NCBI GenBank assembly: GCA_017621695.1
Contig: JAGASP010000127.1
Coordinates: 2,681 to 66,680, forward strand
Source of the DNA: Clostridia bacterium
GTDB taxonomy: Bacteria > Bacillota > Clostridia > Oscillospirales > CAG-272
Length of the DNA: 64,000 bases
Direction of reading: 5' to 3'
Shown: piece after piece, positions 1 to 64,000 of the stretch
How the letters are laid out: each line of letters starts with the position of its first letter
Numbering within the stretch: the stretch's first letter is position 1
Notes under the pieces: model-generated
Told to the model about the DNA's origin: nothing
Database searches by the model: none
The model's input: only the letters and a program-made list of their open reading frames with translations
Made by a program: the position numbers and the translations under genes

Positions 1-2170
1 TGGTCACGTCGGTGGTCACGGGCTTGTCGGAGCGGTTTTTCAATGTTACCTGTACCTGCACCGTTCCCTTGTCGAGATTGGGGTTGGTCTGGACAGCCTG
101 CACCTCGGGGGCGGCGTTGAAGATGAGGGAGACCGAATCGGTGATGCCGGGCTCGTCCTCGGTGGATTCGCCGTCGTAGAGCACGTGGGCGGGGGTGTTG
201 GAGTTGCCGAACTGAGCCGTCCACGCCCCCAGCATGATGACGATCTCGTTCTCTCCCTTCTTTAAGAAGTCGGAGATGTCGGTATAGGAATGGGAATAAT
301 TGTACTCATAGCTCCCCGCGTACTGCCCGTTGACGTAGATATGGCGGCCGTACTGGGCAGAGCCGACGTAGAGGAGCGCTTGACCTACGGGTGCCTCCTC
401 CAGCACCACGGACTTTCTGTACCAGGTCAGAGCGCCGCTGTACTCACCCAGATCAAAGGCGGCGGAGTGCCACAGACCGGGGACGGGGATGGAGTTGATG
501 AAGTCCACGCCCTCGGGGATGGTCTTGGGAGCCGTTACGCCGCCCGTGGAGCGGGAAGTACCGATCCCCCAGATGCCGTCCAAGGAAACGGTCAGTCTTT
601 CCCCCGTCTCAGGCATGGTCTGCACCGTCACCACCTCGGGGTCGGGAGCAAAGTTCACCGCTACGTAGTCCAGCCAAAGCTCGCCCTGAGTGACGGTCAG
701 AGTCAGCTCGTCCCCCTTGGCATACGGCTCGGTGCGCAGACCCGCCCCCGCGTAGGTGCGGAGGGTGGTGGCGCACACCGACAGAGTACCGACGGTGGAG
801 CTTCCCTTCTTGACCGCAATGGCCACGTCAGCCTCGGCGCGGTAGGACAGGCTCAATACGTTGTAGGTGTCACGGACGGCAGGAACCTTGAAGGTCACGC
901 TCTGCCCCTTGGTGAGCTTGACGCTTTTGGCGTAGGTGGCCATGATATCGTCCTCGGCCGTCTCCGAGAGAGCGGCGGCGGTGATAGTATTGGCGGGGGC
1001 GTCGGCCACCGTCCCCGAGGCCTCGTTGGTCAGCCACAGGCAGTCCAGGTTGCAGTCCACGTTGGGACGGATCTTGATGTCCGACCCCTCGGGAATGTAA
1101 ACCATGGGGGACACAGCGATGTAAGAGGATTTCATTTCCCAAGAATTAGACGTGGAAAAGGGGATCAGACCCACATCGTGGAAATCCTCCTCCCAGGGAT
1201 AGCGGACGTAAAGGTTCATGTTGTTGGTGTTGGTGGAGGCGTAGGCAATGTGAATACAGTTGGACTCCACCACGTTCTCGAAGATGAAGTATTTTCCTCC
1301 CGTGCCGCCCGCGACCTTACCGCCCGACGCGTCGGGATCGGCCAATTTCGTGATATTGTAGGGGGATACTCCGTCGGGACCCAGCACCACGGCATCCTCG
1401 CACTCGTAGCGGTCAGCAGGGGCGACCACGAAGGAAGCAGAAACCGTAACGTCACCCGTCACGCTAAAGGTGGCCTTGCCGTCGGTGACGGGCACAGGTT
1501 GGCCGTTCACGAAAATATTTTCTACGGCGTTGTTGCCGTTGGGGATGGCGGTGACGGTCACTTCGGTGCCGTCAGCCACGAAGCCGCTGTGGGACAGGGC
1601 GATGCTACCGCCCGAGGGGGTCTCGGCAGCCAGTTGATGATAGGTTTTTTCGGTCACACCGCTCACTTCCTTTCCGTAAACTTCAAATTCCCACATGGAC
1701 ATACCATAAGGAGCCAATGCACGGGTTACTTCCTGAATGCGGATGAATCGGCCGCGACCCGAAACGGAGGTTTCCTTCCACCCCGCGTCGGGGGCGTTTT
1801 CATCCTTCATTTTGGTAAAGGCTTGACCGTCACCGGATATTTCGATGGTGTATGCGGAAGGGTGAGCCGCTTCCCAGTTGATACGGATGCGAGACACGTC
1901 ATAGGTTGCCCCCAGATCAAGGACGTACCACGCCTTGTCGGAACAGCCGCCGCCCGCCGCAAAACGGCTGTTTGTATTGCCGTCGAGTGCGTTGGCCGGT
2001 GTCAGGGATGCGCTCTCGCTGTGACAGGCGATGGCGGTCTTGCCTTGGGCAATGTTGGTGCTGTCCGCCGCGTGAACCGTAAAGGTCATAAAGAGGCAGG
2101 GAAGAAGCATACAAACGGCAAGGAGGATTGCAAGCAAACGGTGGGATGAGTGATTTTTAAAATGTGTCAT
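1..2170 (-). CDS. Secreted multidomain glycoside hydrolase, truncated by the window edge (signal peptide, F5/8 type C/CBM32-like, CBM6/35-like, start of GH2-type sugar-binding domain)
   Basis: Absent from the supplied ORF track because the frame stays open to position 1. ATG at 2170-2168 with GGAGG 6 nt upstream (plus-strand cctcc 2177-2181). My translation gives MTHFKNHSSHRLLAILLAVCMLLPCLFMTFTVHAADST (signal peptide). Then ALDGNTNSRFAAGGG...RIRINWEAAHPSAYTIEISGDG...MWEFEVYG (discoidin pattern) and RYECEDAVVLG...GGKYFIFENV...IHIAYAS (CBM6/35-like). Near the edge, PGLWHSAAFDL...LLYVGSAQYGRHIYVNGQYAGSYEY...YTDISDFLKKGENEIVIML matches the GH2 N-terminal jelly-roll pattern. The 619-aa plus-strand ORF 290-2149 is its antisense shadow. 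Confidence 0.8.
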   Translation of the reverse strand, partial: MTHFKNHSSHRLLAILLAVCMLLPCLFMTFTVHAADSTNIAQGKTAIACHSESASLTPANALDGNTNSRFAAGGGCSDKAWYVLDLGATYDVSRIRINWEAAHPSAYTIEISGDGQAFTKMKDENAPDAGWKETSVSGRGRFIRIQEVTRALAPYGMSMWEFEVYGKEVSGVTEKTYHQLAAETPSGGSIALSHSGFVADGTEVTVTAIPNGNNAVENIFVNGQPVPVTDGKATFSVTGDVTVSASFVVAPADRYECEDAVVLGPDGVSPYNITKLADPDASGGKVAGGTGGKYFIFENVVESNCIHIAYASTNTNNMNLYVRYPWEEDFHDVGLIPFSTSNSWEMKSSYIAVSPMVYIPEGSDIKIRPNVDCNLDCLWLTNEASGTVADAPANTITAAALSETAEDDIMATYAKSVKLTKGQSVTFKVPAVRDTYNVLSLSYRAEADVAIAVKKGSSTVGTLSVCATTLRTYAGAGLRTEPYAKGDELTLTVTQGELWLDYVAVNFAPDPEVVTVQTMPETGERLTVSLDGIWGIGTSRSTGGVTAPKTIPEGVDFINSIPVPGLWHSAAFDLGEYSGALTWYRKSVVLEEAPVGQALLYVGSAQYGRHIYVNGQYAGSYEYNYSHSYTDISDFLKKGENEIVIMLGAWTAQFGNSNTPAHVLYDGESTEDEPGITDSVSLIFNAAPEVQAVQTNPNLDKGTVQVQVTLKNRSDKPVTTDVT

Positions 2171-2240
2171 GAAAAACCTCCATTCCGTCGTCATGTGGCG
2201 ACGTAAGTATTCTTGAAACTTGACTATGATGTTGCACTCC

Positions 2241-4319
2241 TTAGGTAAGTGGGAGGACATATTCAGCAAATGACAATCGAGGAACAATTGTTTTGACAGA
2301 TTGCGCGGTTACTTTCACATGACCGGGGGTTTCGGTGATTTGCGTATCGTGTAGCAGGTTCATGGACAAAAGACTCTTGGCAGACAAGATCACGCCGCTG
2401 CAAGTACCGTCTTTGACCGAAAATGCGGAAAGATCCAACTCTAACTCTCCGTCCTCCTCGGTGCGGTTGAGGAGGTTCAGCACCAGTGCGCTGCCGTCCT
2501 TGTTGACCGAAAGCTGGACCTGGACGGGATCGGTGCGCTTTGCGTGATAGTCCTCCAGCACAAGCGTCCGGTAGGCTTCGGTGGTGGCGAAGCGGTGCAT
2601 CATCATGCCCGCCGAGGTGATGTACGCCCCTTCCTTGGGGGTCTCGATGACCGACTGGGAATGGGTGTTGGCCAGATTGTTGAAATTGATAAAGTCGATG
2701 TCCTGTCCGTATCTCTGCCACATCATGAGGGTAGCGGCGGCATCCAGAGCGTAGGACCACTTGGAGAACATGAAGCACTTGTTCTGCCTTGTCTCGGAGC
2801 GGGGGACCATGTTGTAGACGTCCGCGCCGTTGAGGGGGAGCCACTCGGTGTTGCAGTAGCGGATGGAGGTGCCGTGGGCCTTATTGAACTTGCGGAGGAT
2901 ATCCAGCTTGCGGATCAGATCCCCCTCCTCAAAACCTCTGTCGGCCAGGAAGTCGATATCCATGCCCGCGATCTCCACCATGCGCTCCAGCGCCTCCATG
3001 CTCGAGCAATAGGAGATCATACCGATCTTGATGGTGGGATCAACCGCTTTCATGGTGCGGGAATACAGCACGCAGGTCTCGGCGTATTCCTCGTCGGTGA
3101 ACCAGCGGTGCATCTCGTTGTCCATTTCCCAGTACTTGATATTGTAGGGCTTGACCCGACCGTTTTTGATGCGGGCGCGGCCCCCCTCGGTAGTCTCGTC
3201 GCCGTTGCAGTATTCTACCCATGCGGCGGCCTCCCGCGCTCCCTCCTCCTTGTCCATGAAGTGGGGCAGATCACGGCCGTGGTAAGCGGCGTAGAGGGTA
3301 TTGTCGTTGGGGTCTCCGTTCAAAGACTCGGGGGGCACGTAGTCGAAGAAGCGCTTGAAGGGGTGGAACATATTGACGCAGATCATAGACTCGGCTCCCA
3401 CAGCCTCGGCGTAGGTGGCCAACTCGTCGGTGCCGATATCGTTGTACTGGTAGCCGCCCCAGAAGTAGGAGTACATGGGAGGACGGTAGTCGCCCACGCC
3501 GTCCCGCCAGTTGTAGAAGGAGGCAAAGCACCCGCCCGGCCAGCGGATGACCTTAGGAGACACGTATCTGCCCGCTTCTACCGCGCTCTTTTTGAAGCCG
3601 CGGACTGAATCTGAGGGGATCAGGGTGAAATCGTCGCAGATGACGGTGGTGTGGGGAGGCAGGAGGAGGGCAAAGGTGTAGCGGCCCTCTGCGGGGACTT
3701 CAAATTTGGCCGTTACCTCGGTATAGGTGTCGCCCACCTCACAAAGCGCGCAGGTCACCACGGGATCTTTGGTGGTGCCTTCCTCATAAATAGCGACCGT
3801 CAAGCATCCACTGCCTGTGATCCGTTTGATCTTACCCTTGAAGGTATAGGTGACGGCGGGGAAGCAGTGCTTGCCGTCCTGGGCGAGGCCGCCGAGGGCG
3901 TCGCTGTGGTTCTCCACCTTCATGGCGTGGTCGCCGTGGCAGGCGTCGCCGCAGTAGCCGATGGAGACGTCGGCGAAGGGGGACTTTTCAATGACGAAGG
4001 TGGCGTCGTCGGTGATGGGCTGATAGCCGGCCGTGCCGGGAAAGGCAAACCATGCATTATGCTCATAGCCCGAGTGGTACCAGTCGAACACACGCCAGTC
4101 TGTCTCACAGCGGGATGAGTGGTCGTTCTCGTCCTCCAGGAGATCGTACCAGAGCTTGTTGATCATGCGGTAGGGATAGAAGGGCTCGAAGCTGCGGTTG
4201 AAGAACATTTCGGCGGCCATACCTTCCACCTGGAGGCCGTAGCCCAGCTCGATGAAGTTGGAGGAAAGCTTTTCGCTGATGGGGGTGGAATGGAACCGCG
4301 TGGTTGCTTTTAATTTCAT
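2241..4319 (-). CDS. GH51-like alpha-L-arabinofuranosidase family protein, cytoplasmic
   Basis: 692-aa ORF with GGAGG SD (plus-strand cctcc 4326-4330). IRWPGGCFASFYNWRDGVG, NDIGTDELATYAEAVGAESMICVN and AAAWVEYCNG...KPYNIKYWEMDNEM fit the GH51 catalytic-barrel pattern (GGNF..Y.W.DGIG / WVEYCN / YW.IGNE). No signal peptide. Confidence 0.65.
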   Translation of the reverse strand: MKLKATTRFHSTPISEKLSSNFIELGYGLQVEGMAAEMFFNRSFEPFYPYRMINKLWYDLLEDENDHSSRCETDWRVFDWYHSGYEHNAWFAFPGTAGYQPITDDATFVIEKSPFADVSIGYCGDACHGDHAMKVENHSDALGGLAQDGKHCFPAVTYTFKGKIKRITGSGCLTVAIYEEGTTKDPVVTCALCEVGDTYTEVTAKFEVPAEGRYTFALLLPPHTTVICDDFTLIPSDSVRGFKKSAVEAGRYVSPKVIRWPGGCFASFYNWRDGVGDYRPPMYSYFWGGYQYNDIGTDELATYAEAVGAESMICVNMFHPFKRFFDYVPPESLNGDPNDNTLYAAYHGRDLPHFMDKEEGAREAAAWVEYCNGDETTEGGRARIKNGRVKPYNIKYWEMDNEMHRWFTDEEYAETCVLYSRTMKAVDPTIKIGMISYCSSMEALERMVEIAGMDIDFLADRGFEEGDLIRKLDILRKFNKAHGTSIRYCNTEWLPLNGADVYNMVPRSETRQNKCFMFSKWSYALDAAATLMMWQRYGQDIDFINFNNLANTHSQSVIETPKEGAYITSAGMMMHRFATTEAYRTLVLEDYHAKRTDPVQVQLSVNKDGSALVLNLLNRTEEDGELELDLSAFSVKDGTCSGVILSAKSLLSMNLLHDTQITETPGHVKVTAQSVKTIVPRLSFAEYVLPLT

Positions 4320-4348
4320 AATACGCCTCCGTTTGGGTTGATATAAAC

Positions 4349-4377
4349 ATTATAACATATATAAACAAATTTGTAAA
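4349..4377 (-). promoter_or_regulatory. Sigma-A-type promoter for the GH51-like gene
   Basis: Minus strand reads TTTACA (4377-4372), a 17-nt spacer, then TATAAT (4354-4349), about 30 nt upstream of the ATG at 4319. Confidence 0.65.
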
Positions 4378-4440
4378 GAGTCAAACATACGATGGCTTGT
4401 AACGGTGTAACGGTGGATTTGTCAAATTCCGTCGCAACTC

Positions 4441-4469
4441 TTGACTTTTTTTAGATGTTGTGCTATAAT
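4441..4469 (+). promoter_or_regulatory. Sigma-A-type promoter of the MoxR/vWA operon
   Basis: TTGACT (4441-4446), a 17-nt spacer, then TATAAT (4464-4469). It is followed by a ~135-nt leader before the ATG at 4612. Confidence 0.7.
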
Positions 4470-4611
4470 AAAAAACAGAGTATTGCATGATGGGGATTTT
4501 TTGGCATTTTGACATTTTTTTGTGCTTTTTGCTGACATATCCGCATGTTGTATTGTGACATTTGTATAACGTCAAGTAATTTTTAAGATTTTAAGAAAGA
4601 GGCTGAACGCA

Positions 4612-6093
4612 ATGAGTACCGCCAACAAAAAAAATGACGGCTTTGGCCGTTTCAAAAAGAAACTGCGAAGGAATGCATGGATCAAGAGCCTGCTTTTCGG
4701 TGTTTCTTGCGGTCTGCTGGCCGCGGCAGGCATCATCATCTATCAAAAGATGACAACCGTTTCACCACAACTTCTCCTGTATTTGCCCATCGGCGCGGGA
4801 GTTGCCCTCTTTACGGGACTATTGGCGTTCCTTGTCCTGCGCCCTTCCATCAAAAAGATCGCGCGCAGACTGGATGACGAGTTGATGCTCGGAGAAAAGG
4901 TGCAGACCATGCTGGAGTATCAGGACAGTCAAGAGGATATGCTGGTTTTGCAGCGAGAGGATGCCAATGAAAAGCTGATGAATAAGCCCCTGCGCTCCGT
5001 GCGGGACAGATATTTCTGGCTTTCTGTGATTTTGCCTGTGCTGGCCTGTGTATGTATCACAACGGCGGTGATCCTTCCTGTCAAAGCAGTAGAGCCTCCT
5101 CCGCCCGTCGAGGAAGAACCCGAAACGCCGTTTGAGCTCTCTTCCTGGCAGGAATCCGCTCTGTTGGAGCTGATCGAGCAGGTCAAGAGCTCCGACATGG
5201 AAGCCGCTCCCAAGGCAGCAACCGTTGCCGAGCTGGAAGGACTTCTGGAGACCTTGCGCGTGACAACCGTCGAAAAAGAGATGAAATCCCATGTCATTGA
5301 CACCATTCGCGTGCTCAATCAGATCATACGGGATCACAACTCTGCGGTCATGTTTTATAAATATTTGGCTGTTTCCGAATACGAGCCCGTGAAGGGAATT
5401 GCCATGTCGATGGATATGATCAGCGGTCTTGAAGCAAAGGAAGCCTTGAATCATGCCCGAGAGACTCTCCGTGTTGACGACATCAACGCGCCCATGACAG
5501 CCTTTATTTCGGCGGTCAGCGAAGCGCTCGCCATAATTCAGGAGGAAGGTCTGTCTAAGGAAGAGCCCATTTATCGGGCGTTCCTCACCCTGACGGCACA
5601 GCTCGCCGACATCGGAGCACAGGCCGACGATTATACCCGCGATTGGGTACAGGCGCGTTTTGATGAAGCCTTTGCGGAGGCCTCCGATGAAATCAGCGAT
5701 GCGCTCTATGTCCAACATATCAACCGTGAGGTAAAAAATACCACGGTGAAGCGCCTGATGGAAATTTTCGGCATCTCCGAGGATGAGCTTCCCCGTGAGG
5801 AGCAGGTACAGCTTCCCTCGGGTGATGACGAGCCGGATGATGAAGAGGGCGACGAGGAGGACAAAGGTAGCGAAGGCGGTATCGGCAACATGGAAGTGCT
5901 GTACGGTAGCGACGACGTGATCTATGATCCCGTACAAAATACATACGTCAAATACGGTGATGTCATCAATGGCTACTACGCCGCTGTTTCCGAAAAGATT
6001 CTGGTCGGAAAGATTCCCGACACTCTGCAGGAGTATATAACAAATTATTTCGATACCCTCTACGACGGCTCGGAAAAAGAGACCGAATCGTAA
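4612..6093 (+). CDS. Membrane protein with long acidic helical ectodomain (first gene of the MoxR/vWA operon)
   Basis: 493-aa ORF with SD AAGAAAGAGG upstream. TM helices at WIKSLLFGVSCGLLAAAGIIIY, LLLYLPIGAGVALFTGLLAFLVL and YFWLSVILPVLACVCITTAVILPV. An acidic helical region follows, ending ...IPDTLQEYITNYFDTLYDG. I recognised no catalytic motif. Confidence 0.7.
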   Translation: MSTANKKNDGFGRFKKKLRRNAWIKSLLFGVSCGLLAAAGIIIYQKMTTVSPQLLLYLPIGAGVALFTGLLAFLVLRPSIKKIARRLDDELMLGEKVQTMLEYQDSQEDMLVLQREDANEKLMNKPLRSVRDRYFWLSVILPVLACVCITTAVILPVKAVEPPPPVEEEPETPFELSSWQESALLELIEQVKSSDMEAAPKAATVAELEGLLETLRVTTVEKEMKSHVIDTIRVLNQIIRDHNSAVMFYKYLAVSEYEPVKGIAMSMDMISGLEAKEALNHARETLRVDDINAPMTAFISAVSEALAIIQEEGLSKEEPIYRAFLTLTAQLADIGAQADDYTRDWVQARFDEAFAEASDEISDALYVQHINREVKNTTVKRLMEIFGISEDELPREEQVQLPSGDDEPDDEEGDEEDKGSEGGIGNMEVLYGSDDVIYDPVQNTYVKYGDVINGYYAAVSEKILVGKIPDTLQEYITNYFDTLYDGSEKETES

Positions 6094-6156
6094 TTCCGTT
6101 TACCGTTTAATCTGTTAACATATCACTTACACAAAATGAGGAAGGAAATAACCACC

Positions 6157-7140
6157 ATGGAAAACATCGAAAAGGTAAAGAATTTCAGCCAAGTCGTCTC
6201 TAACATCAAGACCGAGCTCCGCCGTGACGTCGTCGGTCAGGAAGACATCGTGGATAACGTCATCATCGCCATCATTGCAGGAGGTAACGTCCTGCTCGAG
6301 GGCGTACCCGGTGTCGGTAAGACCCGTCTTGTCCGTTCTCTCAGCCACGTTTTGAACCTCCCCTTCTCCCGTATTCAGTTCACTCCCGACCTGATGCCCT
6401 CCGACGTAACGGGTAGCAACGTCATCGTCCGTGACGAGAACGGTAACATGAAGAGCGAATTCCGCAAGGGCCCGATCTTTGCAAACCTTGTGCTCGCCGA
6501 TGAGATCAACCGTGCAACCCCTAAGACCCAGTCCGCAATGCTGGAGGTCATGCAGGAGCATAAGATCACCGTGGGTAATGAAACATACGCTCTTGCTGAG
6601 CCCTTCTTCGTGCTGGCTACCGAGAACCCCATCGAGCAGGACGGTACCTACCCTCTGCCCGAAGCACAGATGGACCGCTTCATCTTCAAGCTCATCATGA
6701 AATTCCCCGGCAACGACGAGCTGGCTGATATCGTTAAGATGACCCAGATCACCATGGCAGAGACTGCCGGAACTGTCGTTGACGGTGCTACCATTCTGGA
6801 GATGCGTGCCCTTGCTTCCTCTGTTCCCGTGATCGACGAGGTCTTGGATTACGCTGTCCGTCTGGTTTCCGGTACGCATCCCGAGCTGGACAAGACCTCC
6901 GATACCGCCAAGAAGTACATCAAATACGGTGCATCTCCCCGTGCTGCCCAGGCACTCATCACCTGTGCCAAGGTTCGCGCTCTCATCAACGGTAATTTCA
7001 ACGTCTCTTACGCAGATGTCGAAGCACTGGCATATCCCGTTCTTCGTCACAGAATCAAGGTCAGCTATGCCGCCATCAACGAGCATCTGTCTGTAGATGA
7101 CGTGATCGGTATGCTCATCAAGGAAACCAAGAAAAAGTAA
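6157..7140 (+). CDS. moxR: MoxR-family AAA+ ATPase
   Basis: VVGQEDIVDNVIIAIIAGGNVLLEGVPGVGKT (Walker A), LVLADEINRATPKTQSAMLEVMQE (Walker B/sensor), and the overall AAA_3/MoxR layout. ATG 6157 lies 10 nt after GAGGAAGGA. The in-frame upstream ATG 6136 (track start) has no SD, so either start is possible. Confidence 0.93.
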   Translation: MENIEKVKNFSQVVSNIKTELRRDVVGQEDIVDNVIIAIIAGGNVLLEGVPGVGKTRLVRSLSHVLNLPFSRIQFTPDLMPSDVTGSNVIVRDENGNMKSEFRKGPIFANLVLADEINRATPKTQSAMLEVMQEHKITVGNETYALAEPFFVLATENPIEQDGTYPLPEAQMDRFIFKLIMKFPGNDELADIVKMTQITMAETAGTVVDGATILEMRALASSVPVIDEVLDYAVRLVSGTHPELDKTSDTAKKYIKYGASPRAAQALITCAKVRALINGNFNVSYADVEALAYPVLRHRIKVSYAAINEHLSVDDVIGMLIKETKKK

Positions 7141-7155
7141 TTTTGGTGTTGCTCA

Positions 7156-8040
7156 ATGGGAAAACAAATCATCAACGAGGCATTTTTGCAGGAGATCGAG
7201 ACCCTGCAAATGCTGATCAAGAACAACGTAGCGGGTCTGTTCGGTGGAAATCACCAGAGTAAGACCTACGGTTCTTCCTGTGAGTTCGCGGATTACCGCG
7301 ACTATATTGAGGGAGACGACGTGACGAAGATCGACTGGAATGCCCTCGCACGCTTTGATAAGCTGTATCTCAAGCTCTATTTGGACGAGCGTCAGATGCA
7401 TACGCGCATCTATATAGATGCCAGCCGCTCCATGGCCTATGGCAGTGCCGAAAAGGCCGAGCAGGCATTGCGTATTGCCGCGACCATCGCCTATCTTTCG
7501 GTAAATGAAATGGACAAGGTGTCTATTTACATCATCCGTGAAGGACAGGTGCATGACGTGATCCTCGGTATGGTGGGAAAGGAGGCTTATTACGCCTCTA
7601 TCAACCGCCTCAATGAGATCGAGTTCGACGGAGACAGCTATATCAGTGATGCGCTGTTGCCCGAAAACGTCGGCTACGGTGACGGTATGTCTGTCATCAT
7701 TTCCGACTTTTTGACAGACAACAATTATGAGGATGCCATCGACCATCTGGTAGGGAAGCGCAGACACGCATTTTGTGTTCAGGTTCTTTCCAAGGAGGAA
7801 TTGAACCCCATGACGCGCGGACGTGTACACTTCTTCGATTCCGAAAACGCCGCAAGAACCTACAGAAAGAACATCGACCGCGACATTGCCAAGGCCTATA
7901 AGGCCGCTCTGGCATATGTCAAGGATCGTATCTCGGGCTACTGCGCCGCCAGAGGCGCAGACTATATGCTGGTATCGGCGGATGACTCCATGGGTAAGAT
8001 CTTCTTTGAAAATATGGTAGATATGGGGGTACTGAAATGA
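7156..8040 (+). CDS. DUF58 domain protein (MoxR partner)
   Basis: FADYRDYIEGDDVTKIDWNALARFDKLYLKLYLDE is the DUF58 signature (R.Y..GD....IDW...AR). It sits directly after moxR, and its stop overlaps the next start (ATGA at 8037-8040). Confidence 0.88.
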   Translation: MGKQIINEAFLQEIETLQMLIKNNVAGLFGGNHQSKTYGSSCEFADYRDYIEGDDVTKIDWNALARFDKLYLKLYLDERQMHTRIYIDASRSMAYGSAEKAEQALRIAATIAYLSVNEMDKVSIYIIREGQVHDVILGMVGKEAYYASINRLNEIEFDGDSYISDALLPENVGYGDGMSVIISDFLTDNNYEDAIDHLVGKRRHAFCVQVLSKEELNPMTRGRVHFFDSENAARTYRKNIDRDIAKAYKAALAYVKDRISGYCAARGADYMLVSADDSMGKIFFENMVDMGVLK

Positions 8041-9902
8041 GCTTTTTATATCCCCTTGGCCTCTTGGGCCTTTTGGGCATTCCTGTCCTGATTATCATCT
8101 ACATTATCAAAAGTAAATACACCGAGCAAACGGTGTCGTCTACTTATCTCTGGATCCTCAGCGAAAAGTTCTTAAAGCGCCGCAATCCGCTGAATCGCCT
8201 GACGGGTATCATCAGTTTGATTTTGCAGATTCTGGCCGTTACCGCCATTTCTCTCGCCATCGCACATCCCATGATCACGCTTCCCGATTCCGCAGGAGAC
8301 TACTTCTTTGTCCTTGACGGCTCGGGCAGTATGCGTATGGATTATGCAACAGATGAAGAGGGAAATACCCGAACCCGCTTTGATGAGGGTAAAGCGCAGA
8401 TCGCAGATATCATCGAAAACGCAATGGACGGTAGCGTGTTCTCTCTCGCCTATGCGGGAGACCGTACCTCTATGGTTTTTGAAGGTATCGAGAATAAAGA
8501 GCAGGCATTGTATCTCCTCTCGGAATTGACCCCTGCCCACGGTGCTGTTTCCATGAATGATGCCATTGGCCAGGCACAGCGTTATTTCAACGAGAATACC
8601 TCGGCACTTGTACATCTTGTCACAGACAAGGATTACGAAGCTGTCGAAAATATGACTCTGCTCAACGTGGGCAGCGACGTAGAAAACTATGCCATTTCCA
8701 ACGTGACCTATACCTATGTCGATAAGATGCTGACGGTCAACGGTTACGTCACATCCTACGTCAGCGATGAAATGCTCACCACCGAGCTGTATGTCAACGG
8801 CGGTGAGTCCCCTGTAGCTGTCGGTGCAGTTGTCGTGATTCAGGGCATGGAAACTCCCTTCCAGTTGACTGCCCGCGTGGAAAACTTTACCGATCTCTCG
8901 GTCAGAATTCCCGACGAAGACGGCTTTATGCACGATAACCGCTGGGATGTCTACGACGTGCAAAGCGAAAATTCCTACAATACGCTCATTGTCAGCGAGC
9001 GTCCTTTCTTCATCGAATCCATGCTGGATGCTCTGTTGAACGCCCACATGGACGTTGTGACCCCCGAGGAGTATGATGGAAGAACAGGATACGGTCTTTA
9101 TGTGTTCGACAGCTATACCCCCGAGACCATGCCCACGGACGGTGCGGTCTGGCTGATGAACCAGCAGGGAAGCCTTGCAGATTCGGGCTTTAGCGTACAA
9201 AGCGAGCTCACCTTTAGCCAGGCACAGGTTTTGGAGCCCTCCAAATCCACATCCTCCGCACTGGAGCCGTTTGTCAAGGATCTGACAGGTGACGATATTT
9301 ATGTCTCTGCGTATGTCAAGTACGGTCTCTACCGTAATTTTACGACGCTGATGTCCCATAACGGCAATCCCGTGATCTTTGCGGGTACCAATGCCTTTGG
9401 AAACCGCGAGGTCGTCTTTGCGTTCGATCTCCACAACTCAAATTTGCCACTGCTTTCTGACTATACCGTGCTCATGCACAATCTGGTGGAATATTCTTTC
9501 CCCGAGATCATTGAGACGACGGCATATTACTGCGGTGACGAGGTTACCATCAATATCCCTGCCAATTGTGAAAGCGTTCGTATCGACGCACCCTCAGGGG
9601 ATAGCTCCTACCTCAGTACGGAGACTGCCGCTGTGCGCTTTGTTCCAACCGAAGTGGGCGAATATACGGTGACCATGAACGTATCCAACACCCAGAGACA
9701 GTTCAAGCTGTACTCTGCGGTCAACCCCCAAGAGCGCAATCCCATGGAAGAACCCGGGGCGGCGTTCGGCCTGCAAGGTGAAGCCACAACCGGCGGGCGT
9801 GACGGACAGTTTGATGCCTTGATGGCAGTTCTCATTGCCCTTGCTGTGATTTTTGTGGCAGATTGGATGGTGTATTGCTATGAGAAATATCAGCTTCGAT
9901 AA
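8037..9902 (+). CDS. Membrane vWA protein with BatA-like N-terminal domain
   Basis: The N-terminus MSFLYPLGLLGLLGIPVLIIIYIIK...VSSTYLW resembles the aerotolerance-regulator (BatA) N-terminal membrane domain. It carries a MIDAS-type motif FFVLDGSGSM and a C-terminal TM helix (ALMAVLIALAVIFVADWMVY). Translationally coupled to the DUF58 gene. Confidence 0.8.
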   Translation: MSFLYPLGLLGLLGIPVLIIIYIIKSKYTEQTVSSTYLWILSEKFLKRRNPLNRLTGIISLILQILAVTAISLAIAHPMITLPDSAGDYFFVLDGSGSMRMDYATDEEGNTRTRFDEGKAQIADIIENAMDGSVFSLAYAGDRTSMVFEGIENKEQALYLLSELTPAHGAVSMNDAIGQAQRYFNENTSALVHLVTDKDYEAVENMTLLNVGSDVENYAISNVTYTYVDKMLTVNGYVTSYVSDEMLTTELYVNGGESPVAVGAVVVIQGMETPFQLTARVENFTDLSVRIPDEDGFMHDNRWDVYDVQSENSYNTLIVSERPFFIESMLDALLNAHMDVVTPEEYDGRTGYGLYVFDSYTPETMPTDGAVWLMNQQGSLADSGFSVQSELTFSQAQVLEPSKSTSSALEPFVKDLTGDDIYVSAYVKYGLYRNFTTLMSHNGNPVIFAGTNAFGNREVVFAFDLHNSNLPLLSDYTVLMHNLVEYSFPEIIETTAYYCGDEVTINIPANCESVRIDAPSGDSSYLSTETAAVRFVPTEVGEYTVTMNVSNTQRQFKLYSAVNPQERNPMEEPGAAFGLQGEATTGGRDGQFDALMAVLIALAVIFVADWMVYCYEKYQLR

Positions 9903-12489
9903 TCCCTATCTCTTGCTTGTTGCCATCCCTGTCCTGCTTCTTCTGGTTATTCCTTTCATCATTGCCATCCGCAAGGAAAACAAAAGCAAGAGTGCCGTTG
10001 TTTCTCTGATCCTGCATATCGCGATCATGGCGCTTGTCGTGTTGGCCGCCGCAGGTATGATCGCTACCACCGTCATCACCGAGACCCACGTCTACGTGGT
10101 TGCCGACGTGTCTTATTCTGCACACGAAAACCTGGATAAGGTGGACGAATATATCAGGGATCTGCAGGATAAGCTGCCCAAAAACTCTAAGGTGGGTGTG
10201 ATTTGCTTCGGCAAGGATTATACCGTTCTGACGCCCATGGGCGGCACGGTTCAGCCTGTCAGCTCAGCCAAGGTAGATGACAGCGCCACCAATATCTCCG
10301 CCGCGCTCAATTATACCTCAACGCTTTTTAAAAACGACGTAATCAAACGCATCGTATTGATCACCGACGGTAAAGAGACCGACGATGACGCTACGGCAGA
10401 ATTCGTACAGGCCGTGGAGAATCTCCACAGCAAAAATATTTATCTCGATGCTGTCTATCTGGATGATAATCTTCCCGAAGGCGCACCCGAGGTACAGGTG
10501 TCGGGGGTGGATTTCACGCATTCCACTTACCTCCATCACGAATCCATTGCCAATGTCAAGCTGCAGTCCGGCTTTGAGGGCCAGGCCATCGTGACTTTGA
10601 AAAAAGACGGCGTTGAGCATTCTTACACGGCTGTCTCTCTTTCTCAGGGATACAACATTGTCAACTTTACGTTGGATACCTCTGAGGCCGGGACGTACGA
10701 CTATGAGGTTTCGGTCAACGCCGAAGGTGACCAATCCCCCTACAACAATGCATATCGCTTTACCCAAACCGTTGCGGGGCGTTTGAACATCCTGTTGGTT
10801 TCCTCTGCTCCCGAGGATCTGGAAAAAGCACAGGAGCTCTATGGAGATTCTGCAGAGATCCATGCCTTTATCAATGACCCGAATGTCCCTTATACCATTG
10901 AAGAGATCTGTCAGTACGACGAGATCATTCTTTCGAGCGTGGATGTCCGTACCCTGAACAACTATACCTCCTTCATTACGTCTGTGGACAAGGCTGTATC
11001 CCAGTTTGGCAAGAGTCTTGTCACCATGGGCGATCTGCTTCTCCAAAACAAGGATGAGGAGGTTCTGGATCAGCTTGCGGATATGCTTCCTGTGAAATTC
11101 GGAAATTCGGATCAGGATGCCAAGCTTTACGGTATCGTTCTGGATACCTCCAGAAGTATGCAGAACGCATCCCGTCTGGCTATTGCCAAATCTGCAGCCA
11201 TTCATCTTCTGGATCTTTTGAACGACGATGACCACGTGATGATCATCTCCTTCTCAGGTGACGTGTCCGTCATTCAAGCACCTACGCCCGCATACAACAG
11301 GGAAGAGATTTCCCGTATGATCATGGATATCCAGCCGACGCAGGGTACCTATATCGGTCTTGCCATGCGTCAGGCCTACGATCTTATGGCACTTCTGCCG
11401 TACTCCGAGCGCCAGGTCATGCTGATCTCCGACGGTATGTCACACTCCTTCGAGCCGGACGATCCTGCCGAAGTAGCCGCGCTTTTGCGTGACGTTGATA
11501 TTTATACTTCCGTATTGAATACGGCCTCTACCTTTGGTGAAACCCCCATGAAGGCAATTGCAGCCGCAGGCGGCGGTTACTACTATAGCGTAGATGACGA
11601 ACGCGACCTCGAGGAGCTGATGTTCACCAAGATCGCGGATGATCTGACGGAATCCGTGATCGAAGTGGAATCCCCCGTCAACATTGTTCTGAAAAACAAT
11701 GAAATTTTGGACGGCATTCCCTCGTTGCCTCCCATTGGAGGTTTCGTCTACGCCAAAGCCAAGGCCAGTGCTACGACGGTACTTACCACCGACTATAAGA
11801 AAGCCGAAGGAAAAACGACCAATCCTCCCGTGTATGCATACTGGGAATACGGTAACGGACGTGTTGCTTCCTTTACCGCAACCTTTACCGGAAAATGGAT
11901 GCAGGCTTGGGAAAATGCGGAAGGTCAAAGATTCTTTGAAAATCTTTTAGAGGTCAATACCCCCGAAGAAAGAATCGACTATCCCTTTACCCTGAATATT
12001 CATTTCGACGGTACGTATTCTCAAGTAGAAATCATTCCCGTCACTTTGAATCCCCATGCAACCACAACGGTCAAGCTGTGGCTGCCAGGCTCTGCTACCC
12101 CCGTTGAAGAAGTGCTTACCTTCGACTCCGCCCGCTATTTCTATGATTTCAATACGCCGGATCTGGGTAAATACGACATTGAGATCACCTATGCCTACGA
12201 TGATAAGGTCTTTACCGCACGCACGGCATATAATATCTCGTATTCTCCCGAATATGACCGCTTCGTCATTTTTGACGCAGGATCCTTGCATGAATGCATC
12301 CGTAACCGAGGAACCGTGACCGAGGGGGCTGTTCCGGAGATCGTCAACGACGAAAACGAAGTGGCGACCTACGAGGTCTCTTATGCGATCCCCATGCTCA
12401 TCGCGGCCGTAGTTATTTTCGTGATCGATATCTTTATCCGCAAGATCAAATGGAAAGATATCCTCAGCCTGTTTGGCAAAAAAGCGTAA
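9880..12489 (+). CDS. Membrane protein with two vWA domains
   Basis: BatA-like N-terminus NPYLLLVAIPVLLLLVIPFIIAI, two MIDAS-type motifs (YVVADVSYS and IVLDTSRSM), and a C-terminal TM anchor (IPMLIAAVVIFVIDIFI). I prefer ATG 9880 (MRNISFDNPYLL) over the TTG track start at 9853. It overlaps the upstream gene by 23 nt. Confidence 0.8.
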   Translation: MRNISFDNPYLLLVAIPVLLLLVIPFIIAIRKENKSKSAVVSLILHIAIMALVVLAAAGMIATTVITETHVYVVADVSYSAHENLDKVDEYIRDLQDKLPKNSKVGVICFGKDYTVLTPMGGTVQPVSSAKVDDSATNISAALNYTSTLFKNDVIKRIVLITDGKETDDDATAEFVQAVENLHSKNIYLDAVYLDDNLPEGAPEVQVSGVDFTHSTYLHHESIANVKLQSGFEGQAIVTLKKDGVEHSYTAVSLSQGYNIVNFTLDTSEAGTYDYEVSVNAEGDQSPYNNAYRFTQTVAGRLNILLVSSAPEDLEKAQELYGDSAEIHAFINDPNVPYTIEEICQYDEIILSSVDVRTLNNYTSFITSVDKAVSQFGKSLVTMGDLLLQNKDEEVLDQLADMLPVKFGNSDQDAKLYGIVLDTSRSMQNASRLAIAKSAAIHLLDLLNDDDHVMIISFSGDVSVIQAPTPAYNREEISRMIMDIQPTQGTYIGLAMRQAYDLMALLPYSERQVMLISDGMSHSFEPDDPAEVAALLRDVDIYTSVLNTASTFGETPMKAIAAAGGGYYYSVDDERDLEELMFTKIADDLTESVIEVESPVNIVLKNNEILDGIPSLPPIGGFVYAKAKASATTVLTTDYKKAEGKTTNPPVYAYWEYGNGRVASFTATFTGKWMQAWENAEGQRFFENLLEVNTPEERIDYPFTLNIHFDGTYSQVEIIPVTLNPHATTTVKLWLPGSATPVEEVLTFDSARYFYDFNTPDLGKYDIEITYAYDDKVFTARTAYNISYSPEYDRFVIFDAGSLHECIRNRGTVTEGAVPEIVNDENEVATYEVSYAIPMLIAAVVIFVIDIFIRKIKWKDILSLFGKKA

Positions 12490-12502
12490 GGAGGACAGTT
12501 GC

Positions 12503-14029
12503 ATGAAAATTTTAAAGCATATGACCATCACCCTCCTGGCTATTTGCCTGCTTTGGGGAGGTGTTGCGTGCGGGGAATTCAAGGATGCCTTGGATCCCAA
12601 TCGCCAAAACGAAATTTCTACCGATACCGCTGCGGAGAATGAAACTTCCGATGCGCCTTCGGATGAAGCTTTTACTGTAACACTTAAGCTCAATGGCCAG
12701 CCGTATGCCCCTAAGTCCGAGCAACCCATCCAAGCACAGTGGACGGACGGATTTTCCTTCCATACCGCAGCATTTGATGAAAACGGTGTGGCCGCCCTGG
12801 AGGGGCTGGACGGCGACTATCAAGTGACCCTTTCCGCTGTCCCCGCAGGCCTTGCTTACAATCCCAACGTGCATACGGCAGATAACGTCAATCGCCATAT
12901 CGTCATTGACCTCTACGAGATCACCAAAACCCGCGGAAAAGGCGATGATCTCTACCGTTGCATCTCGCTATCCGATCCCGGGGTATATCAAGTGACCCTG
13001 AATAGTGCCGATCATGTTGTACTGTATGAGTTTATCCCCAGACAAAACGGTCAGTATTCCGTAGAGTCTTGGGTGGACGTGACCGCCAACGATATCAATC
13101 CGCTGTTGGATGTGTATACGGGGACGACCGCGTGGAAGCAGTTTGCATACGTTCAGGATGACGGTGGTGCAGTTTCCCACTATACCAAAAACTTCAAGTA
13201 CGAGGTAAAGGTTGCTGATGAAAATATCGGTAACGCCTTTACCTTCGGCGTCAAATGTGATACCAAAAACGGCAAATATCCCGTGACTGTGACCTTTGTT
13301 GTGCAGTTCAATGGCGGTTTTTCTTGGGACCGCACCAAGGCAACCCTCATGCTTCCCGAGGAGGATCTTCGCCATGCACCGTATCCTCCCGATGACGGCA
13401 CCCCCTATCAATTTGTCGGTGCCGAGGTGAATCGCGACGGAAGAAACGTCTTTGACGGCGATATGTACGCCATCAATCCGGAAGACGGCTTCTATCATCT
13501 CATTGATGAGGCAACGGGACAGCCGACAGGTCCGATCCTCTTTGCAAAAATTTCTCAGCCCTGCCGCTTCTTTGACGATGCTTTTACAACCATCGAATAT
13601 CACGGAAATAAGGCGCTGACGCTTTCCAACGGTACCGAAAACTACAAGCTTTTCATTGAAGGCTGGGGGGCTATGATGTCTACCGGTCAAAGTATGGGGA
13701 TGGGTTATTTCTGCGCTGCGGATTGCCCCTGCTGGGTGGATAAAATTTGCCCCGGTGCGTGCACCGAGGGATGCGAAAACTGCACCGAGCAGTGCACACC
13801 CTGCCCCGAAGAAGCCATTGGAAAACCCGGATACGCCTCCTATTGTAACGCGGACGGATGCTATCCCGTGACTGCTGAACTCAAGGACTTCTTACAGAAG
13901 TACAGCATCAGCCAGCTTTTGTTCCGCGACGGACAAGGCTTTGTGGAGACCCATGAAACCATCAAGGTTTTTGCAACCGAGGATGATCAGTGGCTCTTTG
14001 CCTGCGGTTACTACAAGCCCATCAACTAA
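12503..14029 (+). CDS. Lipoprotein with Cys-rich C-terminal segment, function unknown
   Basis: Start moved to ATG 12503, 7 nt after AAGGAGGA (12488-12495). Signal/lipobox MKILKHMTITLLAICLLWGGVAC. 11 Cys fall in 50 residues (FCAADCPCWVDKICPGACTEGCENCTEQCTPCPEE...YCNADGC). Confidence 0.75.
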   Translation: MKILKHMTITLLAICLLWGGVACGEFKDALDPNRQNEISTDTAAENETSDAPSDEAFTVTLKLNGQPYAPKSEQPIQAQWTDGFSFHTAAFDENGVAALEGLDGDYQVTLSAVPAGLAYNPNVHTADNVNRHIVIDLYEITKTRGKGDDLYRCISLSDPGVYQVTLNSADHVVLYEFIPRQNGQYSVESWVDVTANDINPLLDVYTGTTAWKQFAYVQDDGGAVSHYTKNFKYEVKVADENIGNAFTFGVKCDTKNGKYPVTVTFVVQFNGGFSWDRTKATLMLPEEDLRHAPYPPDDGTPYQFVGAEVNRDGRNVFDGDMYAINPEDGFYHLIDEATGQPTGPILFAKISQPCRFFDDAFTTIEYHGNKALTLSNGTENYKLFIEGWGAMMSTGQSMGMGYFCAADCPCWVDKICPGACTEGCENCTEQCTPCPEEAIGKPGYASYCNADGCYPVTAELKDFLQKYSISQLLFRDGQGFVETHETIKVFATEDDQWLFACGYYKPIN

Positions 14030-14052
14030 CCCATCTCAAGGAGATAAAGATC

Positions 14053-16902
14053 ATGAAAAAGCTTTTGATCCTGCTTTCATCTGCAATCCTCTTGACAGGC
14101 CTTTTGACGGCTTGTCAAAGCGGAGACGAGCAGCAGACGGAAGGGGAAACCAAACATAAGCATACCTTCGAGACCGAATGGTCTACCGATGAAGACAGCC
14201 ATTGGTACGAGGCTACCTGCGGGTGTCCCAATCTGCAGGGTAATTTCGCGACCCACACCGATGCGGACAAGGACGGCGCCTGTGATATCTGTCTTTACGA
14301 TGGCAACCATGAGCACACCTTCAAGGAAGAGTGGACTTATGATGAAACGAACCACTGGCATGCGGCCGATTGTCAGCACGCTGTCAAAAAAGACGAAGCG
14401 CCTCACGCCGACACCAATAACGACGGCCTCTGCGACGGCTGTGCGTGGAATTTTGGCCATGAGCATACCTATGCCAAGGAATGGAATCATGACGCAGAAT
14501 TCCATTGGCACGATGCTACCTGTGGACATATCGTTGAAGGTAGCGGAAAATCTGCACATAGGGATGCTGACAACAACGGCATCTGTGACGGATGTAAGTG
14601 GAATTATGACCATACCCATACCTTTGCCGAGACATGGTCGCATGACGCAGAGAAGCACTGGAAGGATACAACCTGCGAGCATTCTGTCGTCGCAGAAGAA
14701 GCGCCTCACATCGATGCAGATAACAACGGTGTTTGCGACGGCTGTGCATGGGACTATGACCACACGCACACCTATGAAACGGATCGGTGGACCCAGAATG
14801 ATACCCACCACTGGCACAAAGCAAACTGTGGCCATGATGTCGAGGGTATTGACGTAGAAGCCCATGTGGATGCTGACGAAAACCGCTCCTGCGATGTCTG
14901 TGCGTACGATTATGACCACGTCCACACCTACAATACCGATGCGTGGAGTTGGGACAAAAACAGTCACTTCCACGAGGCGACCTGCGGCCACGCAGTCAGA
15001 GCCGACGAGGAAGCCCATAAGGACGCGAATAATGACGGTGTTTGTGATGTCTGTAAATGGAACTATGACCATGCGCATTCCTTTGATTCGAATTGGACGT
15101 ATGACAAGACCAACCATTGGCGCGCAGCTACCTGCGGACATGACGTTAAGGATAAGGTCATGCCTCATGAGGATCTTAATAACGATAAGTCGTGCGACGT
15201 GTGTGCATGGGACTATGACCACACCCATTCGTTTGATAAATCCAAGCTGACGATCGGTACGGACACCCACTACTACGCACCCTCTTGCGGTTGTAATCCT
15301 CAGTACGTTCGCGGAGAGGAAATTCCTCACGAGGATGCGGACTACGATGACAAGTGCGATATCTGTGGCGGCTTCGTTTCCTTGGAGATCGTTGTTGATA
15401 ACGCGACGGCCGAGGAAACCGCCGGACTCATCAAAGAGGGTACGATTGACCTTACGTTCAATGCATCCAATTATAAGGGTAACGTAGCTTACGAATTCGG
15501 CAGCGGATATCTGCACATTCTGGATAACCAGACCTACGGAAACGAGACCAATCAGTATAATAACAGTTACGAGTATTGGTACGATTTGTCTGAAAATGGC
15601 ACGATCTTTGCCATTGCCAAGGAGGATGGAGATCCCTTCCGCAATCTGGGTGCCGAGGCCATCTTTATGCAGGGATATTACTTCTCGGGTGAATTCATTT
15701 CCTACGCATTCAATTGCTACGGTGTGGAAGAGCTTCTGTACCAGCTTTACGGTATGCATATCTCGGTGGATTTTGCCGCTGCCTGCACCCAGTATATGGA
15801 ATTCTATGACCAGTCCTCCGATACCTACAGCTTCTCCTTCCTCTACGGCGGTCTTTACGTCGGCGTTGATTTCCGTGTCAATGCCCAGGGCGCTGTGACA
15901 TATTTGAAGCTGATTACAGGGCCGAGTGCAGATGCCCCCCAGAGCACGGTCATCATCAATCAGAAGGCCGGTGAGAGAAGTGCCATCAACCCCTACGATC
16001 CCGATACCATTCTCATCAATTCTTACGATATTGTGGATATCAACGGCAAGCAGATCAAGGATGGAGACGTGATCCATATGATCACAGGCGCAGATTACAA
16101 GCTGGATCTCCGGATTGAGAATATGTTGCCTACGACCGCCAATTCCGCTTTTGACCGCGTTCGTATTTCTTGTAGCGATCCCGAAGCAGTGCTGACTTTT
16201 GCGGGAACTGCAGGCAATATGATCGTTAACGCGCAGAAGGAGGGCACTTACACGGTTTCCTTCATAACTGAAAAGATGGTGAAGAATATTACCATTGTTG
16301 TGAAGTATCCTGCACCTAAGTCTATCAAGGGTCAGGTATACGATGCAAACGGCGCTTACGCAACCTATGATGAATACACCATGTATCTCGGCAATGTCAT
16401 GCACTTTGTCGCAGGCGTTGCGGATCATACGGACGGACGCTATACAGCGGTTATTACAGAAAACGGTGCTAACGCCACGCTCTCCGATGCAACCATTGAA
16501 GTGCTCAGAGAACCCGTGAACGTTACCGCATTTACGCCTACAAAGGTCGGTAAATACGTGATCACCATCACCTCTGTGGCGGATCCTTCCGTGACCTGCA
16601 CGCTGACGGTCAACGTCACCGAAAAGATTGAGGTCAGTGATATCCTGAATGGCACATGGGTCTTCTCGACGACCTATAAGATTGTATTTACGCCTGAAGC
16701 ACCCGGCGCTACCAAGGGTACGTTTGAAGTGACTCATACGCCGAAGAACGGTGACCCCAAATCCGCTGTTTACCGCTACGAATACAAAACTGACGGCTTG
16801 GATATCACTTACGTATCGGGCGACGAATTTACCGTCAAGCTCAGTATCACAGCAAAATTCCAGTTGAAGTATGGTGCATATACCATGAAACGCCCCGAAT
16901 AA
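14053..16902 (+). CDS. Lipoprotein with eight tandem His/Cys-rich repeats and C-terminal Ig-like domains, function unknown
   Basis: Start moved to ATG 14053 (AAGGAG upstream). Signal/lipobox MKKLLILLSSAILLTGLLTAC. Eight ~50-aa repeats follow (see the repeat feature). The C-terminal half has beta-rich segments such as DVIHMITGADYKLDLRIEN...NAQKEGTYTVSFITE (Big_2-like by eye). Confidence 0.8.
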   Translation: MKKLLILLSSAILLTGLLTACQSGDEQQTEGETKHKHTFETEWSTDEDSHWYEATCGCPNLQGNFATHTDADKDGACDICLYDGNHEHTFKEEWTYDETNHWHAADCQHAVKKDEAPHADTNNDGLCDGCAWNFGHEHTYAKEWNHDAEFHWHDATCGHIVEGSGKSAHRDADNNGICDGCKWNYDHTHTFAETWSHDAEKHWKDTTCEHSVVAEEAPHIDADNNGVCDGCAWDYDHTHTYETDRWTQNDTHHWHKANCGHDVEGIDVEAHVDADENRSCDVCAYDYDHVHTYNTDAWSWDKNSHFHEATCGHAVRADEEAHKDANNDGVCDVCKWNYDHAHSFDSNWTYDKTNHWRAATCGHDVKDKVMPHEDLNNDKSCDVCAWDYDHTHSFDKSKLTIGTDTHYYAPSCGCNPQYVRGEEIPHEDADYDDKCDICGGFVSLEIVVDNATAEETAGLIKEGTIDLTFNASNYKGNVAYEFGSGYLHILDNQTYGNETNQYNNSYEYWYDLSENGTIFAIAKEDGDPFRNLGAEAIFMQGYYFSGEFISYAFNCYGVEELLYQLYGMHISVDFAAACTQYMEFYDQSSDTYSFSFLYGGLYVGVDFRVNAQGAVTYLKLITGPSADAPQSTVIINQKAGERSAINPYDPDTILINSYDIVDINGKQIKDGDVIHMITGADYKLDLRIENMLPTTANSAFDRVRISCSDPEAVLTFAGTAGNMIVNAQKEGTYTVSFITEKMVKNITIVVKYPAPKSIKGQVYDANGAYATYDEYTMYLGNVMHFVAGVADHTDGRYTAVITENGANATLSDATIEVLREPVNVTAFTPTKVGKYVITITSVADPSVTCTLTVNVTEKIEVSDILNGTWVFSTTYKIVFTPEAPGATKGTFEVTHTPKNGDPKSAVYRYEYKTDGLDITYVSGDEFTVKLSITAKFQLKYGAYTMKRPE
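14155..15372 (+). repeat. Eight in-frame tandem coding repeats, period 150-156 nt
   Basis: Units start at 14155, 14308, 14458, 14611, 14761, 14917, 15070 and 15220. Consensus by eye: H-x-H-[TS]-[FY]-x3-4-W-x2-D-x3-H-[WFY]-x3-C-x-[HC]-x8-10-H-x-D-x2-[ND]-[DN]-x2-C-D-x-C, e.g. HTHTFAETWSHDAEKHWKDTTCEHSVVAEEAPHIDADNNGVCDGCAWDYD. Confidence 0.9.
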
Positions 16903-16983
16903 GAGTTCGGATATTTTGAAAATTCAATCAGCCTCTTCGTGGCATCTGTCCGAAGAGGCTGACCCATGAAAGAAGGAATCATC

Positions 16984-18318
16984 ATGAATTTTAAAAAACT
17001 GATTGCAGGCTTATTGCTTATGAGCTTGCTGACCGCCTCTGCTGTAGCATTCTCCTCTTGTAGCAGCAACGAGGCAGAAAAAACAACCGAAGCTCCCGCA
17101 ACCGAGGCTTCCACACCTGCTGAAACGCAACCCGAGGAAACAGAGCCTGCAACCGAAGCTACTGTGGAGCTTGCCTGTAACCTTACCGTGACGGATCAGG
17201 ACGGAACGCCCATTCCTAACGCTACTGCATATCTTTCTCACAAAAACGGTCAGCTTGCACAGATTGCCGTGCAGCTGGATGAAAACGGTAAAGCGACCGT
17301 AACGCTTGCCACAGGTGCCTATACGGTGACCTATGAAAATCTTCCCGAGGGCCATCTTCCCGACGATACCACGCTGACTGTCGCATACGGAACCGCCGAC
17401 TATACTCTGAAGGTTCTCAACAATATCCCCAACGGTACGGCAGAAAGACCCTTTACCGTTACGGATGAAACGACCGAGGTGAAGATCCCCGCCAAAACCT
17501 CCTATACCTATGTGATGTTCAATGCCATGGACAGAACCATCGTCATTGAAAATACGACCCTAAAGGTAAGTTATAAGTCTGTAGAATATGCTCCCGATGA
17601 AAACGGAACGGTCAGCGTTCTTCTGACCAATGAATCTCCCCGTGATCCTGGTTATTTTACCCTCGTGAATGAGGGGGATGCCGAGGTGTCGGCAACCGTC
17701 AACATTCAGGCAACCGCAGGCTCCATGAACAATCCTTACGTCATCGAAGCCCTGGGCGAAAACGTTGTGGCTACGGTTCCGAAGAGTGCAACCGTATACT
17801 ACAAGTGGACGGCAACCCAAACGGGAGTTCTGATGCTTACCTCTCTTACGCCCAATAACTATATTGCCATGAGCAATTTGGCCAACTCTACGGTATCTTA
17901 CTTTACCAACGGCGAAGTTGCAACATACCTGAACGTCACGGCGGGAGATGAAATTCTCATCTCGGTTGCCAGCACCAAAACCGATGTGGACAGTATGGAA
18001 ATCACCTTCAAGCTGACCGAGCATACGGCTACGGTTGAGGATAGTATTCCTGTTTGGGAAGGTGAATTCGCCTTTACACTGACTGCGGGCGCTTCCTATA
18101 GCTTTACGACAGCAGAGGGCGTTTCTGTCGGTGCCTTGCAGGTAAAGGGACAAGGGATCAAGGTGACCTTCAACGGCGAGATCCTTGAACCCGATGAAAA
18201 GGGGATTGTCGATATTCTAGTAACCGGTGAAGGGAAAAATCTGAACCTCACGGTTGAAAATCAAAGCTCCGAGCGTCAGGAAATTACCGTTTCGATCATA
18301 GGCGCTCTCCAGCCTTAA
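16984..18318 (+). CDS. Lipoprotein, function unknown (last gene of the MoxR/vWA operon)
   Basis: Start moved to ATG 16984 (GAAAGAAGGA upstream). Signal/lipobox MNFKKLIAGLLLMSLLTASAVAFSSC. A Thr/Pro/Glu-rich linker follows, then a prealbumin/CarboxypepD_reg-like segment (LTVTDQDGTPIPNATAYL...GKATVTLATGAYTVTYENLPEG). Confidence 0.7.
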   Translation: MNFKKLIAGLLLMSLLTASAVAFSSCSSNEAEKTTEAPATEASTPAETQPEETEPATEATVELACNLTVTDQDGTPIPNATAYLSHKNGQLAQIAVQLDENGKATVTLATGAYTVTYENLPEGHLPDDTTLTVAYGTADYTLKVLNNIPNGTAERPFTVTDETTEVKIPAKTSYTYVMFNAMDRTIVIENTTLKVSYKSVEYAPDENGTVSVLLTNESPRDPGYFTLVNEGDAEVSATVNIQATAGSMNNPYVIEALGENVVATVPKSATVYYKWTATQTGVLMLTSLTPNNYIAMSNLANSTVSYFTNGEVATYLNVTAGDEILISVASTKTDVDSMEITFKLTEHTATVEDSIPVWEGEFAFTLTAGASYSFTTAEGVSVGALQVKGQGIKVTFNGEILEPDEKGIVDILVTGEGKNLNLTVENQSSERQEITVSIIGALQP

Positions 18319-18343
18319 GTCCTGTCGGTTTTTAAAGCCAGCC

Positions 18344-18380
18344 AAAAGCGCAGACGGCATATGGTCGCCTGCGCTTTTTC
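18344..18380 (+). terminator. Rho-independent terminator ending the nine-gene operon
   Basis: Stem AGCGCAG (18347-18353) pairs with CTGCGCT (18369-18375), followed by a T-run. Confidence 0.7.
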
Positions 18381-18429
18381 TGTTGAAAAAAGAATTCAGC
18401 GCAAAAATGCCCAAAAATCATTTTCCCTC

Positions 18430-18458
18430 TTGAAACTATTGGCAAAATGCGATATAAT
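18430..18458 (+). promoter_or_regulatory. Sigma-A-type promoter of the two-component system
   Basis: TTGAAA (18430-18435), a 17-nt spacer, then TATAAT (18453-18458). Confidence 0.65.
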
Positions 18459-18488
18459 AAATATATTCCAGCACACGGAGGTTTCACT

Positions 18489-19241
18489 ATGCCCGAGCAA
18501 ATGATGTATCCACCCGCCGATATACCCACAAATGAATGGATCCTTGTTGTGGATGACGAACAGGACATCCGCACACTTTTGCGCATTCTGTTTGAAAAAG
18601 AAGGATGGAAGGTCGCTGAAGCCGCAAACGGCAGGGAAGCACTCAGTTTTGCGGAAACTGCATCTGCGGACATTTCTTTGATCGTTATGGATATTATGAT
18701 GCCTGTGATGAACGGCATAGAGGCTGCGCAAAAACTGCGTTCCCTCACAGGAGCGCCGATTCTGTTCCTGACAGCGCGCTCATCGGATGCTGACAAAACA
18801 GTAGCTTATCGAAGTGGTGCAGACGACTATATCGTCAAGCCCTTTCACGCGACCGATCTGCGCCTCAAGGCGCATGCCATGATCTCGCGGTATCGCCGTT
18901 ACCGTGATACGCTCGTTCGTCTGGAATTGAACGAGAATGAGGACGTGTATTCTCCTGCTCCCGGAATTGAAGTCCGATTCCATGAAAAAATCGTGACAAA
19001 AAACGGTAAAAGAATCATGTTGACCGACAGAGAATACGCGCTTTTGAGTTTCTTTTGCCGAAATAGGCAAAAAACCTTGTCACCGGCAGAGATCTATGAA
19101 GCTGTTTGGGAAGAGCCATATTTAAATACTTCCTCCAATACCGTCATCGTCCACATCGCCAATTTGCGCAAAAAAATAGAGCAGGACGGAGGCACCTCCT
19201 TTATCCGCACCGTATGGGGAAAGGGGTATCGTATTGACTAA
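18489..19241 (+). CDS. OmpR-family response regulator
   Basis: Receiver motifs ILVVDDEQDIR, LIVMDIMMPVMNG and DDYIVKPF, plus a winged-helix C-terminus (LTDREYALLSFF...IRTVWGKGYRI). Start moved to ATG 18489 (GGAGG 7 nt upstream) because the track start at 18447 lies inside the promoter. Confidence 0.9.
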   Translation: MPEQMMYPPADIPTNEWILVVDDEQDIRTLLRILFEKEGWKVAEAANGREALSFAETASADISLIVMDIMMPVMNGIEAAQKLRSLTGAPILFLTARSSDADKTVAYRSGADDYIVKPFHATDLRLKAHAMISRYRRYRDTLVRLELNENEDVYSPAPGIEVRFHEKIVTKNGKRIMLTDREYALLSFFCRNRQKTLSPAEIYEAVWEEPYLNTSSNTVIVHIANLRKKIEQDGGTSFIRTVWGKGYRID

Positions 19242-20667
19242 AAAGAGTAATGTACAGGTAAGAAAAATTTCCAAACGGCGCATGATGCTTTATACACGTA
19301 GCGGCATCAAAGGAGAGAAGCCGTTTGTTTCGCTGCGTATTAAATTTGCTGCCGTGATGATCATCGGCGCGATCATAACCGTATGTGGAGCGCTGTTGGT
19401 GATTCCTCCGACCGCAACACTTTTGACAAGAGTGTATATGAATCCTGCGCGGATGGACGAGCGTTTGGACCGATATATTCAAAATTTCAACGATTTTGTA
19501 ACCGAAAATCAAATTTCTTCTGAAGACGCGGCATCCGTTGCACAATGGTCACTCTATCACAGAAACGTGCACCTTGTTGTATTTGGCGGTGAAAACAAGC
19601 AATTCGGCGTAGTAGACGGAGAAATCCTTGACGGAAGCACGCCTGTTTTGGATACACCTGTTTTTACAGAAAACTTTGAAATGAATGAGAGTGCGGGTTC
19701 CTCTTTGGGGAGCACCTATTTTGTTCGTTTCTCAAACGGTGTATATACGGTCTCTGTCGTTGATTATTCAGGCCAGGCGTTTTATAACGGTCTGCATTGG
19801 GCAGGCGTGATTCTTGCGATTATTATGTTTTTTTTGGTTCTGTTGGTATATTACCATTTACAAATCAAGGCGCTTCTCAAACTATCGGTCGAGGTTGAGG
19901 AAGTCAGCAGTGGTGATCTGACAGCTTTGATCCATGCTGAGCGAAATGATGAGATCGGCGGCTTGGCACGCGATGTGGACAATATGCGCGCAACCATCCT
20001 GAAAAAAATGGAGGAGGAAAAAGCCACGCGTGAAGCAAACGGCGAGCTGATCACCTCCATGTCTCACGATATCCGCACACCGTTGACAACCTTACTGGGT
20101 TATATGGAGCTTTTACAAAACGACTGCGAGAACATGAAAGAAGAACAAAAGGCATATGTCAGACTGTGTGCCGAAAAAGCAGAACAGATCAAGGAGCTTT
20201 CAGATAAGCTTTTCTTATATTTCTGGGCGTATAACGCAAGAGAAGACAAGGTGGATACAGAACCGTGTGACATGATGCTGCTTGGCGAACAAATGATCGG
20301 AGAATGGTTGCAACCCATGGAATACGAGGGACTGTCTTTAGATGTATTTTCCGATTCGCTTCCGGAAGGCACCTGCGTGGCAGTGAACACGGAATGCTTG
20401 CGCCGCATCATTGATAATCTCTTTGATAACATACGGAAATATGCAAGCAGGAAAGAGGCGGTCAGGATCATTTTGTCAGCAACCGAAAATAACGAGGTTT
20501 GTATGACATTTCAAAATGCGGTAACAACCTCCGAAACCCAAACGACGGGAACACATATCGGACATAAGACCTGCCAAAATATGGCCAAGCTGATGGGAGC
20601 CCGCTTTGAAACGACCTTGACGGACAGTCATTTTGAAGCAAGACTCTACGTGAAAATTGTCAAATAA
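19234..20667 (+). CDS. Sensor histidine kinase (two TM helices, HAMP, HisKA, HATPase)
   Basis: H-box ELITSMSHDIRTPLTTLLGYMELL, HAMP-like VEEVSSGDLTALIHAERNDEIGGLARDVDNMRATI and N-box IIDNLFDNIRKYA. TTG start at 19234 overlaps the regulator stop. An alternative ATG lies at 19282. Confidence 0.88.
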   Translation: MTKKSNVQVRKISKRRMMLYTRSGIKGEKPFVSLRIKFAAVMIIGAIITVCGALLVIPPTATLLTRVYMNPARMDERLDRYIQNFNDFVTENQISSEDAASVAQWSLYHRNVHLVVFGGENKQFGVVDGEILDGSTPVLDTPVFTENFEMNESAGSSLGSTYFVRFSNGVYTVSVVDYSGQAFYNGLHWAGVILAIIMFFLVLLVYYHLQIKALLKLSVEVEEVSSGDLTALIHAERNDEIGGLARDVDNMRATILKKMEEEKATREANGELITSMSHDIRTPLTTLLGYMELLQNDCENMKEEQKAYVRLCAEKAEQIKELSDKLFLYFWAYNAREDKVDTEPCDMMLLGEQMIGEWLQPMEYEGLSLDVFSDSLPEGTCVAVNTECLRRIIDNLFDNIRKYASRKEAVRIILSATENNEVCMTFQNAVTTSETQTTGTHIGHKTCQNMAKLMGARFETTLTDSHFEARLYVKIVK

Positions 20668-20676
20668 AAAGGCAAA

Positions 20677-20705
20677 CCGACTCGCAAAAACGCGGGTCGG
20701 TTTTG
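20677..20705. terminator. Bidirectional hairpin terminator
   Basis: CCGACTCGC, loop aaaaa, GCGGGTCGG (one G-U pair), with an A-run before and a T-run after. It lies after the kinase gene and immediately downstream (minus sense) of the orphan rumA-like 3' fragment. Confidence 0.65.
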
Positions 20706-20725
20706 ACTTTTATGAAATTATACCT

Positions 20726-20747
20726 TGGAAAGCAGAACAACCGTCTC
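20726..20747 (-). repeat. 22-bp direct repeat, copy A (orphan 3' end of a RumA-type gene; att-like)
   Basis: The plus-strand sequence TGGAAAGCAGAACAACCGTCTC is identical to 37502-37523. On the minus strand it reads ...VETVVLLSKV-stop (stop at 20720-20718). Confidence 0.85.
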
Positions 20748-20778
20748 GACTGTTGTCCCTAAATGGCAGATAATTTCG

Positions 20779-20849
20779 AAAAGGTAAAATATCGACAAGT
20801 TTTTTGGAAGATAAACCGGATTGACGAGCCATGTTGGTCATGGTATAAT
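20779..20849 (+). promoter_or_regulatory. Promoter module A: upstream box plus TTGACG-N17-TATAAT
   Basis: AAAAGGTAAAATATCGACAA (20779-20798), then GGATTGACGAGC with -35 at 20821-20826, a 17-nt spacer, then GTCATGGTATAAT with -10 at 20844-20849. Box-to-promoter spacing (42 nt) is the same as in module B at 23643-23713. Confidence 0.65.
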
Positions 20850-21167
20850 ACAAATATATTTGTCATTCTAATCCCTTATTTGCAAGATACGTCTTGAAAT
20901 CAAGTCGAAAGTATGCTACAATGTGTAAGAGGAAGCTTGATTTGTACAGCAATACGTTTGATATTTGGTCACCTCTAAAAACGCTCTTGACGGAGAATCC
21001 GTGGTAACTTTTCCGTCATATTTCACATATTTTTCTTCGCGTAGCTCCACTACGCGTGCGAAAAATTGTATCATCTGACGAAAAACTTCCTCACGACTCT
21101 CTCGCCAATAGAGTTTTTAGAGGTTCCCATATTTTTTCAACAAATCCACCGCGAAAGGATTAAGCCT

Positions 21168-22724
21168 ATGAAATACCAAGTATTCTCTGAAAATCAATGG
21201 ATTTATCCCGACACTGAGCTGACATATCCCAATAGCGCCGAGCTGTACGCCCCTCGCGGCGCCGACGTCTGCTTTCAGGTATTGACAGATCATGCGCTGA
21301 AAGGCGGCGAGAACATCACCGCTGAATTTGCCATGGAGGGCTGTGAGGCCGTGGTCTACCAACTCCTGACCGCCACGGTCCCCCTGAACAGCGATGCCAA
21401 AATGCTCTGCACCACCGACTACGAGTCGGTCAAGCATTTCGTCACCCGCAAAGCCCCCTTCGAGGTCTACGAGATCACCCGTCCTCTGGACGAAGGGGAA
21501 ACAGAGGAGGGAAGAGCCGCCTTCTACGTCCGTATCAACGTGGCTGCCGATGCTCCTGTAGGCGTGCTTGAGAGTGACCTAACCATTACCGTAGGAGGCG
21601 AGACTCTGACCGTACCCGTGTCTATCAAGATCTACAGCGTCCAGGTTCCCGCCCTAAAGGACTCCGAATTCCACATGGTCAACTGGATCTACTACGGTCG
21701 CTTGGCAAATGACCACAAGGTGGAGGCCTACTCCGAAAAGTATATGGAAATCCTGGATCGCTATCTGGACAACCAGATCGATATGCGCAACGATTACCTC
21801 ATGATCCCCTCGGGTTCACCCATCCGAGATGATGAAGGGAAGGTCATCGACTTCGACTTTACCGCCGCCGAGTTGGTTGGCAACCGCGCGTTGAAGCATG
21901 GATTTAAGTATATCATGGGCGGTTTTGTGGCACGGTTCAAGGTTTGGGACGACCCCGATCACTTCCTTCTGTGGGACAGAGAGGTCACCGCCTCATCCAT
22001 CGAGGGCTACCGCCAGCTGAAGATCTACTTCACCCGCGCCTATGAATGCATCCGGCGCAACGGCTGGGAGAAGAACTATATGCAGTGCCTGGTAGACGAG
22101 CCCCAATTTCCCAACAGTCTGACCTACCGCGCCCTGTCGGGCATCTGCCGCAAGTGTATCCCCGGTGTTATCATCAACGACCCCGTGGAGTCCTCCGAGT
22201 TGGCGGGCGCCTGCGACATCTGGGTGGTCAAGCAGGCTGTGTTTGAGAAGTACATCGAGGACTATAAACGCCTTCAGGCCTGCGGCGAGACCATGTGGAT
22301 CTACACCTGCGGCTTCCCCGGGGGCTACTGTATGAACCGTATCATCGACCTGCCCCTGACGGCCAGCCGCCTGCCCATGTGGATGTGCTATAAGTACGAT
22401 GCCCCCGGCTTCCTCCATTGGGGTTACCATGTCCACAACCCCGAGGGCCGCTATGACACCAACTACCATCCCGATGGGCTTAACTACCCCGCGGGCAATG
22501 GCCATGTAGTCTACCCCATGGGAGATACCGTCTGGTACGGCGTCCGCGCCCACCTGCAACGAGCAGGTGCGATTGACTACGAACTGCTTCACATCCTGGG
22601 CAAAAAGGACAAGGCCAAGGCTCTTGAGCTGATCCATAAAGTCTGCCGTACCTTTGACGATTACGAGTTCTCCTCCGAGGTGTTGGACAGTGTTCGCCGC
22701 GAGTTGTTGGAGGCCATCGGTTGA
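21168..22724 (+). CDS. DUF4091-type (GH123-like) putative glycoside hydrolase, cytoplasmic
   Basis: Start moved to ATG 21168 (GAAAGGA upstream; MKYQVFSENQWIYPD). The C-terminal pattern PGFLHWGYHV...GNGHVVYPMGD...VRAHLQRAGAIDYELLHIL matches what I recall of DUF4091 (GDG.L.YP...SIR.E.LRDGIEDYEYL). No signal peptide. Confidence 0.55.
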   Translation: MKYQVFSENQWIYPDTELTYPNSAELYAPRGADVCFQVLTDHALKGGENITAEFAMEGCEAVVYQLLTATVPLNSDAKMLCTTDYESVKHFVTRKAPFEVYEITRPLDEGETEEGRAAFYVRINVAADAPVGVLESDLTITVGGETLTVPVSIKIYSVQVPALKDSEFHMVNWIYYGRLANDHKVEAYSEKYMEILDRYLDNQIDMRNDYLMIPSGSPIRDDEGKVIDFDFTAAELVGNRALKHGFKYIMGGFVARFKVWDDPDHFLLWDREVTASSIEGYRQLKIYFTRAYECIRRNGWEKNYMQCLVDEPQFPNSLTYRALSGICRKCIPGVIINDPVESSELAGACDIWVVKQAVFEKYIEDYKRLQACGETMWIYTCGFPGGYCMNRIIDLPLTASRLPMWMCYKYDAPGFLHWGYHVHNPEGRYDTNYHPDGLNYPAGNGHVVYPMGDTVWYGVRAHLQRAGAIDYELLHILGKKDKAKALELIHKVCRTFDDYEFSSEVLDSVRRELLEAIG

Positions 22725-22739
22725 GAAAAGGAGAATGTC

Positions 22740-23528
22740 ATGCATAATTTCTTTTACGATTGGGAACATGATAATGGGCCGGAGTATTTTTCCGTGGATT
22801 CGTATCGTGACCTGACAAGTCCTTTGCATATGCACCGCACCTTTGAACTGATTGCGGTTTCTGATGGTACTTTGAAGGTGCATATTGAAAAGCAGGAATA
22901 TGAGATGTGCGGGGGAGATATGCTTCTTGTCAAGTCCAATTTCGTACACGGTATCAAAACGGACGGAGCAAGCGATGCCACAATTTGCATTTTCTCCCCC
23001 GAGTTGATCGGGGCAAGCTCTCCCTATTTCATGAAGCATCCTTTAACTTCTCCTGTAGTTCGAAACGCCCCCGTAGTATATTGGGAGCTTTTGCGGGGCA
23101 TTGACTCATCCTCGACCACCGGCAAGATAAAGGGCTTTCTGTATAGCGTCTGTGAGATCTTCTACGAGCAACTAGATCTGACTCGGGCGGATTCTCCCAT
23201 GGGACGGAACCGCTTTATCCGAGAGGTTTTACAGTATATAGAGCATAACCTCCAAAAGCCCTGCGCGTTGACCTTGGCAGCAGAAGAACTGGGTTGCTCT
23301 GCCTCCTATTTATCAAGGCTTTTCAGTACTACAGTGGGGATCTCCTTCGCTTCCTACGTGCGCAGCAGAAGAATCAACCTTGCCTGCAACCTTTTAAAGA
23401 ATACCAATGAAAAGATATCTGAAATTATGAATCGGTGTGGGTATACGTCGATTGCAACCTTCAATCATAATTTCAAGGAGCAGATCGGATGCAATCCAAC
23501 CGAATACCGAAAGCAGTGCCATACGTAA
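22740..23528 (+). CDS. AraC-family transcriptional regulator (cupin sensor plus HTH_18)
   Basis: Cupin-like N-terminus (LHMHRTFELIAVSDGTLKVHIEKQEYEMCGGDMLLV). C-terminal double HTH (LTLAAEELGCSASYLSRLFSTTVGISFASYVRSRRINLACNLLKNTNEKISEIMNRCGYTSIATFNHNFKEQIGCNPTEYRK). SD AAAAGGAGA. Confidence 0.9.
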   Translation: MHNFFYDWEHDNGPEYFSVDSYRDLTSPLHMHRTFELIAVSDGTLKVHIEKQEYEMCGGDMLLVKSNFVHGIKTDGASDATICIFSPELIGASSPYFMKHPLTSPVVRNAPVVYWELLRGIDSSSTTGKIKGFLYSVCEIFYEQLDLTRADSPMGRNRFIREVLQYIEHNLQKPCALTLAAEELGCSASYLSRLFSTTVGISFASYVRSRRINLACNLLKNTNEKISEIMNRCGYTSIATFNHNFKEQIGCNPTEYRKQCHT

Positions 23529-23555
23529 CGGTACAGCATGTGAAATCAAACACAC

Positions 23556-23612
23556 AGATTCCCATCGGAAAGCTCGTAACGGACGGAGTTTTTCGATGGG
23601 AATCTTCATTTG
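23556..23612 (+). terminator. Terminator-like long hairpin after the AraC gene
   Basis: AGATTCCCATCG (23556-23567) pairs with CGATGGGAATCT (23594-23605). A T-rich tract follows, and the loop is large (26 nt). Confidence 0.5.
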
Positions 23613-23642
23613 TTTGTACAGAAACAAAGAATTATTCGGTCA

Positions 23643-23713
23643 AAAAGGTAAAATAACGACAAATAAATGTCACATAAAACTGGATTGACGAGCAAATTGA
23701 GTCATGATATAAT
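23643..23713 (+). promoter_or_regulatory. Promoter module B: upstream box plus TTGACG-N17-TATAAT
   Basis: AAAAGGTAAAATAACGACAA (23643-23662), GGATTGACGAGC with -35 at 23685-23690, a 17-nt spacer, then GTCATGATATAAT with -10 at 23708-23713 (TG-extended). Confidence 0.7.
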
Positions 23714-23830
23714 ATATATAGGCTAAAGCTTTTCCTGCTGCATATCGCAGAAGTATTTTGGTCAGAGGAAGCGATACGATAAGCGGTAGGCGTAAGCTGA
23801 AGCTAAAAAATCAAGAAAGGAAATCCCCCC

Positions 23831-26398
23831 ATGAAGAAGCTGCTTTTGATCGCAATTCTCATGCTCGCTCTGGTGATTACCGTTGTGGCTTGTACCGGTG
23901 ACAAAAACCCCGAAGACACCACGATTGGCGATACCACCGTCGAGACTCCTACCGAGACTCCTACCGAGACGCCCACAGAGGCTCCTACCGTAGAGCCTGA
24001 CGATCCCACCGAGGCTCCCACCTCAGAACCTGATGATCCCACCGAGGCTCCCACTATTGAGCCTGAGGATCCCACCGAGGCTCCTACTGCTGAGCCCGAC
24101 GATCCCACCGAGGCTCCTACTGTTGAGCCTGAGGATCCCACTGAGGCTCCTACTGAAGAACCCACCGAGGCTCCTACTGCCGATCCTGCTGATCCTGTGC
24201 TGATGCTGGAGCCCGAGGATCTCAACACGCTGGCCGGTGCCGCCGCGCCTAACGTGAACCAGATTGCCTCCTCTGAGGTCATCACCGAGGGTGACTACAC
24301 CTTCGCACGTCTGACCGCTGCTGCGGGTGGCGACCCCTACTTCGCATTCATTCCTCTGAACAGCAACTACATGCTGCCCCAGTACATGGCAATCTCCTAC
24401 CGTACCAATTCCACCACCGACGGTCAGGTCTTCCTGGGCTCCGGCACCGGTTGGAACGGTCAGGGAGACGTATTCAACGTTGCTTGGAATGAAGGCGATT
24501 GGAACTATATCGTGATCGATCTGTCCGCTCAGGGTTTGACCTCCATCACCGACGGTCTGCTCACCTACGCTCGTCTGGACTTTTTCGCGGGCGATTCTGC
24601 TGAGGGCGACTACTTCGATATTGAGTACATCGCATTCTTCAACACGGCCGAATACGCTGAGGCTTATGCTTTTGCCAAGCATCCTCCTTACATTGATGCC
24701 GACAACCCTGACGCAGGCAAGAAGAATCACTCCTTCGACACCTTCTACGTCAACGGCTCCATGTATTTCCCCGTGGACGGTGGTGCGGGCGATAAGCTGA
24801 CCGCGCAGAATAACACCCTTACCTTCGGTGCGGAGGATGCCCATGATTCTCTTGCTCTCCGCGGCTGGATCGGTTTTGATCAAGCAATCGACAGTTTTGG
24901 TTACTTTATTGATAACTACACCATGGTATACGGTGAGTTCAAGGCCGCTACCGAGGACGGTGTTCTGGCAGCCGGTGGCGCTAATGCTTCCCGTTTCCAG
25001 ATCGATGTTCCTCTTGCTGATCTGGAGGCCGGCGTGCATATGATCGGCTTTGTTGCAAAGCTGGCTGATGGTACCGTCGTTCGTCTCCGTGAAAATCTTA
25101 CCGTCATCATCGTTCCTTATACTGTTGATGAGACTGTTTCTTTGGCAACCGGTCACGGCGCACCCTTCAGCGGCGCTCCCAATAACTACTTTGGTCAGAG
25201 ATTTAACATCGGCGAGAATATCCTGAAGCAGATCACCATCACCGACATGGCCACTTATGCCGATGGCAACGTCAACACCTGGGTTGTTAAGATCTGGAAC
25301 TGGAATACCGACTATGCCACCACAACCGCAGGCGAGCCTCTGTATGTGGCAAACGGCGAAAATCATACTGACAACGCCCCCTTCGTTCTGAACGTTCCCG
25401 TAGAGGCGCTTATCACCGGCGACATCTACTACGAGATCACCTACGTGACCGGTAGCGGATGCTTTACCGGCTGGACTGCCGATAACGTCACCGAGGGCGT
25501 GGAAACCTATGTGGGTGGCGTGATTGCTAACGGAAGCTACAGTTCCTCCATCGTTGTGGGCGTCCCCACAGATGAGTCCGAAAAAGAGACCGTCATCTCT
25601 GTTGTGTTCGGTGAGATCTACACCGATGCGGATAAGGGCACTAAATTTGATGGCAATCTGATCCTTGAAAAGAATCTCGGCCCCACCTACTTCGACGGTG
25701 TTCGTACCGGCGACTGGATGGAGTTTAAGATCAACGTAGAGACTGCAGGCGACTACAACGTTTGCATGGTTTTCGGTTGGCTGGATCACACCGGCGTGTA
25801 TACCATTTTCGTAGATGGCGCAGAGGTCGGTAAGATCGAAAACAAGATCCCCGGTACCGATTGGAGAGCCTGGACGGATTCCTCCTCCATTAAGATCAAT
25901 CTGACCGAGGGTGAGCATACCGTTCGCGTGGTCATGGGCTCTGACGGCCCCAACGTGTATGGCGTCAAGTTTACATACGTTGAGCCCATGCCCGAAAGCA
26001 TTGCTTTGAATAAGCCCATTTCCGCCGACAGCGTTGAGAAGCCCCAGCACGAGGCAATCTACGCCAACGACGGTGATGAGAACACCCGTTGGTGCGGTCT
26101 GCCCAAGGGCGAAGCAAACCTGATTCTTGACCTTGAGGCGGTTTATACACTGGATAAAATTTATCTCCTGCTGGAGAATGCTATGGGCGACTTCACGATT
26201 TCCGTTTCCGAAAATGGTGAGGATTATACCGAGGTTTGCGCCTGCGAGGGCAAGCCTATGTCTCCTGTTGCGTTCACGCTGGAATTTGATATGAACGGTG
26301 CTACCGGCCGCTATATCAAGATTACTCGCAGTGCCGTCGACGATAACGTTGACTACTGGTTCTCCATTTACGAATTGTACGTATATCCCGTTCAGTAA
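23831..26398 (+). CDS. Surface lipoprotein with Pro/Thr/Glu linker, uncharacterised beta-rich modules, CBM6/35-like module and C-terminal F5/8 type C (CBM32-like) domain
   Basis: Signal/lipobox MKKLLLIAILMLALVITVVAC. CBM-like VVFGEIYTDADKGTKFDGNL...GDWMEFKINVETAGDYNV...GEHTVRVVMGSDGPNVYGVKFTYV. Discoidin-like end YANDGDENTRWCG...YIKITRSAVDDNVDYWFSIYELYVYP. Confidence 0.8.
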   Translation: MKKLLLIAILMLALVITVVACTGDKNPEDTTIGDTTVETPTETPTETPTEAPTVEPDDPTEAPTSEPDDPTEAPTIEPEDPTEAPTAEPDDPTEAPTVEPEDPTEAPTEEPTEAPTADPADPVLMLEPEDLNTLAGAAAPNVNQIASSEVITEGDYTFARLTAAAGGDPYFAFIPLNSNYMLPQYMAISYRTNSTTDGQVFLGSGTGWNGQGDVFNVAWNEGDWNYIVIDLSAQGLTSITDGLLTYARLDFFAGDSAEGDYFDIEYIAFFNTAEYAEAYAFAKHPPYIDADNPDAGKKNHSFDTFYVNGSMYFPVDGGAGDKLTAQNNTLTFGAEDAHDSLALRGWIGFDQAIDSFGYFIDNYTMVYGEFKAATEDGVLAAGGANASRFQIDVPLADLEAGVHMIGFVAKLADGTVVRLRENLTVIIVPYTVDETVSLATGHGAPFSGAPNNYFGQRFNIGENILKQITITDMATYADGNVNTWVVKIWNWNTDYATTTAGEPLYVANGENHTDNAPFVLNVPVEALITGDIYYEITYVTGSGCFTGWTADNVTEGVETYVGGVIANGSYSSSIVVGVPTDESEKETVISVVFGEIYTDADKGTKFDGNLILEKNLGPTYFDGVRTGDWMEFKINVETAGDYNVCMVFGWLDHTGVYTIFVDGAEVGKIENKIPGTDWRAWTDSSSIKINLTEGEHTVRVVMGSDGPNVYGVKFTYVEPMPESIALNKPISADSVEKPQHEAIYANDGDENTRWCGLPKGEANLILDLEAVYTLDKIYLLLENAMGDFTISVSENGEDYTEVCACEGKPMSPVAFTLEFDMNGATGRYIKITRSAVDDNVDYWFSIYELYVYPVQ
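23990..24154 (+). repeat. Five tandem 33-nt coding repeats (x-EP-[DE]-DPTEAPT linker)
   Basis: VEPDDPTEAPT / SEPDDPTEAPT / IEPEDPTEAPT / AEPDDPTEAPT / VEPEDPTEAPT. They are preceded by ETPT units and followed by a partial EEPTEAPT. Confidence 0.9.
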
Positions 26399-26469
26399 CG
26401 TCCATCTCCTTAAATGGAAATGTTTGGAGAATTTATTTCTTCCGACGCTCCATTTGACATTCATTTTCG

Positions 26470-26505
26470 GAGGGGGACGCTTGTCCCCCTTCTTTGCCTT
26501 TTTTC
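26470..26505 (+). terminator. Rho-independent terminator
   Basis: GGGGGAC (26472-26478), loop GCTT, GTCCCCC (26483-26489), then a T-rich tract. Confidence 0.7.
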
Positions 26506-26561
26506 GCCGTATTACCCATACCTTGTACGCTCAAGGTTGTCTTTCATCATAAGGAGCGCAT

Positions 26562-29500
26562 ATGAAAAAGCTAAATTTTAAACGAATTCTGGCAGCAACT
26601 CTGGCCGTTTTGCTCATCATGAGCAATTTCGCCGTTCTGCCCGTCATCGCGGAAGACGCGACTTCGGTCAGCGACTCACAAGTAACCGAAATCGTCTTTG
26701 GCGAGATCTTTACCGATGCCGACAAGGGTACCGCCTTCGGCGGCAACCTTTACCTTGAAAAAACCATGGGACCCGTTTATTTCGACGGTGTACGCAACGG
26801 GGACTTCTTTGAATTTGATATCAACATTGAGAAGGCAGGGAACTACGACCTGTGTTTCTCCTTCGGTTGGCTGGACGATACGGGCACCTATAACATTTCG
26901 CTGGATGGCGGTGATCCCGTTACCCTACGCAATACCGTGACGGGTCGCGGTTGGCGAACCTGGTGCGATTCCTCACGTGTGAAGGTCAATTTCACCCAGG
27001 GAAAGCACACCGTCCGTGTCACCATGGGCGGCGACGGCCCCAACCTGTATTCTATGAAACTGATCCCCGAGGGCGTGAATGCCGGGAGTAACGCCCAAAA
27101 TGACGCCGCTTTGCAGGATGAGAATTCTTCTGCCGGAGCCAAGGTGATCTCCTCCAGCGCGGCCATCCAGTTCAATTGCACCGCTACCTTTTTCGCGTTG
27201 GATCTTGCCTCCGCCAGCTGGAACAACAATCTCGGCTCTCTCCGTTTATCCCTGTATAAGTGGGACACTTCCTATGACAAGACCCTGAAGGGCGAGCCTC
27301 TCGCCTCCAAGGACTATATAGATTTCCCCGATAATACAGTCTTGACTTTTAGTTTTGACGATATGGAAGCAGGTGAATATCTGTTGTACATCAAGAATAT
27401 TTCCGAAAATCCCGCCGAGGAGGTGGGCTCTTGGGGTAATGAAAAGCCCCGTGAGAACGTCAGAAGCTACCACGCCGACGCGATCTCGGATTTCTGCCCC
27501 GCTGTGTGGCTGAAGTACAGATCCGACGCGGAAGCACCCTTCGGTCCCATCAGCGACGTGGATCCCAATGCCGTAGAACTGGCTCCCTCCGAGTCCGATC
27601 TCTATCCTTGGGGAGACACGGTGGAATACAAGATGAACGCCGACGCTCTGTACGGTGTGCAGTTCAACGCTACCGCCGACTTCGGAGGCGTTGAAGTCTA
27701 TATCCCCACCGTTCCCGTGGGCGACAACACCTTGACCCTGTCCCTTTATAAGTGGGATGGCAATTACAGTCAAACTGTCAAGGGTGAGCCCTTGACCACC
27801 ACGACTCTCAAAAACGTGAACAGAAGCAGTTGGGCACGTTTGCCATACTCGAAAGCCACCGTGGGTGAATATCTGCTTGTTGTATCCAATGGCACCGAGG
27901 GTATGACCGTCGGCTTTGTGGAGCAGGTCTCCGACAAGGCCAACCATTATCTCTACACTTCCAAAGCTGGCATCAGCCTTGTTGCCCGTACTGTGGGTAA
28001 CGCGGAGGTCACAGTTCCCACCGCCCCCACCGCCCAGGATTTCATCACAAATGATTCTGTTTACTGGGTGGGTACCGACGGTCTTGACCGTGTGCTACCC
28101 AATGCCTCAGAAACGGGTGAGAAGCGCGAAGGGAAGTATGTGGGTATTTTCTACCACACCTGGCACTCTGCCTTCGCCTACCGCGACGTTATCAACGTCA
28201 CCGAGCTGCTCAAGCAGTACCCCGAGGCAAAGAACGATTTCTATCATTCCGCATGGAACGGTCAGACCAACTGCTTCTGGAATGAACCTCTGTGGGGCTA
28301 CTACAACAACGGCATTGACCGCTGGGTACTCCGCAAGCAGGCCGAGCTTCTGGCCGACGCGGGGGTGGACGTGGTGTTCTTCGATAACACCAACGGCACC
28401 ATGAACTTCATCGACGCCATCCTCACCCTCTGCGAGGTCTGGGCAGAAGCCAGAGCCGATGGTGTGAGAACACCGCAGATCTCTGCCATGCTGAATATGT
28501 ATGCCTACAATGAGACGGCCATACAGATCAAGGAGCTGTACGATCGGATCTACTCCAAGGGCCTGTATCAGGATCTGTGGTTCTACTGGGATGAAAAGCC
28601 TTTGTTGCTTGCCTATCCCGAGGAGGTCAAGCGTCTGGAGAACGGCAAGGATATTTACAACTTCTTCTCCTACCGTCCCATCAACACCTCCTACAACGAA
28701 GATCAGGAGCTCATCAAGCAGAGCGAAGTATCCAACCGCATTACCTTCGCGCCTCCCGCAGGCTTCCGTAAGTATACCCAATGGAAGTGGATCTCGGTCT
28801 ATCCTCAGGAGAAGATGTACCTGAAAGGAACGAAGCAGGTCGAGGAGATGTGCGTATGCGTGGCGCAGAATTGGTCGGATAAGCAGGGACTGACCCCCAT
28901 GAACGCGGGCGATATGGTCTTTGGCCGTGGATATACCAACAAGTACGGCGTCAACACCTCGGATGAGGCTGTGATGGCGGGTCTGAACATTGCCGAGCAA
29001 TGGGAATACGTACTCGAAGTTGATCCTACCTTTGTGTATATCACCGGCTGGAACGAGTGGCAGGTGGGCCGCACCACTGAGATGTGGGGCTATCCCAACG
29101 CCTTGCCCGACAACGCCACCGACGGTTATTCCCGTGACATCGAGCCCTCCACGGGTATGTTGAAGGATCATTTCTACAATCAGATGGTGTCCTACATCCG
29201 CAAGTTCAAGGGCATGAATACCCAGCCCGTGTCCTCAGGGGCTGTCAAGGTGGATGCCGCCGCAGACATTGATTGGTCTGCCGTGACCCCCGTCTACCGC
29301 GCCTATGAAGGCAACACCCTCCACCGCGACTATGACGGCTACAAGGATTACCATTACACCAACACCACGGGTCGGAACGACTTCGTGGAGTCCCGAGTGA
29401 CCTATGACACCGAAAACCTTTACTTTATGGTCAAGACCGCCGAGGCTATCACGCCCCACACTGACAAGGCGTGGATGCGTCTCTTCATCGATGTGGTCGG

Positions 29501-30071
29501 AGTGGAGGATGACAAGAACTGGGAGACCTTTGAGTATATGCTCAACCGCGAAAATCCCACCGCCGACAAGGCCACGCTGGAGAGATCCACGGGCGGCTGG
29601 AACTGGGAGAAGGTGGCTGAGGTGGCCTATACCGTGGATAGTGATACCATGGTGGTGACCATCCCTCGCGCCGCGCTGGGAATTGGTGAAGATGACTTCA
29701 CCGTGAACTTCAAGTGGAGTGACAATATGCAGAAGGACGGCGACATCATGGAGTTCTACGTCAGCGGTGACGTGGCGCCCGGTGCGCGCTTCAAGTACAG
29801 CTTTACCTCTTTGAGCGCATCCGTAGAGGATCCTGAAACAAGCGCACCCTCCGAGACCGAAACCGTCCGTGAGCCTGAGTCTGTCGTTATAGGGACAGAT
29901 GACGAGACCGAAACCGTCCGTGAACCGGGTTCTTTCGTTGCAGAGACAGGCATTGAGACCCATCCTTCGGAGGATGAGGGCTGCCGTTCTGCCGTTGGTG
30001 CTACCTGCGTCGGTACTATGGTGGCTGCCGCTGCAGCCGTTGCACTGCGAAAAAAGAAAGAAGAAGAATAA
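26562..30071 (+). CDS. Giant secreted putative glycoside hydrolase: signal peptide, CBM6/35-like module, beta-rich modules, WNEW-type TIM-barrel-like domain, C-terminal beta-sandwich, GC-x-SA/TM/RKKK tail
   Basis: Signal peptide MKKLNFKRILAATLAVLLIMSNFAVLPVIAED. CBM-like IVFGEIFTDADKGTAFGGNL...GKHTVRVTMGGDGPNLYSMKLIP. Barrel-like YVGIFYHTWHS...WNEPLWGYYNNGIDRWVLRKQAELLADAGVDVVFFDNTNG...YITGWNEWQVG. Tail EDEGCRSAVGATCVGTMVAAAAAVALRKKKEEE. The enzyme family was not identified. Confidence 0.75.
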   Translation: MKKLNFKRILAATLAVLLIMSNFAVLPVIAEDATSVSDSQVTEIVFGEIFTDADKGTAFGGNLYLEKTMGPVYFDGVRNGDFFEFDINIEKAGNYDLCFSFGWLDDTGTYNISLDGGDPVTLRNTVTGRGWRTWCDSSRVKVNFTQGKHTVRVTMGGDGPNLYSMKLIPEGVNAGSNAQNDAALQDENSSAGAKVISSSAAIQFNCTATFFALDLASASWNNNLGSLRLSLYKWDTSYDKTLKGEPLASKDYIDFPDNTVLTFSFDDMEAGEYLLYIKNISENPAEEVGSWGNEKPRENVRSYHADAISDFCPAVWLKYRSDAEAPFGPISDVDPNAVELAPSESDLYPWGDTVEYKMNADALYGVQFNATADFGGVEVYIPTVPVGDNTLTLSLYKWDGNYSQTVKGEPLTTTTLKNVNRSSWARLPYSKATVGEYLLVVSNGTEGMTVGFVEQVSDKANHYLYTSKAGISLVARTVGNAEVTVPTAPTAQDFITNDSVYWVGTDGLDRVLPNASETGEKREGKYVGIFYHTWHSAFAYRDVINVTELLKQYPEAKNDFYHSAWNGQTNCFWNEPLWGYYNNGIDRWVLRKQAELLADAGVDVVFFDNTNGTMNFIDAILTLCEVWAEARADGVRTPQISAMLNMYAYNETAIQIKELYDRIYSKGLYQDLWFYWDEKPLLLAYPEEVKRLENGKDIYNFFSYRPINTSYNEDQELIKQSEVSNRITFAPPAGFRKYTQWKWISVYPQEKMYLKGTKQVEEMCVCVAQNWSDKQGLTPMNAGDMVFGRGYTNKYGVNTSDEAVMAGLNIAEQWEYVLEVDPTFVYITGWNEWQVGRTTEMWGYPNALPDNATDGYSRDIEPSTGMLKDHFYNQMVSYIRKFKGMNTQPVSSGAVKVDAAADIDWSAVTPVYRAYEGNTLHRDYDGYKDYHYTNTTGRNDFVESRVTYDTENLYFMVKTAEAITPHTDKAWMRLFIDVVGVEDDKNWETFEYMLNRENPTADKATLERSTGGWNWEKVAEVAYTVDSDTMVVTIPRAALGIGEDDFTVNFKWSDNMQKDGDIMEFYVSGDVAPGARFKYSFTSLSASVEDPETSAPSETETVREPESVVIGTDDETETVREPGSFVAETGIETHPSEDEGCRSAVGATCVGTMVAAAAAVALRKKKEEE

Positions 30072-30122
30072 CTCGAGAGTCTTTCTTTGAAACGTTCCAA
30101 TGCTTATGTGAACCCTTTCTAA

Positions 30123-30156
30123 ATGGGAGCTGCTCCCCCGCCCGTAAGGGTGGGGG
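30123..30156 (+). repeat. 34-nt intergenic repeat/hairpin, copy 1
   Basis: ATGGGAGCTGCTCCCCCGCCCGTAAGGGTGGGGG, identical to 34776-34809. It contains CCCCCGCCC, loop GTAA, GGGTGGGGG (a GNRA-type loop, one G-U pair) and an overlapping GGGAGC-T-GCTCCC palindrome. Confidence 0.9.
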
Positions 30157-30207
30157 CGTAAGCATTGCAAATGAAAAACAGCAAATTTATCGAAAGGAGA
30201 ATTCGTT

Positions 30208-31674
30208 ATGAAACGATGGCTTTCTTTTTTTATGGCATTTTTAATGCTTTTCTCCTTTGTTTCTTGTGCTACGGTTCAAGAGCCGGAGGATACCCAGGCC
30301 CAAACGGCAGAGGGAAACGTTTCTGCATCGGATGAGACAGAAGAGGAGGAAACTGATTTTTTCCCGGATATAGAGCGTAACGATTATAAGAAAGAGGTAT
30401 TCCGCATGATCGGTTTTGATGCCCCGGGTTACTGGTATTATTCCGAGGAATACAGTACGCAGCAGGGAAGTAGCCATATTCTTAACAATACCATCTACGA
30501 AATGAACACGCTTGTTGAGGAATACCTCAACGTAGAGCTCGAGTATGAGCAAATATCGCACGTCTCTACCGGCGGCGAGGTTTTTGATACGGTTCAAACC
30601 ACCATTATGTCGGGGGATGATGTTTATCAAATGTGTATTCTGCATCCGTATTACAGCTACACGAATTTTATTAATAAAAATTATGTGCTGGATTTTTACG
30701 AGCTTCCGGATGTGAATGTAGAACAGCCCTACTGGAATAAGGATGTGATGGAGAAGCTCTCCATCAACGATCACGCTTATATCGGTCTTGGCGATATTTG
30801 CAAATACACTGTTGGAATTATCTATTGTAACAAGGATATGCTGAATCATGCAGGACTTGCGGTTCCATATGATAAAGTTCGCAACGGCGATTGGACGCTG
30901 GATGAGTTCTTTTCCATGACGACAGGACTTTATTCCGATAACGGAGACGGCAACCGAGACAATAAGGACATTTATGGATTTGCCTCCTTGTGGGATGCCA
31001 ACGCTTCGTCTTTTATGCAGGCATGCGACATTTATATTGCCACACGGAATGAAGAGGGAATATTTGAGCTTTCCATGTACGGAGATCGGTTGGTCAATAT
31101 GTACGATAAGCTTTATAACTGGACCCAAAATGAAAGCACATATATTTGGAACTTTGCGAATAAGTACAACGATAGCGTAAATATTGATTTTTTAAACAGT
31201 CAAGCCTATTTTACTCATGCTGATCTGGGAACGCAATATCTATCCGCAGAGTTTGATGTGGGTATGTTACCTATGCCTAAATACGACAAGCAGCAAGAGG
31301 AATATGCTCATGTGAACTGGGGTAACAACATCGTCCTGCCCAGTACCATTAAGAATACGGAAATGGTCGGTCAAGTGTTGGAGCTCATGGGGTACTACTC
31401 AAAGACCATGGTACAACAGAAGTATTATGATGAAGTTCTTAAACTGCGTGTATCCGATGCGCCCGATGATCGCGACATGGTAGAGCTTATTTACAATACC
31501 ATTGTATATGATCCCGGTATTGCATTCTGCGACGGTAATACCGCACTTTGGAATCTTGTCTACTTGCCTTGTTTTGCGGTCCATAACAACTCAGAGAGTA
31601 TCGCATCCTATTACAAGGGCAATTCGAGAAGTGCTGAACGCTGGCTTACGAATCTTTTTAAAGAAAAAAATTAA
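30208..31674 (+). CDS. Extracellular solute-binding lipoprotein (family-1 ABC SBP-like), no cognate permease genes nearby
   Basis: Signal/lipobox MKRWLSFFMAFLMLFSFVSC. Size (~490 aa), the acidic linker and the overall pattern resemble the large sugar-binding lipoproteins of Firmicutes polysaccharide loci. The assignment is by resemblance only. Confidence 0.5.
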   Translation: MKRWLSFFMAFLMLFSFVSCATVQEPEDTQAQTAEGNVSASDETEEEETDFFPDIERNDYKKEVFRMIGFDAPGYWYYSEEYSTQQGSSHILNNTIYEMNTLVEEYLNVELEYEQISHVSTGGEVFDTVQTTIMSGDDVYQMCILHPYYSYTNFINKNYVLDFYELPDVNVEQPYWNKDVMEKLSINDHAYIGLGDICKYTVGIIYCNKDMLNHAGLAVPYDKVRNGDWTLDEFFSMTTGLYSDNGDGNRDNKDIYGFASLWDANASSFMQACDIYIATRNEEGIFELSMYGDRLVNMYDKLYNWTQNESTYIWNFANKYNDSVNIDFLNSQAYFTHADLGTQYLSAEFDVGMLPMPKYDKQQEEYAHVNWGNNIVLPSTIKNTEMVGQVLELMGYYSKTMVQQKYYDEVLKLRVSDAPDDRDMVELIYNTIVYDPGIAFCDGNTALWNLVYLPCFAVHNNSESIASYYKGNSRSAERWLTNLFKEKN

Positions 31675-31691
31675 GGAATACAAAATAACGT

Positions 31692-34688
31692 ATGAAACAT
31701 CCAAAAAAACGTGGGTGGCGTTCTGCCGTCTGCTATCTTGTTGTTGGGGTTATGATTATGTCTACTGTGATACCCGCTATTTTGCCTCCTCTTAGGAGCT
31801 TTGCAGAGGAAAACAGTTACGAGGCTAAGAAAGCCGCGTATCGCGCAAAGCTCAAAAACGATGACGTGACTACCGATGATCTGCTCATAGGTTCATGGGT
31901 ATCCTTCTATTCTTTTGAGAAGGACAGTTATGAATATCAGTTGGATCAGATGGCTGCGGCCGGTATTAATTTCAATATGTTCCCCCGTGATTTTGGTGCG
32001 GGTGCTATGTATGATGCGGAATATTGGAACAACGTAGAAGAGCAGTATGCCAAACGAAACATGATTTATCTTATGAACGGTAACATGGATGCGGCAAATA
32101 TTGCTATTGGCGTAAAATATGCTGCCGGCAAGGAACATTGCGTCGGTTATCATGTCGTAGATGAGCCCGGCGGTGCAGCTTTACAAGGCGTTGCGGATAT
32201 TATGCGTGAGTACCGCAAAGCAGATCCTGCCCGCTATCCCTATACCAATCTCCTCCCCAGCTATGCGGGAAGCGCTTGGTTAGGAGGATCATATCGAGAG
32301 CACGTTGAGCGTTACGTGGCATTGGTGGGTGCAGAGAACATGGAATACCTGTCCCACGACTTCTATCCCTTCCAATCAAGGGGGAATAACACCGGCATTT
32401 TTGCCGACATGGAAGTGCTTCGCTCGGTAGCCTATGAAAACGGCAAACTTAAAACCCATGCTTTTCCGCAATCGACAGCATGGAACGGTATGCGAATGCC
32501 TAACATTGATGAAATGCGCTGGAACGTTTATGCTTATCTTTCTTATGGCTTCAAGGCGCTTTCTTGGTTCAATCTTGTCTGCCCCGGAAATTCTGACACC
32601 GAGGGTGAGGGATTCCGAGATAGTTTGATCTACAGAGACGGTACCATTCGCGATCCCGAGCTTTTCGCCGCATGGAGCGAATTGAACTGGGAAATCCGAG
32701 GTCTGTCCGATGCGCTCATGAATTTGGATACAGTTCACGCATATCATACAGACAACGCCGTGTCAGGTGTGGAATATTTACCCGCTGACTTCTTTATCGT
32801 CCCCGACGGACGAGCAGACTTTGTCATTAGCTATATGGTAGCCAAAGACGGTACCGAACCCTATATGATGCTTTTCAATAAGTCCCTGCGACGTGGCGCC
32901 GATATGGAGTTCTTTGTGGATCTGTCTACGGGGATTGAAACGATAGAATATCTGGATCCGTATACGGGCGAGTACATTCCCATGGATATTTCGGAGGGAA
33001 AGCTCAGCGATTCTTTTGAGATCGGTCAAGGTAAGCTTTATCGTCTGAAGGGTGACTTCGCGTTGAGCGAAACGCCTCCCGAGGTACCTTCGGTTGATCT
33101 TGCGAGCGGTCTTTACGATGGGCCTCAAAGCGTGACGATCACTCCACCTGTTGAGGGCGCAAAGGTCTATTATACGTTGGACGGTTCGTATCCCACAGCA
33201 GAGTCTACTCTTTATGAAGGTCCCATCACCATCGGTAACACCGGTGAAGCTTCCTTCCACACGCTCCGTGTGGCGACCGTCAGAGGTGCTTCTATTAGTA
33301 AGGTTCTGACTCGCCACTACGTCATCAGCAATATTTCCACAGACGGTTCAGAGGCACATTCTCTTGCCAAAGTACCCATTGATAAGGTGCTTTCTGTGGG
33401 TAATTGGAGTACCTCAGACGGGAAAATTTCACTCAAGGGCGGCGCTGACGATGCATTGTTGAATTTCTTTATAGACACGTCTGTGACCTACGAAAATTTT
33501 CATGCTACAGGCCATTTCCGCTTTAACGAGGGATGCGGTTCAAATGCCTCTGCCGGCTTTTTCATAAAAGCCTCCGAGGGAGATGCTCATCTCTATGTCG
33601 GCATTACGCGAGGAGGTAATCTTAACGTATATTGCAACGGTAAACGGATCCAGCTTCCGGATGTTCAAGGTAAGACCGTAAATGTGTTGGATGGATTCAC
33701 TCTATGTGTAACGCTCGCAGGGAAGCGTCTGCGAATTGAAGCCAACGGACAACTGCTCAGCGAAACCGTATCGGATCAGTTCGCCATCCAAGGTTGTGTA
33801 GGGGTCAATGCTACGGAGAACGGTGTTTTTACCGCCGAATCGGTCTATTTTACACCTTTGGCATCTGCCGCTCCCGAGATACAACTCGCGATGACCAAGG
33901 TACAAGACGATCCCTTGACTCTCGTTGTGAATCGCGGTATCTCCAAAGAGGAACTCCTCGAAAAACTGCCCGAAACGGCCAAGTTTTCAGACGAGGAAGG
34001 AAAAACGGCGGGATATACCTTGACATGGGAAATGGAGGAACTTGATACATCTTCGGGTGGAACGTATGTTCTGAAGGGCTATCCTGACATTCCCGATGGA
34101 AGCTTGACAGTAAATCCTTTACAACTGTCTCTCCGTTGCACGCTTATCATTCTCCATAACCCTGATCGTACTGAGTTAAATGATGCCATTTATCTCATGG
34201 CATCCCTCAGAGAAGAGGATTATTCTCCCGAAACGTGGGCTGAGGCCGAACAAGCTTATGAAAATGCCTTGGGGCTTATGGATGCCGATGTTCCGCAAAA
34301 TGCAGTAACCGTGGCAACCGTGTTCCTAATGGAAAAAATAAACGCCTTAAATCCCACGGGTATTGACTTTACTGCATTGGATGTTGTCATTGCTTCTCTC
34401 AAGGCCTATGATCTGTCGGGGATAAACAACGAAACACGAAACGCTGTTGAACAGATTCTTGCTGAAGCTGAAGCTTTCAGTCGTACAGGTCCCGTGACCC
34501 AGAACGCAGTCAATGATCTGGTCGCCCAATTGACCGCTACCGAGGAAGCTTTGAAAACAGCGGAAACGGTTACCGAAAATAACGTAGAGGAATCTGGTTG
34601 TTCTTCTGCCATGGGGACTACTTGCGCTGGAATTATTCTGACGACAGGTGCCGCTGTGGCGCTTAGGAAAAAGAAAGAAACCCAATAG
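31692..34688 (+). CDS. Giant secreted putative glycoside hydrolase: TIM-barrel-like N-domain, CHB_HEX_C-like, LamG/DUF1080-like, FIVAR-like helices, GC-x-SA/TM/RKKK tail
   Basis: Signal/TM MKHPKKRGWRSAVCYLVVGVMIMSTVIPAILPPLRSFAEE. GYHVVDEPGG and YPYTNLLPSYA...LSHDFYPF (clan GH-A-like by eye). SGLYDGPQSVTITPPVEGAKVYYTLDGSYPT (chitobiase C-terminal-like). PDRTELNDAIYLMASLREEDYSPETWAEAEQAYENA (FIVAR-like). Tail VEESGCSSAMGTTCAGIILTTGAAVALRKKKETQ. Confidence 0.7.
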   Translation: MKHPKKRGWRSAVCYLVVGVMIMSTVIPAILPPLRSFAEENSYEAKKAAYRAKLKNDDVTTDDLLIGSWVSFYSFEKDSYEYQLDQMAAAGINFNMFPRDFGAGAMYDAEYWNNVEEQYAKRNMIYLMNGNMDAANIAIGVKYAAGKEHCVGYHVVDEPGGAALQGVADIMREYRKADPARYPYTNLLPSYAGSAWLGGSYREHVERYVALVGAENMEYLSHDFYPFQSRGNNTGIFADMEVLRSVAYENGKLKTHAFPQSTAWNGMRMPNIDEMRWNVYAYLSYGFKALSWFNLVCPGNSDTEGEGFRDSLIYRDGTIRDPELFAAWSELNWEIRGLSDALMNLDTVHAYHTDNAVSGVEYLPADFFIVPDGRADFVISYMVAKDGTEPYMMLFNKSLRRGADMEFFVDLSTGIETIEYLDPYTGEYIPMDISEGKLSDSFEIGQGKLYRLKGDFALSETPPEVPSVDLASGLYDGPQSVTITPPVEGAKVYYTLDGSYPTAESTLYEGPITIGNTGEASFHTLRVATVRGASISKVLTRHYVISNISTDGSEAHSLAKVPIDKVLSVGNWSTSDGKISLKGGADDALLNFFIDTSVTYENFHATGHFRFNEGCGSNASAGFFIKASEGDAHLYVGITRGGNLNVYCNGKRIQLPDVQGKTVNVLDGFTLCVTLAGKRLRIEANGQLLSETVSDQFAIQGCVGVNATENGVFTAESVYFTPLASAAPEIQLAMTKVQDDPLTLVVNRGISKEELLEKLPETAKFSDEEGKTAGYTLTWEMEELDTSSGGTYVLKGYPDIPDGSLTVNPLQLSLRCTLIILHNPDRTELNDAIYLMASLREEDYSPETWAEAEQAYENALGLMDADVPQNAVTVATVFLMEKINALNPTGIDFTALDVVIASLKAYDLSGINNETRNAVEQILAEAEAFSRTGPVTQNAVNDLVAQLTATEEALKTAETVTENNVEESGCSSAMGTTCAGIILTTGAAVALRKKKETQ

Positions 34689-34775
34689 TCATTTATTTGA
34701 TGAATAAAACAAATTCATCGCACCATTTTGTTGTCTTTTGGAACTTTTGATTTTGTTCATGTCTCTCCTTTTCAT

Positions 34776-34809
34776 ATGGGAGCTGCTCCCCCGCCCGTAA
34801 GGGTGGGGG
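34776..34809 (+). repeat. 34-nt intergenic repeat/hairpin, copy 2 (terminator-like)
   Basis: Identical to 30123-30156. Here the stem extends to CTCCCCCGCCC/GGGTGGGGGAG and is followed by TTTTC. Confidence 0.9.
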
Positions 34810-34929
34810 AGTTTTCAAAAAAGACATCTCAAATATGTGCTGCGATATACGCTATCCCGTTGTTTTAGTTATATGGTATAAATATAAAAATAATAGGCGG
34901 AAAATGATTTTCGTTCAAAAAGGAGACCT

Positions 34930-37194
34930 ATGAAAAAAACTTGTATTTCGAAGGGCTGGAGTATTCATTCCCCCCATTATCAGGGCCCGATTGATTTGCC
35001 CAACGACTATTCCGTAACTGCTCCGCGTGATAAAAATGCCCCGGGAGGCGGTGATAACGGCTACTTCGTGGGTGGTACGGGACGATATCAAAAGGAACTG
35101 ACAGTGGACGCCCTCTCAAGCCACTATATTTTAGACGTGGACGGCGCGTATATGTGTGCCACGGTCTACTGCAACGGGTACGCCCTGGTCACCCACCCCC
35201 ACGGCTATGCCCCCATTCTGGTAGATCTCACCTCGTATATCCGATCGGGGGAGAACAACACTTTGGACATCGTGACACGAGGGCTTCAGCCCTCCACCCG
35301 CTGGTATTCGGGGGCGGGGGTCTACCGCGATGTGTTCCTGTGGCAGGGAAGCGATATTCGTATCGAGCCTTGGGATAAATTCATCTGCACTCCCACCACC
35401 GACACCGTAAAGGCGTCCTACGAGATCAGCGCGGATCGGGATGCCGAGGTAACGGTCTCGGTGACGGTCTGCGATGGAGATGATGCCATTGTGTGCGATG
35501 CCAAGAACGTTCGCGTTGTTGCCGAGAGGAAAACGAGTGTTGCATTTGAACTGTTCTTACCTGACGTACGTCTGTGGGATACGGAGGATCCCTACCTCTA
35601 TACCCTGCGTACGACGGTCACCGAGAACGGTATCGAAAAGGATACCGACGAGACGGCCTTTGGTGTGCGTGTCTTTACCGTGGACGCAGAGAATGGCCTC
35701 CGCCTCAATGGCAAACCTATGAAGCTCCGCGGCGGTTGCATCCATCACGATCACGGTGTTTTAGGTGCGGCTGATTATCCTGCCGCTTGTCGCCGCAAAA
35801 TATCTTTACTGAAAAAAGCGGGATTCAACGCGGTACGCATAGCGCACAATCCTCCCTCCTTGAACTTGCTGGAAATTTGTGACGAGCTTGGTATGATCGT
35901 GATGGACGAGGCGTTTGATTGTTGGCGGAGAGAAAAGGGCGGTGTGCTCAACTATCACGTATGGTTCGACGATTGGTGGGCGAGAGATATTGCCGCTATG
36001 GTGTTGCGTGACAGGAATCATCCCTGCGTGCTGTTTTATTCGATTGGTAACGAGATTCCCGAAAGCGATGGATTGACAGACGGGGATATTTGGTCAGCTC
36101 GATTGGTCAATGAGGTACGGAAATATGATGCTACCCGTCCTGTGACAGCGGCGGTGTTTCCCAACATAGATCAAGGCGTGTGGGGAGAGCGCACAGAAAG
36201 TTATTTGGCTCCCTTGGATATTTGCGGGTATAATTATCTCTTCTTCCGCTATGCCAAGGATCATGAATTATACCCAAAACGAGTGATCTGGGGTTCAGAG
36301 ACTCAGGTCTTGAATTTCTATCAATCTTGGAAGGCTACTTTGGAGAACAACCATGTGATTGGAGATTTTACTTGGACTGCTTACGATAATCTTGGTGAGG
36401 CGGGAATGGGTAAATATCTTTGGGAACGTGACGGCAAAGTTGAAGGAATCGGTATTGCAGAGTATCCTTGGCGAGCTTGCTATCAAGGGGACTTTGATCT
36501 TTGCGGCTACCGTAGACCCCAGTCTTACTTTAGAGAAGCGGTTTGGATCGGTGGTATTGAGCCTCGCATTTTCACAACACATCCCGAGCATTACGGAGAA
36601 GGGTTTACAGGTACCGGTTGGCATTGGCATGACGTACAGGATACATGGACTTTCGAGGATCATTATATTGGAAAACCCGTTACGTGCGAGGTATATACCG
36701 ATGCAGATGAAATTGTTTGGTTCCTTAATGGTCGGGAGATTGGAAGAAGTACTCCTATTGAGGCTATCGCCACTTTGGATATTCTTTATGAAAAGGGGGA
36801 GTTGGCGGTTGTTGCCTACAAGAACAATGAGATTTGCGGTACTTCTTGCCTTCATACTGCCGGCAAGCCCACCCAAGTGCTTATGAAGGCTGAATCCTCT
36901 ACTTTTAAGGCGGATGCTAGAGATCTATGCTATTTCGATATTACCATAGCAGATGAAAACGGTCATCGTGTGCCAGATGCAAAATCTTTGCTTTATGCCA
37001 CGGTGGAAGGCGGAAAGCTCTTGGGACTTTTCAGCGGTGATCCGGCCAACGAAGATCAATATGGGTCTGATAGCTGTCATGCTTATGAAGGTCGCGCCAT
37101 TGCCATCGTTATGACTGATCAGCCCGGAAACATAAAACTTACTGTCACGAGCCAAGGGCTTTTGGATGGATCTCATATGATCAAGTCAGAATAG
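34930..37194 (+). CDS. GH2-family glycoside hydrolase (beta-galactosidase-like), cytoplasmic
   Basis: SD AAAAGGAGA. Sugar-binding domain (YILDVDGAYMCATVYCNGYALVTHPHGYAPILVDLTSYIRSGENNTLDIV...GVYRDVFL). LWDTEDPYLYTL. Catalytic barrel (LNGKPMKLRGGCIHHDHGVLGAA..., GFNAVRIAHNPPS, HPCVLFYSIGNEIPE). Confidence 0.9.
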   Translation: MKKTCISKGWSIHSPHYQGPIDLPNDYSVTAPRDKNAPGGGDNGYFVGGTGRYQKELTVDALSSHYILDVDGAYMCATVYCNGYALVTHPHGYAPILVDLTSYIRSGENNTLDIVTRGLQPSTRWYSGAGVYRDVFLWQGSDIRIEPWDKFICTPTTDTVKASYEISADRDAEVTVSVTVCDGDDAIVCDAKNVRVVAERKTSVAFELFLPDVRLWDTEDPYLYTLRTTVTENGIEKDTDETAFGVRVFTVDAENGLRLNGKPMKLRGGCIHHDHGVLGAADYPAACRRKISLLKKAGFNAVRIAHNPPSLNLLEICDELGMIVMDEAFDCWRREKGGVLNYHVWFDDWWARDIAAMVLRDRNHPCVLFYSIGNEIPESDGLTDGDIWSARLVNEVRKYDATRPVTAAVFPNIDQGVWGERTESYLAPLDICGYNYLFFRYAKDHELYPKRVIWGSETQVLNFYQSWKATLENNHVIGDFTWTAYDNLGEAGMGKYLWERDGKVEGIGIAEYPWRACYQGDFDLCGYRRPQSYFREAVWIGGIEPRIFTTHPEHYGEGFTGTGWHWHDVQDTWTFEDHYIGKPVTCEVYTDADEIVWFLNGREIGRSTPIEAIATLDILYEKGELAVVAYKNNEICGTSCLHTAGKPTQVLMKAESSTFKADARDLCYFDITIADENGHRVPDAKSLLYATVEGGKLLGLFSGDPANEDQYGSDSCHAYEGRAIAIVMTDQPGNIKLTVTSQGLLDGSHMIKSE

Positions 37195-37371
37195 TATACA
37201 TTATTTCATCATCGAAGTTATCCCCACCGATGAAGGTGGGGAATTATAAACGTTTATTCGCGAAAATCGTTGATTCATATCAGAAAAGAAAGGACTTTGA
37301 AGGTTGACCCAAAATGCGATGGACTAACAGTTTTATTCCGCTACTTATTTCAACCAGCGGCTATACAAAGG

Positions 37372-37417
37372 CAAAAAACGGGCTTGTTCAACCTCGAAAG
37401 CATGGAAGAACAAGCCC
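37372..37417 (-). terminator. Rho-independent terminator downstream of the rumA-type gene
   Basis: GGGCTTGTTC (37380-37389) pairs with GAACAAGCCC (37408-37417). A plus-strand A-run at 37373-37378 gives a T-run after the hairpin on the minus strand. Confidence 0.65.
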
Positions 37418-37478
37418 AATATTTATATCACGCAAAAACGAGCATTTGCGAGAAAAAGAAATTTTCTAACTCCAACAT

Positions 37479-38630
37479 TTAAAAGTAAGAATTTAGACTT
37501 CTGGAAAGCAGAACAACCGTCTCAACATGCCCCGTCCACGGAAACATATCCACCGGCTGTATCTTCCTCACCTTATACCCACCCTTGGTAAGCGTATACA
37601 GGTCCCGCGCCAACGTTTCGGGATTGCAAGAAACGTATACGACCCGTGCGGGTGCCAAGGACAAGAGACTCCGCAGAAACCTCCCACTACACCCCGCTCT
37701 GGGCGGGTCGGTGATGACCACGTCGGCAGACTCGCCGCGCTCGGCCATCTCGGACATGAAATCCCCCGCGTCGGCGGCGGTGAAGGTGGCGTTTGCGATG
37801 CAGTTTCGTTTCGCGTTTTCCGCAGCGTCGGCCACAGCGTCGCGGTTCACCTCCACGCCAATCACCTCTTTTGCACCCGAGGCCATGATCAAACCGATGG
37901 TACCAGTTCCGCAGTAAGCGTCAATGACAGTCTCCTTGCCTGTCAGCGCGGCAAACTCACGCGCCTTGCCGTAAAGGATCTCGGTCTGCACAGGGTTGAC
38001 CTGATAGAAGGAACGGGGGCTGATGCGGAACTCCAAACCGCACAGACGGTCGGTGATGTATCCTTCGCCAAAGAGGACGTGGCTCTCATTTCCTAAAAAC
38101 AGAGGGGTGTCGGTGGGATTGGTATTCCACACCACCGTGGTGATCTCGGGATGGCGGCGGATCAGCTCGTTAGTCATGGACCCCGCCTGCTTGAATTCAC
38201 CCTTGGCGGTCACCAGCACCACCATGATCTGTCCCGACGAAAATCCGCGACGGATCAGTACGTGGCGCAAAAAGCCTTGTCCTGTTTGGAGATCAAAGGG
38301 GCGGATCTTGAAATTCACACACAGCTTGCGGATGGTACCCAGGATAGGCGCGGCGCACTCGTCCTCCAGCATACAGGACTCCACCTCTACGATGCGGCGG
38401 GAGGCAGACTGATACACGCCTGACACCACCTTGCCGCTTTGTGAGCGGAAGGCTGCCTGGATCTTATTGCGATAGTGGGTGGGATCCTCCATGCCGATGA
38501 TCTCGTCCACGTGACTGTATCTGCCAAGGAGCTTGATCAGCTTGGCCTGTTTCAGATGTAATTGTTCTTCATAAGGGAGGTTCTGCAGGGAACAGCCTCC
38601 GCATTTTTTTGCGTAAGGGCAGGGGAGCAT
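37479..38630 (-). CDS. 23S rRNA (uracil-5-)-methyltransferase, RumA/TrmA family
   Basis: N-terminal Fe-S Cys cluster CPYAKKCGGCSLQNLPYEEQL. SAM-binding VIDAYCGTGTIGLIMASGAKEVIGVEVN. VVITDPPRAGC. C-terminus VYVSCNPETLARDL...PVDMFPWTGHVETVVLLSR. Start moved to ATG 38630 (MLPCPYAKK), which avoids overlap with the upstream gene. Confidence 0.88.
   Translation of the reverse strand: MLPCPYAKKCGGCSLQNLPYEEQLHLKQAKLIKLLGRYSHVDEIIGMEDPTHYRNKIQAAFRSQSGKVVSGVYQSASRRIVEVESCMLEDECAAPILGTIRKLCVNFKIRPFDLQTGQGFLRHVLIRRGFSSGQIMVVLVTAKGEFKQAGSMTNELIRRHPEITTVVWNTNPTDTPLFLGNESHVLFGEGYITDRLCGLEFRISPRSFYQVNPVQTEILYGKAREFAALTGKETVIDAYCGTGTIGLIMASGAKEVIGVEVNRDAVADAAENAKRNCIANATFTAADAGDFMSEMAERGESADVVITDPPRAGCSGRFLRSLLSLAPARVVYVSCNPETLARDLYTLTKGGYKVRKIQPVDMFPWTGHVETVVLLSRSLNSYF
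37502..37523 (-). repeat. 22-bp direct repeat, copy B (inside the rumA-type gene 3' end; att-like)
   Basis: Plus-strand TGGAAAGCAGAACAACCGTCTC encodes ETVVLLS(R) on the minus strand and is identical to 20726-20747. Confidence 0.85.
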
Positions 38631-38661
38631 GGTGGGGATCCTTTCGTTTGTGTCGTTATAT

Positions 38662-39366
38662 TCAGTCAATTTCGATATGCCAAAGGATCCTTTGGCACAT
38701 AACGTAAGCGTTTTCAACGGGGATATCGAACTCCGGCCTGTCGATCCATCCGCCGTATCCGTTCAGGACGGTAAAGGTGAAGCCGTTCTCTGTCTTTTCA
38801 ATTTGGGAATCCAGAATCACGCCAACCTTTTCTTTGAAGGTATCCTCTGTGACACCGCAGAAGCGCACCGTGATGATACACCCCCAAGTGGTGTCCAGAG
38901 TGACCGTAAGGTCCGTATCCGTCTCGGTGCAAGCGATGGGCTCAGCATCATGAAAGTGAAAGGATACGGTTTCCAGAGACGCGGCATCGGTTTGGGTCTT
39001 CAGTTCAAACCAATCCGGCAGAGTGATGGGGGCGGTGTAGGGGGCAAAGCGGTTGTCCTCGGTCAAGGGGAGCTTGTCCCCGGCGAGAAACCTCTCCATG
39101 AGGTCTTGGTCATTCAGCAACCAATCCAAACCGCTCCATTTCTTTTGGGCATCGCCGTACTCGTTGGAAACAATGTACAGACTGCGGATCGACCTGGGAT
39201 GCGGATATCCCTCCTCCCACACGCGCAACCAAAGATCCAGCCTTTGCACGTAGGAAAGGGAAGGATCCAATCCGATGGCGGCGGATTCTCCTCCCGCAAA
39301 CTTGATGGCAAAGAGGGGGGATATGTAGGTGGTGTTATCGGCGGTCTTGACAATGGCGTAGGTCAT
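38662..39366 (-). CDS. Hypothetical protein
   Basis: Start moved to ATG 39366 (MTYAIVKTADN; AAAGGAG upstream), downstream of the stop of the preceding gene at 39399. No recognisable motif. Confidence 0.6.
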   Translation of the reverse strand: MTYAIVKTADNTTYISPLFAIKFAGGESAAIGLDPSLSYVQRLDLWLRVWEEGYPHPRSIRSLYIVSNEYGDAQKKWSGLDWLLNDQDLMERFLAGDKLPLTEDNRFAPYTAPITLPDWFELKTQTDAASLETVSFHFHDAEPIACTETDTDLTVTLDTTWGCIITVRFCGVTEDTFKEKVGVILDSQIEKTENGFTFTVLNGYGGWIDRPEFDIPVENAYVMCQRILWHIEID

Positions 39367-39398
39367 GGTAAGGCTCCTTTCTCTGAATTCAATCTCCG

Positions 39399-40727
39399 TC
39401 AATTTTCCTCTTTGGCTTCCCACAGATTCTTTTCCACCCAGCAAGTCTCGCACCTGTTCCGCTGACAGAGGCATCCCTCCCAGACGCGGAAGTCCTTGTC
39501 CAACTCAGATCGGGGCGTTTGTAGGATGGGACGGATGTAGGTCTCAATGGCTCTTGCCATGATCTCACGGAATCGTTCGTCGGTGAGGATCTGCCAGTTG
39601 TGGGTCTGCTTTCCGTCGGTGGTCAGCCGCGTGCTGAAGCAGGCGGGGTAGGGCTGACCCACAGGGTACAGCGAGATATTGAAGTAATACACGTCCGAAT
39701 AGGCCGACTTCTGCGCCTCAAATTCCAGCACAAAGTCATCGGGGAGCTTTTTCGTCCATTTGGAGGCCTTTTTGGCAAATCCCAAGGGCTTGAGATAGGC
39801 GTGGATGCGGGACAGAAACTCCTTCTGACGCTCCTTTTTCAGCGCGAGGATATCGTCCTTGGCCGTGTGTCGGTACTGCTCGAACACCGCCTGTATGGCG
39901 CGGGTGGCCTCGGCTTCATCTTCATCGCTCCGTATGATGGCGGCATGGCGGAGCTTGATATCCTCGTCATCCTCTCCCCAATGGGTGAAATGCTCTTCCT
40001 CGGGAATGGAGGTGAATCCGTAGACCACCCGAATGCGGGTACCGTAGTCCCGAATATTGACAACAAAAGCTGCCTTTTCGGTTGTGTAGCGGTAGAAGTG
40101 AAAATGCTTCCACTCTGCCTCCTTCATACCGCCCTTCAAGGCGTCATCCCGATAGGCCAGCATACGCTCGGTGTTTCGTCTTGTCAGGCAGTCCTCTTCG
40201 GGATGCTCCGCGAAATAGGCACGGATGCGCGCCAGCTCGTCGTGAGAGGGAAGCTGGTAACATTTCAGATCGGTGATCTCCAAATGGAAATAGGGCTGAT
40301 CCCGTACCTGATCCCGCAGATAGACCAGGCCACGGGTAAAAATCTCCTTGACAACGGCACTATTGGGCTTTCTGTCCTCTACGCGGTAGTAGAGAAAATC
40401 ATCTCCCAACGAGCATTTGACCCAATCCCCTGCGCGAACCGTGGCCATTTCTTTTTCATTGTAGCAGAGACTCACCAATCTTTCATAGATACGGCGGTCT
40501 GTTTCGGTCTCGCAATCACCGGCAAAATGGCGCAACTCGCCGTAATAGGCATCGTAGAGCCGATGGTCCAACAGCAACTGCAGTCCCTTCGCGAAGCTGA
40601 CCTTTCTGCCGTAGTCTTCTCCAAAAAGCTCGTCCAGATCATTCCCGAAGGCGGCCTTGTAGGTTATCCATTTCTTTTGAAAATCGCTGGACTCAAAAAA
40701 CTGCTTGTAGGTATCCTGTGTGAGCAT
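39399..40727 (-). CDS. Hypothetical protein with DUF4304-like C-terminal region
   Basis: 442-aa ORF with SD AAGGAG. The segment LKPLGFAKKASKWTKKLPDDFVLEFEAQKSAYSDVYYFNISLYP resembles the DUF4304 pattern. The C-terminus carries CLCQRNRCETC. Confidence 0.55.
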   Translation of the reverse strand: MLTQDTYKQFFESSDFQKKWITYKAAFGNDLDELFGEDYGRKVSFAKGLQLLLDHRLYDAYYGELRHFAGDCETETDRRIYERLVSLCYNEKEMATVRAGDWVKCSLGDDFLYYRVEDRKPNSAVVKEIFTRGLVYLRDQVRDQPYFHLEITDLKCYQLPSHDELARIRAYFAEHPEEDCLTRRNTERMLAYRDDALKGGMKEAEWKHFHFYRYTTEKAAFVVNIRDYGTRIRVVYGFTSIPEEEHFTHWGEDDEDIKLRHAAIIRSDEDEAEATRAIQAVFEQYRHTAKDDILALKKERQKEFLSRIHAYLKPLGFAKKASKWTKKLPDDFVLEFEAQKSAYSDVYYFNISLYPVGQPYPACFSTRLTTDGKQTHNWQILTDERFREIMARAIETYIRPILQTPRSELDKDFRVWEGCLCQRNRCETCWVEKNLWEAKEEN

Positions 40728-40738
40728 AGCGGTCTCCT

Positions 40739-41563
40739 TTATATAAACTCAATCACCCTCGCCGTCTCCTTCCCGGTCTCGATCTGGGGGATCCTCTCGG
40801 CGTACATACTCTCAAAATCGAAATGCTGATGCCCTGTCAGGATATACTTGATCAGAGGCTCCTTTGCGATGTACTCCATCATCTCCAGAGTCACCTCATC
40901 CGCCTTCTGCTGGATATACCGATCGGGGGGATAACCCTGCATCAGCTCCTCGGGCACCCCCATGAGGTAAGCGCAGGGACAGTAGCTCATCATGCGCTCG
41001 TAGAACTTGGGATCGTACAGCGGGGTGTGCATCATCAGCACGATGGGCAGACCTTTGGCCACCTCTCCCTTCAAAAACTCAAACTGCTCGGGCTCAAAAA
41101 GGTAGTACCCGTTATCCAATGACACGAAGTTGACCCCGTTCACCACACGGGAGTCCATGCGGATGTTGTTCTTAAAGCAGGCCTGCACTGCGGGAAGGCT
41201 CTGATTGCGGTAGTCCGCGTCCTCCTTGGCCTCCCCCACGTAGAGGGAGAACTCGTGGTTGCCCGTGGCCATGTAGACGTCGTGGGTGTCGGTAAAGGCC
41301 TTCACCGCCTCCAGATTGGCCAGAGACACGAAGTCGATGAGATCCCCCGTGTGGAAGATGGGGGCGTTCAGCTCACGGGACAGCTCCCCCGCCTCGGCCA
41401 ACACCTTTTCGGCGTTAGGGAAGGAGGGAAGCCGCCAGTCCACGAGATCCACCTTGCGCTGACCGTCGCGCAGATCGGCATAGGTCAGGTGGGTGTCGGA
41501 GAGGTGGATGATCTTGAAGGGCGCGGTGGCGCCGACGGGGAGGGTGGTGTGGATGATATTCAT
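40739..41563 (-). CDS. Calcineurin-like metallophosphoesterase
   Basis: Start moved to ATG 41563 (MNIIHTTLP; AAAGGA upstream). Motifs IIHLSDTHL, FHTGDLID and ATGNHEF. Confidence 0.8.
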   Translation of the reverse strand: MNIIHTTLPVGATAPFKIIHLSDTHLTYADLRDGQRKVDLVDWRLPSFPNAEKVLAEAGELSRELNAPIFHTGDLIDFVSLANLEAVKAFTDTHDVYMATGNHEFSLYVGEAKEDADYRNQSLPAVQACFKNNIRMDSRVVNGVNFVSLDNGYYLFEPEQFEFLKGEVAKGLPIVLMMHTPLYDPKFYERMMSYCPCAYLMGVPEELMQGYPPDRYIQQKADEVTLEMMEYIAKEPLIKYILTGHQHFDFESMYAERIPQIETGKETARVIEFI

Positions 41564-41591
41564 GGTTGGGTTCCTTTCAGAAACGCGGATC

Positions 41592-42287
41592 TTACTTGTG
41601 TGTAAACTCCGTAATAAACAGGACAGATTCTTCCGTGTCCAATGCCATATAGATATAATTGTACTGTGCTTCAGACACCGCCTCGTTAAAGCTGTCGGTC
41701 TCATAACAGTACAGCAGGAAGTACTCGCAGTCATTCGTCTGGAGGGCGGTGATGGTGGGGATACCTTCCGTAATGGATGCCTTGTCGGTCAGCCACGCTT
41801 CGGTGTCCATTCCTTCCAAAAAGGCCTCCGCGTCAGAAGGGCTTGCAAACCGTGCCACGGAATCGTAGCGAAGCAGATACTCGTCCGAGGAGGTCTGCTT
41901 GCCGCCCGTCCAGTCTTGGGTAATGACCGTCATATCCTCGGGAAACGCGATACCCAACTCGGTTTTCAGACCGTCCAGGTACTCTGCATCAGTAGAGTAC
42001 TGGGTAAGAGACACCGACAAAAGCCCGCCGTATATCAGAAGAAGAGCAGAGAACACGATCCCGATAACAAGATTCTTCTTGATCTTCAACCCGATCCCAA
42101 AGGCCAGGCAACCCAGAGGGATCAGCATGAACAAAAAGGCGAGCCAGGCAAATCGAGCGGTGTGGTACATAGCCTCCGAGGCGGAGGCGGTGGGGGAGCG
42201 GTCGCTCAGCATGACGATGAGCGCAAAGCTGACGATAAAGCTTGCGGCCGAGAGTATGACGAGAAGAACAGACAGAAATTTTTTCAT
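41592..42287 (-). CDS. Membrane protein (about 4 TM helices plus soluble C-terminal domain), function unknown
   Basis: The track ORF starts at GTG 42308. ATG 42287 (MKKFLSVLLVILSAASFIV) follows AAAGGAG and is preferred. Confidence 0.6.
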   Translation of the reverse strand: MKKFLSVLLVILSAASFIVSFALIVMLSDRSPTASASEAMYHTARFAWLAFLFMLIPLGCLAFGIGLKIKKNLVIGIVFSALLLIYGGLLSVSLTQYSTDAEYLDGLKTELGIAFPEDMTVITQDWTGGKQTSSDEYLLRYDSVARFASPSDAEAFLEGMDTEAWLTDKASITEGIPTITALQTNDCEYFLLYCYETDSFNEAVSEAQYNYIYMALDTEESVLFITEFTHK

Positions 42288-42371
42288 GAAGGGTACACTC
42301 CTTTTCACACTGCGATGGGGCGGGAGGCGAACTGAAAGCAGATGCGCCCGCCCTACGGAGACCGAATGAGC

Positions 42372-43697
42372 TTACAAAAGCCCCCAGAAGATCCAAATAA
42401 ACAAATACCCCGAAAGCACTGCCGTCAAGGTAAACGGCACGCTGATCTTCATGAAGTCCTTCGCCTTGACCTCGTAACCCTCCTTGCGGAGAATACCGAT
42501 GCCCGTGATGTTCGCGCTGGCACCGATGGGGGTAATGTTGCCGCCAAGCGTCGCGCCAACCAGCAGACCGAAGTACAGAACGTAAGGCTCCACGCCCATA
42601 CCCGCCGCAACGCTTGTCACCACGGGGAGCATGGTCAGCACGTAGGGGATGTTGTCAACTACGGCGGAGATCAGCACCGAGGCGAAGACAATAACGGTAT
42701 ACATGAGGAACAGATTGCCGCCGCCCAGCTTCACCAGAAGCTCGGCCAGCTTGTCGATGACCCCCGCCGAGGTGATACCCTGGATAACTACGAACAGGGA
42801 AGCCAGCAGGAGCAAAGTCTGATAGTCCATCTCCTTGAACACGTTTTTGGTGGACTCAAACTTCTTGGTACGGCAGAGATTGACCACGATACCCACCACG
42901 AGCAGTACCATGCAGATGATACCGTTGCGGAGGTTGTAGAGGGTCAGAAGCACGCCCTCAGAAGGTTTGGGGATGAAGGAAGCAAGGATCAGCGCAAGCA
43001 CGACGCCCACCATGAGGAAGGAGGGGACGTAATCCTTGACCTCTGTACGGTCAGTCAGCTTCAGAGGGCTGGTCTCCTTGTGGAAAAGGAACAGAAGGAT
43101 CACCACGGTCAAAGCTGCGCCCAGCTCCACCGCCCAGAAGATACCGGGACGGCCGCGGAACCAGAAGAAATCAAAGAAGGTCATGTCGGCGTAGCCACCC
43201 AGGAGAATGGAGGTGGTGTCGCCTACCAGGGTCGCCGCGCCCTGCAGATTCGACGAGACCGCAATGGAGATGATGGCGGGCACGGGGGACATATTCTGCT
43301 TTTTGCACACCGCCAAAGCGATGGGTGCGATCATCAAAACGGTGGCCACGTTGTCCACGAAGGCCGATACCACGCCCGACAGCACCGCCATAGCCACGAT
43401 GGCCATTTTGACGTTTCCAAACTTGGACAGCATCACGTCGGCAATGCGCATAGGCATTTTGGACTCAATGAACAAAGTCACGATGCCCATGGTGCCCGTG
43501 ATCATCATGAGGATGTTGAAGTCGATAGCACCTACAACGGTACCGAGACCAAACTCAATATCGGCGCAGAAGAAGGTCAGCCACACCGAGAAGACCACCG
43601 CCGAAGCAAGGGCTATATAGGAGCGGTATTTAGGGAGCGCAAACAGGAGAACGTACGTGATAACGAAAAGAATGATAGCGATCAGGAAGGGGGACAT
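42372..43697 (-). CDS. ArsB/NhaD-superfamily (ion-transporter superfamily) permease
   Basis: 441-aa polytopic membrane protein with SD AAAGGAG. Segments such as SAFVDNVATVLMIAPIALAV and AVSSNLQGAATLVGDTTSILLG resemble the CitMHS/ArsB/NhaD anion-permease pattern. The substrate is unknown. Confidence 0.7.
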   Translation of the reverse strand: MSPFLIAIILFVITYVLLFALPKYRSYIALASAVVFSVWLTFFCADIEFGLGTVVGAIDFNILMMITGTMGIVTLFIESKMPMRIADVMLSKFGNVKMAIVAMAVLSGVVSAFVDNVATVLMIAPIALAVCKKQNMSPVPAIISIAVSSNLQGAATLVGDTTSILLGGYADMTFFDFFWFRGRPGIFWAVELGAALTVVILLFLFHKETSPLKLTDRTEVKDYVPSFLMVGVVLALILASFIPKPSEGVLLTLYNLRNGIICMVLLVVGIVVNLCRTKKFESTKNVFKEMDYQTLLLLASLFVVIQGITSAGVIDKLAELLVKLGGGNLFLMYTVIVFASVLISAVVDNIPYVLTMLPVVTSVAAGMGVEPYVLYFGLLVGATLGGNITPIGASANITGIGILRKEGYEVKAKDFMKISVPFTLTAVLSGYLFIWIFWGLL

Positions 43698-43835
43698 GGT
43701 TAGGGCTCCTTTGTGTATATTGTTCTTTGTGCTGTGACCATCCGACAGGTGGTTTTGCAGACAGGCAACACATCATGGTTATTCAGATGCGTGCAGTCAT
43801 GCTCTTAAAGCGAAAACGCATGGCAACACAGCATT

Positions 43836-43864
43836 ATTATACCACTTTTGAATGCTTCCGTCAA
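43836..43864 (-). promoter_or_regulatory. Sigma-A-type promoter of the permease gene
   Basis: Minus strand reads TTGACG (43864-43859), a 17-nt spacer, then TATAAT (43841-43836). A ~130-nt leader follows. Confidence 0.65.
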
Positions 43865-44037
43865 TCCGTTGATGGGATTTTAGGGGTAGGTGCGTGCCAA
43901 AAAGCGAATGCTTTTTTTGGTAATTATTACAAACCGGGAGAATCGATGAAGAGAACTAAAGAAAAAGATTTTTGGATCTGACCATCATAAATGCCCCCAT
44001 GTTTCGCATGGGGGCATAAAATGAAGAGATCGGATGA

Positions 44038-47000
44038 TTAACTCTGTACCTCAACGTTACGAATCACGGCCATAATGCAAAGGCCGTCGGAATCCTCGTT
44101 GGGAACGAGAGCAAAGACCACGTCTATTGTCTTTCCGCTGTAAGCGGAGAGATCGGCGCAGACACCCGAGGGAGCGCCCTCGGTGCCTTGAAAAACGATC
44201 TTGTCGGGATGGGTGGCCACGTCATAGCCCGTGGAGGAGAAGAAGTGCTTGGCGGAATCATGAATGCCGGGATTGCCCGTCACGTCCGAGAAGCCGCCTC
44301 GGTTGTACAGGGTGCACTCGTTCCAGGTCTTGCCGCCGTCGGCCGTCCACATATACTTGTCGATACCGCCCTCGGCGATGGCCCAGCCCGCCAGGGCCAG
44401 CTTGCCACCGTCCACGGTGGCGTTCTTGTAGTCGATGAAGTCCAGGGGCTTATCCGAGTTGGTGCCGCGGGAGTTATAAGGGCCGTCCCCGTCGCCGTTG
44501 CCGTTGATGAAGTCGATCATGGAGGCGTAGCGCACGTCGGAGACCGTCCAGCCCGAGTTGGGATCCACGTAGTAGCCGGGGCTGGTGCTGTCGTCGGCCT
44601 CGGGAGCCTCCCCCGTGGAGAAGTCGATGGTGCCCGCAATGGCGCCGCCCTTGTAGATCTCACCCACACCCTTGGTGTTGAGTCGGCAGATATCCTCCAG
44701 GCTGTCGGCCAGACCCAGGTAGGCAATATCCACGTAGGTCTCGGGGGAGGTGGTGACGTTGAAGACGTCGAAGCGGACGTGGAGAGCGGTGTAGGAGCCC
44801 GAGGAGTCGGGAGCGAAGGTAGGGAGATGCTGATCCGCCACGTCCACCAAAAGCACGTGCCAGTTCCCATCAGCGATCAGCTCGTTGACGTGGAAGCTGT
44901 CCCCCGCGTGGGCATCGGAATGCTCAGTGCTGGTGAAGAACTCGAACTGCACCGCCTCGGCGTTCTCCTTGGGCAGACGGTACTTCACCGCCAGGTACTG
45001 ACCCGTGGGGCTTATATCCGAGTTGGAGTAGGCCTGGAAGAAGGCCTCGCTCGCGGCGTCCCCGGGACCGTAGAGACGGACGTAGGTCTTGTCCTCGGAA
45101 AGCTCGGCCTTGCCGGGGAAGTTGGAGGTTTTGGCAGCCTGATACAGCACCTCGGCCTCGTGATAGACGTTCATGGAGTTGGTCAGAATGTCCTCCTCGG
45201 AGCTTGGCCAGCCTGCAAAGTCGGCGTCGGCCACGATCTTGAAGGTGCGGCTCTCGACACCGTCCATATTGAAGGCGAAGGCGTAGGAGTAGGTGCCGTT
45301 CCGATCGTAATAGACGGTATAGCCGTCGTAGTAGTGGGCGTGGCCCTTCTTGTCGGGGGTCTTGGAGGAGTTGACCATCAGCTCTATCCACTTGCCGTCC
45401 ACCTTCTCGTAGACCGTAGGCGCGGTCAACTTCTCAAAGCCGTACACGCGGACGGCCTTGTAACTTACGCCGCCCGATACGGTGAACTCAGCGGACTTGC
45501 CGTTTAAGGACTTGACCTTGGGCAGATACACGCTCTCCATAGCCTCGCCGTCCTGCACCGTCAGCTTCAGACCGTTCAGACAGGTGTTTTCGCGTATCTT
45601 CTGCATATTGCTGTCATCGGTGGAATCATAGAAGCCCCAGGGGGAGATGACGAGGCAGAGCTTCATGGTGTCGCCCTTCTTGAGGGTGACGGCGTCCAGA
45701 TCCAGGGACAGGCTGTATTTGGCGTTGGCGCCCACCATGACGAAGTCCGCGTCGCACTTCTGACCGCCGATGGTGAAGTCGGAGTCGTAGATCATGAAGC
45801 CCAGGTTGACGTTGTTCTTCTCCCAGCCCGAGGCGGCGTTGCCCAGATCGTACAGCGCCACGTAGGGGAAGAGATCGCCCAGCTTGAGCACCTCGGGGAC
45901 AGCCTTCATGTTGGTGTTGCCGTGGATGATCTGATTGCCCTCGCCCAGGTAGCCGATCTTCTGATATTTGCCCGCGTAGCCCTCCAGGGAGTAGAAGGAG
46001 AAATCGTGGGAGAAGTCGGCGATGGAGATATCCTCCAGCACCTCGTAGTGGATCTCGTAGTAGGCGCGAAGCTCGTCAGTCTCGGGCATCTCCAGATGGT
46101 TGTAACTCACCTTGATGCGGCCGTCGTCCGAGATATAGTCCATCTTGACGTCGGTGTAGACGGGACCCGAGGAGAGGATGGTGTTTTGGTAGTTCTCGGT
46201 GGCGGCGTAACCTCCGTCCTTGTCGGTGTACTGGAGGAAGTACTGGTAGCCGCCGTGGGTATGCTGGGGCTGGTTGCTGTAGCCCTCGCCTTCGGGAAGC
46301 TCGAACCAGTAGGGCATGGACATGGAGCGGAAGTCGGGGAGGGTCCAGAGGTCACGGGCACCGTACAGCGGGCTGATACAGCTGGTCTCGGTGGTGCCCA
46401 GAGACAGGTGGTAGTAGGGCCAGAAGAACTGGATGGAGGAGAGCTGCTTCAGCGGCACAAGACCCCAGTTCATGTAAAGGTTGAGTACCGTCAGCTCGGT
46501 GGTGGAGCCCGCCTTCACCGAAACGGGGAAGTAGGACTCGGAGTAGGAGGGATCCCCGGGATCGAAGACGGGCTCCTCGTTCTCGCCCTTGAAGTTCTTG
46601 TAGATCATGACGGGGATGGGCAGGAGCATATCGTTCTTGTCCAGGATCAGGGCGTTCTCACAGCATCCGCTGGTGGCGTAGGTGTAAGCGTAAATGGTGC
46701 GGTCGCTCTCTCCGCCCTGGACGGTCACGTCCGAAGTGTAGTGGCGGTTCTGCTCGGTGAAGAAGGGCTCGTTGAAGCCGGTGCCGCCGATGTTGAACCT
46801 GTAGGCACCGCGGAGTACATCATAACCCGCGTAGGAGCTACCGCTGACCGTCTCCAGAGGATGCCGCTCAAACTCGGCCTCGCGGAGGAAGTCGGTAAAG
46901 TCGTGGGTCTGATCCGTGTAGAGGCGATGACCCATGTAGAAGTCGTCGGCGGTGGTATTGGGATCGAAATGGATCACACCGCCCTCGGGCTTCGCGGTCT

Positions 47001-48330
47001 GGGTGACGGTATAGATACCGTCCGCGAGAGTCACCTCTAGCCTGCCGCTGTTCTCGTGGGGCAGGAGGATGAAGCCCAGGATACCCGCGTCTTTTACGTC
47101 AAAGGCCAAATACTCGCAGGTGGCGAAGTCCACGTCCTCAAGGGAATCGTGCGTCCCCTTGGCGTCCTTGACTACCAGCTTGGCCACCTTGTCGGCGGGG
47201 ATATCGGTCACCATACCCAGGGCTTCGATGCCCGAGACCTCCTGGGTGGCAACGAAGTGAAGCACCTGGTTCATCTTGTCGGAGTAGGTGTGGAAGGTGC
47301 GGTCCAAAAGGAGCGCGGGCGCCTCGGTGTTGAGCTTGACGGCCTTGATGTCCTTGATCTGGATCTGCTCGCCGTCACTGCCGATGTCGAAGCGCAGGGA
47401 GGTGACTACACCATAGTAGTCCTCCACGGTGTTGACAGCCACGGTGTAGGTGTTCCACTCGCCGTTGGCCTCCAGATCGAAGCGCACCTGCTGCTCGGAG
47501 CTGTGGCCGTTGCGGTCGCCCGCGATGAAGTAGAGGTAGCCCTCGCTGGAGGAGGCGGCCTTCACCGAGAACTGCACGGCGTTGTACTCCTCGGCGGGGA
47601 AGCTGTAGCCCTCCCGCCCCTTGTTGAGAGGGGTATAGACATAGGGATCGACGCCCGTGGCGGTGTAGGTGATGACCCCATCTTTGACCGAGAACTCTCT
47701 CACGTCGTGATTCTTGATGGAGGCTTTATTGATAATGAAATCCATCTCCTTGACCACGCTGGAGCCGCCCATGAAGTTCTGCCCCATGATATGGGTGTCG
47801 TAGTAGTAGTAGCCCATGCGGTAAACGTTGGTATGGGGAGCGGCGGTGGACTGGGAGGCCATGTAGGTCTTGCCGTTCTCCATGCGGATGAAAACGTCCA
47901 TGGTGTTCTCCAGATAGACCTTACCGTCGGGGGTGGTCAGGGAGGTCACCAGATTATCCTTGGAGGAGGAGAGGGCGTACTCCAGGGACATATTTTGGTT
48001 CTCGATGCGGTAATGTGTACGGCGGGGGTTCCCGTAGTAGGCCTGCACGCCGTTTGAAAGGCGGTTTGACAGCATGATGGTGTCGGCGTAGGGGCCGGTA
48101 ATCACAGGCTCAACGTACGTATCGTTACCTTCGGTTTCTTTCTCGGTTTCAGCAGAAGTTTCTCCTTCGGGTACCTCGTTGGTATCTGTGATGCCCTCGC
48201 TATTGGGGGAAGTCGTGTCGGGCGTGCTTGTTTGTTCGGAAGACGCATCTTCGCTCTTGCAAGATGTGAGCAAACCGCACATCATGAGAGAAAGGCAAAG
48301 TGTTGTCAGTAAAAAATGCTTCAGCTTCAT
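44038..48330 (-). CDS. 1430-aa surface lipoprotein, function unknown
   Basis: Signal/lipobox MKLKHFLLTTLCLSLMMCGLLTSC with SD AAAGGAA. A Ser/Thr/Glu-rich linker is followed by beta-rich sequence with no catalytic motif I recognise. It contains modules similar to one in the 23831-26398 lipoprotein. Confidence 0.75.
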   Translation of the reverse strand: MKLKHFLLTTLCLSLMMCGLLTSCKSEDASSEQTSTPDTTSPNSEGITDTNEVPEGETSAETEKETEGNDTYVEPVITGPYADTIMLSNRLSNGVQAYYGNPRRTHYRIENQNMSLEYALSSSKDNLVTSLTTPDGKVYLENTMDVFIRMENGKTYMASQSTAAPHTNVYRMGYYYYDTHIMGQNFMGGSSVVKEMDFIINKASIKNHDVREFSVKDGVITYTATGVDPYVYTPLNKGREGYSFPAEEYNAVQFSVKAASSSEGYLYFIAGDRNGHSSEQQVRFDLEANGEWNTYTVAVNTVEDYYGVVTSLRFDIGSDGEQIQIKDIKAVKLNTEAPALLLDRTFHTYSDKMNQVLHFVATQEVSGIEALGMVTDIPADKVAKLVVKDAKGTHDSLEDVDFATCEYLAFDVKDAGILGFILLPHENSGRLEVTLADGIYTVTQTAKPEGGVIHFDPNTTADDFYMGHRLYTDQTHDFTDFLREAEFERHPLETVSGSSYAGYDVLRGAYRFNIGGTGFNEPFFTEQNRHYTSDVTVQGGESDRTIYAYTYATSGCCENALILDKNDMLLPIPVMIYKNFKGENEEPVFDPGDPSYSESYFPVSVKAGSTTELTVLNLYMNWGLVPLKQLSSIQFFWPYYHLSLGTTETSCISPLYGARDLWTLPDFRSMSMPYWFELPEGEGYSNQPQHTHGGYQYFLQYTDKDGGYAATENYQNTILSSGPVYTDVKMDYISDDGRIKVSYNHLEMPETDELRAYYEIHYEVLEDISIADFSHDFSFYSLEGYAGKYQKIGYLGEGNQIIHGNTNMKAVPEVLKLGDLFPYVALYDLGNAASGWEKNNVNLGFMIYDSDFTIGGQKCDADFVMVGANAKYSLSLDLDAVTLKKGDTMKLCLVISPWGFYDSTDDSNMQKIRENTCLNGLKLTVQDGEAMESVYLPKVKSLNGKSAEFTVSGGVSYKAVRVYGFEKLTAPTVYEKVDGKWIELMVNSSKTPDKKGHAHYYDGYTVYYDRNGTYSYAFAFNMDGVESRTFKIVADADFAGWPSSEEDILTNSMNVYHEAEVLYQAAKTSNFPGKAELSEDKTYVRLYGPGDAASEAFFQAYSNSDISPTGQYLAVKYRLPKENAEAVQFEFFTSTEHSDAHAGDSFHVNELIADGNWHVLLVDVADQHLPTFAPDSSGSYTALHVRFDVFNVTTSPETYVDIAYLGLADSLEDICRLNTKGVGEIYKGGAIAGTIDFSTGEAPEADDSTSPGYYVDPNSGWTVSDVRYASMIDFINGNGDGDGPYNSRGTNSDKPLDFIDYKNATVDGGKLALAGWAIAEGGIDKYMWTADGGKTWNECTLYNRGGFSDVTGNPGIHDSAKHFFSSTGYDVATHPDKIVFQGTEGAPSGVCADLSAYSGKTIDVVFALVPNEDSDGLCIMAVIRNVEVQS

Positions 48331-48406
48331 AATGGTAAATTCCTTTACAGAATAATAAATTTTACATGTAACTTTCAGATTTATGGATATACAAGGTACA
48401 CCATTT

Positions 48407-50986
48407 TCAGCTTAGCGATCCGTCGCCGCGCTTTACGGTCAGATCATCAAATATTGCGGTGCAATCATGTGTACGAACGCCCACCATCCCCTGCATGAAG
48501 GGCTCGGGGTCGGTATAGGTTATGTAAAGCGTTTCGTTCACAAAAACACGGATCGTCGCACCCTGACATTCGACCTTGAGCGTGTATGTCTCGTCGGAGA
48601 GGAAGCTTCCTTTGGCGCGTGCAACCTCACGGTAGCTATAGCTCTGCTTGCCAATGATCACACCATCGGAAGAAAGCCCAATGAAGTAACCCATGACCCA
48701 ATCCGTAGCGGCCCTGGCATCCGCATCGGTTGCTACCGTACCCAAAAAATTGGGTGAGCCGGGATTGGTGGCGCGTACCAGAAGACCGCAGTTGGGGGAG
48801 GATTGGGGTGTGATCTTAACCTCTGCGGTGTAGTCACCCATGTTGGGAGAGCCGTACAGACGCTTACCGAAGGCGGTGTTGGAAGACATGGACAAAGCAC
48901 CGTCTTTGATCTGCCATGCTCCGTCCGAGTAACGGTGGCCGTCTCTGCCGCTTTCGTAATCCCGTGAAATTTCTTCAAAGGCAGCGGCTTTCAGCATACA
49001 CAGCCGTTCTACCGACACGCTTCCATTCCATTTGAGCGAAAGGAGGTGCTGTCCCTCGGTCAACTCAATGTTGCGGAGGATCAGGGTGGCCGTACCGTTT
49101 TCTGTCGGGGAGAGCGCACCTGTAGCAACTTGCTTTCCGTCCACCAGCAATTCCATAGTCATTCCATCGGAGGGGATGCCGTGACAAAGGACGGACAAAT
49201 CATATGCGCCGTTTTGCGCTGCCAGTATGCGGTAAGTAAGGGTGTCGCCATCCTTGACTTCTACGGATTTTCTTCCCCCACGCAGCGTGACGGTTTCAAA
49301 TGCTTCCATGGCGTCGGTCGCGGGGATCACGCTTACCTGTTCAGACACGGTCTTGAACTGATTTGCTCCGCCGTGGCCGCCTACGGCCTGTGTTCCGCCA
49401 ATGAATCCGAAGGATGCCTCAGCGCCCTTTGTGATATAGCCGATAGAGCCGCCTGTGAGTGCGCTGTCTCGGATGACACACAGGAGGCGGTCATTCATAT
49501 AGAAGGTGTAGTCTCTGCCGCTGCGCTCGATCTGGAGGGCTTGGAGACAGTCAAAGCGAGTGTCCTCACCGAAGGAGCGGATGGTATCTACCTCGGTACG
49601 GGTGGTTTGTCCCGATACCGTGATCTCGATGATGACCTTCTGATCGTAGGGAGAGAAGTAACACGCGCCGAAGTTTTGGGGATCGGTATATGCGAAAAGC
49701 GCTCCTGCCTCTCCGCCTTCGGCAATCGATGTGACATTATATTCTGCGGTGAAGTTGCCTTCGAAAGGCGTTTTGGCATACAGCATACTGTCGGCACTCA
49801 GAGAAAGCCCGTTTCTCCCCGTACCCAGCGAGCCCTGCAAGGACCAGCCTTTCAGTGATGCGCTCGGCTCAAAGCGGTGGTACACATCGGGAAGATCCGG
49901 AACCTGCTGCGGATCCGTCGTAGGGCCGAGGATCTCCATGCGGTCACCGTTGAACCAGATGCGGTCGATGTTCATATTTCTGTTGGGCAATGTATCGACC
50001 AGAGAGTGATACACAATATAATAGCTATCCAAGTCGGGCCCCTTGACCGTAGAGCTGTGACCGATACCGAATACAGTGTCTTCGGTGCTGATGAGCAGAG
50101 GATTATGGTCGGATGCCCGATCAAAGTCCAGGGGAGAATGGTTTGAGACTCCGTAGAGGATGCGGTAGGAGGGGCTGAGCACGTGGTTACCTGTGTAGGT
50201 CATGTAGTAGTAGCCGTCATGGTAGACAACCATCCCGCCTTCGGTCCAACCGCCGTTTACTGAGATCGAAGGAAGGGAGCGTCCGTTTCGCATCTGCGTG
50301 GGCTTGGCCATGTCATAGACCTGCATGGCACCGCCGCCCGCATTGTAGAAGTACCATTTACCGTCGTTATCCACGAAAACCGAGCCGTCTATGGTCATAC
50401 CCATATTGGGGGTTACTACCTTAAAGCCTTTGGTGGGGGAGGTGCTGCGCAGGACGTAATGTCCGTTGCCCGCAGGGGAGGTATACATATAAAAATAACC
50501 GTTGTAGTAGTAGACCTCAGGCGCGTAGGCGCCACGGGTGAGGGGATCTCCTGTGCAGAAGCCTTCGTATTCCCAATTCACGAGATCCAAGGAGGACCAA
50601 CACTTGATGCCTGTACTGCCGTCCTTGGTGCTGCAATACAGGTAGTAGACTCCGTTGTGTCGCATGACAAAAGGATCACCAAAGCCGTAGCTCGGCCATG
50701 CTTGCTCGGTCGCGGCTGATAGAATGGGATTTTGGTAAGTAGATATAGGCTCTATCATAGATTCTCCTTCGGTTTCATATGAGGGAGGGGAGGGAACTGT
50801 CTCGACTTCACGGGTGTCCGTTTCTGTAAACGTATCAGGCTCGGTTATCATTTCTGATTCGGAGACGGTTTGTTGCTCGATGGCGGATTGTGTTTCGGTG
50901 TTTATGTTTGATGCTTCCGATCGGCAAGATGCCAAAGCAGAAAGCAACAGAAAAAAGGCAGAAAGAAAGCATAGTCGTTTTACCAT
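48407..50986 (-). CDS. GH43-family glycoside hydrolase lipoprotein with C-terminal LamG-like domains
   Basis: Start moved to ATG 50986 (MVKRLCFLSAFFLLLSALASC lipobox). Five-bladed-propeller motifs: GFGDPFVMRHNGVYYLYCST, GAYAPEVYYYNGYFYMYTS, TIDGSVFVDNDGKWYFY and GWTEGGMVVYHDGYYYMTYTG. The C-terminus ...TYTLKVECQGATIRVFVNETLYITYTD... is LamG-like. Confidence 0.85.
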   Translation of the reverse strand: MVKRLCFLSAFFLLLSALASCRSEASNINTETQSAIEQQTVSESEMITEPDTFTETDTREVETVPSPPSYETEGESMIEPISTYQNPILSAATEQAWPSYGFGDPFVMRHNGVYYLYCSTKDGSTGIKCWSSLDLVNWEYEGFCTGDPLTRGAYAPEVYYYNGYFYMYTSPAGNGHYVLRSTSPTKGFKVVTPNMGMTIDGSVFVDNDGKWYFYNAGGGAMQVYDMAKPTQMRNGRSLPSISVNGGWTEGGMVVYHDGYYYMTYTGNHVLSPSYRILYGVSNHSPLDFDRASDHNPLLISTEDTVFGIGHSSTVKGPDLDSYYIVYHSLVDTLPNRNMNIDRIWFNGDRMEILGPTTDPQQVPDLPDVYHRFEPSASLKGWSLQGSLGTGRNGLSLSADSMLYAKTPFEGNFTAEYNVTSIAEGGEAGALFAYTDPQNFGACYFSPYDQKVIIEITVSGQTTRTEVDTIRSFGEDTRFDCLQALQIERSGRDYTFYMNDRLLCVIRDSALTGGSIGYITKGAEASFGFIGGTQAVGGHGGANQFKTVSEQVSVIPATDAMEAFETVTLRGGRKSVEVKDGDTLTYRILAAQNGAYDLSVLCHGIPSDGMTMELLVDGKQVATGALSPTENGTATLILRNIELTEGQHLLSLKWNGSVSVERLCMLKAAAFEEISRDYESGRDGHRYSDGAWQIKDGALSMSSNTAFGKRLYGSPNMGDYTAEVKITPQSSPNCGLLVRATNPGSPNFLGTVATDADARAATDWVMGYFIGLSSDGVIIGKQSYSYREVARAKGSFLSDETYTLKVECQGATIRVFVNETLYITYTDPEPFMQGMVGVRTHDCTAIFDDLTVKRGDGSLS

Positions 50987-51026
50987 ATAAAATACCAAAC
51001 CTTTCTGTTGGTGAAGCTTTTTATTT

Positions 51027-51055
51027 ATTATACCATATTTACCAAAAATAAGCAA
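51027..51055 (-). promoter_or_regulatory. Sigma-A-type promoter of the GH43 gene
   Basis: Minus strand reads TTGCTT (51055-51050), a 17-nt spacer, then TATAAT (51032-51027). Confidence 0.55.
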
Positions 51056-51074
51056 CTGTTTTTAATAATTTTGG

Positions 51075-51103
51075 TTGACATAAACATGGTTTTATGGTAT
51101 AAT
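51075..51103 (+). promoter_or_regulatory. Sigma-A-type promoter of the LamG-like lipoprotein gene
   Basis: TTGACA (51075-51080), a 17-nt spacer, then TATAAT (51098-51103). It is divergent from the GH43 promoter. Confidence 0.7.
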
Positions 51104-51182
51104 ATCCCTGTTCCAACGGAAAATCTCCCTTTTCCTGTTTGTACATTTCAAAAATTAACCCACACGATTATGGAGGAAAACT

Positions 51183-52067
51183 ATGAAACGAATTCTCTTT
51201 TTGATGCTGACTCTGCTTTTGATTACGGTTGTTGCTGTTTCCTGCGACTCCAAGGCTCCCGCTTCTGAAACCACCGGCGGAACCGATACGGTTGCAACGG
51301 CTGCACCCGAAACTGAAAGCTCCACAAAGGCTCCCGCTGAAACCCCCACCGAAGCTGATACCGAAGCTATCACCGAGGTGGTTACTGATGCTTTCACCGA
51401 AGCTTCTTCCGAGTCCGTAGAAGAAGAGATCACGCTTCCTCCGGCCGATGAAGAAACCGAGCCCGAATGGGGTGATCCCGAGGATGCTCCTTATGAGTCT
51501 GTTGTCAATCCCGTCATCAGCAACGGGACGAATACCCCCCTCAAGGGCTATAATGCTTCGGGAGAATTCAGCTTTGACAAAGGTGACGCATGGTCTACCA
51601 AAGATAATAATATGTTCATCGTTACCAACGACAGATTGCCCAAGGGCAAGATCACCGCCACCTTCGTAGCGCCCGAACAGTATGTCAACGATAACGGTAT
51701 CATTTTCGGAATGATGGAGGATGAGTACGAGCAGTACTATTTCTGGGAGGATGGCCCGACCTACTATTTCCTGTTTGTATCCGATGATGCTAACCTCTAT
51801 TTGGCCAAAGCCTCCAATAACGGTAATCCTTGGACGGAATTGTATATTTCCGAGCCGATCCCCAATTACAAGCACGGGGATGTGATCACCATTTCTGTGG
51901 AGTTTGACGGAGAAGGCTTTATAGATTGCTATGCCAACGGCGAATGGATGATCACCTACTATGACGATGCATGGACGGGCGGTTCTCGTTACGGTATCCG
52001 TTGCGAGGTTCCCGACGTTTGTTACACCGAGGTAGTCGTTGATCCTGATTTCGTATATGAGGAATAA
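51183..52067 (+). CDS. Lipoprotein with concanavalin/LamG-like domain, function unknown
   Basis: SD GGAGGA. Signal/lipobox MKRILFLMLTLLLITVVAVSC. An acidic Thr/Glu/Pro linker follows, then a beta-sandwich-like C-terminus (GIIFGMMEDEYEQYYFWEDGPTYYFLFVSDDANLYLAK...ITISVEFDGEGFIDCYANGEWM). Confidence 0.7.
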   Translation: MKRILFLMLTLLLITVVAVSCDSKAPASETTGGTDTVATAAPETESSTKAPAETPTEADTEAITEVVTDAFTEASSESVEEEITLPPADEETEPEWGDPEDAPYESVVNPVISNGTNTPLKGYNASGEFSFDKGDAWSTKDNNMFIVTNDRLPKGKITATFVAPEQYVNDNGIIFGMMEDEYEQYYFWEDGPTYYFLFVSDDANLYLAKASNNGNPWTELYISEPIPNYKHGDVITISVEFDGEGFIDCYANGEWMITYYDDAWTGGSRYGIRCEVPDVCYTEVVVDPDFVYEE

Positions 52068-52083
52068 TGAAATTACCTAACTG

Positions 52084-52127
52084 AAAAGGGTATTCCGTGT
52101 ACAATGTGTACGCGGAATACCCTTTTT
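52084..52127. terminator. Bidirectional terminator hairpin
   Basis: GGGTATTCCGTGTAC (52088-52102) pairs with GTACGCGGAATACCC (52108-52122) in 14 of 15 positions, flanked by an A-run and a T-run. Confidence 0.7.
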
Positions 52128-52132
52128 ATGTT

Positions 52133-52373
52133 TCAGGATTCGATTTCGATGGGAAACCACACCTCTGACTCAGGTCGGCCAAAGTAGGGAGTTCCGTCGT
52201 CTTCAAAGATCACAGGAGCGATCCAGACGGAGCGTCCGTCCCACCCCGTGTCAGAGACTTGATTACCGTGATAGATCCATAGGTGCGTCCGATGACGTTG
52301 CGTTCTGACAGGCAACGGTGGCGCCTAACAGAAGAAAAAGACAGAGAAGTAAAGTAAGTCGCTTATGAGTCAT
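52133..52373 (-). pseudogene. Remnant of a GH43-like lipoprotein gene (signal peptide fused out of frame to the last ~45 codons)
   Basis: ATG 52373 (AGGAGA upstream) opens MTHKRLTLLLCLFLLLGATVACQNATSSDAPMDLSR-stop (52373-52263). In another frame, ORF 52315-52133 ends ...YHGNQVSDTGWDGRSVWIAPVIFEDDGTPYFGRPESEVWFPIEIES, which matches the final-blade pattern of GH43 proteins. Confidence 0.6.
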
Positions 52374-52435
52374 GCGTGGTCTCCTGATTTATGCACATCG
52401 TAAGGGAATTGCAGAACAGACAGACCGTGCAAGTA

Positions 52436-54412
52436 TTATTCTGCATCTGCGGAAGTAAACCCATCTACCACGGCATTGGCCATGACTTCTTCAGGCGTCA
52501 ACGCACGCTCATAGAAGCGCACAGAACGGTAGGTGGTGTCGAACTGCTTATTGGCAGCGGCGTGTCCGATGAAGAGGTCCGACGCGCCCAAGGAGCCGTT
52601 GATGGTGGGCGTCTCTCCCTTCAGCTCACCGTTGACGTACAGGCGAACCACGTCATTCTGGGCGTAGGTAATGGTGATCAGACTGTTCTGCAGCAGATTC
52701 AGGCAGTCCTTGACCTTGATGCGGACACCGGCGTTGATCTGGAACTTCAGCTCCAGCTCATCCACGGAATTGCGGCGGAACAGGGCGATCTCATCGCCCG
52801 AGCCGTTGATGAAGGTGTTGAACTCATTGCCTACCGAAACAAAATCACCCAACAGGATCTCAATGGTGAAGGCCTGGCCGTTGACTGTGTCCACGATGGC
52901 ATCGGGGAAGTTATGCTTGGAGCCCTTGGTCCGCAGACCCGTATCGGAGAAGTAGTTGTCGTTGTTCTTGGTAATGGTCATGTCGTGACCACCTACCAGA
53001 TCCTCCCATTCGGCGGAATCCTTGTTGTGACCGTCGCGAGTGTTCTGTTTTCCGCTGTAATAAGCTACCAGACCGTCCTTTACGTAGTCATGCTCCACGG
53101 GAATGATCTCCTCGGGATCATCGGTTTCCTCAGGAGGAAGATCAGGGCGTTCGGGAACGATATAGGGAAATTCGATTTTCATACCGTCAATCATACGATC
53201 CCATGCCTTTACACTGGTGTTGGCACCGGGATATCTGGCGTACAGGCAGGATACGATGTCGTATTCGCTGGCCGTCAGGAAGCTTTCGCCGTACAGCCAT
53301 GTTCTGACCTCGTCGATCTGATAAGTCTGATTGGCGTTTTTCCATACCCAGATAGGTGTGGGCCACAGGTGTACGTCGGCATCGATGGCATAGTACACGT
53401 CCTTATTGACTCCCGCCTGTCCGTGATGTGCCATCTGCACAATATCGCTCTTCAGTTTTTCACCGTAGGTTTTCAGCAAGCGGCGACCGCCGATGCTACC
53501 CAAGTCGTTGAGGAACAGCACACTTTGCTCACCGATCCACGCACGCAGGACAAGGGAGGTGTCGTTGAGGTTAGACGTACCGTCTGCCGGATCCCATGTC
53601 TGCAAAACTTCGATTTTTACCCCGTCGATCTCAAAAGAAAGACCCTTGGAAACGGCCTCTGCATTGATGACCGCGCCGTTGATATCATCGTAGTAGGTGG
53701 AGCCGTCCTTGATTTCAGCACCGATGGCTGCGCCGTATTTGTTGATGTTTTCTTTGATTTGAGAGATCTCCATATCGCCGTTCTGAGCAGAGTATTCCGC
53801 ACTACCGAACTCGGGGAAATCGAAGTAGATATGATTGATCTTGTAATTGGAGTCAGCGGAGTAGTCCCGTAGCATTTTGGACAGCTCGTACATATGATCC
53901 TTGTGGGCATGGGAGAGGAACCAGGCCTCTACCTCAAAATATTCCCCATCTTCAAGGCCCAGAATGGCGCGCAGGGCAGAGGGCATATAGGGATCGCGAT
54001 CCTTACCTTCGCCGTCAATACCGCCGTCAATGACGATGAGCTTGCCATTTGTGGTCTTTATGACGTAGGACTGCATCAAGCTGTTGACCTCAGGTGCAAG
54101 CTGATACAGGGCAACAGCCGCAGGCTCGGTGGGCTCTTCCGGTGCCTCCGTCGTAGCTTCCTCGGTGGGAGGTGTGGATGCTTCTGTTTCCGCAAGGCTC
54201 GTTACTTCTTCGGAATCCGATTCAGACGGATCTGTGTCGGCAGGAATCGTTTCTTTATCAGCCGTTTCCGTGGGCTCCGATTCGGAAATCTGTGTCTCGC
54301 CGGCTTGGGTCGAAGTGTCCGCAGATGATTCGAGCGGTTCGTTTTGTGTGCAAGCAAACAGGAGCACACACATCAAAATGGGCAGGAGGGCAATCAATAA
54401 TTTTCTCATCAT
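52436..54412 (-). CDS. Lipoprotein fusing a metallo-beta-lactamase-fold domain to a C-terminal LamG (Laminin_G_3-like) domain
   Basis: Signal/lipobox MMRKLLIALLPILMCVLLFAC. MBL motif WFLSHAHKDH, later MAHHGQ. C-terminal pattern AFTIEILLGDF...DEIALFRRNSVDELELKFQ...LITITYAQNDVVRLYVNGELKGE...DLFIGH...RSVRFYERALTPEEV. Confidence 0.75.
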   Translation of the reverse strand: MMRKLLIALLPILMCVLLFACTQNEPLESSADTSTQAGETQISESEPTETADKETIPADTDPSESDSEEVTSLAETEASTPPTEEATTEAPEEPTEPAAVALYQLAPEVNSLMQSYVIKTTNGKLIVIDGGIDGEGKDRDPYMPSALRAILGLEDGEYFEVEAWFLSHAHKDHMYELSKMLRDYSADSNYKINHIYFDFPEFGSAEYSAQNGDMEISQIKENINKYGAAIGAEIKDGSTYYDDINGAVINAEAVSKGLSFEIDGVKIEVLQTWDPADGTSNLNDTSLVLRAWIGEQSVLFLNDLGSIGGRRLLKTYGEKLKSDIVQMAHHGQAGVNKDVYYAIDADVHLWPTPIWVWKNANQTYQIDEVRTWLYGESFLTASEYDIVSCLYARYPGANTSVKAWDRMIDGMKIEFPYIVPERPDLPPEETDDPEEIIPVEHDYVKDGLVAYYSGKQNTRDGHNKDSAEWEDLVGGHDMTITKNNDNYFSDTGLRTKGSKHNFPDAIVDTVNGQAFTIEILLGDFVSVGNEFNTFINGSGDEIALFRRNSVDELELKFQINAGVRIKVKDCLNLLQNSLITITYAQNDVVRLYVNGELKGETPTINGSLGASDLFIGHAAANKQFDTTYRSVRFYERALTPEEVMANAVVDGFTSADAE

Positions 54413-54567
54413 TTGTCCATGACCTCTTTTCTTTTCAAACTCGTCTATCCAAAGGGAAGACTACTGATTGTGTCCATTGTACCATAGATTCGAAGTTGAT
54501 CTGTGAATAAGTTGTTAATTTTGAACAATCGGTCAAAGAAACATCCAGCAAATTATCAAATAATTTG

Positions 54568-54596
54568 TTGACAAGCATATGGCGATGTGCTATAAT
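54568..54596 (+). promoter_or_regulatory. Sigma-A-type promoter
   Basis: TTGACA (54568-54573), a 17-nt spacer, then TATAAT (54591-54596). Confidence 0.7.
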
Positions 54597-54651
54597 TGAC
54601 ACGTAGTCACAATGTATTGTACCGTCGCATGACGGTGGAATGGAGATGAAA

Positions 54652-57042
54652 ATGATGAAAAAATTGCTTTGCGGCATCCTGCTCGCCTTCTTGCTCCTGT
54701 CTGTCGCAGCTTGTACGAACAATTCGGGAGACGCCGAAACCGACATGGGTACAGCTACCTCTGCGCCCCAATCTGCAACCGAAGCTCCCACCGAGGAGAG
54801 CGACGAATTCCAAATCGAGACAGAGGCTGATACTTATGTGGAAACCGAGACCGAAACCGAAACCGAGACGGAGACCGATCTTGAAACCGAACCCGAGACC
54901 GAGCCTCCCATTGCGATTGAGGTTCCTGCTTACAAGGATATCGGACTGACTGCTCTCATGGCAGGCACGGATGATCGACTGAACCTCAACTATCATTTTG
55001 CTGATTACACCTACAGCCAGCTCCGCAGTGATAATGCGCTTGTCTTTACTTCTAACAAGGATTATGTGGTAGATAAGGACGGGCTTACGCTCACGACCGA
55101 CGGCTGGAACAGCGTAGGCTTTGCGCATACACTGACAAAAGCGTATACCGCGAAGGCATCCATCGTCAATCGCGGCGGAGTGAGCGACGTTCGCACCATA
55201 ATGATGGGATGCCGTATTACAAGGTCCGATCATCTTTACATAGATAGTGGCCTTTGGTTCACCTTTTCCGGCAATTCAGTATACGCCCACGTCAAGAATG
55301 GCTTTACCAAATTGATTCGAAATGATTATACCTTCAATGCTAAGGACGGCTTGAACGTTACCATCAAGGATGACGGTACCACCATCGAATGCTATGTCAA
55401 CGGCGCTCTCATTGCCACGGCTGTGGTGGAAGGGGATACCCTCGCTGTATACGGTACCAATGGTACGGAGATCGCCCGCACCTCCGATCTGGCTCGTATC
55501 GCCCACGGAGATACCTTGGGATATGTCCGTACCATGTCTCACTTTGCAGATTCCACGACCAAGGCTATGAGTTTGGAAACGGGTGTAATCATTCCGTATG
55601 CAACAGATGACATTTGCGCAGAACTGAAGGATGGCTATGCATACTTCCTGTGTGATAAGACGCAGATCAAGGCCAAATACCCCATCACGCTCCACGAGGG
55701 CGTAACCCTCATGGACGCAAAGGCTGCCGCTACACTCTTTGGCTATCAATGTGTGATCTCCGAGGACGGTACCACGGCCACCCTCACCCGTGACGGAGCT
55801 ACCTTGACCTACACCGTGGGTTCGCCTAAGGTCGATCTCAATGGGAAATCCTACGATTGCCCCACAACTGTTTCCCGTGGCGATACCATCCTGATCTCTG
55901 CTGACTATCTGGCTCGTTGGATGGGATATACCGTAACATCCGCCGACACCTCGGTTTATGTGACCACCTCGGCCGCCGCCCTCACTGAGGAGCGCAAACA
56001 GGCCATGACCGAGCGGTATCAGCTCTATAAGGACGTCATCTACAACTACGACGACGTGGAGATCGAGCAGATCGGCGTGGGCAAGTACGAGACTACGCCC
56101 TACGAAGACCGCCTGGTGGGCATCGCTTACTCTACCTGGCTCTGCACCAAGATCATCACCTGGGGCAAGAACACCTGGGATACACCCCTGTATGGCAACT
56201 ACTATTCCGACGACCGCGAGATGATCGCCAAGCACGCCGAGCTGCTCCGCGACGCGGGTGTGGACTTCGTCTTCGTGGACTGGACCAACAATACCGGTTA
56301 TGACCCTGCCACTATGAGTGACTCCCGCTCTGATTTCCGCATGATCGAGGAAGCTACCGAGTTGCTCTTTGAGATCTGGTCCCAGATCGAGGGTGCTCCC
56401 AAGATCTGCATCTTCGCGGGCCCCGGCCACTCGGGCATCGAGAACGTCAACAACGGTAAGCACCAGAAGAAGGTGGATCAGATCTATTCTTCCTTCGTGG
56501 AGAAGTACCCCGATATGTACTTCCAGTATGAAGGAAAGCCCCTGCTCATGTGCTATGGGGCCACACCCAACCAGTACGGCGCCCGCCCCAGATGGAAGGA
56601 TGACCGCTTCACCATCCGCTGGGTCACGGGCTATGTTGGCCAGCAGGGTGATCTGCACAGCGATAAGGATATGTCCAGCCGCTCCCGCTGGTGGAGCTGG
56701 GAGGAGAGAGGGCTTCAGGCCTATTCCATTTCGGACGGTCGGGTGGAGTGTGTTACCTGCACCGCCGCCTCGCGCGCCCAGGGCAAGGAGGGTGAGTCCG
56801 GTTACATCCCCGCCTATGGTAGAGAGAACGGTTTGACCCTAAAAAAACAGTTCCAGCGAGCCAACGATTTGGGAGCAGGCATGGTCATCCTTGTCTCATG
56901 GAACGAGTGGACCACAGGCGAACAGCCCTCCCCCGAAATCTCCAAGGATCTGGAGCCCTCGGTGATCCACGGCACCTTCTACTACGACCTGCTGTGCGAG
57001 CAGATCAAGAAGTTCAAGGGGCAGATCCAAATCGAGGATTGA
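54652..57042 (+). CDS. Surface lipoprotein: beta-rich N-domain, copper-amine-oxidase-N-like stalk, C-terminal WNEW-type TIM-barrel-like domain
   Basis: Four clustered ATGs (54640-54655). ATG 54652 lies 6 nt after GGAG. Lipobox LLLSVAAC. (ET)n linker. Stalk-like GVTLMDAKAAATLFGYQCVISEDGTTATLTRDGATLTYTVGSPKVDLNGKSYDC...ISADYLARWMGYTV. Barrel-like VGIAYSTW...AELLRDAGVDFVFVDWTNNTGYDP...KICIFAGPGHS...VSWNEWTTGEQ. Confidence 0.75.
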   Translation: MMKKLLCGILLAFLLLSVAACTNNSGDAETDMGTATSAPQSATEAPTEESDEFQIETEADTYVETETETETETETDLETEPETEPPIAIEVPAYKDIGLTALMAGTDDRLNLNYHFADYTYSQLRSDNALVFTSNKDYVVDKDGLTLTTDGWNSVGFAHTLTKAYTAKASIVNRGGVSDVRTIMMGCRITRSDHLYIDSGLWFTFSGNSVYAHVKNGFTKLIRNDYTFNAKDGLNVTIKDDGTTIECYVNGALIATAVVEGDTLAVYGTNGTEIARTSDLARIAHGDTLGYVRTMSHFADSTTKAMSLETGVIIPYATDDICAELKDGYAYFLCDKTQIKAKYPITLHEGVTLMDAKAAATLFGYQCVISEDGTTATLTRDGATLTYTVGSPKVDLNGKSYDCPTTVSRGDTILISADYLARWMGYTVTSADTSVYVTTSAAALTEERKQAMTERYQLYKDVIYNYDDVEIEQIGVGKYETTPYEDRLVGIAYSTWLCTKIITWGKNTWDTPLYGNYYSDDREMIAKHAELLRDAGVDFVFVDWTNNTGYDPATMSDSRSDFRMIEEATELLFEIWSQIEGAPKICIFAGPGHSGIENVNNGKHQKKVDQIYSSFVEKYPDMYFQYEGKPLLMCYGATPNQYGARPRWKDDRFTIRWVTGYVGQQGDLHSDKDMSSRSRWWSWEERGLQAYSISDGRVECVTCTAASRAQGKEGESGYIPAYGRENGLTLKKQFQRANDLGAGMVILVSWNEWTTGEQPSPEISKDLEPSVIHGTFYYDLLCEQIKKFKGQIQIED

Positions 57043-57059
57043 TTCGGCCACGGGCTTGG

Positions 57060-57189
57060 AAGATACCAAGATACACGCCGAGCAAGCTCGGCCGATACAA
57101 GATACACGCCGAGCAAGCTCGGCCGATACAAGATAACCTCCCCGTTTCCATCTCGTATCTTGTATCTCGTATCTTGTATCTCATATCTC
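57060..57189 (+). repeat. Composite intergenic repeat: 31-nt unit x2.2 with GC hairpins, followed by inverted heptamer repeats
   Basis: CAAGATACACGCCGAGCAAGCTCGGCCGATA occurs at 57067-57097 and 57098-57128, each with GCCGAG-CAAG-CTCGGC. The left arm repeats AAGATAC. TCGTATCTTGTATC x2 (57153-57180) plus TCATATCTC is its reverse complement. Confidence 0.85.
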
Positions 57190-57234
57190 ACACCTGCACT
57201 CAATATTTCTCATTCCAAATACGGAGGAACCACC

Positions 57235-58221
57235 ATGTCAAACCGTTACGCATCCGTCCTGCCCATCGGCGTAGGACTCTACGACAAAACCCCGGCGGCT
57301 GACCGCAAGGTTGGCATCGCCTACACCACCTGGAACACCGCTACTCATCCCCGTTGGGGGACCGGGACTTGGGATCTCCCTATGGATGGCCCCTACATCT
57401 CCGAGGATCCCGCCATCATCCGTAAGCACGGCATCCTGCTCCGTGACGCAGGCATCGACTTTGTCTTCGTTGACTGGACCAACAACACCTGCTACGATCC
57501 CGCGACCCAAAGAGACAAGCTGGAGACCTTCCGCATGATCGAGGAGGCTACCGATGTGCTGTTTGAGGAGTGGTCCCGTCTGGAGGGCGCGCCCAAGATC
57601 TGCATATTCGCAGGCCCAGGCCACAGTATGCCCGAGAATCTGGAGAACGGCAACCACCAGAAGAAGGTGGATCAGATCTGGCGAGACTACGCCTCCAAGT
57701 ACCCCGAGCTCTACTATCAGTACGACGGCAAGCCACTGCTCATGTGCTACGGTGCCACCCCCAACTTCTACGGCGCGGATCCCGTCTGGACCGACGACCG
57801 CTTCACGGTTCGCTGGGTCACGGGTTACGTAGGCCAGCAGGAGGGTCTGTATGATCCTGAGACCATGCGCTCCTACCACTTCTGGAGCTGGGAGGAGCGA
57901 GGCACCCAGACCTATACCGTCAAAGAGGGAAGGGTAGAGTGCATCTCGGTCACCGCCTCCAGTCGCGCTCAGGGCAAGGAAGGAACTCGTGGCTACATCC
58001 CTGCGAGAGGTCGACGGAACGGCGAGACCTTCCGTGAGCAGTTCGGTCGAGCCACCCAACTGGGCGCGGGTATGGTGCTTCTGATTTCCTGGAACGAGTG
58101 GACTACGGGCGAACAACTCTCGTTGGAGATTTCCAAGGATCTGGAGCCCTCCCAAACCTTGGGTACCTTCTACTACGACCTCATGAAGGAGCAGATCAAA
58201 CTGTATAAGACGCTTGAGTGA
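57235..58221 (+). CDS. Cytoplasmic stand-alone WNEW-type TIM-barrel-like protein, paralog of the C-terminal domain of the upstream lipoprotein
   Basis: Start moved to ATG 57235 (ACGGAGGA upstream; MSNRYASVLPIG). No signal peptide. It is collinear with 56110-57042 (VGIAYTTW, LLRDAGIDFVFVDWTNNTCYDPAT, KICIFAGPGHS, GKPLLMCYGATPN, DDRFTVRWVTGYVGQQ, ISWNEWTTGEQ), and roughly two-thirds of positions are identical by eye. Confidence 0.8.
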   Translation: MSNRYASVLPIGVGLYDKTPAADRKVGIAYTTWNTATHPRWGTGTWDLPMDGPYISEDPAIIRKHGILLRDAGIDFVFVDWTNNTCYDPATQRDKLETFRMIEEATDVLFEEWSRLEGAPKICIFAGPGHSMPENLENGNHQKKVDQIWRDYASKYPELYYQYDGKPLLMCYGATPNFYGADPVWTDDRFTVRWVTGYVGQQEGLYDPETMRSYHFWSWEERGTQTYTVKEGRVECISVTASSRAQGKEGTRGYIPARGRRNGETFREQFGRATQLGAGMVLLISWNEWTTGEQLSLEISKDLEPSQTLGTFYYDLMKEQIKLYKTLE

Positions 58222-58262
58222 TCCAACCGGGGGCGAAGGAGTTAAAAATAAGCTATTTTCGC

Positions 58263-58310
58263 AAAAAACAAAATTCCATAGTCGAAATTGTATCGACTAT
58301 GGAATTTTTT
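58263..58310. terminator. Bidirectional terminator hairpin
   Basis: AAAATTCCATAGTCGA (58270-58285), loop aattgta, TCGACTATGGAATTTT (58293-58308): a 16-bp stem with an A-run before and a T-run after. It lies between convergent genes. Confidence 0.8.
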
Positions 58311-58334
58311 GTGCTGTGCTTCCGAAATAGATGC

Positions 58335-58784
58335 CTATTGCTCAAGGATTCTTCTTACACATTCTATCAATTCATTTTCTTCCTTGATTTTTGACATAAA
58401 TAATACAGCGCACACAACGGAAATTAAGATAAATGCCAGTATATCTTGAACAAAAATAATTTCTAACAAGCCATTCAACAAACCGATTATCAATAAAGGG
58501 CAGTAATATGTATATCCTTTGACAATGCGTTTCCCGTTTTTCTCTTTTATTTTAATGTGCATCCAAGCTTTCGCTCTCTGCAAATCGTCTTGTCTGTTAC
58601 GTTCTCCAGTTTCGTAATAACCGGTAAAACCATTTTCATCGGGATATAGATGCAAACCTTTTCTAGGAGAGGTGTATTCCTTAAATATATTCCACGAAGA
58701 ATGCTTTTCCCATTCATAATAAGATGACATGCGGTGTTGGATCTCGTCACTAGTCAAATAAGTTTCAAATTCAAAAAAGCGCAT
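58335..58784 (-). CDS. Small membrane protein, function unknown
   Basis: 149-aa ORF in the AT-richer segment. C-terminal TM helices (YYCPLLIIGLLNGLLEIIFV, ILAFILISVVCAVLFM). It is preceded by regulatory module copy 1. Confidence 0.6.
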   Translation of the reverse strand: MRFFEFETYLTSDEIQHRMSSYYEWEKHSSWNIFKEYTSPRKGLHLYPDENGFTGYYETGERNRQDDLQRAKAWMHIKIKEKNGKRIVKGYTYYCPLLIIGLLNGLLEIIFVQDILAFILISVVCAVLFMSKIKEENELIECVRRILEQ

Positions 58785-58883
58785 TTGTTCACCGCCTTTT
58801 TTTATGCATGTGCGTATTTCTGTCCTCGGTTGGAGGATTATAGAGGAAGTAAATTTTACATCTGAGCAATGTTAATTTTACTT

Positions 58884-59023
58884 GATAATATGGTTTTAAG
58901 TCTATCATTTCCGCGCTCCTTTCGGGTGGTAATACAGATTGTACCGAAAGTTTGCGAGGAGTCCAGAGGTTTTGGAAAATTATTTGTTGAAATAATTATA
59001 TCACAAATTCCATGCTTTGTCAA
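58884..59023 (-). promoter_or_regulatory. Promoter-operator-leader module, copy 1
   Basis: Minus strand reads TTGACA (59023-59018), a 17-nt spacer, then a TG-extended TATAAT (59000-58995). An 18-bp palindrome ATTATTTGTTGAAATAAT (58979-58996) overlaps the -10/start region. About 95 nt of conserved leader (58884-58978) is shared with 61489-61580. Confidence 0.7.
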
Positions 59024-59190
59024 TGAAGCATTCGCTACGCGAATATGAAGCAGAAGCCTTGCGGCTTCTGTGAAGCGGCGGCGTTGCCGTCATGAAGCGA
59101 AGCGCACGCTAACCTCTCCGTGAGCCGAAGGCTCGCTTCACAGGACGAAGTCCTGCTTCATTTTTCATGCACCATCGGTGCGCTTCATTG
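59021..59190. repeat. Hairpin-ladder array 1 (three nested 9-bp helices built from ATGAAGC/GCTTCAT arms, with six side hairpins)
   Basis: Helices: 59021-59029/59182-59190, 59045-59053/59153-59161 and 59069-59077/59134-59142. Side hairpins: ATTCGC-tac-GCGAAT, AAGCC-ttgc-GGCTT, GGCGGC-gtt-GCCGTC, GAGCC-gaa-GGCTC, GGAC-gaa-GTCC and GCACC-atc-GGTGC. Confidence 0.8.
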
Positions 59191-59195
59191 CAACC

Positions 59196-59235
59196 AAAAA
59201 CGAAAAAGCAGTCCATTGGACTGCTTTCGTTTTTG
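59196..59235. terminator. Bidirectional terminator hairpin
   Basis: GCAGTCC (59208-59214), loop att, GGACTGC (59218-59224), extended by CGAAA/TTTCG, with an A-run before and a T-run after. It lies downstream (minus sense) of gene 59314-61410. Confidence 0.75.
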
Positions 59236-59313
59236 TGTTGCACTATCTAAATAGATGCCGAACTGAAAAGTCAATAAAATCAGGTGGCGAGTTCGGTCAA
59301 TTCAAAGCTTCGC

Positions 59314-61410
59314 CTAAACAGATTCTTTTTCCTTTTCTGTAAAGACCTCAACTATGTAGTTACAGTTTATTATCTTTTCAGCAAGCTGCCCCTTGGAATA
59401 ATAATAGTGGTTTGCCGCTTCATATCCGATTGCCGCGTTTTTGTTCATCAGCGCTAACATTCTTTTTGCGGTGAGCAATTCTTCCTTTGCGGCAAAGACG
59501 GCATCTGAATAGAACCCTTCGTCTCTGGCGCGAATAAATCTGATTTGATTCAAAGAAGATTTAAAAAGGCAATAGGTTGCTCTTGCCATAATAGCGGTCT
59601 CACTTTCATCTTCTTCATCCAGCATATCCAAGCCGATCTCCCATTTTTTACATAGCTTTGAAAATTGCTCCTCAAAGGTGTTAAGCGGATATATCGACCT
59701 CCAGCCTTTAAGATCATCATAGGCAAAGCAGGTCATAGATGTTTTGTATCCCGTCGGCTTTTCAAACAGAAGATTAGAGGGACCCGCATTTTGCGGCCCG
59801 AAATAGAGAACATCGATATGGAACGGAAACTCTCTGAATGCCTCAACGAATTGCTTTTCCGCTTCATATGGCGCAGGGCCTTTGGATTGATCACTACATT
59901 CTTCGTAAAAATATTTTGCCGCAGCGGCAATATTACGGCAGGGATATCCTCCAAGCGTCCAACTGAGCAAAAGATGCTGAACCCCCTCCTCTTGCAACGT
60001 TTTAATATGCTTCTCTATGGAGGGGCGTACAGGAATAGCCGGAACAGTTGATGCTTCCCACGTGGTGTTTATCTGCACCTTTGCGCCGACCTCCAAGCCG
60101 CGATCCTTTGCCAGCTTCCATTCGCGGCGCGCACGTTCTCCCGGTCCGACAATGCTCATAGAATAGTCCAGGACATTACCCTTAATTCCGCTTATATCAA
60201 ACGGAATATCCAATTCGCTCTGTGATAAAAGTATAATGTCTTTGGGAAGACGTCGTATGATATCTTCGTTGAACTCATCCCATCTCCAGCTCCACGCAAA
60301 CACCTTGATATCCCGGCTTACGCGGTACGCTCCATTTAAGATGCAATCGATTGTTTCGGCAACAACCTCGCCAACACCTCGGTTTTTGCATCTGGGACAG
60401 TTGCAGGGATTCCAAGCGAAACCCGAATGTGAGTAGCAATTTGTCAGATTTTCAGATCTTGTTATAGTAAAAAAGCCGCCGATCAAGGGCACAGCGCGGC
60501 ATATTGACTCCACAGCATCCGTAAGATAATCGCGCACTTGAGGCGTTGAGATGCAAAGGCAGGCGTCTTCACCCTGCACGTGACCGCGCAGTTCAGAGTG
60601 CTTTTCAAAGAAGGAAAGAGGCATTGAGCGTGGCTCGTTGAGATAAAGATAAAGCTTGATACCGTAGCGAGCAAGGCGCTCGGTCATCGCTATCATCTTT
60701 TCAATGCGCTTTTCATATCCTACTGAAACGCTAGGATCAAACGGAAAGGGGGTAAGCTGCGAGAGCACGCCCTGTGTCCAGATACCATTTATGCCAAGCG
60801 CCTGATACGCCTTTAGCTGCTCATCGGGCAAAAATTCTTCGCTATCGACGTCGAATGCGTGCTGATATAATCCGGAAAACGCATAGATCATTCGTGTGGA
60901 AAAGCGTTCCTTGCCGGTAAATTGCAGTTTTGGAACATCATATTCAAATGCAAACGGTTGCTTGCCGGAAAAATCGAGCGATTGCATCAGCTTTTGAATT
61001 TGGCGAGTCCTTATTCTTTCTTCTTCAGTAAGCTCACGCCACGAAATTCTTTCACAGTATGGCTTATCCGATAGCTTGACATCGAGAAAATCATCCTCAC
61101 GCATAATACGCGCAAGCGTCTGTTCATCCATATCCAGCAGCTCTAATAACTGCTCGTACGGCAAAATGTGCCACATTCTGCGAATGATCGTAATATAACC
61201 GCGTCGGAGCCACAAATCACCGGGATTGTAGTCCGGCAATCCCATCTCATCGGCGGCGCGTCTTACCGTGTTAACGTCCGTCCTCAAGAGGTTTGCTATT
61301 CTTTCTATCGGTACGTATTCGTACGCACGAAAAATAAATGCTTGGTGCTTTGTCGGAAAATGCAACAAATCCAGCGCATTATTTCCTACCGGCGGCAATG
61401 AATAAATCAT
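59314..61410 (-). CDS. 698-aa cytoplasmic protein, putative clan GH-A-like glycoside hydrolase
   Basis: SD GGAGGA. Central barrel-like region GINGIWTQGVLSQLTPFPFDP...YGIKLYLYLNEPRSMP (NEP-type motif) and FFTITRSENLTNCYSH...CNCPRC. No signal peptide. The family was not identified. Confidence 0.6.
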   Translation of the reverse strand: MIYSLPPVGNNALDLLHFPTKHQAFIFRAYEYVPIERIANLLRTDVNTVRRAADEMGLPDYNPGDLWLRRGYITIIRRMWHILPYEQLLELLDMDEQTLARIMREDDFLDVKLSDKPYCERISWRELTEEERIRTRQIQKLMQSLDFSGKQPFAFEYDVPKLQFTGKERFSTRMIYAFSGLYQHAFDVDSEEFLPDEQLKAYQALGINGIWTQGVLSQLTPFPFDPSVSVGYEKRIEKMIAMTERLARYGIKLYLYLNEPRSMPLSFFEKHSELRGHVQGEDACLCISTPQVRDYLTDAVESICRAVPLIGGFFTITRSENLTNCYSHSGFAWNPCNCPRCKNRGVGEVVAETIDCILNGAYRVSRDIKVFAWSWRWDEFNEDIIRRLPKDIILLSQSELDIPFDISGIKGNVLDYSMSIVGPGERARREWKLAKDRGLEVGAKVQINTTWEASTVPAIPVRPSIEKHIKTLQEEGVQHLLLSWTLGGYPCRNIAAAAKYFYEECSDQSKGPAPYEAEKQFVEAFREFPFHIDVLYFGPQNAGPSNLLFEKPTGYKTSMTCFAYDDLKGWRSIYPLNTFEEQFSKLCKKWEIGLDMLDEEDESETAIMARATYCLFKSSLNQIRFIRARDEGFYSDAVFAAKEELLTAKRMLALMNKNAAIGYEAANHYYYSKGQLAEKIINCNYIVEVFTEKEKESV

Positions 61411-61488
61411 AATATTCCTCCATTTTTACAAAGTCAATGCTTGGTTATGGTTTTATCACAATACAAACAAAAAAACAAAAACGAATTA

Positions 61489-61625
61489 GATAATATGGCT
61501 TCAGGTCTATCATTTTCACTCTCCTTTCGGGTGGTAATACCATTATACCGAAAGACTCGGGAAAGTCCAGGGGTTTTATGATTATTTGTTGAAATAATTA
61601 TATCATACTTTCGACTAAAAATCAA
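61489..61625 (-). promoter_or_regulatory. Promoter-operator-leader module, copy 2
   Basis: Minus strand reads TTGATT (61625-61620), a 17-nt spacer, then a TG-extended TATAAT (61602-61597). The same palindrome ATTATTTGTTGAAATAAT lies at 61581-61598. The conserved leader at 61489-61580 is about 80% identical to copy 1 by eye. Confidence 0.7.
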
Positions 61626-61634
61626 CTATAATTT

Positions 61635-61826
61635 CAGCGCACTGAGCGAACGGCTCAATTCCGTTTGCGCGAAGCGCAACATCGTTGGGCGTAGCCCGCA
61701 TCATTTGCCGAAGGCAACTTCATTTGAGGCAATGCCTCAACATCGTTCATTTGTGCCACGAGCGGCAATGATGTTCTCGCTTTGCTCGAAATGATGTTGC
61801 GTGCGTTGCACGCAACTGATGTTGTA
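61635..61826. repeat. Hairpin-ladder array 2 (nested helices built from AACATCRTT/AAYGATGTT arms, with side hairpins)
   Basis: Left arms at 61678-61686, 61698-61706 and 61739-61747. Right arms at 61767-61775, 61790-61798 and 61814-61823. Side hairpins: AACGG-ctcaatt-CCGTT, TTGCGC-gaa-GCGCAA, GGGC-gta-GCCC, TTGCC-gaa-GGCAA, TTGAGGC-aat-GCCTCAA and GTTGCGTGC-gtt-GCACGCAAC. Confidence 0.8.
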
Positions 61827-61912
61827 GTTATTATATCACACCATTTCCGTCATGTCAAGGTGCTTCCATTTTTGAAGAGACCGAATAATTTCAAAAATAT
61901 TTGCAAAAACTA

Positions 61913-61941
61913 TTGACAAAAGCCAAATGATATGGTATAAT
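61913..61941 (+). promoter_or_regulatory. Consensus sigma-A promoter of the tRNA pair
   Basis: TTGACA (61913-61918), a 17-nt spacer, then TATAAT (61936-61941). Confidence 0.75.
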
Positions 61942-61988
61942 AACAAAGTCATCGGGACAGTAAAGCCTCGGTAACAGTTTGAAGTTCT

Positions 61989-62077
61989 GCCGGTGTGGCG
62001 GAATTGGCAGACGCCCGGGACTTAAAATCCCGTGATACGAGAGTATCGTACCGGTTCGAGACCGGTCACCGGCACCA
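61989..62077 (+). tRNA. tRNA-Leu (anticodon UAA), class II with long variable arm, CCA encoded
   Basis: Acceptor GCCGGTG/CACCGGC. Anticodon stem-loop CGGGA-CTTAAAA-TCCCG. Variable arm GATAC-gaga-GTATC. T-arm ACCGG-TTCGAGA-CCGGT. 3' ACCA. Confidence 0.92.
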
Positions 62078-62094
62078 CACCAAATTTCATATAT

Positions 62095-62171
<77 letters not shown>

Positions 62172-62200
62172 TATTGTGCATCCTTAATGGATGCCACCCC

Positions 62201-62237
62201 AAAAAACCCAGATGTCGTAAGGCTTCTGGGCTTTTTT
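62201..62237 (+). terminator. Terminator after the tRNA pair (A-run/T-run on both sides)
   Basis: CCCAGA (62207-62212) pairs with TCTGGG (62225-62230), followed by CTTTTTT. Confidence 0.7.
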
Positions 62238-62326
62238 GTACCCATTTTTCATAGTGCGATTTTAATAGATGCCAAACGCCAAAAACGCCGTGTGGATGGG
62301 ATTTGAACTTAAATAATCCACTTTTT

Positions 62327-62371
62327 AGGGGAGATTTTGCGATTTTTCAGTCGCACAATCTCCCCTTTTTT
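62327..62371 (+). terminator. Strong orphan Rho-independent terminator
   Basis: AGGGGAGATTTTGCGA (62327-62342) pairs with TCGCACAATCTCCCCT (62351-62366) with one mismatch, followed by TTTTTT. No obvious upstream plus-strand gene. Confidence 0.65.
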
Positions 62372-62556
62372 CGTTTATTTCAAAAAAATATTTGTAAACT
62401 ATTTGTGTCTAAAACGAGGATTGTAGAAAATATTACTGCAGTCCTCTTTTTTATTTTCAAGAAAGGAGATCAAAAATGAAGCATGTTATTCATTGCCGTA
62501 GCCCTACTCATTAAGAAGTACAGAAAAAGAAAAAACAAAAATCAGAAAGGAGATAC

Positions 62557-62835
62557 ATGAGCATCCAAGAAGTAAATCGTATCAAAAATCACTACCCTCC
62601 CGGAACTCGTATCGAGCTCATAGCGATGAACGATCCCTACGATCCCGTGCCATCAGGCACAAGAGGAACAGTCGAGCATGTTGACGATGACGGTCAACTG
62701 CATATGAAATGGGATAACGGTCGTACACTTGCCGCCGTTCCCGGCGTGGATAGTTTCCGCAAACTCACTCCCGAAGAAATCCAAGCTGAAAGTCATACGG
62801 AAGATATATCCGAAGACAATCCTATCAGCATGTAA
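62557..62835 (+). CDS. DUF4314-like small protein
   Basis: SD GAAAGGAGA. YPPGTRIELIAMNDPYDPVPSGTRGTVEHVDDDGQLHMKWDNGRTLAAVPGVDSFRKL matches my recollection of the DUF4314 pattern common in Firmicutes mobile elements. Confidence 0.55.
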   Translation: MSIQEVNRIKNHYPPGTRIELIAMNDPYDPVPSGTRGTVEHVDDDGQLHMKWDNGRTLAAVPGVDSFRKLTPEEIQAESHTEDISEDNPISM

Positions 62836-62868
62836 GGGGGTGGGATCATAACAATTAAATATATTGAC

Positions 62869-63951
62869 ATGTTCGCCGGCATTGGTGGATTCCGCACAGG
62901 ACTCGCTAATGTCGGCGATTTTTTTGTCCCCGTAGGTTTCTGTGAAATAGATAAATACGCACAGAGAGCCTACCGCGCATTATACAGAACAGGAGGTGAA
63001 TATTTCTGCGATGATGCCACACGAATTAACACCGATGAACTACCCGACATTGATCTCATTTGCGCAGGATTTCCTTGTCAGCCTTTCTCAGTCAGCGGAC
63101 GGCGACTTGGCTTTGCCGACACCCGAGGAACTCTCTTTCATGAAATCACAAGGGTGGCTGAAGCCAAACGGCCTAAGTATCTTCTCCTTGAAAACGTGCC
63201 GGGGATTCTCAATCACTCCCACGGGCAAACTTGGAGAACTATCCTCTATGAGATTTCAAAACTCGGGTATTGTGTTCAATATGGTGTGCTTAACTCAGCG
63301 TATTTCGGAGTCCCACAGCAACGAAAGCGCGTGTACGCTTTCGGATATCTTGATCCAAGACTGTCCGGAAAAATACTTCCTATCGGAGAAGGCAGTGCGG
63401 AAACTCTTAAACAACTCGTCGCAGGCAGCCAAGGTTGCCGAATCTACGGAATTGACGGAGTCAGCACCTGCATCACATCCCAAGGAGGTGGCTGGGGAGC
63501 CAAAACAGGACTCTACTTTGTTGACATGAATCCAAACCCCATGGTAACGCATCACGCAAGATGTATCACCGCAAGACAGGACTCGGGCATCAGCAAACAC
63601 AGAGGCGAGCACTCGGGCGTTATCATAACTGATGCAAGAGCTGTTATTACTCCCTTCAGGGAAAACATAAGGCAGCAAGGAAGGCGAATTAAGGAGCCTA
63701 ACGAGCCGATGTTCACTCTCACGGCACAAGACCGCATGGGAGTCGAGTACAACGGCTTGGTGCGCCGTTTAACGCCTCTTGAATGCTTCCGCTTACAAGG
63801 ATATTCTGACGAGCAATTCAATACGCTCGTAGATATCGGAATTCCCGAAAGTCAGTTATACAAGATGGCTGGTAATTCTGTAACCACCAATGTTGTAACG
63901 GCAATCGGCAACAGACTAATTCAAGTATTAAAGGAGATCGAAAATGGTTAA
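62869..63951 (+). CDS. dcm: DNA (cytosine-5)-methyltransferase
   Basis: Motif I (D)MFAGIGGF, motif IV GFPCQPFS, motif VI LLENVPG, motif VIII QQRKRVY and motif X GNSV. The open frame extends upstream to 62836 with no canonical start (see findings). Confidence 0.9.
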   Translation: MFAGIGGFRTGLANVGDFFVPVGFCEIDKYAQRAYRALYRTGGEYFCDDATRINTDELPDIDLICAGFPCQPFSVSGRRLGFADTRGTLFHEITRVAEAKRPKYLLLENVPGILNHSHGQTWRTILYEISKLGYCVQYGVLNSAYFGVPQQRKRVYAFGYLDPRLSGKILPIGEGSAETLKQLVAGSQGCRIYGIDGVSTCITSQGGGWGAKTGLYFVDMNPNPMVTHHARCITARQDSGISKHRGEHSGVIITDARAVITPFRENIRQQGRRIKEPNEPMFTLTAQDRMGVEYNGLVRRLTPLECFRLQGYSDEQFNTLVDIGIPESQLYKMAGNSVTTNVVTAIGNRLIQVLKEIENG

Positions 63952-64000
63952 AAAAATCACTACCACTGAACTCAGGCAAGGCAAGATCAACGGCGGTATT
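63944..64000 (+). CDS. Start of a further ORF (partial, 19 codons)
   Basis: ATG 63944 lies 7 nt after AAGGAG and overlaps the dcm stop (ATGGTTAA). It reads MVKKITTTELRQGKINGGI... and runs off the window. Confidence 0.4.
   Translation, partial: MVKKITTTELRQGKINGGI

Follow-up and report, generated by a model that had tools for sequence, protein, structure and literature searches.

A strain-variable carbohydrate island at the 3' end of a RumA-type gene in an uncultured gut Clostridia species

Introduction

The 3' end of rumA genes is best known as a landing pad in streptococci for ICEs and prophages that carry resistance genes. In the 64-kb stretch of Clostridia DNA analyzed here (the window), a block of carbohydrate-related genes is enclosed by two copies of a short sequence from the end of such a gene, which raises the question how this block came to lie there and whether it is able to move. 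A sequence-only reading of the window had suggested site-specific insertion into the 3' end of a RumA-type gene. Our analysis identifies the segment 20748–37501, with a probability of about 80%, as a strain-variable island that derives from a rumA-targeting integrative element and is now non-autonomous, resembling a CIME.

The 22-bp Repeat and the Exchanged RumA End

The features that define the insertion are the following.

19282–20667, plus strand: histidine kinase (HAMP, HisKA; Pfam), chromosomal flank on the left, transcribed toward the original RumA end
20674–20703: hairpin terminator with T-runs on both strands, common to the kinase gene and the original RumA 3' end
20718–20750, minus strand: displaced original RumA 3' end, V-E-T-V-V-L-L-S-K-V-stop (translation)
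20726–20747: distal 22-bp core, attL-like; identity with the empty-site attB reaches 20750, giving 25 bp
20748–37501: inserted island, 16,754 bp (16,776 bp including one core copy), from BLASTN breakpoints and junction alignment
37502–37523: proximal 22-bp core, attR-like, encoding ETVVLLS of the intact RumA
37479–38630, minus strand: RumA/RlmD-type 23S rRNA m5U methyltransferase, intact, 383 aa, without a TRAM domain

The sequence TGGAAAGCAGAACAACCGTCTC is present in two exact copies on the same strand, at 20726–20747 and 37502–37523, which are spaced by 16,776 bp. No third copy was found in the window, even allowing 3 mismatches, and shuffled sequence gave 0 matches in 100 shuffles. The perfect direct repeat described in the sequence-only reading is therefore exact, and within the window it is not the generic multi-copy repeat that would have spoken against an insertion. 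The repeat lengthens to 25 bp if one mismatch is allowed.

On the minus strand, the right core encodes ETVVLLS inside ...FPWTGHVETVVLLSRSLNSYF-stop of the intact RumA gene (38630–37479), which scores 372.6 bits against TIGR00479 (rumA; cutoff 183.55). The left core reads ...TTVETVVLLSKV-stop at 20750–20718, identical to the natural RumA end of the empty-site alleles P0241, P0244, P0246, P0251, and P0154. In the intact gene the last 2 codons have been exchanged for RSLNSYF-stop, 7 island-derived codons at 37501–37479; empty alleles end in KV-stop, whereas RSLNSYF-stop is found in three diverged island alleles from different samples. The translations and the alleles thus bear out the intact RumA with a core and a new tail at one end and the displaced old 3' end at the other, as they had been read from the sequence. 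The island-type alleles do not form a clade, as P0245 is nearest to the empty allele P0244 and P0253 to the empty allele P0246.

The left RumA end adjoins the hairpin at 20674–20703, which has a 12-bp stem and, with its T-runs on both strands, agrees with the bidirectional terminator shared with the kinase gene that had been proposed. The same hairpin is located directly 3' of RumA in two contigs with an empty site (L091 and L089). The histidine kinase gene is paired with a response regulator gene, and its product (P0001, 461 aa) has an exact copy on independent contigs. A start at a TTG codon (477 aa) was rejected, as this form is not on record and the ATG form P0001 is.

Empty Sites in Related Strains

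A search for the empty site, suggested by the sequence-only reading, was positive three times. Two metagenome contigs of the same species (L091 and L092), whose identity with the window is 97.3–98.0% on both flanks across 18.5 kb, join window position 37502 directly to 20750; they contain a single core, and RumA ends in SKV-stop, followed by the kinase terminator. A more distant relative (L089) has the same empty arrangement. At these sites RumA ends in HVETVVLLSKV-stop, followed by the terminator common to the convergent histidine kinase, and the breakpoints of all three contigs overlap by exactly the core. Within this uncultured species of gut Clostridia, one strain has the island and sister strains cleanly lack it, which identifies it as a real but ordinary mobile-island remnant without an integration enzyme of its own. 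The insertion event, the duplication of the core, and the exchange of tail and terminator are shown.

A chimeric MAG contig, joined at the short 22-mer, would mimic this arrangement, and the data come from metagenome assemblies throughout, with Logan contigs of the same strain that end 266 bp and 196 bp inside the island. We consider such an artefact extremely improbable: both junctions are spanned by independent assemblies (a 138-kb ENA scaffold and the Logan contigs L084 and L002), an NCBI MAG protein set runs across them with consecutive accessions (MBO5043359-66), the called genes are continuous across the scaffold, and the RSLNSYF tail recurs on three RumA alleles from different samples.

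Cargo and Ends of the Island

Between the cores, the following elements were identified.

20748–20775: island arm adjoining the distal core, short, with only suggestive likeness to the pre-core sequence of L087/L137
20776–20856, plus strand: promoter/operator module, TTGACG-17-TATAAT at 20821–20849
20966–21130, plus strand: 165-nt imperfect hairpin, downstream of the promoter and ahead of the GH123 start codon (z = -5.6)
21168–22724, plus strand: GH123-family (DUF4091) glycoside hydrolase (Pfam PF13320, E = 2.4e-25; gene call from L083)
22740–23528, plus strand: AraC-family regulator with cupin sensor domain and HTH_18
23640–23720: second copy of the promoter module, upstream of the CBM-lipoprotein gene
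23831–26398, plus strand: lipoprotein with PT-rich linker, CBM6/35-like and F5/8-type-C (CBM32-like) modules (Pfam)
26562–30071, plus strand: 1169-aa protein with one CBM6-like module, catalytic domain not recognised
30208–31674, plus strand: 488-aa lipoprotein, 'extracellular solute-binding protein' by NCBI MAG annotation only
31692–34688, plus strand: 998-aa protein with a CHB_HEX_C_1/Fn3_assoc module, catalytic domain not recognised
34930–37194, plus strand: GH2 glycosidase, GalA/GalB-like beta-galactosidase, scoring under the equivalog cut-offs
37366–37501, minus strand: island arm adjoining RumA, supplying RSLNSYF-stop and a hairpin

All seven island genes encode CAZyme-related proteins, a regulator, lipoproteins, or proteins without an assigned function. 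The cargo list of the sequence-only reading was essentially right, except that its two giant enzymes (1169 and 998 aa) lack a recognised catalytic domain; its orphan solute-binding protein agrees with the NCBI MAG annotation, but the 488-aa lipoprotein has no match in Pfam, NCBIfam, or PDB. Sequence searches of PDB with the 1169-aa, 998-aa, and 488-aa proteins returned nothing useful. The translated CBM lipoprotein shows a signal peptide and Cys, and its gene contains a 33-nt tandem repeat. The cargo is an AraC-controlled glycan-degradation module, composed of GH123, GH2, CBM proteins, and the lipoprotein annotated as solute-binding, and two copies of one promoter module appear to drive it. 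The 165-nt hairpin, which has a 68% similar stretch in L086, could act as a leader or represent a palindromic repeat element.

The distal core is separated from the promoter module by only 28 bp. In the 15 nt before the core, the distal arm matches the insert of L087 at 10 positions and the serine-recombinase gene of L137 at 9; a comparison with recombinase tails at the protein level was not significant, with a fraction of 0.66–0.72 of shuffles scoring equally high. A 39-codon open frame that runs into the left core was rejected as an integrase remnant, as it mostly overlaps the duplicated promoter module and its peptide comparison with recombinase tails was not significant. The RumA-side arm forms a hairpin at about 37372–37424 with a T-run on the minus strand and has no counterpart in the contigs that hold the same cargo elsewhere, where homology ends at 37365. 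In those contigs the cargo, 90–92% identical, occupies a separate locus next to a different RumA-family paralog, which does not contain this core, suggesting that the cargo and the att arms may have separate histories. No match was obtained in an Rfam scan of 20000–38800 or for the left end of the island among PLSDB plasmids; among the loci compared, the island ends matched only their own strain and, weakly, L086.

Search for a Recombinase and for Excision

No recombinase domain was found in any of the seven genes of the island, in the flanking genes, or in the other ORFs scanned in the 64-kb window (in its outer parts, non-overlapping ORFs of at least 120 aa), and the claim that the island has no recombinase holds for these ORFs. 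In particular, the distal repeat does not lie within a serine integrase gene, no Resolvase or Recombinase domain being present in the ORFs scanned. Conjugation, mobilisation, and phage modules are likewise missing from the seven island genes, so that among the ORFs scanned the island lacks integration, excision, and transfer genes of its own, as is characteristic of CIMEs. A transposon- or IS-borne island was rejected, as there are no terminal inverted repeats among the 23 inverted pairs and no transposase was found in the ORFs scanned. Moreover, typical target duplications are far shorter than the 22 bp of conserved coding motif that are duplicated here.

The [G + C] content of the island is 49.8%, compared with 49.2% and 55.9% for the flanks, and its tetranucleotide distance is inside the null range. 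The sequence-only reading had proposed a comparison of composition inside and outside the repeats; no break was observed in GC, GC3, or tetranucleotide distance, and composition is therefore uninformative. The junction of an excised circle (the predicted attP) had no exact match in JGI metagenomes, where the kinase-side 25-mer matched only two distant RumA gene ends, and IMG/VR does not contain the 22-mer. Neither the repeat search of the window nor the JGI metagenomes gave any sign of tandem accretion or of an excised form.

The RumA 3' End as an Integration Hotspot

The RumA motif is a general integration hotspot. Two further contigs (L085 and L087) have the same displaced RumA end beside the kinase, followed by other DNA, and in L003 and L093 other carbohydrate genes are located downstream of RumA, the homology of L003 to the window stopping exactly at 37502. 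The islands at this site are mosaic, as L093 contains a 98% identical copy of the 998-aa protein (p998) but other genes where GH2 stands. The same motif is covered by the annotated attB of Streptococcus suis phage phiSC070807, which spans the rum codons HHVECV.

In the 90% cluster to which this RumA belongs, some alleles have a tail of 94 (~95) aa after ...VLLSK. The C-termini of Pfam-confirmed large serine recombinases in MT839491.1 and MT835749.1 are homologous to this tail (E = 1e-24 to 1e-36), as is a reading frame that overlaps the recombinase gene of plasmid pAPRE01 at its 3' end; no Pfam family was found for the tail. Judged from their sequences, these alleles show that such elements probably visit this site in the lineage. 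Additionally, a serine recombinase gene abuts the RumA 3' end in an Acetivibrio MAG, and in seven prophage contigs a tyrosine integrase directly follows the stop codon of a rumA-family gene. No second copy of the RumA end was found within 10 kb downstream of RumA in 87 genome and 26 viral or other loci, and a search for the far-end integrase in prophages of S. suis and S. gallolyticus (KT336321, MN270260, OP662530, MN270258) and in Ruminococcus phage PV036450 yielded no clean attR, these records being composite or trimmed.

The sequence-only reading had referred to the 3' ends of rum/rumA genes as documented integration sites in streptococci. This holds, with the nuance that the streptococcal elements use serine integrases, are inserted 'inside' rumA with direct repeats of 2–21 bp, and alter the C-terminal tail of RumA (PMC4701971), the 3' ends being exchanged (PMC4701971; PMC5357655).

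Origin of the Island

The integration consisted of one reciprocal crossover between circular DNA and the last conserved RumA codons, (V)ETVVLLS. This crossover duplicated a core of 22–25 bp and provided RumA with a 7-codon tail and a new hairpin terminator, while the 2-codon tail that RumA had before stayed beside the histidine kinase gene, together with the bidirectional terminator. The most likely catalyst is the site-specific recombinase of a rumA-targeting integrative element; we slightly favor a large serine recombinase, a tyrosine integrase being a rather less probable candidate. As the present island contains no recombinase, mobilisation, or phage genes, it is best regarded as a non-autonomous, CIME-like derivative. 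For excision or movement it would depend on a recombinase that acts in trans or comes from an element docked alongside, and it would otherwise spread passively via homologous recombination in the conserved flanks.

The lack of a recombinase in the island also fits Campbell-type integration by host homologous recombination, in which a circular DNA with a RumA-like 3' fragment shares 22–25 bp of identity with the target, and a single crossover there would produce the same direct repeats. The same cargo beside another RumA-family gene could supply RumA-like homology, and the reconstructed attP flanks the core with degenerate RumA-like sequence on both sides. Yet 22–25 bp is at or under the usual minimum for efficient RecA recombination, the motif region of the paralog encodes HVETVILLSR rather than HVETVVLLS, with nucleotides visibly unlike the core (by eye), and the RumA-side arm has no homology to the paralog locus. 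The recurrence of different inserts at the exact motif and the presence of two integrase families beside rumA-family genes argue for enzyme-defined targeting, and we regard integration by the host as improbable.

It is conceivable, though we incline against it, that the island is a fixed relic of an old insertion that has ceased to move via its att sites, its patchiness resulting from homologous recombination in the flanks, by import or replacement, and occasional deletion between the repeats. The absence of a clade of island-type alleles, flanks that are 97–98% identical between strains, the mosaic structure of the hotspot islands, and the failure to find the attP junction in JGI metagenomes are consistent with this explanation. 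However, it accounts for the spread and not for the origin, because the duplicated core still requires an integration event. Moreover, the two cores of the window are identical at 22/22 bp, whereas the homologous relic in L085 departs from the window core at 4/22, which fits a recent event or ongoing site-specific exchange, and this RumA cluster includes alleles that are fused to the tail of a serine recombinase. We think it unlikely that the island is a cassette without a recombinase that actively hitch-hikes, being excised and re-inserted in trans by rumA-specific recombinases of resident prophages or ICEs; if true, carbohydrate modules would circulate among gut Clostridia via the 3' ends of RumA-family genes, the second paralog included, which would explain both the non-clonal spread over RumA alleles and the cargo beside another RumA-family gene.

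Comparison With Known Elements

As a probable derivative of a rumA-targeting element, the island shares its target family and motif with the serine-integrase ICEs, IMEs, and prophages of rumA (ICESp2905, phi-m46.1, phiSC070807, and CTn5 of Clostridioides difficile 630 delta-erm). Its insertion at the 3' HVE(C/T)V... motif, with repeats in rumA and at the far end and the exchange of the tail from KV-stop to RSLNSYF-stop, corresponds to these elements, the attB of phiSC070807 covering HHVECV and the island core (V)ETVVLLS; their direct repeats measure 2–21 bp, that of the island 22 bp. Unlike the streptococcal rumA elements, the island lacks an integrase gene that contains the distal repeat, as well as genes for conjugation, mobilisation, or phage functions, and it carries carbohydrate degradation genes in an uncultured gut Clostridia host instead of resistance cargo.

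CIMEs have lost their integration and transfer genes but kept attL and attR (ICEberg 2.0, PMC6323972). An example is CIMEL3catR3, with ICESt3, of Streptococcus thermophilus. The island is bounded by an intact 22-bp repeat and contains no mobility genes; it has no known cognate ICE, and its attL and attR are candidate sites, proposed from the repeat together with the precise empty site and the location in a hotspot. Pseudo-SCC elements of staphylococci lie at the 3' end of rlmH/orfX between short repeats, and their large serine recombinases (CcrAB) are absent in some variants and borrowed in trans. The island resembles them in its location at the 3' end of an rRNA methyltransferase gene with short direct repeats, but differs in target gene, recombinase subgroup, host, and cargo.

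Current concepts are unchanged by these results, the island being a further case of a known element type. It provides a clean sequence-level case from uncultured gut Clostridia, in which the same site holds a glycan module without mobility genes, and is of relevance to the gain and loss of carbohydrate niches by gut anaerobes. The exact attB, attL, and attR sequences and the predicted attP are available for experiments. In addition, the C-terminal extension of RumA (94–95 aa), being homologous to the tail of large serine recombinases, may mark elements integrated at this site, and could be of use in annotation.

The Direct Repeat and Its Two Ends

The 64-kb window contains two exact copies of the 22-bp core TGGAAAGCAGAACAACCGTCTC, at 20726–20747 and 37502–37523 and in identical orientation, as the sequence-only reading had described. 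No third copy was present in the window at up to three mismatches, and 100 shuffles gave 0 matches. If one mismatch is allowed, a repeat finder lengthens the core to 25 bp; the copies are spaced 16,776 bp apart.

The right copy, read on the minus strand, specifies ETVVLLS shortly before the stop of an intact RumA gene (38630–37479; 383 aa), which has the C-terminus ...FPWTGHVETVVLLSRSLNSYF*. Its product scores 372.6 bits against the NCBIfam rumA/RlmD equivalog cut-off of 183.55, and the N-terminal TRAM domain is absent from it. The left copy reads ...TTVETVVLLSKV* (20750–20718), and this second RumA end adjoins a 12-bp-stem hairpin with T-runs on both strands (20674–20703), just past the stop codon of a HAMP/HisKA histidine kinase gene. 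Translation and the NCBIfam score agree with the earlier assignment of the right copy to the last conserved residues of an intact RumA-family gene, and the proposed reading of the left copy, VETVVLLSKV-stop running into a bidirectional terminator shared with the kinase gene, was also confirmed.

Empty Sites Define the Inserted Segment

Empty sites were sought by looking up exact or near-exact RumA and kinase products in public assemblies. Two contigs, L091 (ENA ERZ28018951, 31 kb) and L092 (Logan SRR12529367), are 97.3–98.0% identical to the window over 18.5 kb and share its genes on the RumA side (CitMHS, Metallophos, DUF4304, 234-aa ORF, RumA) and its genes on the kinase side (kinase, response regulator, 445-, 949- and 508-aa ORFs, VWA). 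In both, the kinase gene is immediately convergent with RumA. Positions 4433–8524 of L091 match window 41579–37486 and positions 8485–18517 match window 20750–10718; alignment of the junctions shows that attB, the empty site, consists of the kinase-side flank of the left copy, one core and the RumA-side flank of the right copy. Here the RumA product ends in HVETVVLLSKV*. A more distant contig, L089 (78–88% identity), has the same empty arrangement, with exactly 25 bp shared between its two BLAST segments. The search for empty sites was thus positive in all three contigs, each with RumA convergent with the kinase gene and a single core.

In the occupied state, both junctions are crossed by independent assemblies. 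Samples with the island and with the empty site are represented by SRR12529200 and SRR12529367, respectively. With the empty sites and both occupied junctions confirmed, comparison of the assembled sequences identifies 20748–37501 as the inserted segment, hereafter the island. Presence or absence of the island is a precise indel polymorphism of 16,776 bp, with a 22–25-bp piece of the RumA 3′ end duplicated at its borders. Insertion changes the RumA tail from KV* to RSLNSYF*, adds a hairpin whose T-run lies on the RumA strand (approximately 37372–37424) and displaces the old tail and terminator to the far end of the island. The geometry of site-specific insertion into a gene 3′ end, predicted from the window, is upheld by the empty sites, the new RumA tail and the displaced old end. 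Near RumA, two single-gene indels (window 39382–40744 and 41580–42373) were also observed: contig L003 lacks the DUF4304 gene, and L091, L092 and L089 lack a 231-aa membrane ORF.

Gene Content and Regulatory Features of the Island

Seven genes lie between the core copies, all on the plus strand:

Genes between the core copies
Between cores, + strand: GH123/DUF4091 protein
Between cores, + strand: AraC regulator
Between cores, + strand: lipoprotein with CBM6/35-like and F5/8-C modules
Between cores, + strand: 1169-aa protein with one CBM6-like module
Between cores, + strand: 488-aa lipoprotein, "solute-binding protein" in an NCBI MAG annotation
Between cores, + strand: 998-aa protein with a CHB_HEX_C module
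Between cores, + strand: GalA/GalB-like GH2

The 488-aa lipoprotein had no match in Pfam, NCBIfam or PDB. No recombinase, transposase, relaxase or phage domains were found in the seven island genes, the flanking genes or, across the rest of the window, the non-overlapping ORFs of 120 aa or more, in line with the recombinase-free cargo first reported. The island that replaces the RumA tail and terminator has no mobility genes.

A promoter/operator module of approximately 80 bp (TCGAAAAGGTAAAATATCGACAA ... TTGACG-17-TATAAT) is duplicated at 20776–20856 and 23640–23720, 5′ of the GH123–AraC pair and of the CBM-lipoprotein gene, respectively, and probably represents the signal of an AraC-controlled regulon. 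Between promoter and GH123 start lies an imperfect 165-nt hairpin (20966–21130; z = −5.6 against shuffles), which has no Rfam match and could represent a leader structure or a palindromic repeat element; an intergenic region of contig L086 contains a stretch 68% similar to it. A 59-nt repeat (30101–30159 and 34754–34812, 83% identity), including a GC-rich hairpin, lies 3′ of the 1169-aa and 998-aa genes and looks like a shared terminator or REP-like element. The Pro/Thr/Glu-rich linker of the CBM lipoprotein is built of six tandem 33-nt units (23939–24187).

The RumA 3′ End as an Integration Hotspot

Several lines of evidence identify the RumA 3′ motif as an integration hotspot, recurrently used by other inserts and by recombinase-bearing elements. 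Contigs L085 (left flank 83% identical across 11.5 kb) and L087 (SRR17418352; 88% identity in the kinase) carry the displaced end ...VETVVLLSKV* beside the kinase terminator, followed by DNA unlike that of the window; homology of L085 to the window ends at 20750. In L003 (RumA 84%), window homology is lost exactly at 37502, where a GH38/MFS/AraC cluster follows, and in L093 (RumA 90.8% nucleotide identity) other glycosidase genes lie downstream of RumA. The islands found at this site have a mosaic make-up, and some of the cargo seems to have been exchanged recently. In L093, the end of the 998-aa gene (21067–21425; window 34355–34713) is 98% identical and lies approximately 10 kb downstream of RumA, with GH31/GH36, NPCBM and AraC genes where the window has GH2. 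The relic core of L085 (11440–11480) has four differences from the window core and one from the RumA core of L003 (10110–10135); if both MAGs belong to one species, the two copies co-vary within each lineage, a pattern that recent, independent integrations would be expected to give.

A single RumA cluster at 90% identity contains four distinct C-termini, with divergence setting in at or close to ...VLLS: SKV*, SRSLNSYF*, a 94-aa extension and HAECAVCLTRKSQ*. The three RSLNSYF alleles are 8–12 residues apart and have SKV alleles as their nearest neighbors, indicating that island presence is not clonal, which fits repeated gain and loss, or recombination.

Candidate Recombinases

The statement that rum/rumA 3′ ends are documented integration sites of streptococcal ICEs is supported by the literature: single serine integrases of streptococcal ICEs, IMEs and prophages preferentially target rumA, these insertions leave direct repeats of 2–21 bp, one in rumA and one in the integrase gene, the two 3′ ends being exchanged reciprocally, and CTn5 of C. 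difficile is a further example (PMC4701971; PMC5357655; PMC7168690). The annotated attB of S. suis phage phiSC070807, GCATCACGTGGAGTGTGT, spans codons HHVECV of rum, the same RumA motif as the core described here but shifted by a few codons.

The 94-aa RumA extension (GNIDSKK...FGMI) belongs to no Pfam family, and tblastn matched it at three places (E = 1e-24 to 1e-36): the C-terminal end of a large serine recombinase ORF in the human-gut phage contig MT839491.1 (...ETETTVEAVLLLTKLNVERH... plus tail), the corresponding end of such an ORF in MT835749.1 (...NESHTECVIALSKGEIDSKK...), and a frame that overlaps the 3′ end of the plasmid pAPRE01 recombinase gene (...THVETVALLSKLNTEHH...). Resolvase, Recombinase and Zn_ribbon_recom domains were confirmed in the matched recombinases. 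Given this homology, RumA alleles with the extension are best read as RumA::recombinase-tail fusions, arising from integration at the same motif in the same lineage, and the extension of approximately 94 aa probably marks an element integrated in rumA. Alternatively, it may be a native part of RumA copied into the attP of the element. The RumA alleles concerned are P0248, P0249, P0254, P0257, P0138 and P0139, and the loci L093, L136, L137 and L139. A fusion of this kind is annotated in S. suis phage YS162 as a single 545-aa methyltransferase.

In an Acetivibrio MAG, a 632-aa serine recombinase gene runs into the RumA 3′ end. Tyrosine integrases use the RumA neighborhood as well: on seven IMG/VR prophage contigs, a rumA-family gene is convergent with a Phage_integrase gene that lies 70–150 bp past the rumA-family stop codon. 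The 28-bp stretch separating the distal core from the promoter module matches the pre-core sequence of L087 at 10 of 15 nt and that of the MT839491.1 recombinase gene at 9 of 15 nt; protein-level comparisons of the distal-arm peptide with the recombinase were not significant, and we treat this short resemblance as a lead only.

Origin and Present State of the Island

Taken together, the comparisons support a real, non-autonomous island at a known rumA integration hotspot, noteworthy for its host, its glycan cargo and its cleanly defined att sites. We infer that a circular element was integrated at the RumA motif by a site-specific recombinase and that its recombinase and transfer modules were then lost or replaced, which would have left an island resembling a cis-mobilizable element (CIME, as defined in ICEberg 2.0; PMC6323972). 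The left 420 bp would now serve as a regulatory region, comprising the near-consensus promoter module (20776–20856) and the 165-nt hairpin.

An assembly artefact is very unlikely, since independent assemblies cross each occupied junction. RecA-mediated Campbell integration at the short identity would also place one core at either end, and we regard it as improbable. A more serious alternative concerns present behavior rather than origin: the island could be a fixed relic that spreads solely via flanking homologous recombination, a plausible reading to which we nevertheless give less than even odds.

Cargo in Other Contexts and Search for an Excised Form

The compositional break proposed as a check was not seen; the island has no compositional signature, which is unsurprising if the donors were related Clostridia. 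Nucleotide identity of the cargo is 98% in L093 and 90–92% in contigs L094–L099, where the genes from the CBM lipoprotein through GH2 (e.g., L095 1–12436) adjoin the terminator of another RumA-family paralog (577 aa, with a TRAM domain), in a genomic context other than that of the window. Homology ends there at 37365, so that the 137-bp RumA-side arm is specific to the window configuration; the histories of cargo and att arms may differ.

A search of JGI metagenomes gave no match to the predicted attP junction of the circle, ...TTTAGACTTC-TGGAAAGCAGAACAACCGTCTC-GACTGTTGTCC..., and IMG/VR none to the 22-bp core. One NCBI MAG (MBQ7315576.1, MBQ7315868.1, MBQ7315870.1) seems to combine an empty-site (SKV) RumA, on a contig of 30 kb, with island genes on another contig of 12 kb; the island may be located elsewhere in this genome, or strains may be mixed in the bin. 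The single-sample Logan contigs L084 and L002 of the island-bearing strain break off at window 21013 and 37306, having reached 266 bp and 196 bp into the island, which suggests another genome in the sample with the cargo in a different context. Finally, window 58000–64000, of low GC content (40–48%) and with unknown ORFs, tRNA-Leu and tRNA-Met genes (61989–62171) and a C5 DNA methyltransferase gene (62869–63951), may be another accessory region.

Follow-up and report, generated by a model that had tools for sequence, protein, structure and literature searches.

Two genes of the analysed stretch of Clostridia DNA (64,000 nucleotides, the window) encode otherwise unrelated exported proteins, here W1 and W2, that end in the same short tail. 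With a probability of about 0.55, this tail belongs to a large, apparently undescribed family of Clostridia C-terminal sorting or anchoring signals (GC-x-S CTERM), which would be lipidated at a cysteine, after which the helix would be cleaved off. It is most likely a new Cys-type tripartite sorting or anchor signal in a single-membrane phylum.

Both tails, as quoted in the initial annotation, were recovered exactly on translating 29850-30071 and 34467-34688 (Table 1). The hydrophobic stretch, previously put at about 12 residues, comprises 19 in each protein, because the part of the earlier motif written x-G-x-T-C-x-G sits within the helix. The bodies had been called unrelated, and whole-protein BLASTP of W1 against W2 bore this out: the sole significant segment is formed by the C-terminal 52 residues (identity 48%, E=1e-8), while every remaining segment has E>0.2. 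The two tails are 53% alike over 45 aa and closer to each other than either is to the family consensus. Synonymous codon differences between them are numerous (GGC TGC versus GGT TGT; CTG CGA versus CTT AGG), so that the likeness is held at the protein level and does not stem from recent duplication or gene conversion. A six-frame scan of the window revealed no third tail of the GC type.

Table 1. Features of the two tail-bearing genes (positions counted from the first letter of the window).
Feature	Position	Strand	Description and basis
W1, gene	26562..30071	+	1169 aa, intact ORF; exported multidomain carbohydrate-active protein with tail
W1, Sec signal peptide	26562..26651	+	MKKLNFKRILAATLAVLLIMSNFAVLPVIA; sequence reading and hydrophobicity heuristic, cleavage site inferred
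W1, linker	29817..29978	+	acidic, Thr/Glu/Pro-rich, internal ETETVREP repeat, predicted disordered; sequence, low pLDDT
W1, signature	29979..29990	+	G-C-R-S, invariant Gly-Cys, Ser at +2; translation and conservation
W1, transmembrane segment	29991..30047	+	AVGATCVGTMVAAAAAVAL, 19 residues, with lineage-specific second Cys; sequence
W1, basic cluster	30048..30071	+	RKKK, EEE, stop codon; predicted cytoplasmic stub; sequence
W2, gene	31692..34688	+	998 aa, intact ORF; exported glycoside-hydrolase-like protein with tail
W2, signal peptide	31692..31805	+	MKHPKKRGWRSAVCYLVVGVMIMSTVIPAILPPLRSFA; sequence reading and hydrophobicity heuristic, cleavage site inferred
W2, signature	34596..34607	+	G-C-S-S; translation
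W2, transmembrane segment	34608..34664	+	AMGTTCAGIILTTGAAVAL, 19 residues; sequence
W2, basic cluster	34665..34688	+	RKKK, ETQ, stop codon; sequence

The description of both proteins as giant surface enzymes holds only at the level of predicted folds. W1 contains a CBM_6 domain match, and its model consists of three CBM6/35-like sandwiches and an alpha/beta barrel weakly resembling GH99/GH71, with pLDDT falling to about 27-30 from residue 1086 on. In W2, CHB_HEX_C_1 and Fn3_assoc domains were found; the modelled N-terminal 490 aa (pLDDT 89.8) form a TIM barrel and a beta-sandwich that match GH140, GH5, GH51 and GH66 folds, and a clan GH-A-like barrel is supported by this predicted fold. W1 and W2 are accordingly presented as putative sugar-degrading proteins, secreted by an uncultured Clostridia bacterium of the gut and unrelated to each other, their status as enzymes being read from the models.

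The tail is not restricted to these two proteins. A tail profile search returned 582 clusters at E<=1e-3 among 1.84e9 representative proteins; in all but two of the 148 best new matches the aligned stretch reaches to within a few residues of the protein's end, and G-C is present in 146 of them, a figure that is partly circular, since the profile itself rewards G-C. By BLAST the carriers form 22 or more mutually unrelated groups, and they have extracellular-type domains, including Laminin_G_3, Big_2, List_Bact_rpt, NAGPA, F5/8C and pectate-lyase-like ones; N-terminal Sec signal peptides are present in 112 of 122 carriers. Every named source is an uncultured Clostridia. Several copies occur per MAG, often in tandem: at least eight in fecal_MAG_145, four genes within one 12-kb locus of RGIG4611, and four genes plus one D-C variant in the SGB_1696 MAG. 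The portable tripartite module proposed by the initial annotation is therefore well founded, and the bearing of one tail by several otherwise unrelated signal-peptide proteins per genome is also characteristic of Haft's class of signals.

The family layout comprises an acidic Thr/Pro/Glu linker, the signature [K/E/D]-[K/S/G]-G-C-x-S, a stretch of about 19 residues that are small or hydrophobic, and [RK]3-4 followed by 0-6 residues and the stop. A short signature, then a single transmembrane helix, then a basic cluster closing the protein is the arrangement of Haft's class. Conservation was measured position by position on homologues picked by their bodies and not by their tails. Gly at -1 and Cys at 0 occur in 75 of 75 G-C tails (4.32 bits each) and Ser at +2 in 64 of 75 (3.57 bits), whereas all other positions reach at most 2.4 bits; position +1 is G, K, R, S or A, and the helix starts with G at +5 and G or S at +7. 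Variants of the signature include D-C (L016) and Y-G-C-T. G-C is present in 36 of 38 W1-family homologues and 37 of 40 W2-family homologues that combine a signal peptide with a helical tail, and the G-C tail is kept in all 36 full-length W1 orthologues. Among helix-tailed W2 homologues the G-C motif tracks export: tails with and without G-C number 37 and 3 in proteins with a signal peptide, and 1 and 75 in those without one (Fisher p=1.3e-25). From the extended motif claimed earlier, G-C and Ser at +2 proved to be family-wide, whereas the second Cys and the AAVALRKKKE ending are specific to the lineage; the second Cys and AAVALRKKK were seen only in W1, W2 and the closest orthologues of both, and W1 and W2 orthologues of other lineages have the tail with different helix sequences. 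Such a lineage flavour, common to unrelated proteins of one genome, is what would be expected from co-evolution with one lineage-specific recognition partner.

In the mechanism that we propose, the C-terminal helix would stop transfer after export, so that the protein is exposed outside, the helix spans the membrane and the Lys cluster faces the cytoplasm. Gly-Cys, the invariant pair, would then be positioned 2-3 residues out from the outer leaflet, at the place of a lipobox Cys but in mirror orientation. The Cys thiol may be lipid-modified, with Lgt or an Lgt-like enzyme as the leading candidate by analogy with MYXO-CTERM and myxosortase. The helix and the basic stub would then be cut away by an intramembrane protease, for which a glutamic endopeptidase of the CPBP/Rce1 type is the most plausible candidate and whose gene would lie elsewhere in the genome. 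For MYXO-CTERM it was reported that cleavage is carried out by MrtX, a CPBP protease that depends on the Cys and is active in E. coli (Guo, Haft & Wall 2025, PMC11980579), and Lgt was proposed as the lipidating enzyme (PMC11980579; Haft 2023 bioRxiv 10.1101/2023.06.07.544157). Like a lipobox, the tail has a small residue at -1 (G/A), the invariant Cys and G or S at +1/+2, placed where a single helix meets the outer leaflet. Against the lipobox pattern [LVI][ASTVI][GAS]-C, which closes the h-region of an N-terminal signal peptide, only -1 (G), Cys and +1/+2 agree: the topology is inverted, with the helix after Cys and not before it, so LspA could not cleave there in that orientation, and -3/-2 are K, E, D or S in place of Leu/Ala. 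Recognition of the tail Cys by Lgt is speculative because these residues are charged, unlike those of a lipobox.

A further mark of Haft's class is the co-occurrence of the signal with a cognate processing endopeptidase. No gene for a CPBP protein, a rhomboid, a sortase or an exosortase was found in the window, nor in the roughly 60 kb of parent contig covered, which agrees with the earlier remark that the window holds no sortase-like or exosortase-like gene. Beside tail genes the same four types were absent from 12 of 13 genome loci and from three further neighbourhoods; the sole nearby CPBP gene (L014) is generic, reaches the cutoff of no Mrt model, and its occurrence there is no more than chance would give.

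The initial annotation had suggested a scan with sorting-domain models, and a match to a described family with a known partner would have spoken against a new signal. No NCBIfam (June 2026, r20) or Pfam model matched at cutoff in any per-sequence table, and no description of Clostridial GC-x-S tails was found in NCBIfam r20, Pfam or the literature searched. The only cross-matches obtained were weak ones: Synerg-CTERM, JDVT-CTERM and MYXO-CTERM, and LPXTG/NPXTG over the helix part alone. The best of those that align the Cys itself belong to the first three, all Cys-type families, and the suggested resemblance to Cys-containing CTERM signals is indeed the closest among known signals. These matches speak for the proposed Cys-type signal; they are also what favours a divergent member of a described family with a known Mrt partner, a reading that we hold to be very improbable, since all matches with a reported bit score stay under the curated cutoffs and the defining features are lacking. 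Synerg-CTERM (TIGR04564, partner MrtS) is the closest model aligning the Cys and resembles the tail in being short, with a small Gly/Ser cluster that ends in an invariant Cys before the helix; it matched 5 of 38 and 7 of 67 tails (best E=3.3e-4), aligning G-C at 17.0-19.3 bits against a cutoff of 22.5, and neither window tail. Its invariant Pro in a Leu-rich helix is replaced by an Ala/Gly/Val-rich helix with Pro at +10 in 16 of 75, and it is restricted to Synergistales, where it co-occurs with a special T2SS. JDVT-CTERM (NF033191), with one target beside MrtJ, gave weak matches to 3 of 38 tails (best E=1.3e-4); its DP motif is absent, and the window has neither a MrtJ-type neighbour nor an adjacent CPBP gene. 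MYXO-CTERM (TIGR03901/TIGR03382, the latter 'GC_trans_RRR') matched 1-2 of 38 or 67 tails (E=0.006-0.06) and, in either model, no window tail. In it, too, an invariant Gly-Cys, in some cases joined by a second Cys, is immediately followed by one helix and then a basic cluster; each genome has it on numerous unrelated surface proteins exported by Sec, whose genes are unlinked to the sorting enzyme. The tail described here differs in its Lys-rich rather than Arg-rich stub and in G-C-x-S with Ser at +2 in place of GCGC, which is rare (only P0314, GCNGC). MYXO-CTERM hosts are Myxococcota with MrtX/MrtC/MrtP, whereas all named carriers are Clostridia, whose single membrane leaves no outer membrane or T2SS step, and no MrtX/MrtC/MrtP orthologue was identified in the tail-bearing loci examined. 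The archaeal systems PGF-CTERM/ArtA and CGP-CTERM/MrtA are similar in that cells with one membrane exchange a tripartite C-terminal signal for a lipid anchor, but their motifs are PGF and C-G-P, they belong to another domain of life and their matches were at chance level; CGP-CTERM (TIGR04288), a Thermococcales signal, was not among the families listed for the tails, and no invariant Gly-Pro follows the Cys. More generally, the known Cys-type systems are found in bacteria with two membranes or in archaea and are linked to export by T2SS. The Clostridia hosts, which are not Synergistota, Proteobacteria, Myxococcota or Thermococcales, have nothing equivalent, and this counts against the proposed mechanism.

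A divergent sortase signal, in which x-G-C-G/S is recognised instead of (L/N)PxTG and the protein is joined to peptidoglycan, is improbable, even if the single-membraned host phylum uses sortases and the linker, motif, helix and Lys-rich stub follow the LPXTG architecture. Because helix and stub are similar, sub-threshold matches are many, the commonest being Rumino_NPXTG (22 of 67 tails, best E=1.7e-5), LPXTG_anchor and Pfam Gram_pos_anchor. Yet the window tails score 12.9-14.6 against 23.5 (NF033846), 13.4 against 15.9 (TIGR01167) and 13.5-15.5 against 20 (PF00746), and typical tails reach at most 19.9 bits against the NF033846 cutoff of 23.5 in all per-sequence tables, although one of 67 (E=1.7e-5) may just pass it. 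In the alignments the Gly that follows Cys falls on the G of NPXTG (profile position 5), but they begin past the Cys and cover the helix and basic part only (profile 5-30 of 30). As noted earlier, the tail is not LPXTG: neither the window tails nor the family consensus contain the (L/N/S)PxTG pentapeptide, Pro and Thr do not occupy the motif positions, and Cys stands where Thr would be. The tail-bearing loci, 348 kb in total, contain neither a gene for a TLxTC-type sortase nor an xPxTG tail, though a housekeeping sortase need not be linked. An unprocessed type I membrane anchor, in which the helix stays and the juxtamembrane Gly-Cys serves S-acylation or diacylglycerol attachment without cleavage, a disulfide to a partner or second copy, or wall-polymer attachment, is possible, if rather unlikely. 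It would account for the full-length 19-residue helix with its positive-inside stub and for the lack of a processing enzyme in the window, parent-contig flanks and tail-gene neighbourhoods examined; moreover, the homologues P0014, P0020, P0308 and P0309 have Cys-less helical tails at the same position, so a simple anchor can suffice. On the other hand, the very short stub, the strict C-terminal position, G-C and Ser at +2 preserved over hundreds of clusters, and the lineage flavour are hallmarks of an enzyme-recognised signal. A helix start rich in Gly, Ser and Ala, such as that of the tail, is typical of intramembrane protease substrates. A private duplicated anchor or chance likeness of W1 and W2, to which their mutual closeness would point, is practically negligible and was rejected on the profile matches and on the different helices of orthologous tails, together with the synonymous divergence of the tail DNAs.

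Nearly every other exported protein in the window is an N-terminal lipoprotein, in which a similar Thr/Pro/Glu linker follows the Cys. The GC-x-S tail, a lipidated sorting signal in the reading preferred here, forms the mirror image of this main anchoring mode of the organism. It probably tethers its proteins to the cell surface through the cysteine, and a lipid at the C-terminus would hold the enzyme on the single membrane while the linker extends across the wall.

The two tail-bearing proteins of the window, W1 (26562–30071, plus strand, 1169 aa) and W2 (31692–34688, plus strand, 998 aa), are encoded by long intact ORFs, and translation of 29850–30071 and 34467–34688 reproduced exactly the tails quoted in the initial annotation. 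When the whole proteins were compared with BLASTP, one significant segment was returned, comprising the last 52 residues (48% identity, E=1e-8), and no segment outside the tail was better than E=0.27; the tail is thus the sole part common to W1 and W2, and the earlier statement that the rest of the two proteins is unrelated holds. The DNAs encoding the tails have diverged at many synonymous positions, which implies that the likeness is held at the protein level and does not reflect recent duplication or gene conversion. A six-frame scan of the window found no third copy. Two details of the earlier description needed correction: the hydrophobic stretch, put at about 12 residues, is 19 residues long in both proteins, and the residues x-G-x-T-C-x-G, which had been counted in the signature, form the start of the helix. 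The linker of W1 (29817–29978) carries an imperfect tandem repeat (SETETVREPESVV / DETETVREPGSFV) directly ahead of the signature.

Coordinates of tail elements and associated genes (L-numbers denote genome or contig loci with tail genes)
Feature	Located in	Position	Detail
Signature G-C-R-S	W1	29979–29990	
Hydrophobic segment	W1	29991–30047	19 residues
RKKK	W1	30048–30059	then three residues and stop
Signature G-C-S-S	W2	34596–34607	
Hydrophobic segment	W2	34608–34664	19 residues
RKKK	W2	34665–34676	then three residues and stop
Classical lipoproteins of the locus	window	13990–16902, 16966–18318, 23831–26398, 30208–31674, 44038–48330 (−), 48407–51055 (−), 52436–54412 (−), 54640–57042	lipobox ends ...VVAC-TGD, ...FVSC-ATV, ...LTSC-KSE, ...LASC-RSE, ...LFAC-TQN, ...VAAC-TNN, ...FSSC-SSN, ...LTAC-QSG
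Variant-signature gene	L016	9941–11203	
Variant-signature gene	L007	456–1802	
Variant-signature gene	L012	713–2470	
Variant-signature gene	L016	6109–7959	
Radical SAM/SPASM gene	L019	11743–12588	
Radical SAM/SPASM gene	L020	1779–2624	

The window corresponds to positions 40884–104883 of a 138-kb metagenome-assembled contig (ENA ERZ28654748, scaffold_280), referred to below as the parent contig. W1 and W2 are surrounded by a glycan-degradation locus (GH123, GH2, GH43, GH99-like, AraC regulators and CBM-bearing proteins), and their nearest homologues are annotated as Clostridia, Oscillospiraceae or Ruminococcaceae MAGs. PDB sequence searches with both proteins gave no useful match. In the structure model, residues 1–490 of W2 form a TIM barrel and a beta-sandwich (pLDDT 89.8) that resemble GH140, GH5, GH51 and GH66 structures at 10–12% identity; W2 is a predicted clan GH-A-like hydrolase without a Pfam family. 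The W1 model contains three CBM6/35-like sandwiches and an alpha/beta barrel weakly like GH99/GH71, and its last ~85 residues are disordered. The designation of W1 and W2 as surface enzymes is plausible from these predicted folds and stops short of proof. Both carry Sec-type signal peptides at their N-termini. The other exported proteins of the window are nearly all classical N-terminal lipoproteins (...A/S-C, then a Thr/Pro/Glu linker), and among the exported proteins of the locus only W1 and W2 combine an SPase-I-type signal peptide with a C-terminal Cys tail.

Several further features of the window were recorded. The 1430-aa lipoprotein encoded at 44038–48330 (−) has no Pfam hit on record, and its gene (GC content 0.59) and the stretch 1–4000 (0.58) are GC-rich compared with ~0.50 elsewhere. 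The region ~6100–12500 has a Bat-like operon (MoxR AAA ATPase, DUF58, BatA-VWA and VWA) and, following it, genes for large proteins without a Pfam hit on record. The DNA cytosine methylase gene at 62869–63951 is listed in 201 assembly-collection blocks and on another contig adjoins DUF4314, a second methyltransferase, MazE-like, YodL and SpoVG genes; GC content falls to 0.457 around 59–64 kb, and this gene with its surroundings (~59–64 kb) suggests a widely shared mobile element.

The spread of the tail was examined through W2 homologues that were retrieved by their catalytic bodies, so that the tail had no role in the selection. Among these, 38 clusters have a C-terminus built of [K/S/R]-G-C-x-[S/A/G] followed by hydrophobic residues and a group of basic ones, with a helix sequence that drifts freely, and in the W1 family the G-C, helix and basic cluster are kept in all 36 of 36 full-length orthologues. 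An index-free search of 1.84 billion representative proteins with a profile of the 38 homologue tails gave 582 clusters (at 50% identity) at E≤1e-3. In the 148 best new profile hits G-C was present in 146. With two exceptions, the matched segment reaches to within a few residues of the protein C-terminus, a placement that chance hits to a hydrophobic profile would not show. The Cys lies 24–30 residues from the end, and the consensus is a Thr/Glu/Pro/Ala linker followed by [K/E/D]-[S/K/G]-G-C-[G>A,S,K,R]-S-[V/A]-[I/V/L]-G-[F/G/M]-[G/S]-A...AAAAVAL-KKK-[D/E]. Carriers of at least 250 aa fall, once the tail is removed, into at least 22 BLAST-unrelated groups, whose representatives include Laminin_G_3, Big_2, Listeria-Bacteroides repeat, NAGPA, F5/8 type C and pectate-lyase-like adhesive domains; signal peptides were found in 112 of 122 carriers, and most of the others look like fragments or mis-called starts. 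GTDB species genomes, surveyed with nine near-canonical tails as seeds and hence with a bias towards GCGSVIGF-type tails, yielded 13 loci, all in uncultured Clostridia MAGs (Eubacteriales bacterium, Clostridia bacterium, Candidatus Scatosoma, uncultured Clostridium, uncultured Lachnospiraceae). Their flanks hold ten more tail genes, often in tandem: fecal_MAG_145 has at least eight tail genes, RGIG4611 four within one 12-kb stretch, and the SGB_1696 MAG four plus a D-C variant. A scan of metagenome contigs added four short tail loci only, too few for a neighbourhood-enrichment test. The proposal that the tail is a portable module is borne out by the unrelated carrier groups and by the several tail genes per MAG, while a private duplication limited to W1 and W2 is refuted by the 582 clusters together with the synonymously diverged tail DNAs.

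Variants of the signature, which may represent sub-classes of the signal, have D-C-S-S where G-C is expected or show a recurrent ...AKYGCT[GA][SA] pattern that lacks the acidic linker. Some tiny proteins (cluster P0122, 65 aa; cluster P0192, 62 aa; and similar) consist of little beyond an N-terminal lipobox signal peptide, a short linker of Pro, Glu and Lys and the G-C tail; processing at both termini, if it occurs, would give them two lipid anchors.

Conservation was scored on 75 G-C tails picked through protein bodies and thus unbiased by the tail. The only invariant positions in this set are G(−1) and C(0), at 4.32 bits each; S(+2) follows with 64 of 75 (3.57 bits), and all remaining positions reach at most 2.4 bits. 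The initial annotation was largely right on the architecture of a short signature, a helix and a basic cluster at the extreme C-terminus. Only W1, W2 and their nearest orthologues (clusters P0001, P0269, P0270, P0279) carry a second Cys at +8 together with the AAVALRKKK ending, which means that within one lineage the tails of unrelated proteins have a common flavour, missing from their orthologues in other lineages. Such lineage flavour was also described for MYXO-CTERM and ascribed to co-evolution with the sorting enzyme of the lineage (Haft). The motif is also linked to export: helix-tailed W2 homologues with a signal peptide comprise 37 with and 3 without G-C, versus 1 and 75 for those lacking a signal peptide (Fisher p=1.3e-25), so G-C is kept only where the Cys would lie on the outer membrane face. 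The branch without a signal peptide is a paralogous one ending in a Cys-less KGILPAAVATLAGAVAG...KKKK tail. This branch (clusters P0031, P0033, P0036–P0119) is large, starts at barrel strand 1 (MKKNTTNKFLIGSWVSFYPF) and has no copy in the window; its members could be tail-anchored, with the GH-like domain in the cytoplasm, or else be exported by a different route.

In all per-sequence tables obtained, the window tails, 38 homologue tails and 67 family tails stay below the cutoffs of every model in NCBIfam release 20 (June 2026) and in Pfam, in agreement with the earlier view that the tail matches no known sorting-signal family; one of the 67 (E=1.7e-5) may just pass NF033846. Members of the W2 cluster are named by NCBI after an internal domain or as hypothetical proteins. 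Cys-containing tripartite signals were tied to CPBP "myxosortases" only in 2023–2025, and the descriptions so far come from double-membrane bacteria and Thermococcales alone. Sub-threshold matches of Cys type were obtained to Synerg-CTERM (17–19.3 bits versus 22.5), with G-C itself aligned, and weakly to JDVT-CTERM and several MYXO-CTERM protein families. The defining features of the known Cys-type families (GCGC, the DP motif, the invariant helix Pro, GP after Cys) are absent here, and the hosts of those families belong to other phyla. Full-text literature searches brought up nothing on a Cys-type tail in Clostridia, and Firmicutes are not mentioned in Haft's survey of Cys-type signals. The best label for the tail is a Cys-type tripartite C-terminal signal in single-membrane Clostridia, without a model in current libraries.

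The proteins present an N-terminal export signal, extracellular-type domains and a disordered acidic linker, then the invariant G-C two to three residues ahead of a minimal helix and a 3–4-residue basic stub at the very end. By topology rules, the protein would lie outside, the helix across the membrane and the stub inside, which would place the Cys at the outer-leaflet interface. The G-C-[G/S]-S of the tail matches positions −1 to +3 of the lipobox, and as nearly all other exported proteins of the window are lipoproteins, the tail mirrors the chief way in which this organism anchors its proteins, which fits a lipidated Cys. Cleavage of MYXO-CTERM by MrtX, a protease of the CPBP/Rce1 type, depends on the Cys and takes place even in E. 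coli (PMC11980579), and lipidation by an Lgt-like enzyme was proposed to precede this cleavage (PMC11980579; Haft, 2023, bioRxiv 10.1101/2023.06.07.544157). By analogy to MrtX, the Cys would be lipidated first and the helix then removed, leaving a C-terminal lipid anchor. That the tail is a genuine, conserved and portable anchoring domain with a functional G-C is very probable; lipidation and cleavage in the manner of MYXO-CTERM are favoured by slightly better than even odds, on the strength of this analogy. The full reading, to which we give a probability of roughly 0.35, is that uncultured gut Clostridia possess a C-terminal sorting pathway of Cys type, which would be the first of any bacterial phylum with a single membrane and in which a "mirror lipobox" G-C-x-S would be lipidated, possibly by ordinary Lgt, and the helix clipped by an intramembrane protease, so that surface enzymes become C-terminally lipid-anchored.

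The serious rival is an uncleaved anchor with a functional cysteine, which is favoured by the failure to find a processing enzyme at the window, the parent contig or the tail loci examined. Neither the window, as had been stated for sortase-like and exosortase-like genes, nor ~60 kb of the parent contig encodes a sortase, CPBP, rhomboid or exosortase protein. The partner search (multi-helix ORFs with CPBP motifs, the TLxTC sortase motif, and Pfam tables for seven neighbourhoods) found no CPBP candidate at 12 of 13 genome loci, no sortase motif in 348 kb of tail-locus sequence and no candidate enzyme in three further tail neighbourhoods. The only such neighbour is an Rce1-like CPBP protease gene (PF02517, 73.9 bits) in the uncultured Lachnospiraceae MAG of locus L014 (8225–9292, minus strand), ~2 kb from the tail gene 4690–6087; it was rejected as a partner, being generic and below all NCBIfam Mrt cutoffs, and one of 13 loci is within chance because the phylum is rich in CPBP paralogues. 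For a housekeeping sorting enzyme, lack of linkage to its targets is expected (Haft, 2023, bioRxiv 10.1101/2023.06.07.544157). That the protease is a CPBP enzyme is given clearly less than even odds. A variant of a sortase signal is unlikely: sub-threshold matches were seen to Rumino_NPXTG (at most 19.9 bits versus a 23.5 cutoff), LPXTG_anchor and Gram_pos_anchor, and these alignments begin at the residue after the Cys, thus covering the helix and Lys stub only. Separately, a gene for a 281-aa radical SAM/SPASM protein lies directly downstream of a tail-bearing W2 homologue (cluster P0038) on two independent contigs; its product was set aside as a Cys-modifying enzyme, as no equivalent occurs beside W1 or W2.

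A large Clostridial family would extend the Cys-type signal class to Bacillota, with carriers that are glycan-degrading and adhesin-like surface proteins of abundant, uncultured gut bacteria. If the full reading is true, it would be a minimal form of a MYXO-CTERM-type pathway, since neither an outer membrane nor a T2SS is involved, and would open a tractable route to the lipidation step. The family, with one membrane and no T2SS, would offer a simpler system in which to work on the cysteine chemistry. Should the tail prove to be an uncleaved anchor, it remains useful as a highly specific marker for the surface proteins of the lineage. Annotators would gain a missing family model, and the family would mark which enzymes of gut microbes are displayed on the cell surface.

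Follow-up and report, generated by a model that had tools for sequence, protein, structure and literature searches.

Two repeated promoter and leader stretches in a Clostridia contig are front ends of a multi-copy cassette family with a candidate promoter nested in a fold-back stem

The window analyzed here, a stretch of 64,000 nucleotides from a Clostridia bacterium (contig JAGASP010000127.1), harbors an A+T-rich segment in which two look-alike stretches, copy A (58884-59023) and copy B (61489-61625), lie 2.6 kb apart on the minus strand. A first-pass annotation, made from the letters alone, had described them as a promoter-operator-leader module, about 80% identical by eye, placed before two unrelated genes. 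The duplication is real: both copies lie where they had been placed, global alignment yields 110 identical positions out of 140 (78.6%), and the downstream genes are indeed unrelated. Two exact words, the 20-mer GTATTACCACCCGAAAGGAG and the 18-mer ATTATTTCAACAAATAAT, are found at two places each and nowhere else in the 64 kb, where chance predicts 0.00 and 0.01 occurrences, respectively, and an HMM derived from 33 relatives matches only copies A and B in the window (E ~2e-17).

Copy A precedes a gene for a 149-aa protein (58335-58784, minus strand) that shows a C-terminal membrane segment and no family match. Copy B precedes a gene for a 698-aa protein (59314-61410, minus strand), a member of a large conserved "hypothetical protein" family of Oscillospiraceae and Clostridia (2,697 clusters), with no match in Pfam, NCBIfam or the PDB. 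Both genes are followed on the same strand by a common 3' module, located at 58270-58335 beyond the 149-aa gene (GGCATCTATTT at 58325-58335 and a terminator at 58270-58308) and at 59204-59259 beyond the 698-aa gene (GGCATCTATTT at 59249-59259, then an intrinsic terminator at 59204-59228), which is also present in the related loci L005, L006 and L008.

Each copy begins with a near-consensus, TG-extended sigma-70 promoter, TTGACA or TTGATT placed 17 nt from TATAAT, as the annotation had described. P1-A (58995-59023, minus strand) reads TTGACA-17-TGATATAAT and matches the consensus at 12/12 positions, and P1-B (61597-61625, minus strand) reads TTGATT-17-TGATATAAT and matches at 10/12. An inverted repeat, ATTATTT-CAAC-AAATAAT, follows in copy A (58979-58996, minus strand) and in copy B (61581-61598, minus strand). 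Previously taken for an 18-bp palindrome, it does overlap the -10 box and presumed start site in both copies, but its symmetry is limited to 7-nt A/T arms around a non-symmetric 4-nt CAAC.

The gaps upstream of both promoters are filled with short hairpins. Array A (59024-59193, minus strand) consists of three hairpins with UGAAGC-type linkers and then three with complementary GCUUCAY linkers, the last of which abuts the -35 box of P1-A; its RNA fold reaches -78.3 kcal/mol (z = -4.4). Array B (61626-61829, minus strand) contains about eight short G+C hairpins with differing stems, reaches the -35 box of P1-B, and carries ACATCAT-type linkers in its first half and complementary AATGATG-type linkers in its second (-72.5 kcal/mol, z = -2.8). 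A further promoter reads into array B (61830-61858, minus strand; TTGACA-17-TGnTATAAT, 12/12 consensus match), and nearly repeats, in inverted orientation, the tRNA promoter at 61913-61941 on the plus strand (repeat I1, 41 nt, 71% complementary).

Concerning the extent of the similarity, it goes past the leader, through GGAG and into ATG ATA GAC YTR AAR CCA TAT TAT, an ORF start that reads MIDLKPYY in both copies with synonymous differences; hence, the last ~25 nt of each copy are coding. Upstream it stops at the -10 region, since the promoter spacers and the hairpin arrays differ, and downstream it stops at codon 8. Neither terminal inverted repeats, nor target duplications, nor uniform flank similarity were found at the two copies, so that the simple duplication or MITE named beforehand as a refutation does not describe them: the similarity does not run on into the flanks. 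What the earlier description as a "leader" omits is the small ORF to which the module belongs, of which both window copies hold remnants.

MIDLKPYY is the start of a family of 73-aa helical-hairpin proteins (MIDLKPYYQVKL...) comprising about 1,800 protein clusters, 1,288 in one subfamily and 518 in a second, with no Pfam match. Some 53 codons of the gene are conserved and the C-terminus beyond them varies, and a 19-mer scan retrieved eight Clostridia MAG loci, in five of which the ORF runs to 67-73 codons. In most relatives the leader is preceded by a gene for a four-helix-bundle protein (IVP), a member of TIGR02436/PF05635 with 97-100 bits against a cut-off of 24, and more than 30 loci show the succession IVP, small gene, cargo. 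In relatives, a complete unit runs from a terminator through a short-hairpin array and a sigma-70-type P1 to the IVP gene, and then through a ~75-nt leader, the 73-aa gene and a variable cargo gene to the GGCATCTATTT-terminator end. Copies A and B are the front ends (promoter, leader and first codons) of this undescribed, multi-copy cassette family of uncultured gut Clostridia/Oscillospiraceae.

Judged by their sequence, both window units are decayed, having lost the IVP gene as well as a working small gene. Remnant A (58789-58908, minus strand; 39 codons) shows a 108-nt internal deletion and small indels relative to the intact 73-codon genes, and remnant B (61445-61513, minus strand; MIDLKPYYLIRFCFFVCIVIKP and a stop) is homologous to the 73-aa family in its first 8 codons only. 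The DNA of the 149-aa cargo gene is nearly identical, by eye, to that found downstream of the intact small genes of L018 and L037 (whole-alignment column identity 90%). Copy B was cut after codon 8 and fused ahead of a host gene, with a junction identical to that in L009. The 698-aa gene itself does not belong to the cassette cargo; in a distant genome (L055) an ordinary promoter precedes it and the module is absent. Both remnant ORFs are probably inert, and the module in the window would mainly supply transcription, since the downstream genes have their own Shine-Dalgarno (SD) sequences.

The inverted repeat at P1 finds its place in the same comparison. In relatives, the IVP gene stands between its two halves: the left arm matches the start of the IVP 5' UTR (TATAAT-GATTTCAA) and the right arm the stop region at the 3' end of the gene (AACAAATAAT). 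P1-B is likewise a promoter of the type found before the four-helix-bundle gene in relatives such as L022, whose IVP promoter matches it in spacer and -10 box. Of the TIGR02436/PF05635 gene itself, only the promoter, 5' UTR start and stop region remain in the window. Given that its halves flank the gene in relatives, the repeat probably marks the deletion junction left by IVP gene loss. It is intact in about 9 of 25-28 distinct family copies (about a third), the arm mutations in L021 and L006 are single and without compensation, and no regulator gene was found adjacent to the units in the window. The single repressor site put forward in the first-pass annotation is thus not supported.

The leader core, on the other hand, is under strong selection. 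Among 15 loci with an intact small gene, nucleotide diversity is ~0-0.05 in the two conserved blocks of the leader versus 0.32 at the third codon positions of the gene next to it. All 33 distinct copies, which come from many samples, have the core, and it is also retained in the second small-protein subfamily, at ~40% protein identity by reading of the sequences. The claim of a constrained element up to the start codon, beyond chance or a neutral repeat, therefore holds.

Within the core lies a promoter-like element, TGGACT-16-TATAAT in copy B (61542-61569, minus strand; 10/12 sigma-70 consensus match) and TGGACT-16-TACAAT in copy A (58938-58965, minus strand; 9/12). The 16-nt distance shows zero indels in all 33 distinct copies, though 8-9 nt between the boxes vary, whereas indels are tolerated elsewhere in the leader, namely in the loop, which spans 17-21 nt, and between SD and AUG. 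The -10 variants (TACAAT and TATCAT) change only the two least critical positions. From consensus match, spacing and variant pattern we infer that the element is a candidate internal promoter. Its -35 box is non-consensus yet almost invariant (TCTGGACTT), a pattern that would suit recognition by a specific factor better than by sigma-A alone.

The arms CTTTCGG and CCGAAAG, reported earlier as an RNA helix, were found in both copies and delimit a fold-back stem at 58919-58950 in copy A (minus strand; CTTTCGG 58944-58950, CCGAAAG 58919-58925, GGAG 58916-58919) and at 61524-61554 in copy B (minus strand; CTTTCGG 61548-61554, CCGAAAG 61524-61530, GGAG 61521-61524). CTTTCGG sits just upstream of the internal -10 box, TATAAT lying directly 3' of the 5' arm with the -35-like block and the 16-nt spacing conserved, while CCGAAAG overlaps the SD sequence AAAGGAG. 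The eight core pairs form in 88-100% of the 33 distinct copies, among which one pair changes on both sides, in a single event; 85 of 500 shuffles reached the observed covariation score of 0.088 (shuffles, 0.083), and the outer pairing of the leader shows no co-variation (p = 0.51). Several single arm changes still allow a wobble pair (in L010 and L016 C>U facing G, in L037 C>U), and about half of the independent arm variants disrupt pairing (L011, L041 and the second copies of L018 and L005). Predicted stability is modest, with z = -2.4 for copy A and 0.03 for copy B. The ACA/UGU to AUA/UAU change formerly read as compensatory involves a 1-nt indel and falls on the TATAAT-like hexamer (TACAAT vs TATAAT); the helix is conserved without significant covariation, and the case for a structured RNA made on that ground is not supported. 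A loop of variable length is more in line with a hairpin than with a two-half-site DNA operator of fixed spacing. At Rfam 15 gathering scores only two tRNAs pass and neither leader does; even at E <= 10 nothing credible covers either leader (rli28, 23 bits, E = 7.3), in agreement with the statement that no known riboswitch class matches.

Taken at the level of sequence, the leader looks most like a promoter nested in an SD-hiding stem. In such an arrangement P1 would fire constitutively, and the conserved core would be a second, internal promoter (TGGACT-16 nt-TATAAT) nested within the stem. Upstream transcripts, whether from P1, the IVP gene or read-through, would carry both CUUUCGG and CCGAAAG, so that the stem would mask the small gene's ribosome-binding site; those started at the internal promoter would be without the 5' arm and leave the small gene translatable. 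In units without an IVP gene, as both are here, a strong P1 would mostly make masked transcript, which looks wasteful. As a whole explanation, front-end identity together with an internal promoter nested in an SD-occluding fold-back stem has, in our judgment, about an even chance of being right. It should also be noted that the leader contains a conserved 18-nt loop, UAUAAUGUGURUUACCAC, whose conservation beyond the -10 hexamer is outside what a nested promoter accounts for.

Fold-back inhibition of translation from outside transcripts is known for the transposase genes of IS10 and IS50. The left end of IS200 combines a terminator with an SD-sequestering stem in the 5' UTR (PMC4513863). The cassette units resemble these elements in having an inverted repeat whose 3' arm covers the SD sequence (CUUUCGG/CCGAAAG over AAAGGAG), a resident promoter, here predicted from sequence, positioned such that the 5' arm would be missing from the RNA it makes, and a terminator with further structure upstream that shield the unit from outside transcription. 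In contrast to them, no transposase and no terminal inverted repeats flank the units, the protected gene encodes a 73-aa protein, and many copies have their own strong consensus promoter upstream of the stem. Lacking transposase and terminal repeats, the units are related to IS10, IS50 and IS200 by analogy of mechanism and not by membership. A second parallel is found in the Borrelia erp, mlp and bdr paralogous families, whose upstream homology boxes are shared promoter/5' UTR blocks. There, as here, genes of one genome that are otherwise unrelated share almost the same promoter, 5' UTR and first codons, but the window block goes with one particular small gene that is truncated or missing in the window, and the units are bounded by hairpin arrays and a 3' module. 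As for the IVP gene, TIGR02436/PF05635 is the 23S rRNA intervening-sequence protein family, which includes Avd of diversity-generating retroelements; neither a reverse transcriptase nor an rRNA context was found near the cassette four-helix-bundle genes in the loci examined.

Several other explanations were weighed against the nested promoter. The model of the first-pass annotation has a single repressor binding the inverted repeat as its operator, and both genes co-regulated through a riboswitch-like leader RNA whose structure senses a ligand or signal. It draws on the identical 18-mers over the -10 box and start site of both copies, on the conserved helix overlapping the SD sequence and on the strong purifying selection on the leader. 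We consider it very unlikely: about two thirds of distinct copies lack the dyad, which the four-helix-bundle gene splits in relatives, its mutated arms in L021 and L006 are uncompensated, no regulator gene is adjacent, the Rfam search was negative at E <= 10, the 33 copies show no significant covariation, and the claimed compensatory pair is a TATAAT box with an indel. In addition, the gene after the leader is always the same 73-aa gene, and no metabolic or transport theme unites the cargo genes, orphans unrelated to one another, which makes a riboswitch-like reading unlikely. A translational operator without internal promoter, its conserved 18-21-nt loop read by the 73-aa or the four-helix-bundle protein so as to autoregulate the small gene and a coupled cargo, would account for a loop that is near-invariant beyond the needs of a -10 box and for a stem covering the SD sequence; coupling is suggested by the overlap or direct contact of the small gene with the cargo gene. 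Four-helix-bundle relatives such as Avd bind nucleic acids, which also speaks in its favor. It leaves unexplained, however, the invariant TCTGGACTT block and the fixed 16 nt to TATAAT, given that indels are tolerated elsewhere, and the small protein has no recognisable nucleic-acid-binding fold (the AF2 model is a plain two-helix hairpin, and Foldseek against the PDB returned nothing below E = 1), so that we regard it as possible but rather unlikely.

Conservation could also reflect gene conversion and not regulation, the module being chiefly a recombination handle or site at which cargo is shuffled between cassettes, through homologous or site-specific exchange in the constant 5' region and the arrays. 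The same leader module occurs before many unrelated genes and the same cargo after different promoter types, the breakpoints are discrete (codons 4-8 or ~53), deletion of the four-helix-bundle ORF took place between two GAAAAAYCNNTGGAYTTT copies, most contigs with the 73-aa family are short, as repeats would give, and the loci cluster beside tRNA-Leu/tRNA-Met. Gene conversion would homogenise synonymous sites too, yet these vary at least six-fold more than the leader core; moreover, the core is kept between subfamilies with diverged coding DNA, and no recombinase linked to the units was found in the loci examined. As a substitute for regulation such a handle is improbable, although it can coexist with the nested promoter. 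A neutral recent duplication or MITE-like repeat without function of its own, finally, would agree with two copies 2.6 kb apart in an A+T-rich segment and with both small ORFs being broken; given that the flanks are dissimilar (spacers and arrays differ, and the match breaks off at codon 8), that terminal inverted repeats and target duplications are lacking, that the leader is far more conserved than synonymous sites in the 15 loci, and that its core is found in all 33 distinct copies, we give this reading hardly any credence.

The arrays themselves recall the Gut-1 RNA motif (RF01706), put forward as a stand-alone non-coding RNA (Weinberg et al. 2010, PMC2864571). The Gut-1 model scores 30.4 bits at 59110-59190, below its gathering score of 50, a threshold reached in none of 16 related loci. 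The layout is nonetheless Gut-1-like: short hairpins with unrelated stems alternate with a constant linker of the (A/G)UGAAnn type, and stems covary between loci while the linkers, which are purine-rich, remain constant, as in the seed alignment. The Gut-1 seed sequences also follow a terminator (one of them after a tRNA), have a second half with complementary linkers, and run on to a promoter-like TTTACA...TGATATATT. They differ in the linker words, GAAGC or ATGATG in the window arrays and GAAAU or GAUAU in Gut-1, and, unlike a free-standing RNA, the window arrays fill the normally untranscribed gap from terminator to -35 box. That the units form an undescribed, self-insulated cassette system of gut Oscillospiraceae, accumulating near tRNA-Leu/tRNA-Met, with cargo exchange at the 5' module, four-helix-bundle gain and loss between repeats, and Gut-1-like arrays acting as DNA-level boundary, insulator or recombination elements, is a speculative proposal to which we attach a low probability.

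For the window, the outcome is mostly a clarification: rather than a new riboswitch or regulon, the repeat represents two worn family front ends, one of which, that of copy B, now drives a conserved 698-aa host gene. Beyond it, the ~1,800 clusters of 73-aa proteins carry no annotation, their genes are tied in most relatives to a four-helix-bundle gene, and an intergenic core of 50-60 nt is held far more tightly than the surrounding genes. The flanking arrays give the orphan Gut-1 motif a genomic context. If the nested promoter and fold-back are true, the IS-type insulation from outside transcription would extend to non-transposase cassettes of gut Firmicutes.

The two look-alike copies at 58884-59023 (copy A) and 61489-61625 (copy B), both on the minus strand, are real. 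They align with 110 of 140 positions identical (78.6%), the 64 kb holds exactly two occurrences of the conserved 20-mer and two of the 18-mer inverted repeat where about zero are expected, and a profile built from 33 relatives returns these two sites as its sole matches in the window. The consensus promoters proposed by the first-pass annotation are also found in their places by hexamer match: the upstream sigma-70-type promoter (P1) matches the consensus as TTGACA-17-TGATATAAT at 59023-58995 in copy A and as TTGATT-17-TGATATAAT at 61625-61597 in copy B, both on the minus strand. The likeness extends from the -10 region to 24 nt inside an open reading frame, the P1 spacers and all sequence further upstream being unlike between the copies. 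On the 3' side of AAAGGAG both copies read ATG ATA GAC YTR AAR CCA TAT TAT (MIDLKPYY), and the differences between them within these codons are synonymous. These are the first codons of a gene for a 73-aa helical-hairpin protein (hereafter the small gene), which in copy A, aligned with the intact genes of two related loci from other genomes (L018 and L037), shows a 108-nt internal deletion and small indels that leave 39 codons, while copy B keeps 8 family codons, then diverges and reaches a stop after 22 codons. We consider it very probable that both copies are front ends, now decayed, of a cassette family not described before.

The genes that follow the two copies have different histories. 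The 149-aa gene after copy A is nearly identical to the gene 3' of the intact small gene in L018 and L037, and its protein was assigned to no family by Pfam, PHROGs, NCBIfam, PADLOC and PDB sequence searches. The copy B junction is also present in L009, ahead of the same 698-aa gene. A less closely related genome has this gene under an ordinary promoter and without the module, hence copy B is read as a family front end that landed before a host gene. The 698-aa protein is a member of a conserved family from Ruminococcaceae/Oscillospiraceae that is large (at least 2,697 clusters), is annotated as "hypothetical" and has no Pfam, NCBIfam or PDB match. A single sub-threshold Xre-like HTH match was all that Pfam, PHROGs, NCBIfam, PADLOC and PDB sequence searches gave, so that its earlier description as a putative hydrolase is unsupported.

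Scanning a genome collection with the 19-mer core gave eight loci in Clostridia/Oscillospiraceae/Eubacteriales MAGs, in five of which the ORF extends to 67-73 codons, and one further match, in a Pyrinomonadaceae MAG (L004), that falls inside a coding region and was dismissed as chance. The metagenome scan by protein pattern contributed 8 loci only, most loci coming from exact-protein look-ups. The small protein consists of MIDLKPYYQVKLALLTYKASFSRNPPKTEDEKYAYDIIQKAYWINEKKIEMLD followed by a variable tail of ~20 residues, and forms 1,288 clusters at 90% identity. No family was found for it in Pfam, PHROG, NCBIfam or PADLOC, nor by PDB sequence search. AlphaFold2 predicts a confident two-helix hairpin (pLDDT 93), for which Foldseek against the PDB gave generic helical hairpins only (E > 1) and no informative neighbour. 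A profile search of 1.84 billion representatives recovered only 74 relatives, which makes the family a narrow one; among them is a second subfamily, MEYELKHYYRVKY...NPPKDD..., with 518 clusters, more distant subfamilies such as MEYTLKHYYQVKV... also exist, and the family total is roughly 1,800 clusters. One representative of 2,175 residues (P0156) matches the profile in 19 separate stretches, and may be either a true repeat protein or an ORF called wrongly across tandem copies. BLAST against phages and plasmids and a scan of viral contigs found no module copy in those collections, and thus nothing to indicate that a known phage or plasmid carries the module.

Exact-protein look-ups yielded more than 50 loci, in which a four-helix-bundle gene (IVP; TIGR02436 match at 97-100 bits, PF05635) usually lies 72-76 nt upstream of the small gene, and a variable, mostly orphan cargo gene overlaps or abuts the small-gene 3' end. 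One cargo protein of 202 aa (L022, 5210-5818) weakly resembles AbiGi, which is part of an abortive-infection system (E = 1.7e-4); the remaining cargo proteins tested matched no defence system. Conservation of the small protein extends through residue 53 and gives way to variation beyond it, both in the protein alignment and in loci L018, L037, L002, L003, L022 and L027. In the small number of cases observed, tail type tracks the downstream cargo gene, hence the exchange point seemingly lies inside the small gene.

Four types of sequence context precede the leader: P1, the inverted repeat and the leader, as in both window copies; a different promoter with a partial repeat; the promoter, RBS and initial 12 codons of IVP joined to the leader at GAAAAAYCNNTGGAYTTT; and an intact IVP gene whose stop codon the leader follows immediately. 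The third is an IVP ORF deleted between two GAAAAAYCNNTGGAYTTT copies. This word occurs at IVP codons 6-12 and again at the leader start (L022 4575-4600 and 4920-4945; L005 460-490; L018 4660-4690; L038), and in several loci the IVP gene is lost exactly between its two copies.

The same gene bears on the 18-bp palindrome of the window copies, which had been taken for a repressor operator. It reads ATTATTT-CAAC-AAATAAT, with 7-nt arms made of A/T. Its left arm matches the start of the IVP 5' UTR (TATAAT-GATTTCAA) and its right arm the IVP stop region (AACAAATAAT), and the P1-B spacer and -10 box match the IVP promoter of L022. Since the arms correspond to the two ends of IVP, the repeat is best read, from these matches, as the junction left where IVP is absent. 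An operator finds no support: besides having halves that match the IVP ends, the repeat is lacking in roughly two thirds of the distinct copies, and the arm changes seen in L021 and L006 are not compensated.

Over 15 loci whose small gene is intact, third codon positions show a pairwise diversity of 0.32 vs about 0-0.05 in two leader blocks, AAAACCTCTGGACTT and CTTTCGGTATAATGTGTRTTACCACCCGAAAGGAGCG, and leader variation is limited to the 8-nt stretch between the blocks and to the SD-AUG spacer. The second subfamily, with only about 40% protein identity as read from the sequences by eye, keeps ATCTGGACTT, 8 nt, CCTTTCGGTATAATGGTGTT..CC..AACCGAAAGGA at the same place. Judged by such conservation, the leader is functional.

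A riboswitch has no evidence in its favour, Rfam giving nothing for the leader in the region or the whole window, either at the gathering score or at E <= 10. RNAalifold recovers the helix CUUUCGG/CCGAAAG described earlier, and its 8 core stem pairs are paired in 88-100% of 33 distinct copies. The compensatory change from ACA/UGU to AUA/UAU claimed within it is actually TACAAT vs TATAAT plus a 1-nt indel. Two-sided change affects one pair only, as a single event (L027 and L028), and independent single arm changes are about half wobble-compatible and half disruptive. The covariation score over the 33 distinct copies, 0.088 vs 0.083 in shuffles and reached by 85 of 500, is not significant, in arms too conserved to give the additional copies much power. 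Formally, this is the outcome that the first-pass annotation had named as refuting its reading. Single-sequence folding is uninformative (z = -2.4 for copy A, 0.03 for copy B). Folding predicts an outer helix joining the two variable blocks in almost all copies, but this was rejected as evidence because native and chimeric sequences score alike (-16.02 vs -16.03 kcal/mol, p = 0.51). Two points favour a hairpin over a double-stranded operator of two half-sites: the distance between the arms varies from 17 to 21 nt, and the 3' arm covers the SD sequence in every case.

Within the leader lies an internal promoter-like sequence, TGGACT-16 nt-TATAAT, that agrees with the consensus at 9/12 positions for copy A and at 10/12 for copy B. 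The interval between its hexamers has no indel in any of the 33 distinct copies, though mostly variable in sequence, and indels are present in the loop and in the SD-AUG spacer. All six -10 variants (TACAAT, TATCAT) are confined to positions three and four, with T1, A2 and T6 left unchanged. Fixed spacing and this variant pattern are the sequence signature of a sigma-70-type promoter. Reading TGGACT as a sigma-54 or sporulation-sigma element was discarded by eye, as spacing and hexamers are unfit. The 5' arm of the stem is just upstream of the internal -10 box. Transcripts from the internal promoter would accordingly be without the 5' arm, while those arriving from P1, the IVP gene or read-through would contain both arms and have the SD sequence masked. 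We tentatively regard this nested promoter with fold-back SD masking as the most likely mechanism; it does not account for the -35 block, which is invariant and departs from the consensus, or for the loop conserved on the 3' side of the -10 box. Fold-back logic of this sort makes IS10 and IS50 insensitive to transcription from outside. A stem whose 3' arm covers the SD sequence is what the leader shares with these elements. IS200 likewise joins a left-end terminator to an SD-sequestering stem (PMC4513863). The proposed mechanism is of a known kind in a new setting.

Upstream of each copy 6-8 short hairpins form an array in which the stems are unrelated and the linkers constant. The linkers of the second half complement those of the first, being UGAAGC and then GCUUCAY in array A (59024-59193), and ACAUCAU and then AAUGAUG in array B (61626-61829). 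Both arrays stop exactly at the -35 box. Folding z-scores are -4.4 (A), -2.8 (B) and -5.6 (a relative), and the stems covary between loci, e.g. ATTCGC/GCGAAT vs GTTTGC/GCAAAC. Array A matches Gut-1 below threshold (30.4 bits vs 50), and the Gut-1 seed alignment has the same layout of terminator, two-half array and promoter. In architecture the arrays thus equal this orphan RNA motif, while scoring under its Rfam threshold. Further arrays lie upstream of promoters in L022 (3100-3296), L003, L008, L016 and L037, and the arrays occupy the gap from terminator to -35 box. This normally untranscribed position argues for a DNA-level or insulator role.

A conserved GGCATCTATTT-terminator module closes the cassettes (58325-58335, 59249-59259). 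At 58325-58335, 59249-59259 and 62263-62273, as well as in L005, L006 and L008, a GGCATCTATT(T) word is followed after ~20 nt by ACAACACAAAAACG and then by an intrinsic terminator, and the terminator stem (AAAGCAGTCC...GGACTGCTTT) is itself conserved between loci; together they make up a 3' module conserved among cassettes. Of the window copies, the third (62263-62273) comes behind the tRNA terminator and is oriented against the neighbouring genes.

The tRNA-Leu/tRNA-Met pair at 61989-62171 is found beside units in eight relatives as tRNA-Leu(taa)/tRNA-Met(cat) (L002, L003, L005, L009, L022, L032, L036, L037). L009 has a duplication of the last 21 nt of tRNA-Met (6245-6265 and 6010-6030), as at an integration site; in the window the tRNA-Met 3' end occurs once, with no duplicate. 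The promoter into array B (61818-61858, minus strand) is an inverted near-copy of the tRNA promoter (61913-61953, plus strand), 71% complementary over 41 nt, and tRNAs and cassettes are co-oriented in L009, L003 and L022 and divergent in the window, which suggests an inversion with an end-point in the promoter. Downstream of tRNA-Met, a DUF4314 protein and a C-5 cytosine DNA methylase (62557-63951) are probably the edge of an integrated mobile element. On the other side, 54640-58221 holds two G+C-rich (55-60%) genes with weak GH99-like matches, one with a copper amine oxidase N-terminal-like domain, and G+C falls to ~35-45% from about 58240 to 62000.

The original interpretation is supported in part. 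Nothing speaks for its repressor site or for a riboswitch, and the covariation claim fails; the promoters are real by consensus, and the leader element is functional and uncatalogued. The interest of these copies is moderate for the window itself, and higher for the cassette family and the Gut-1-like arrays.
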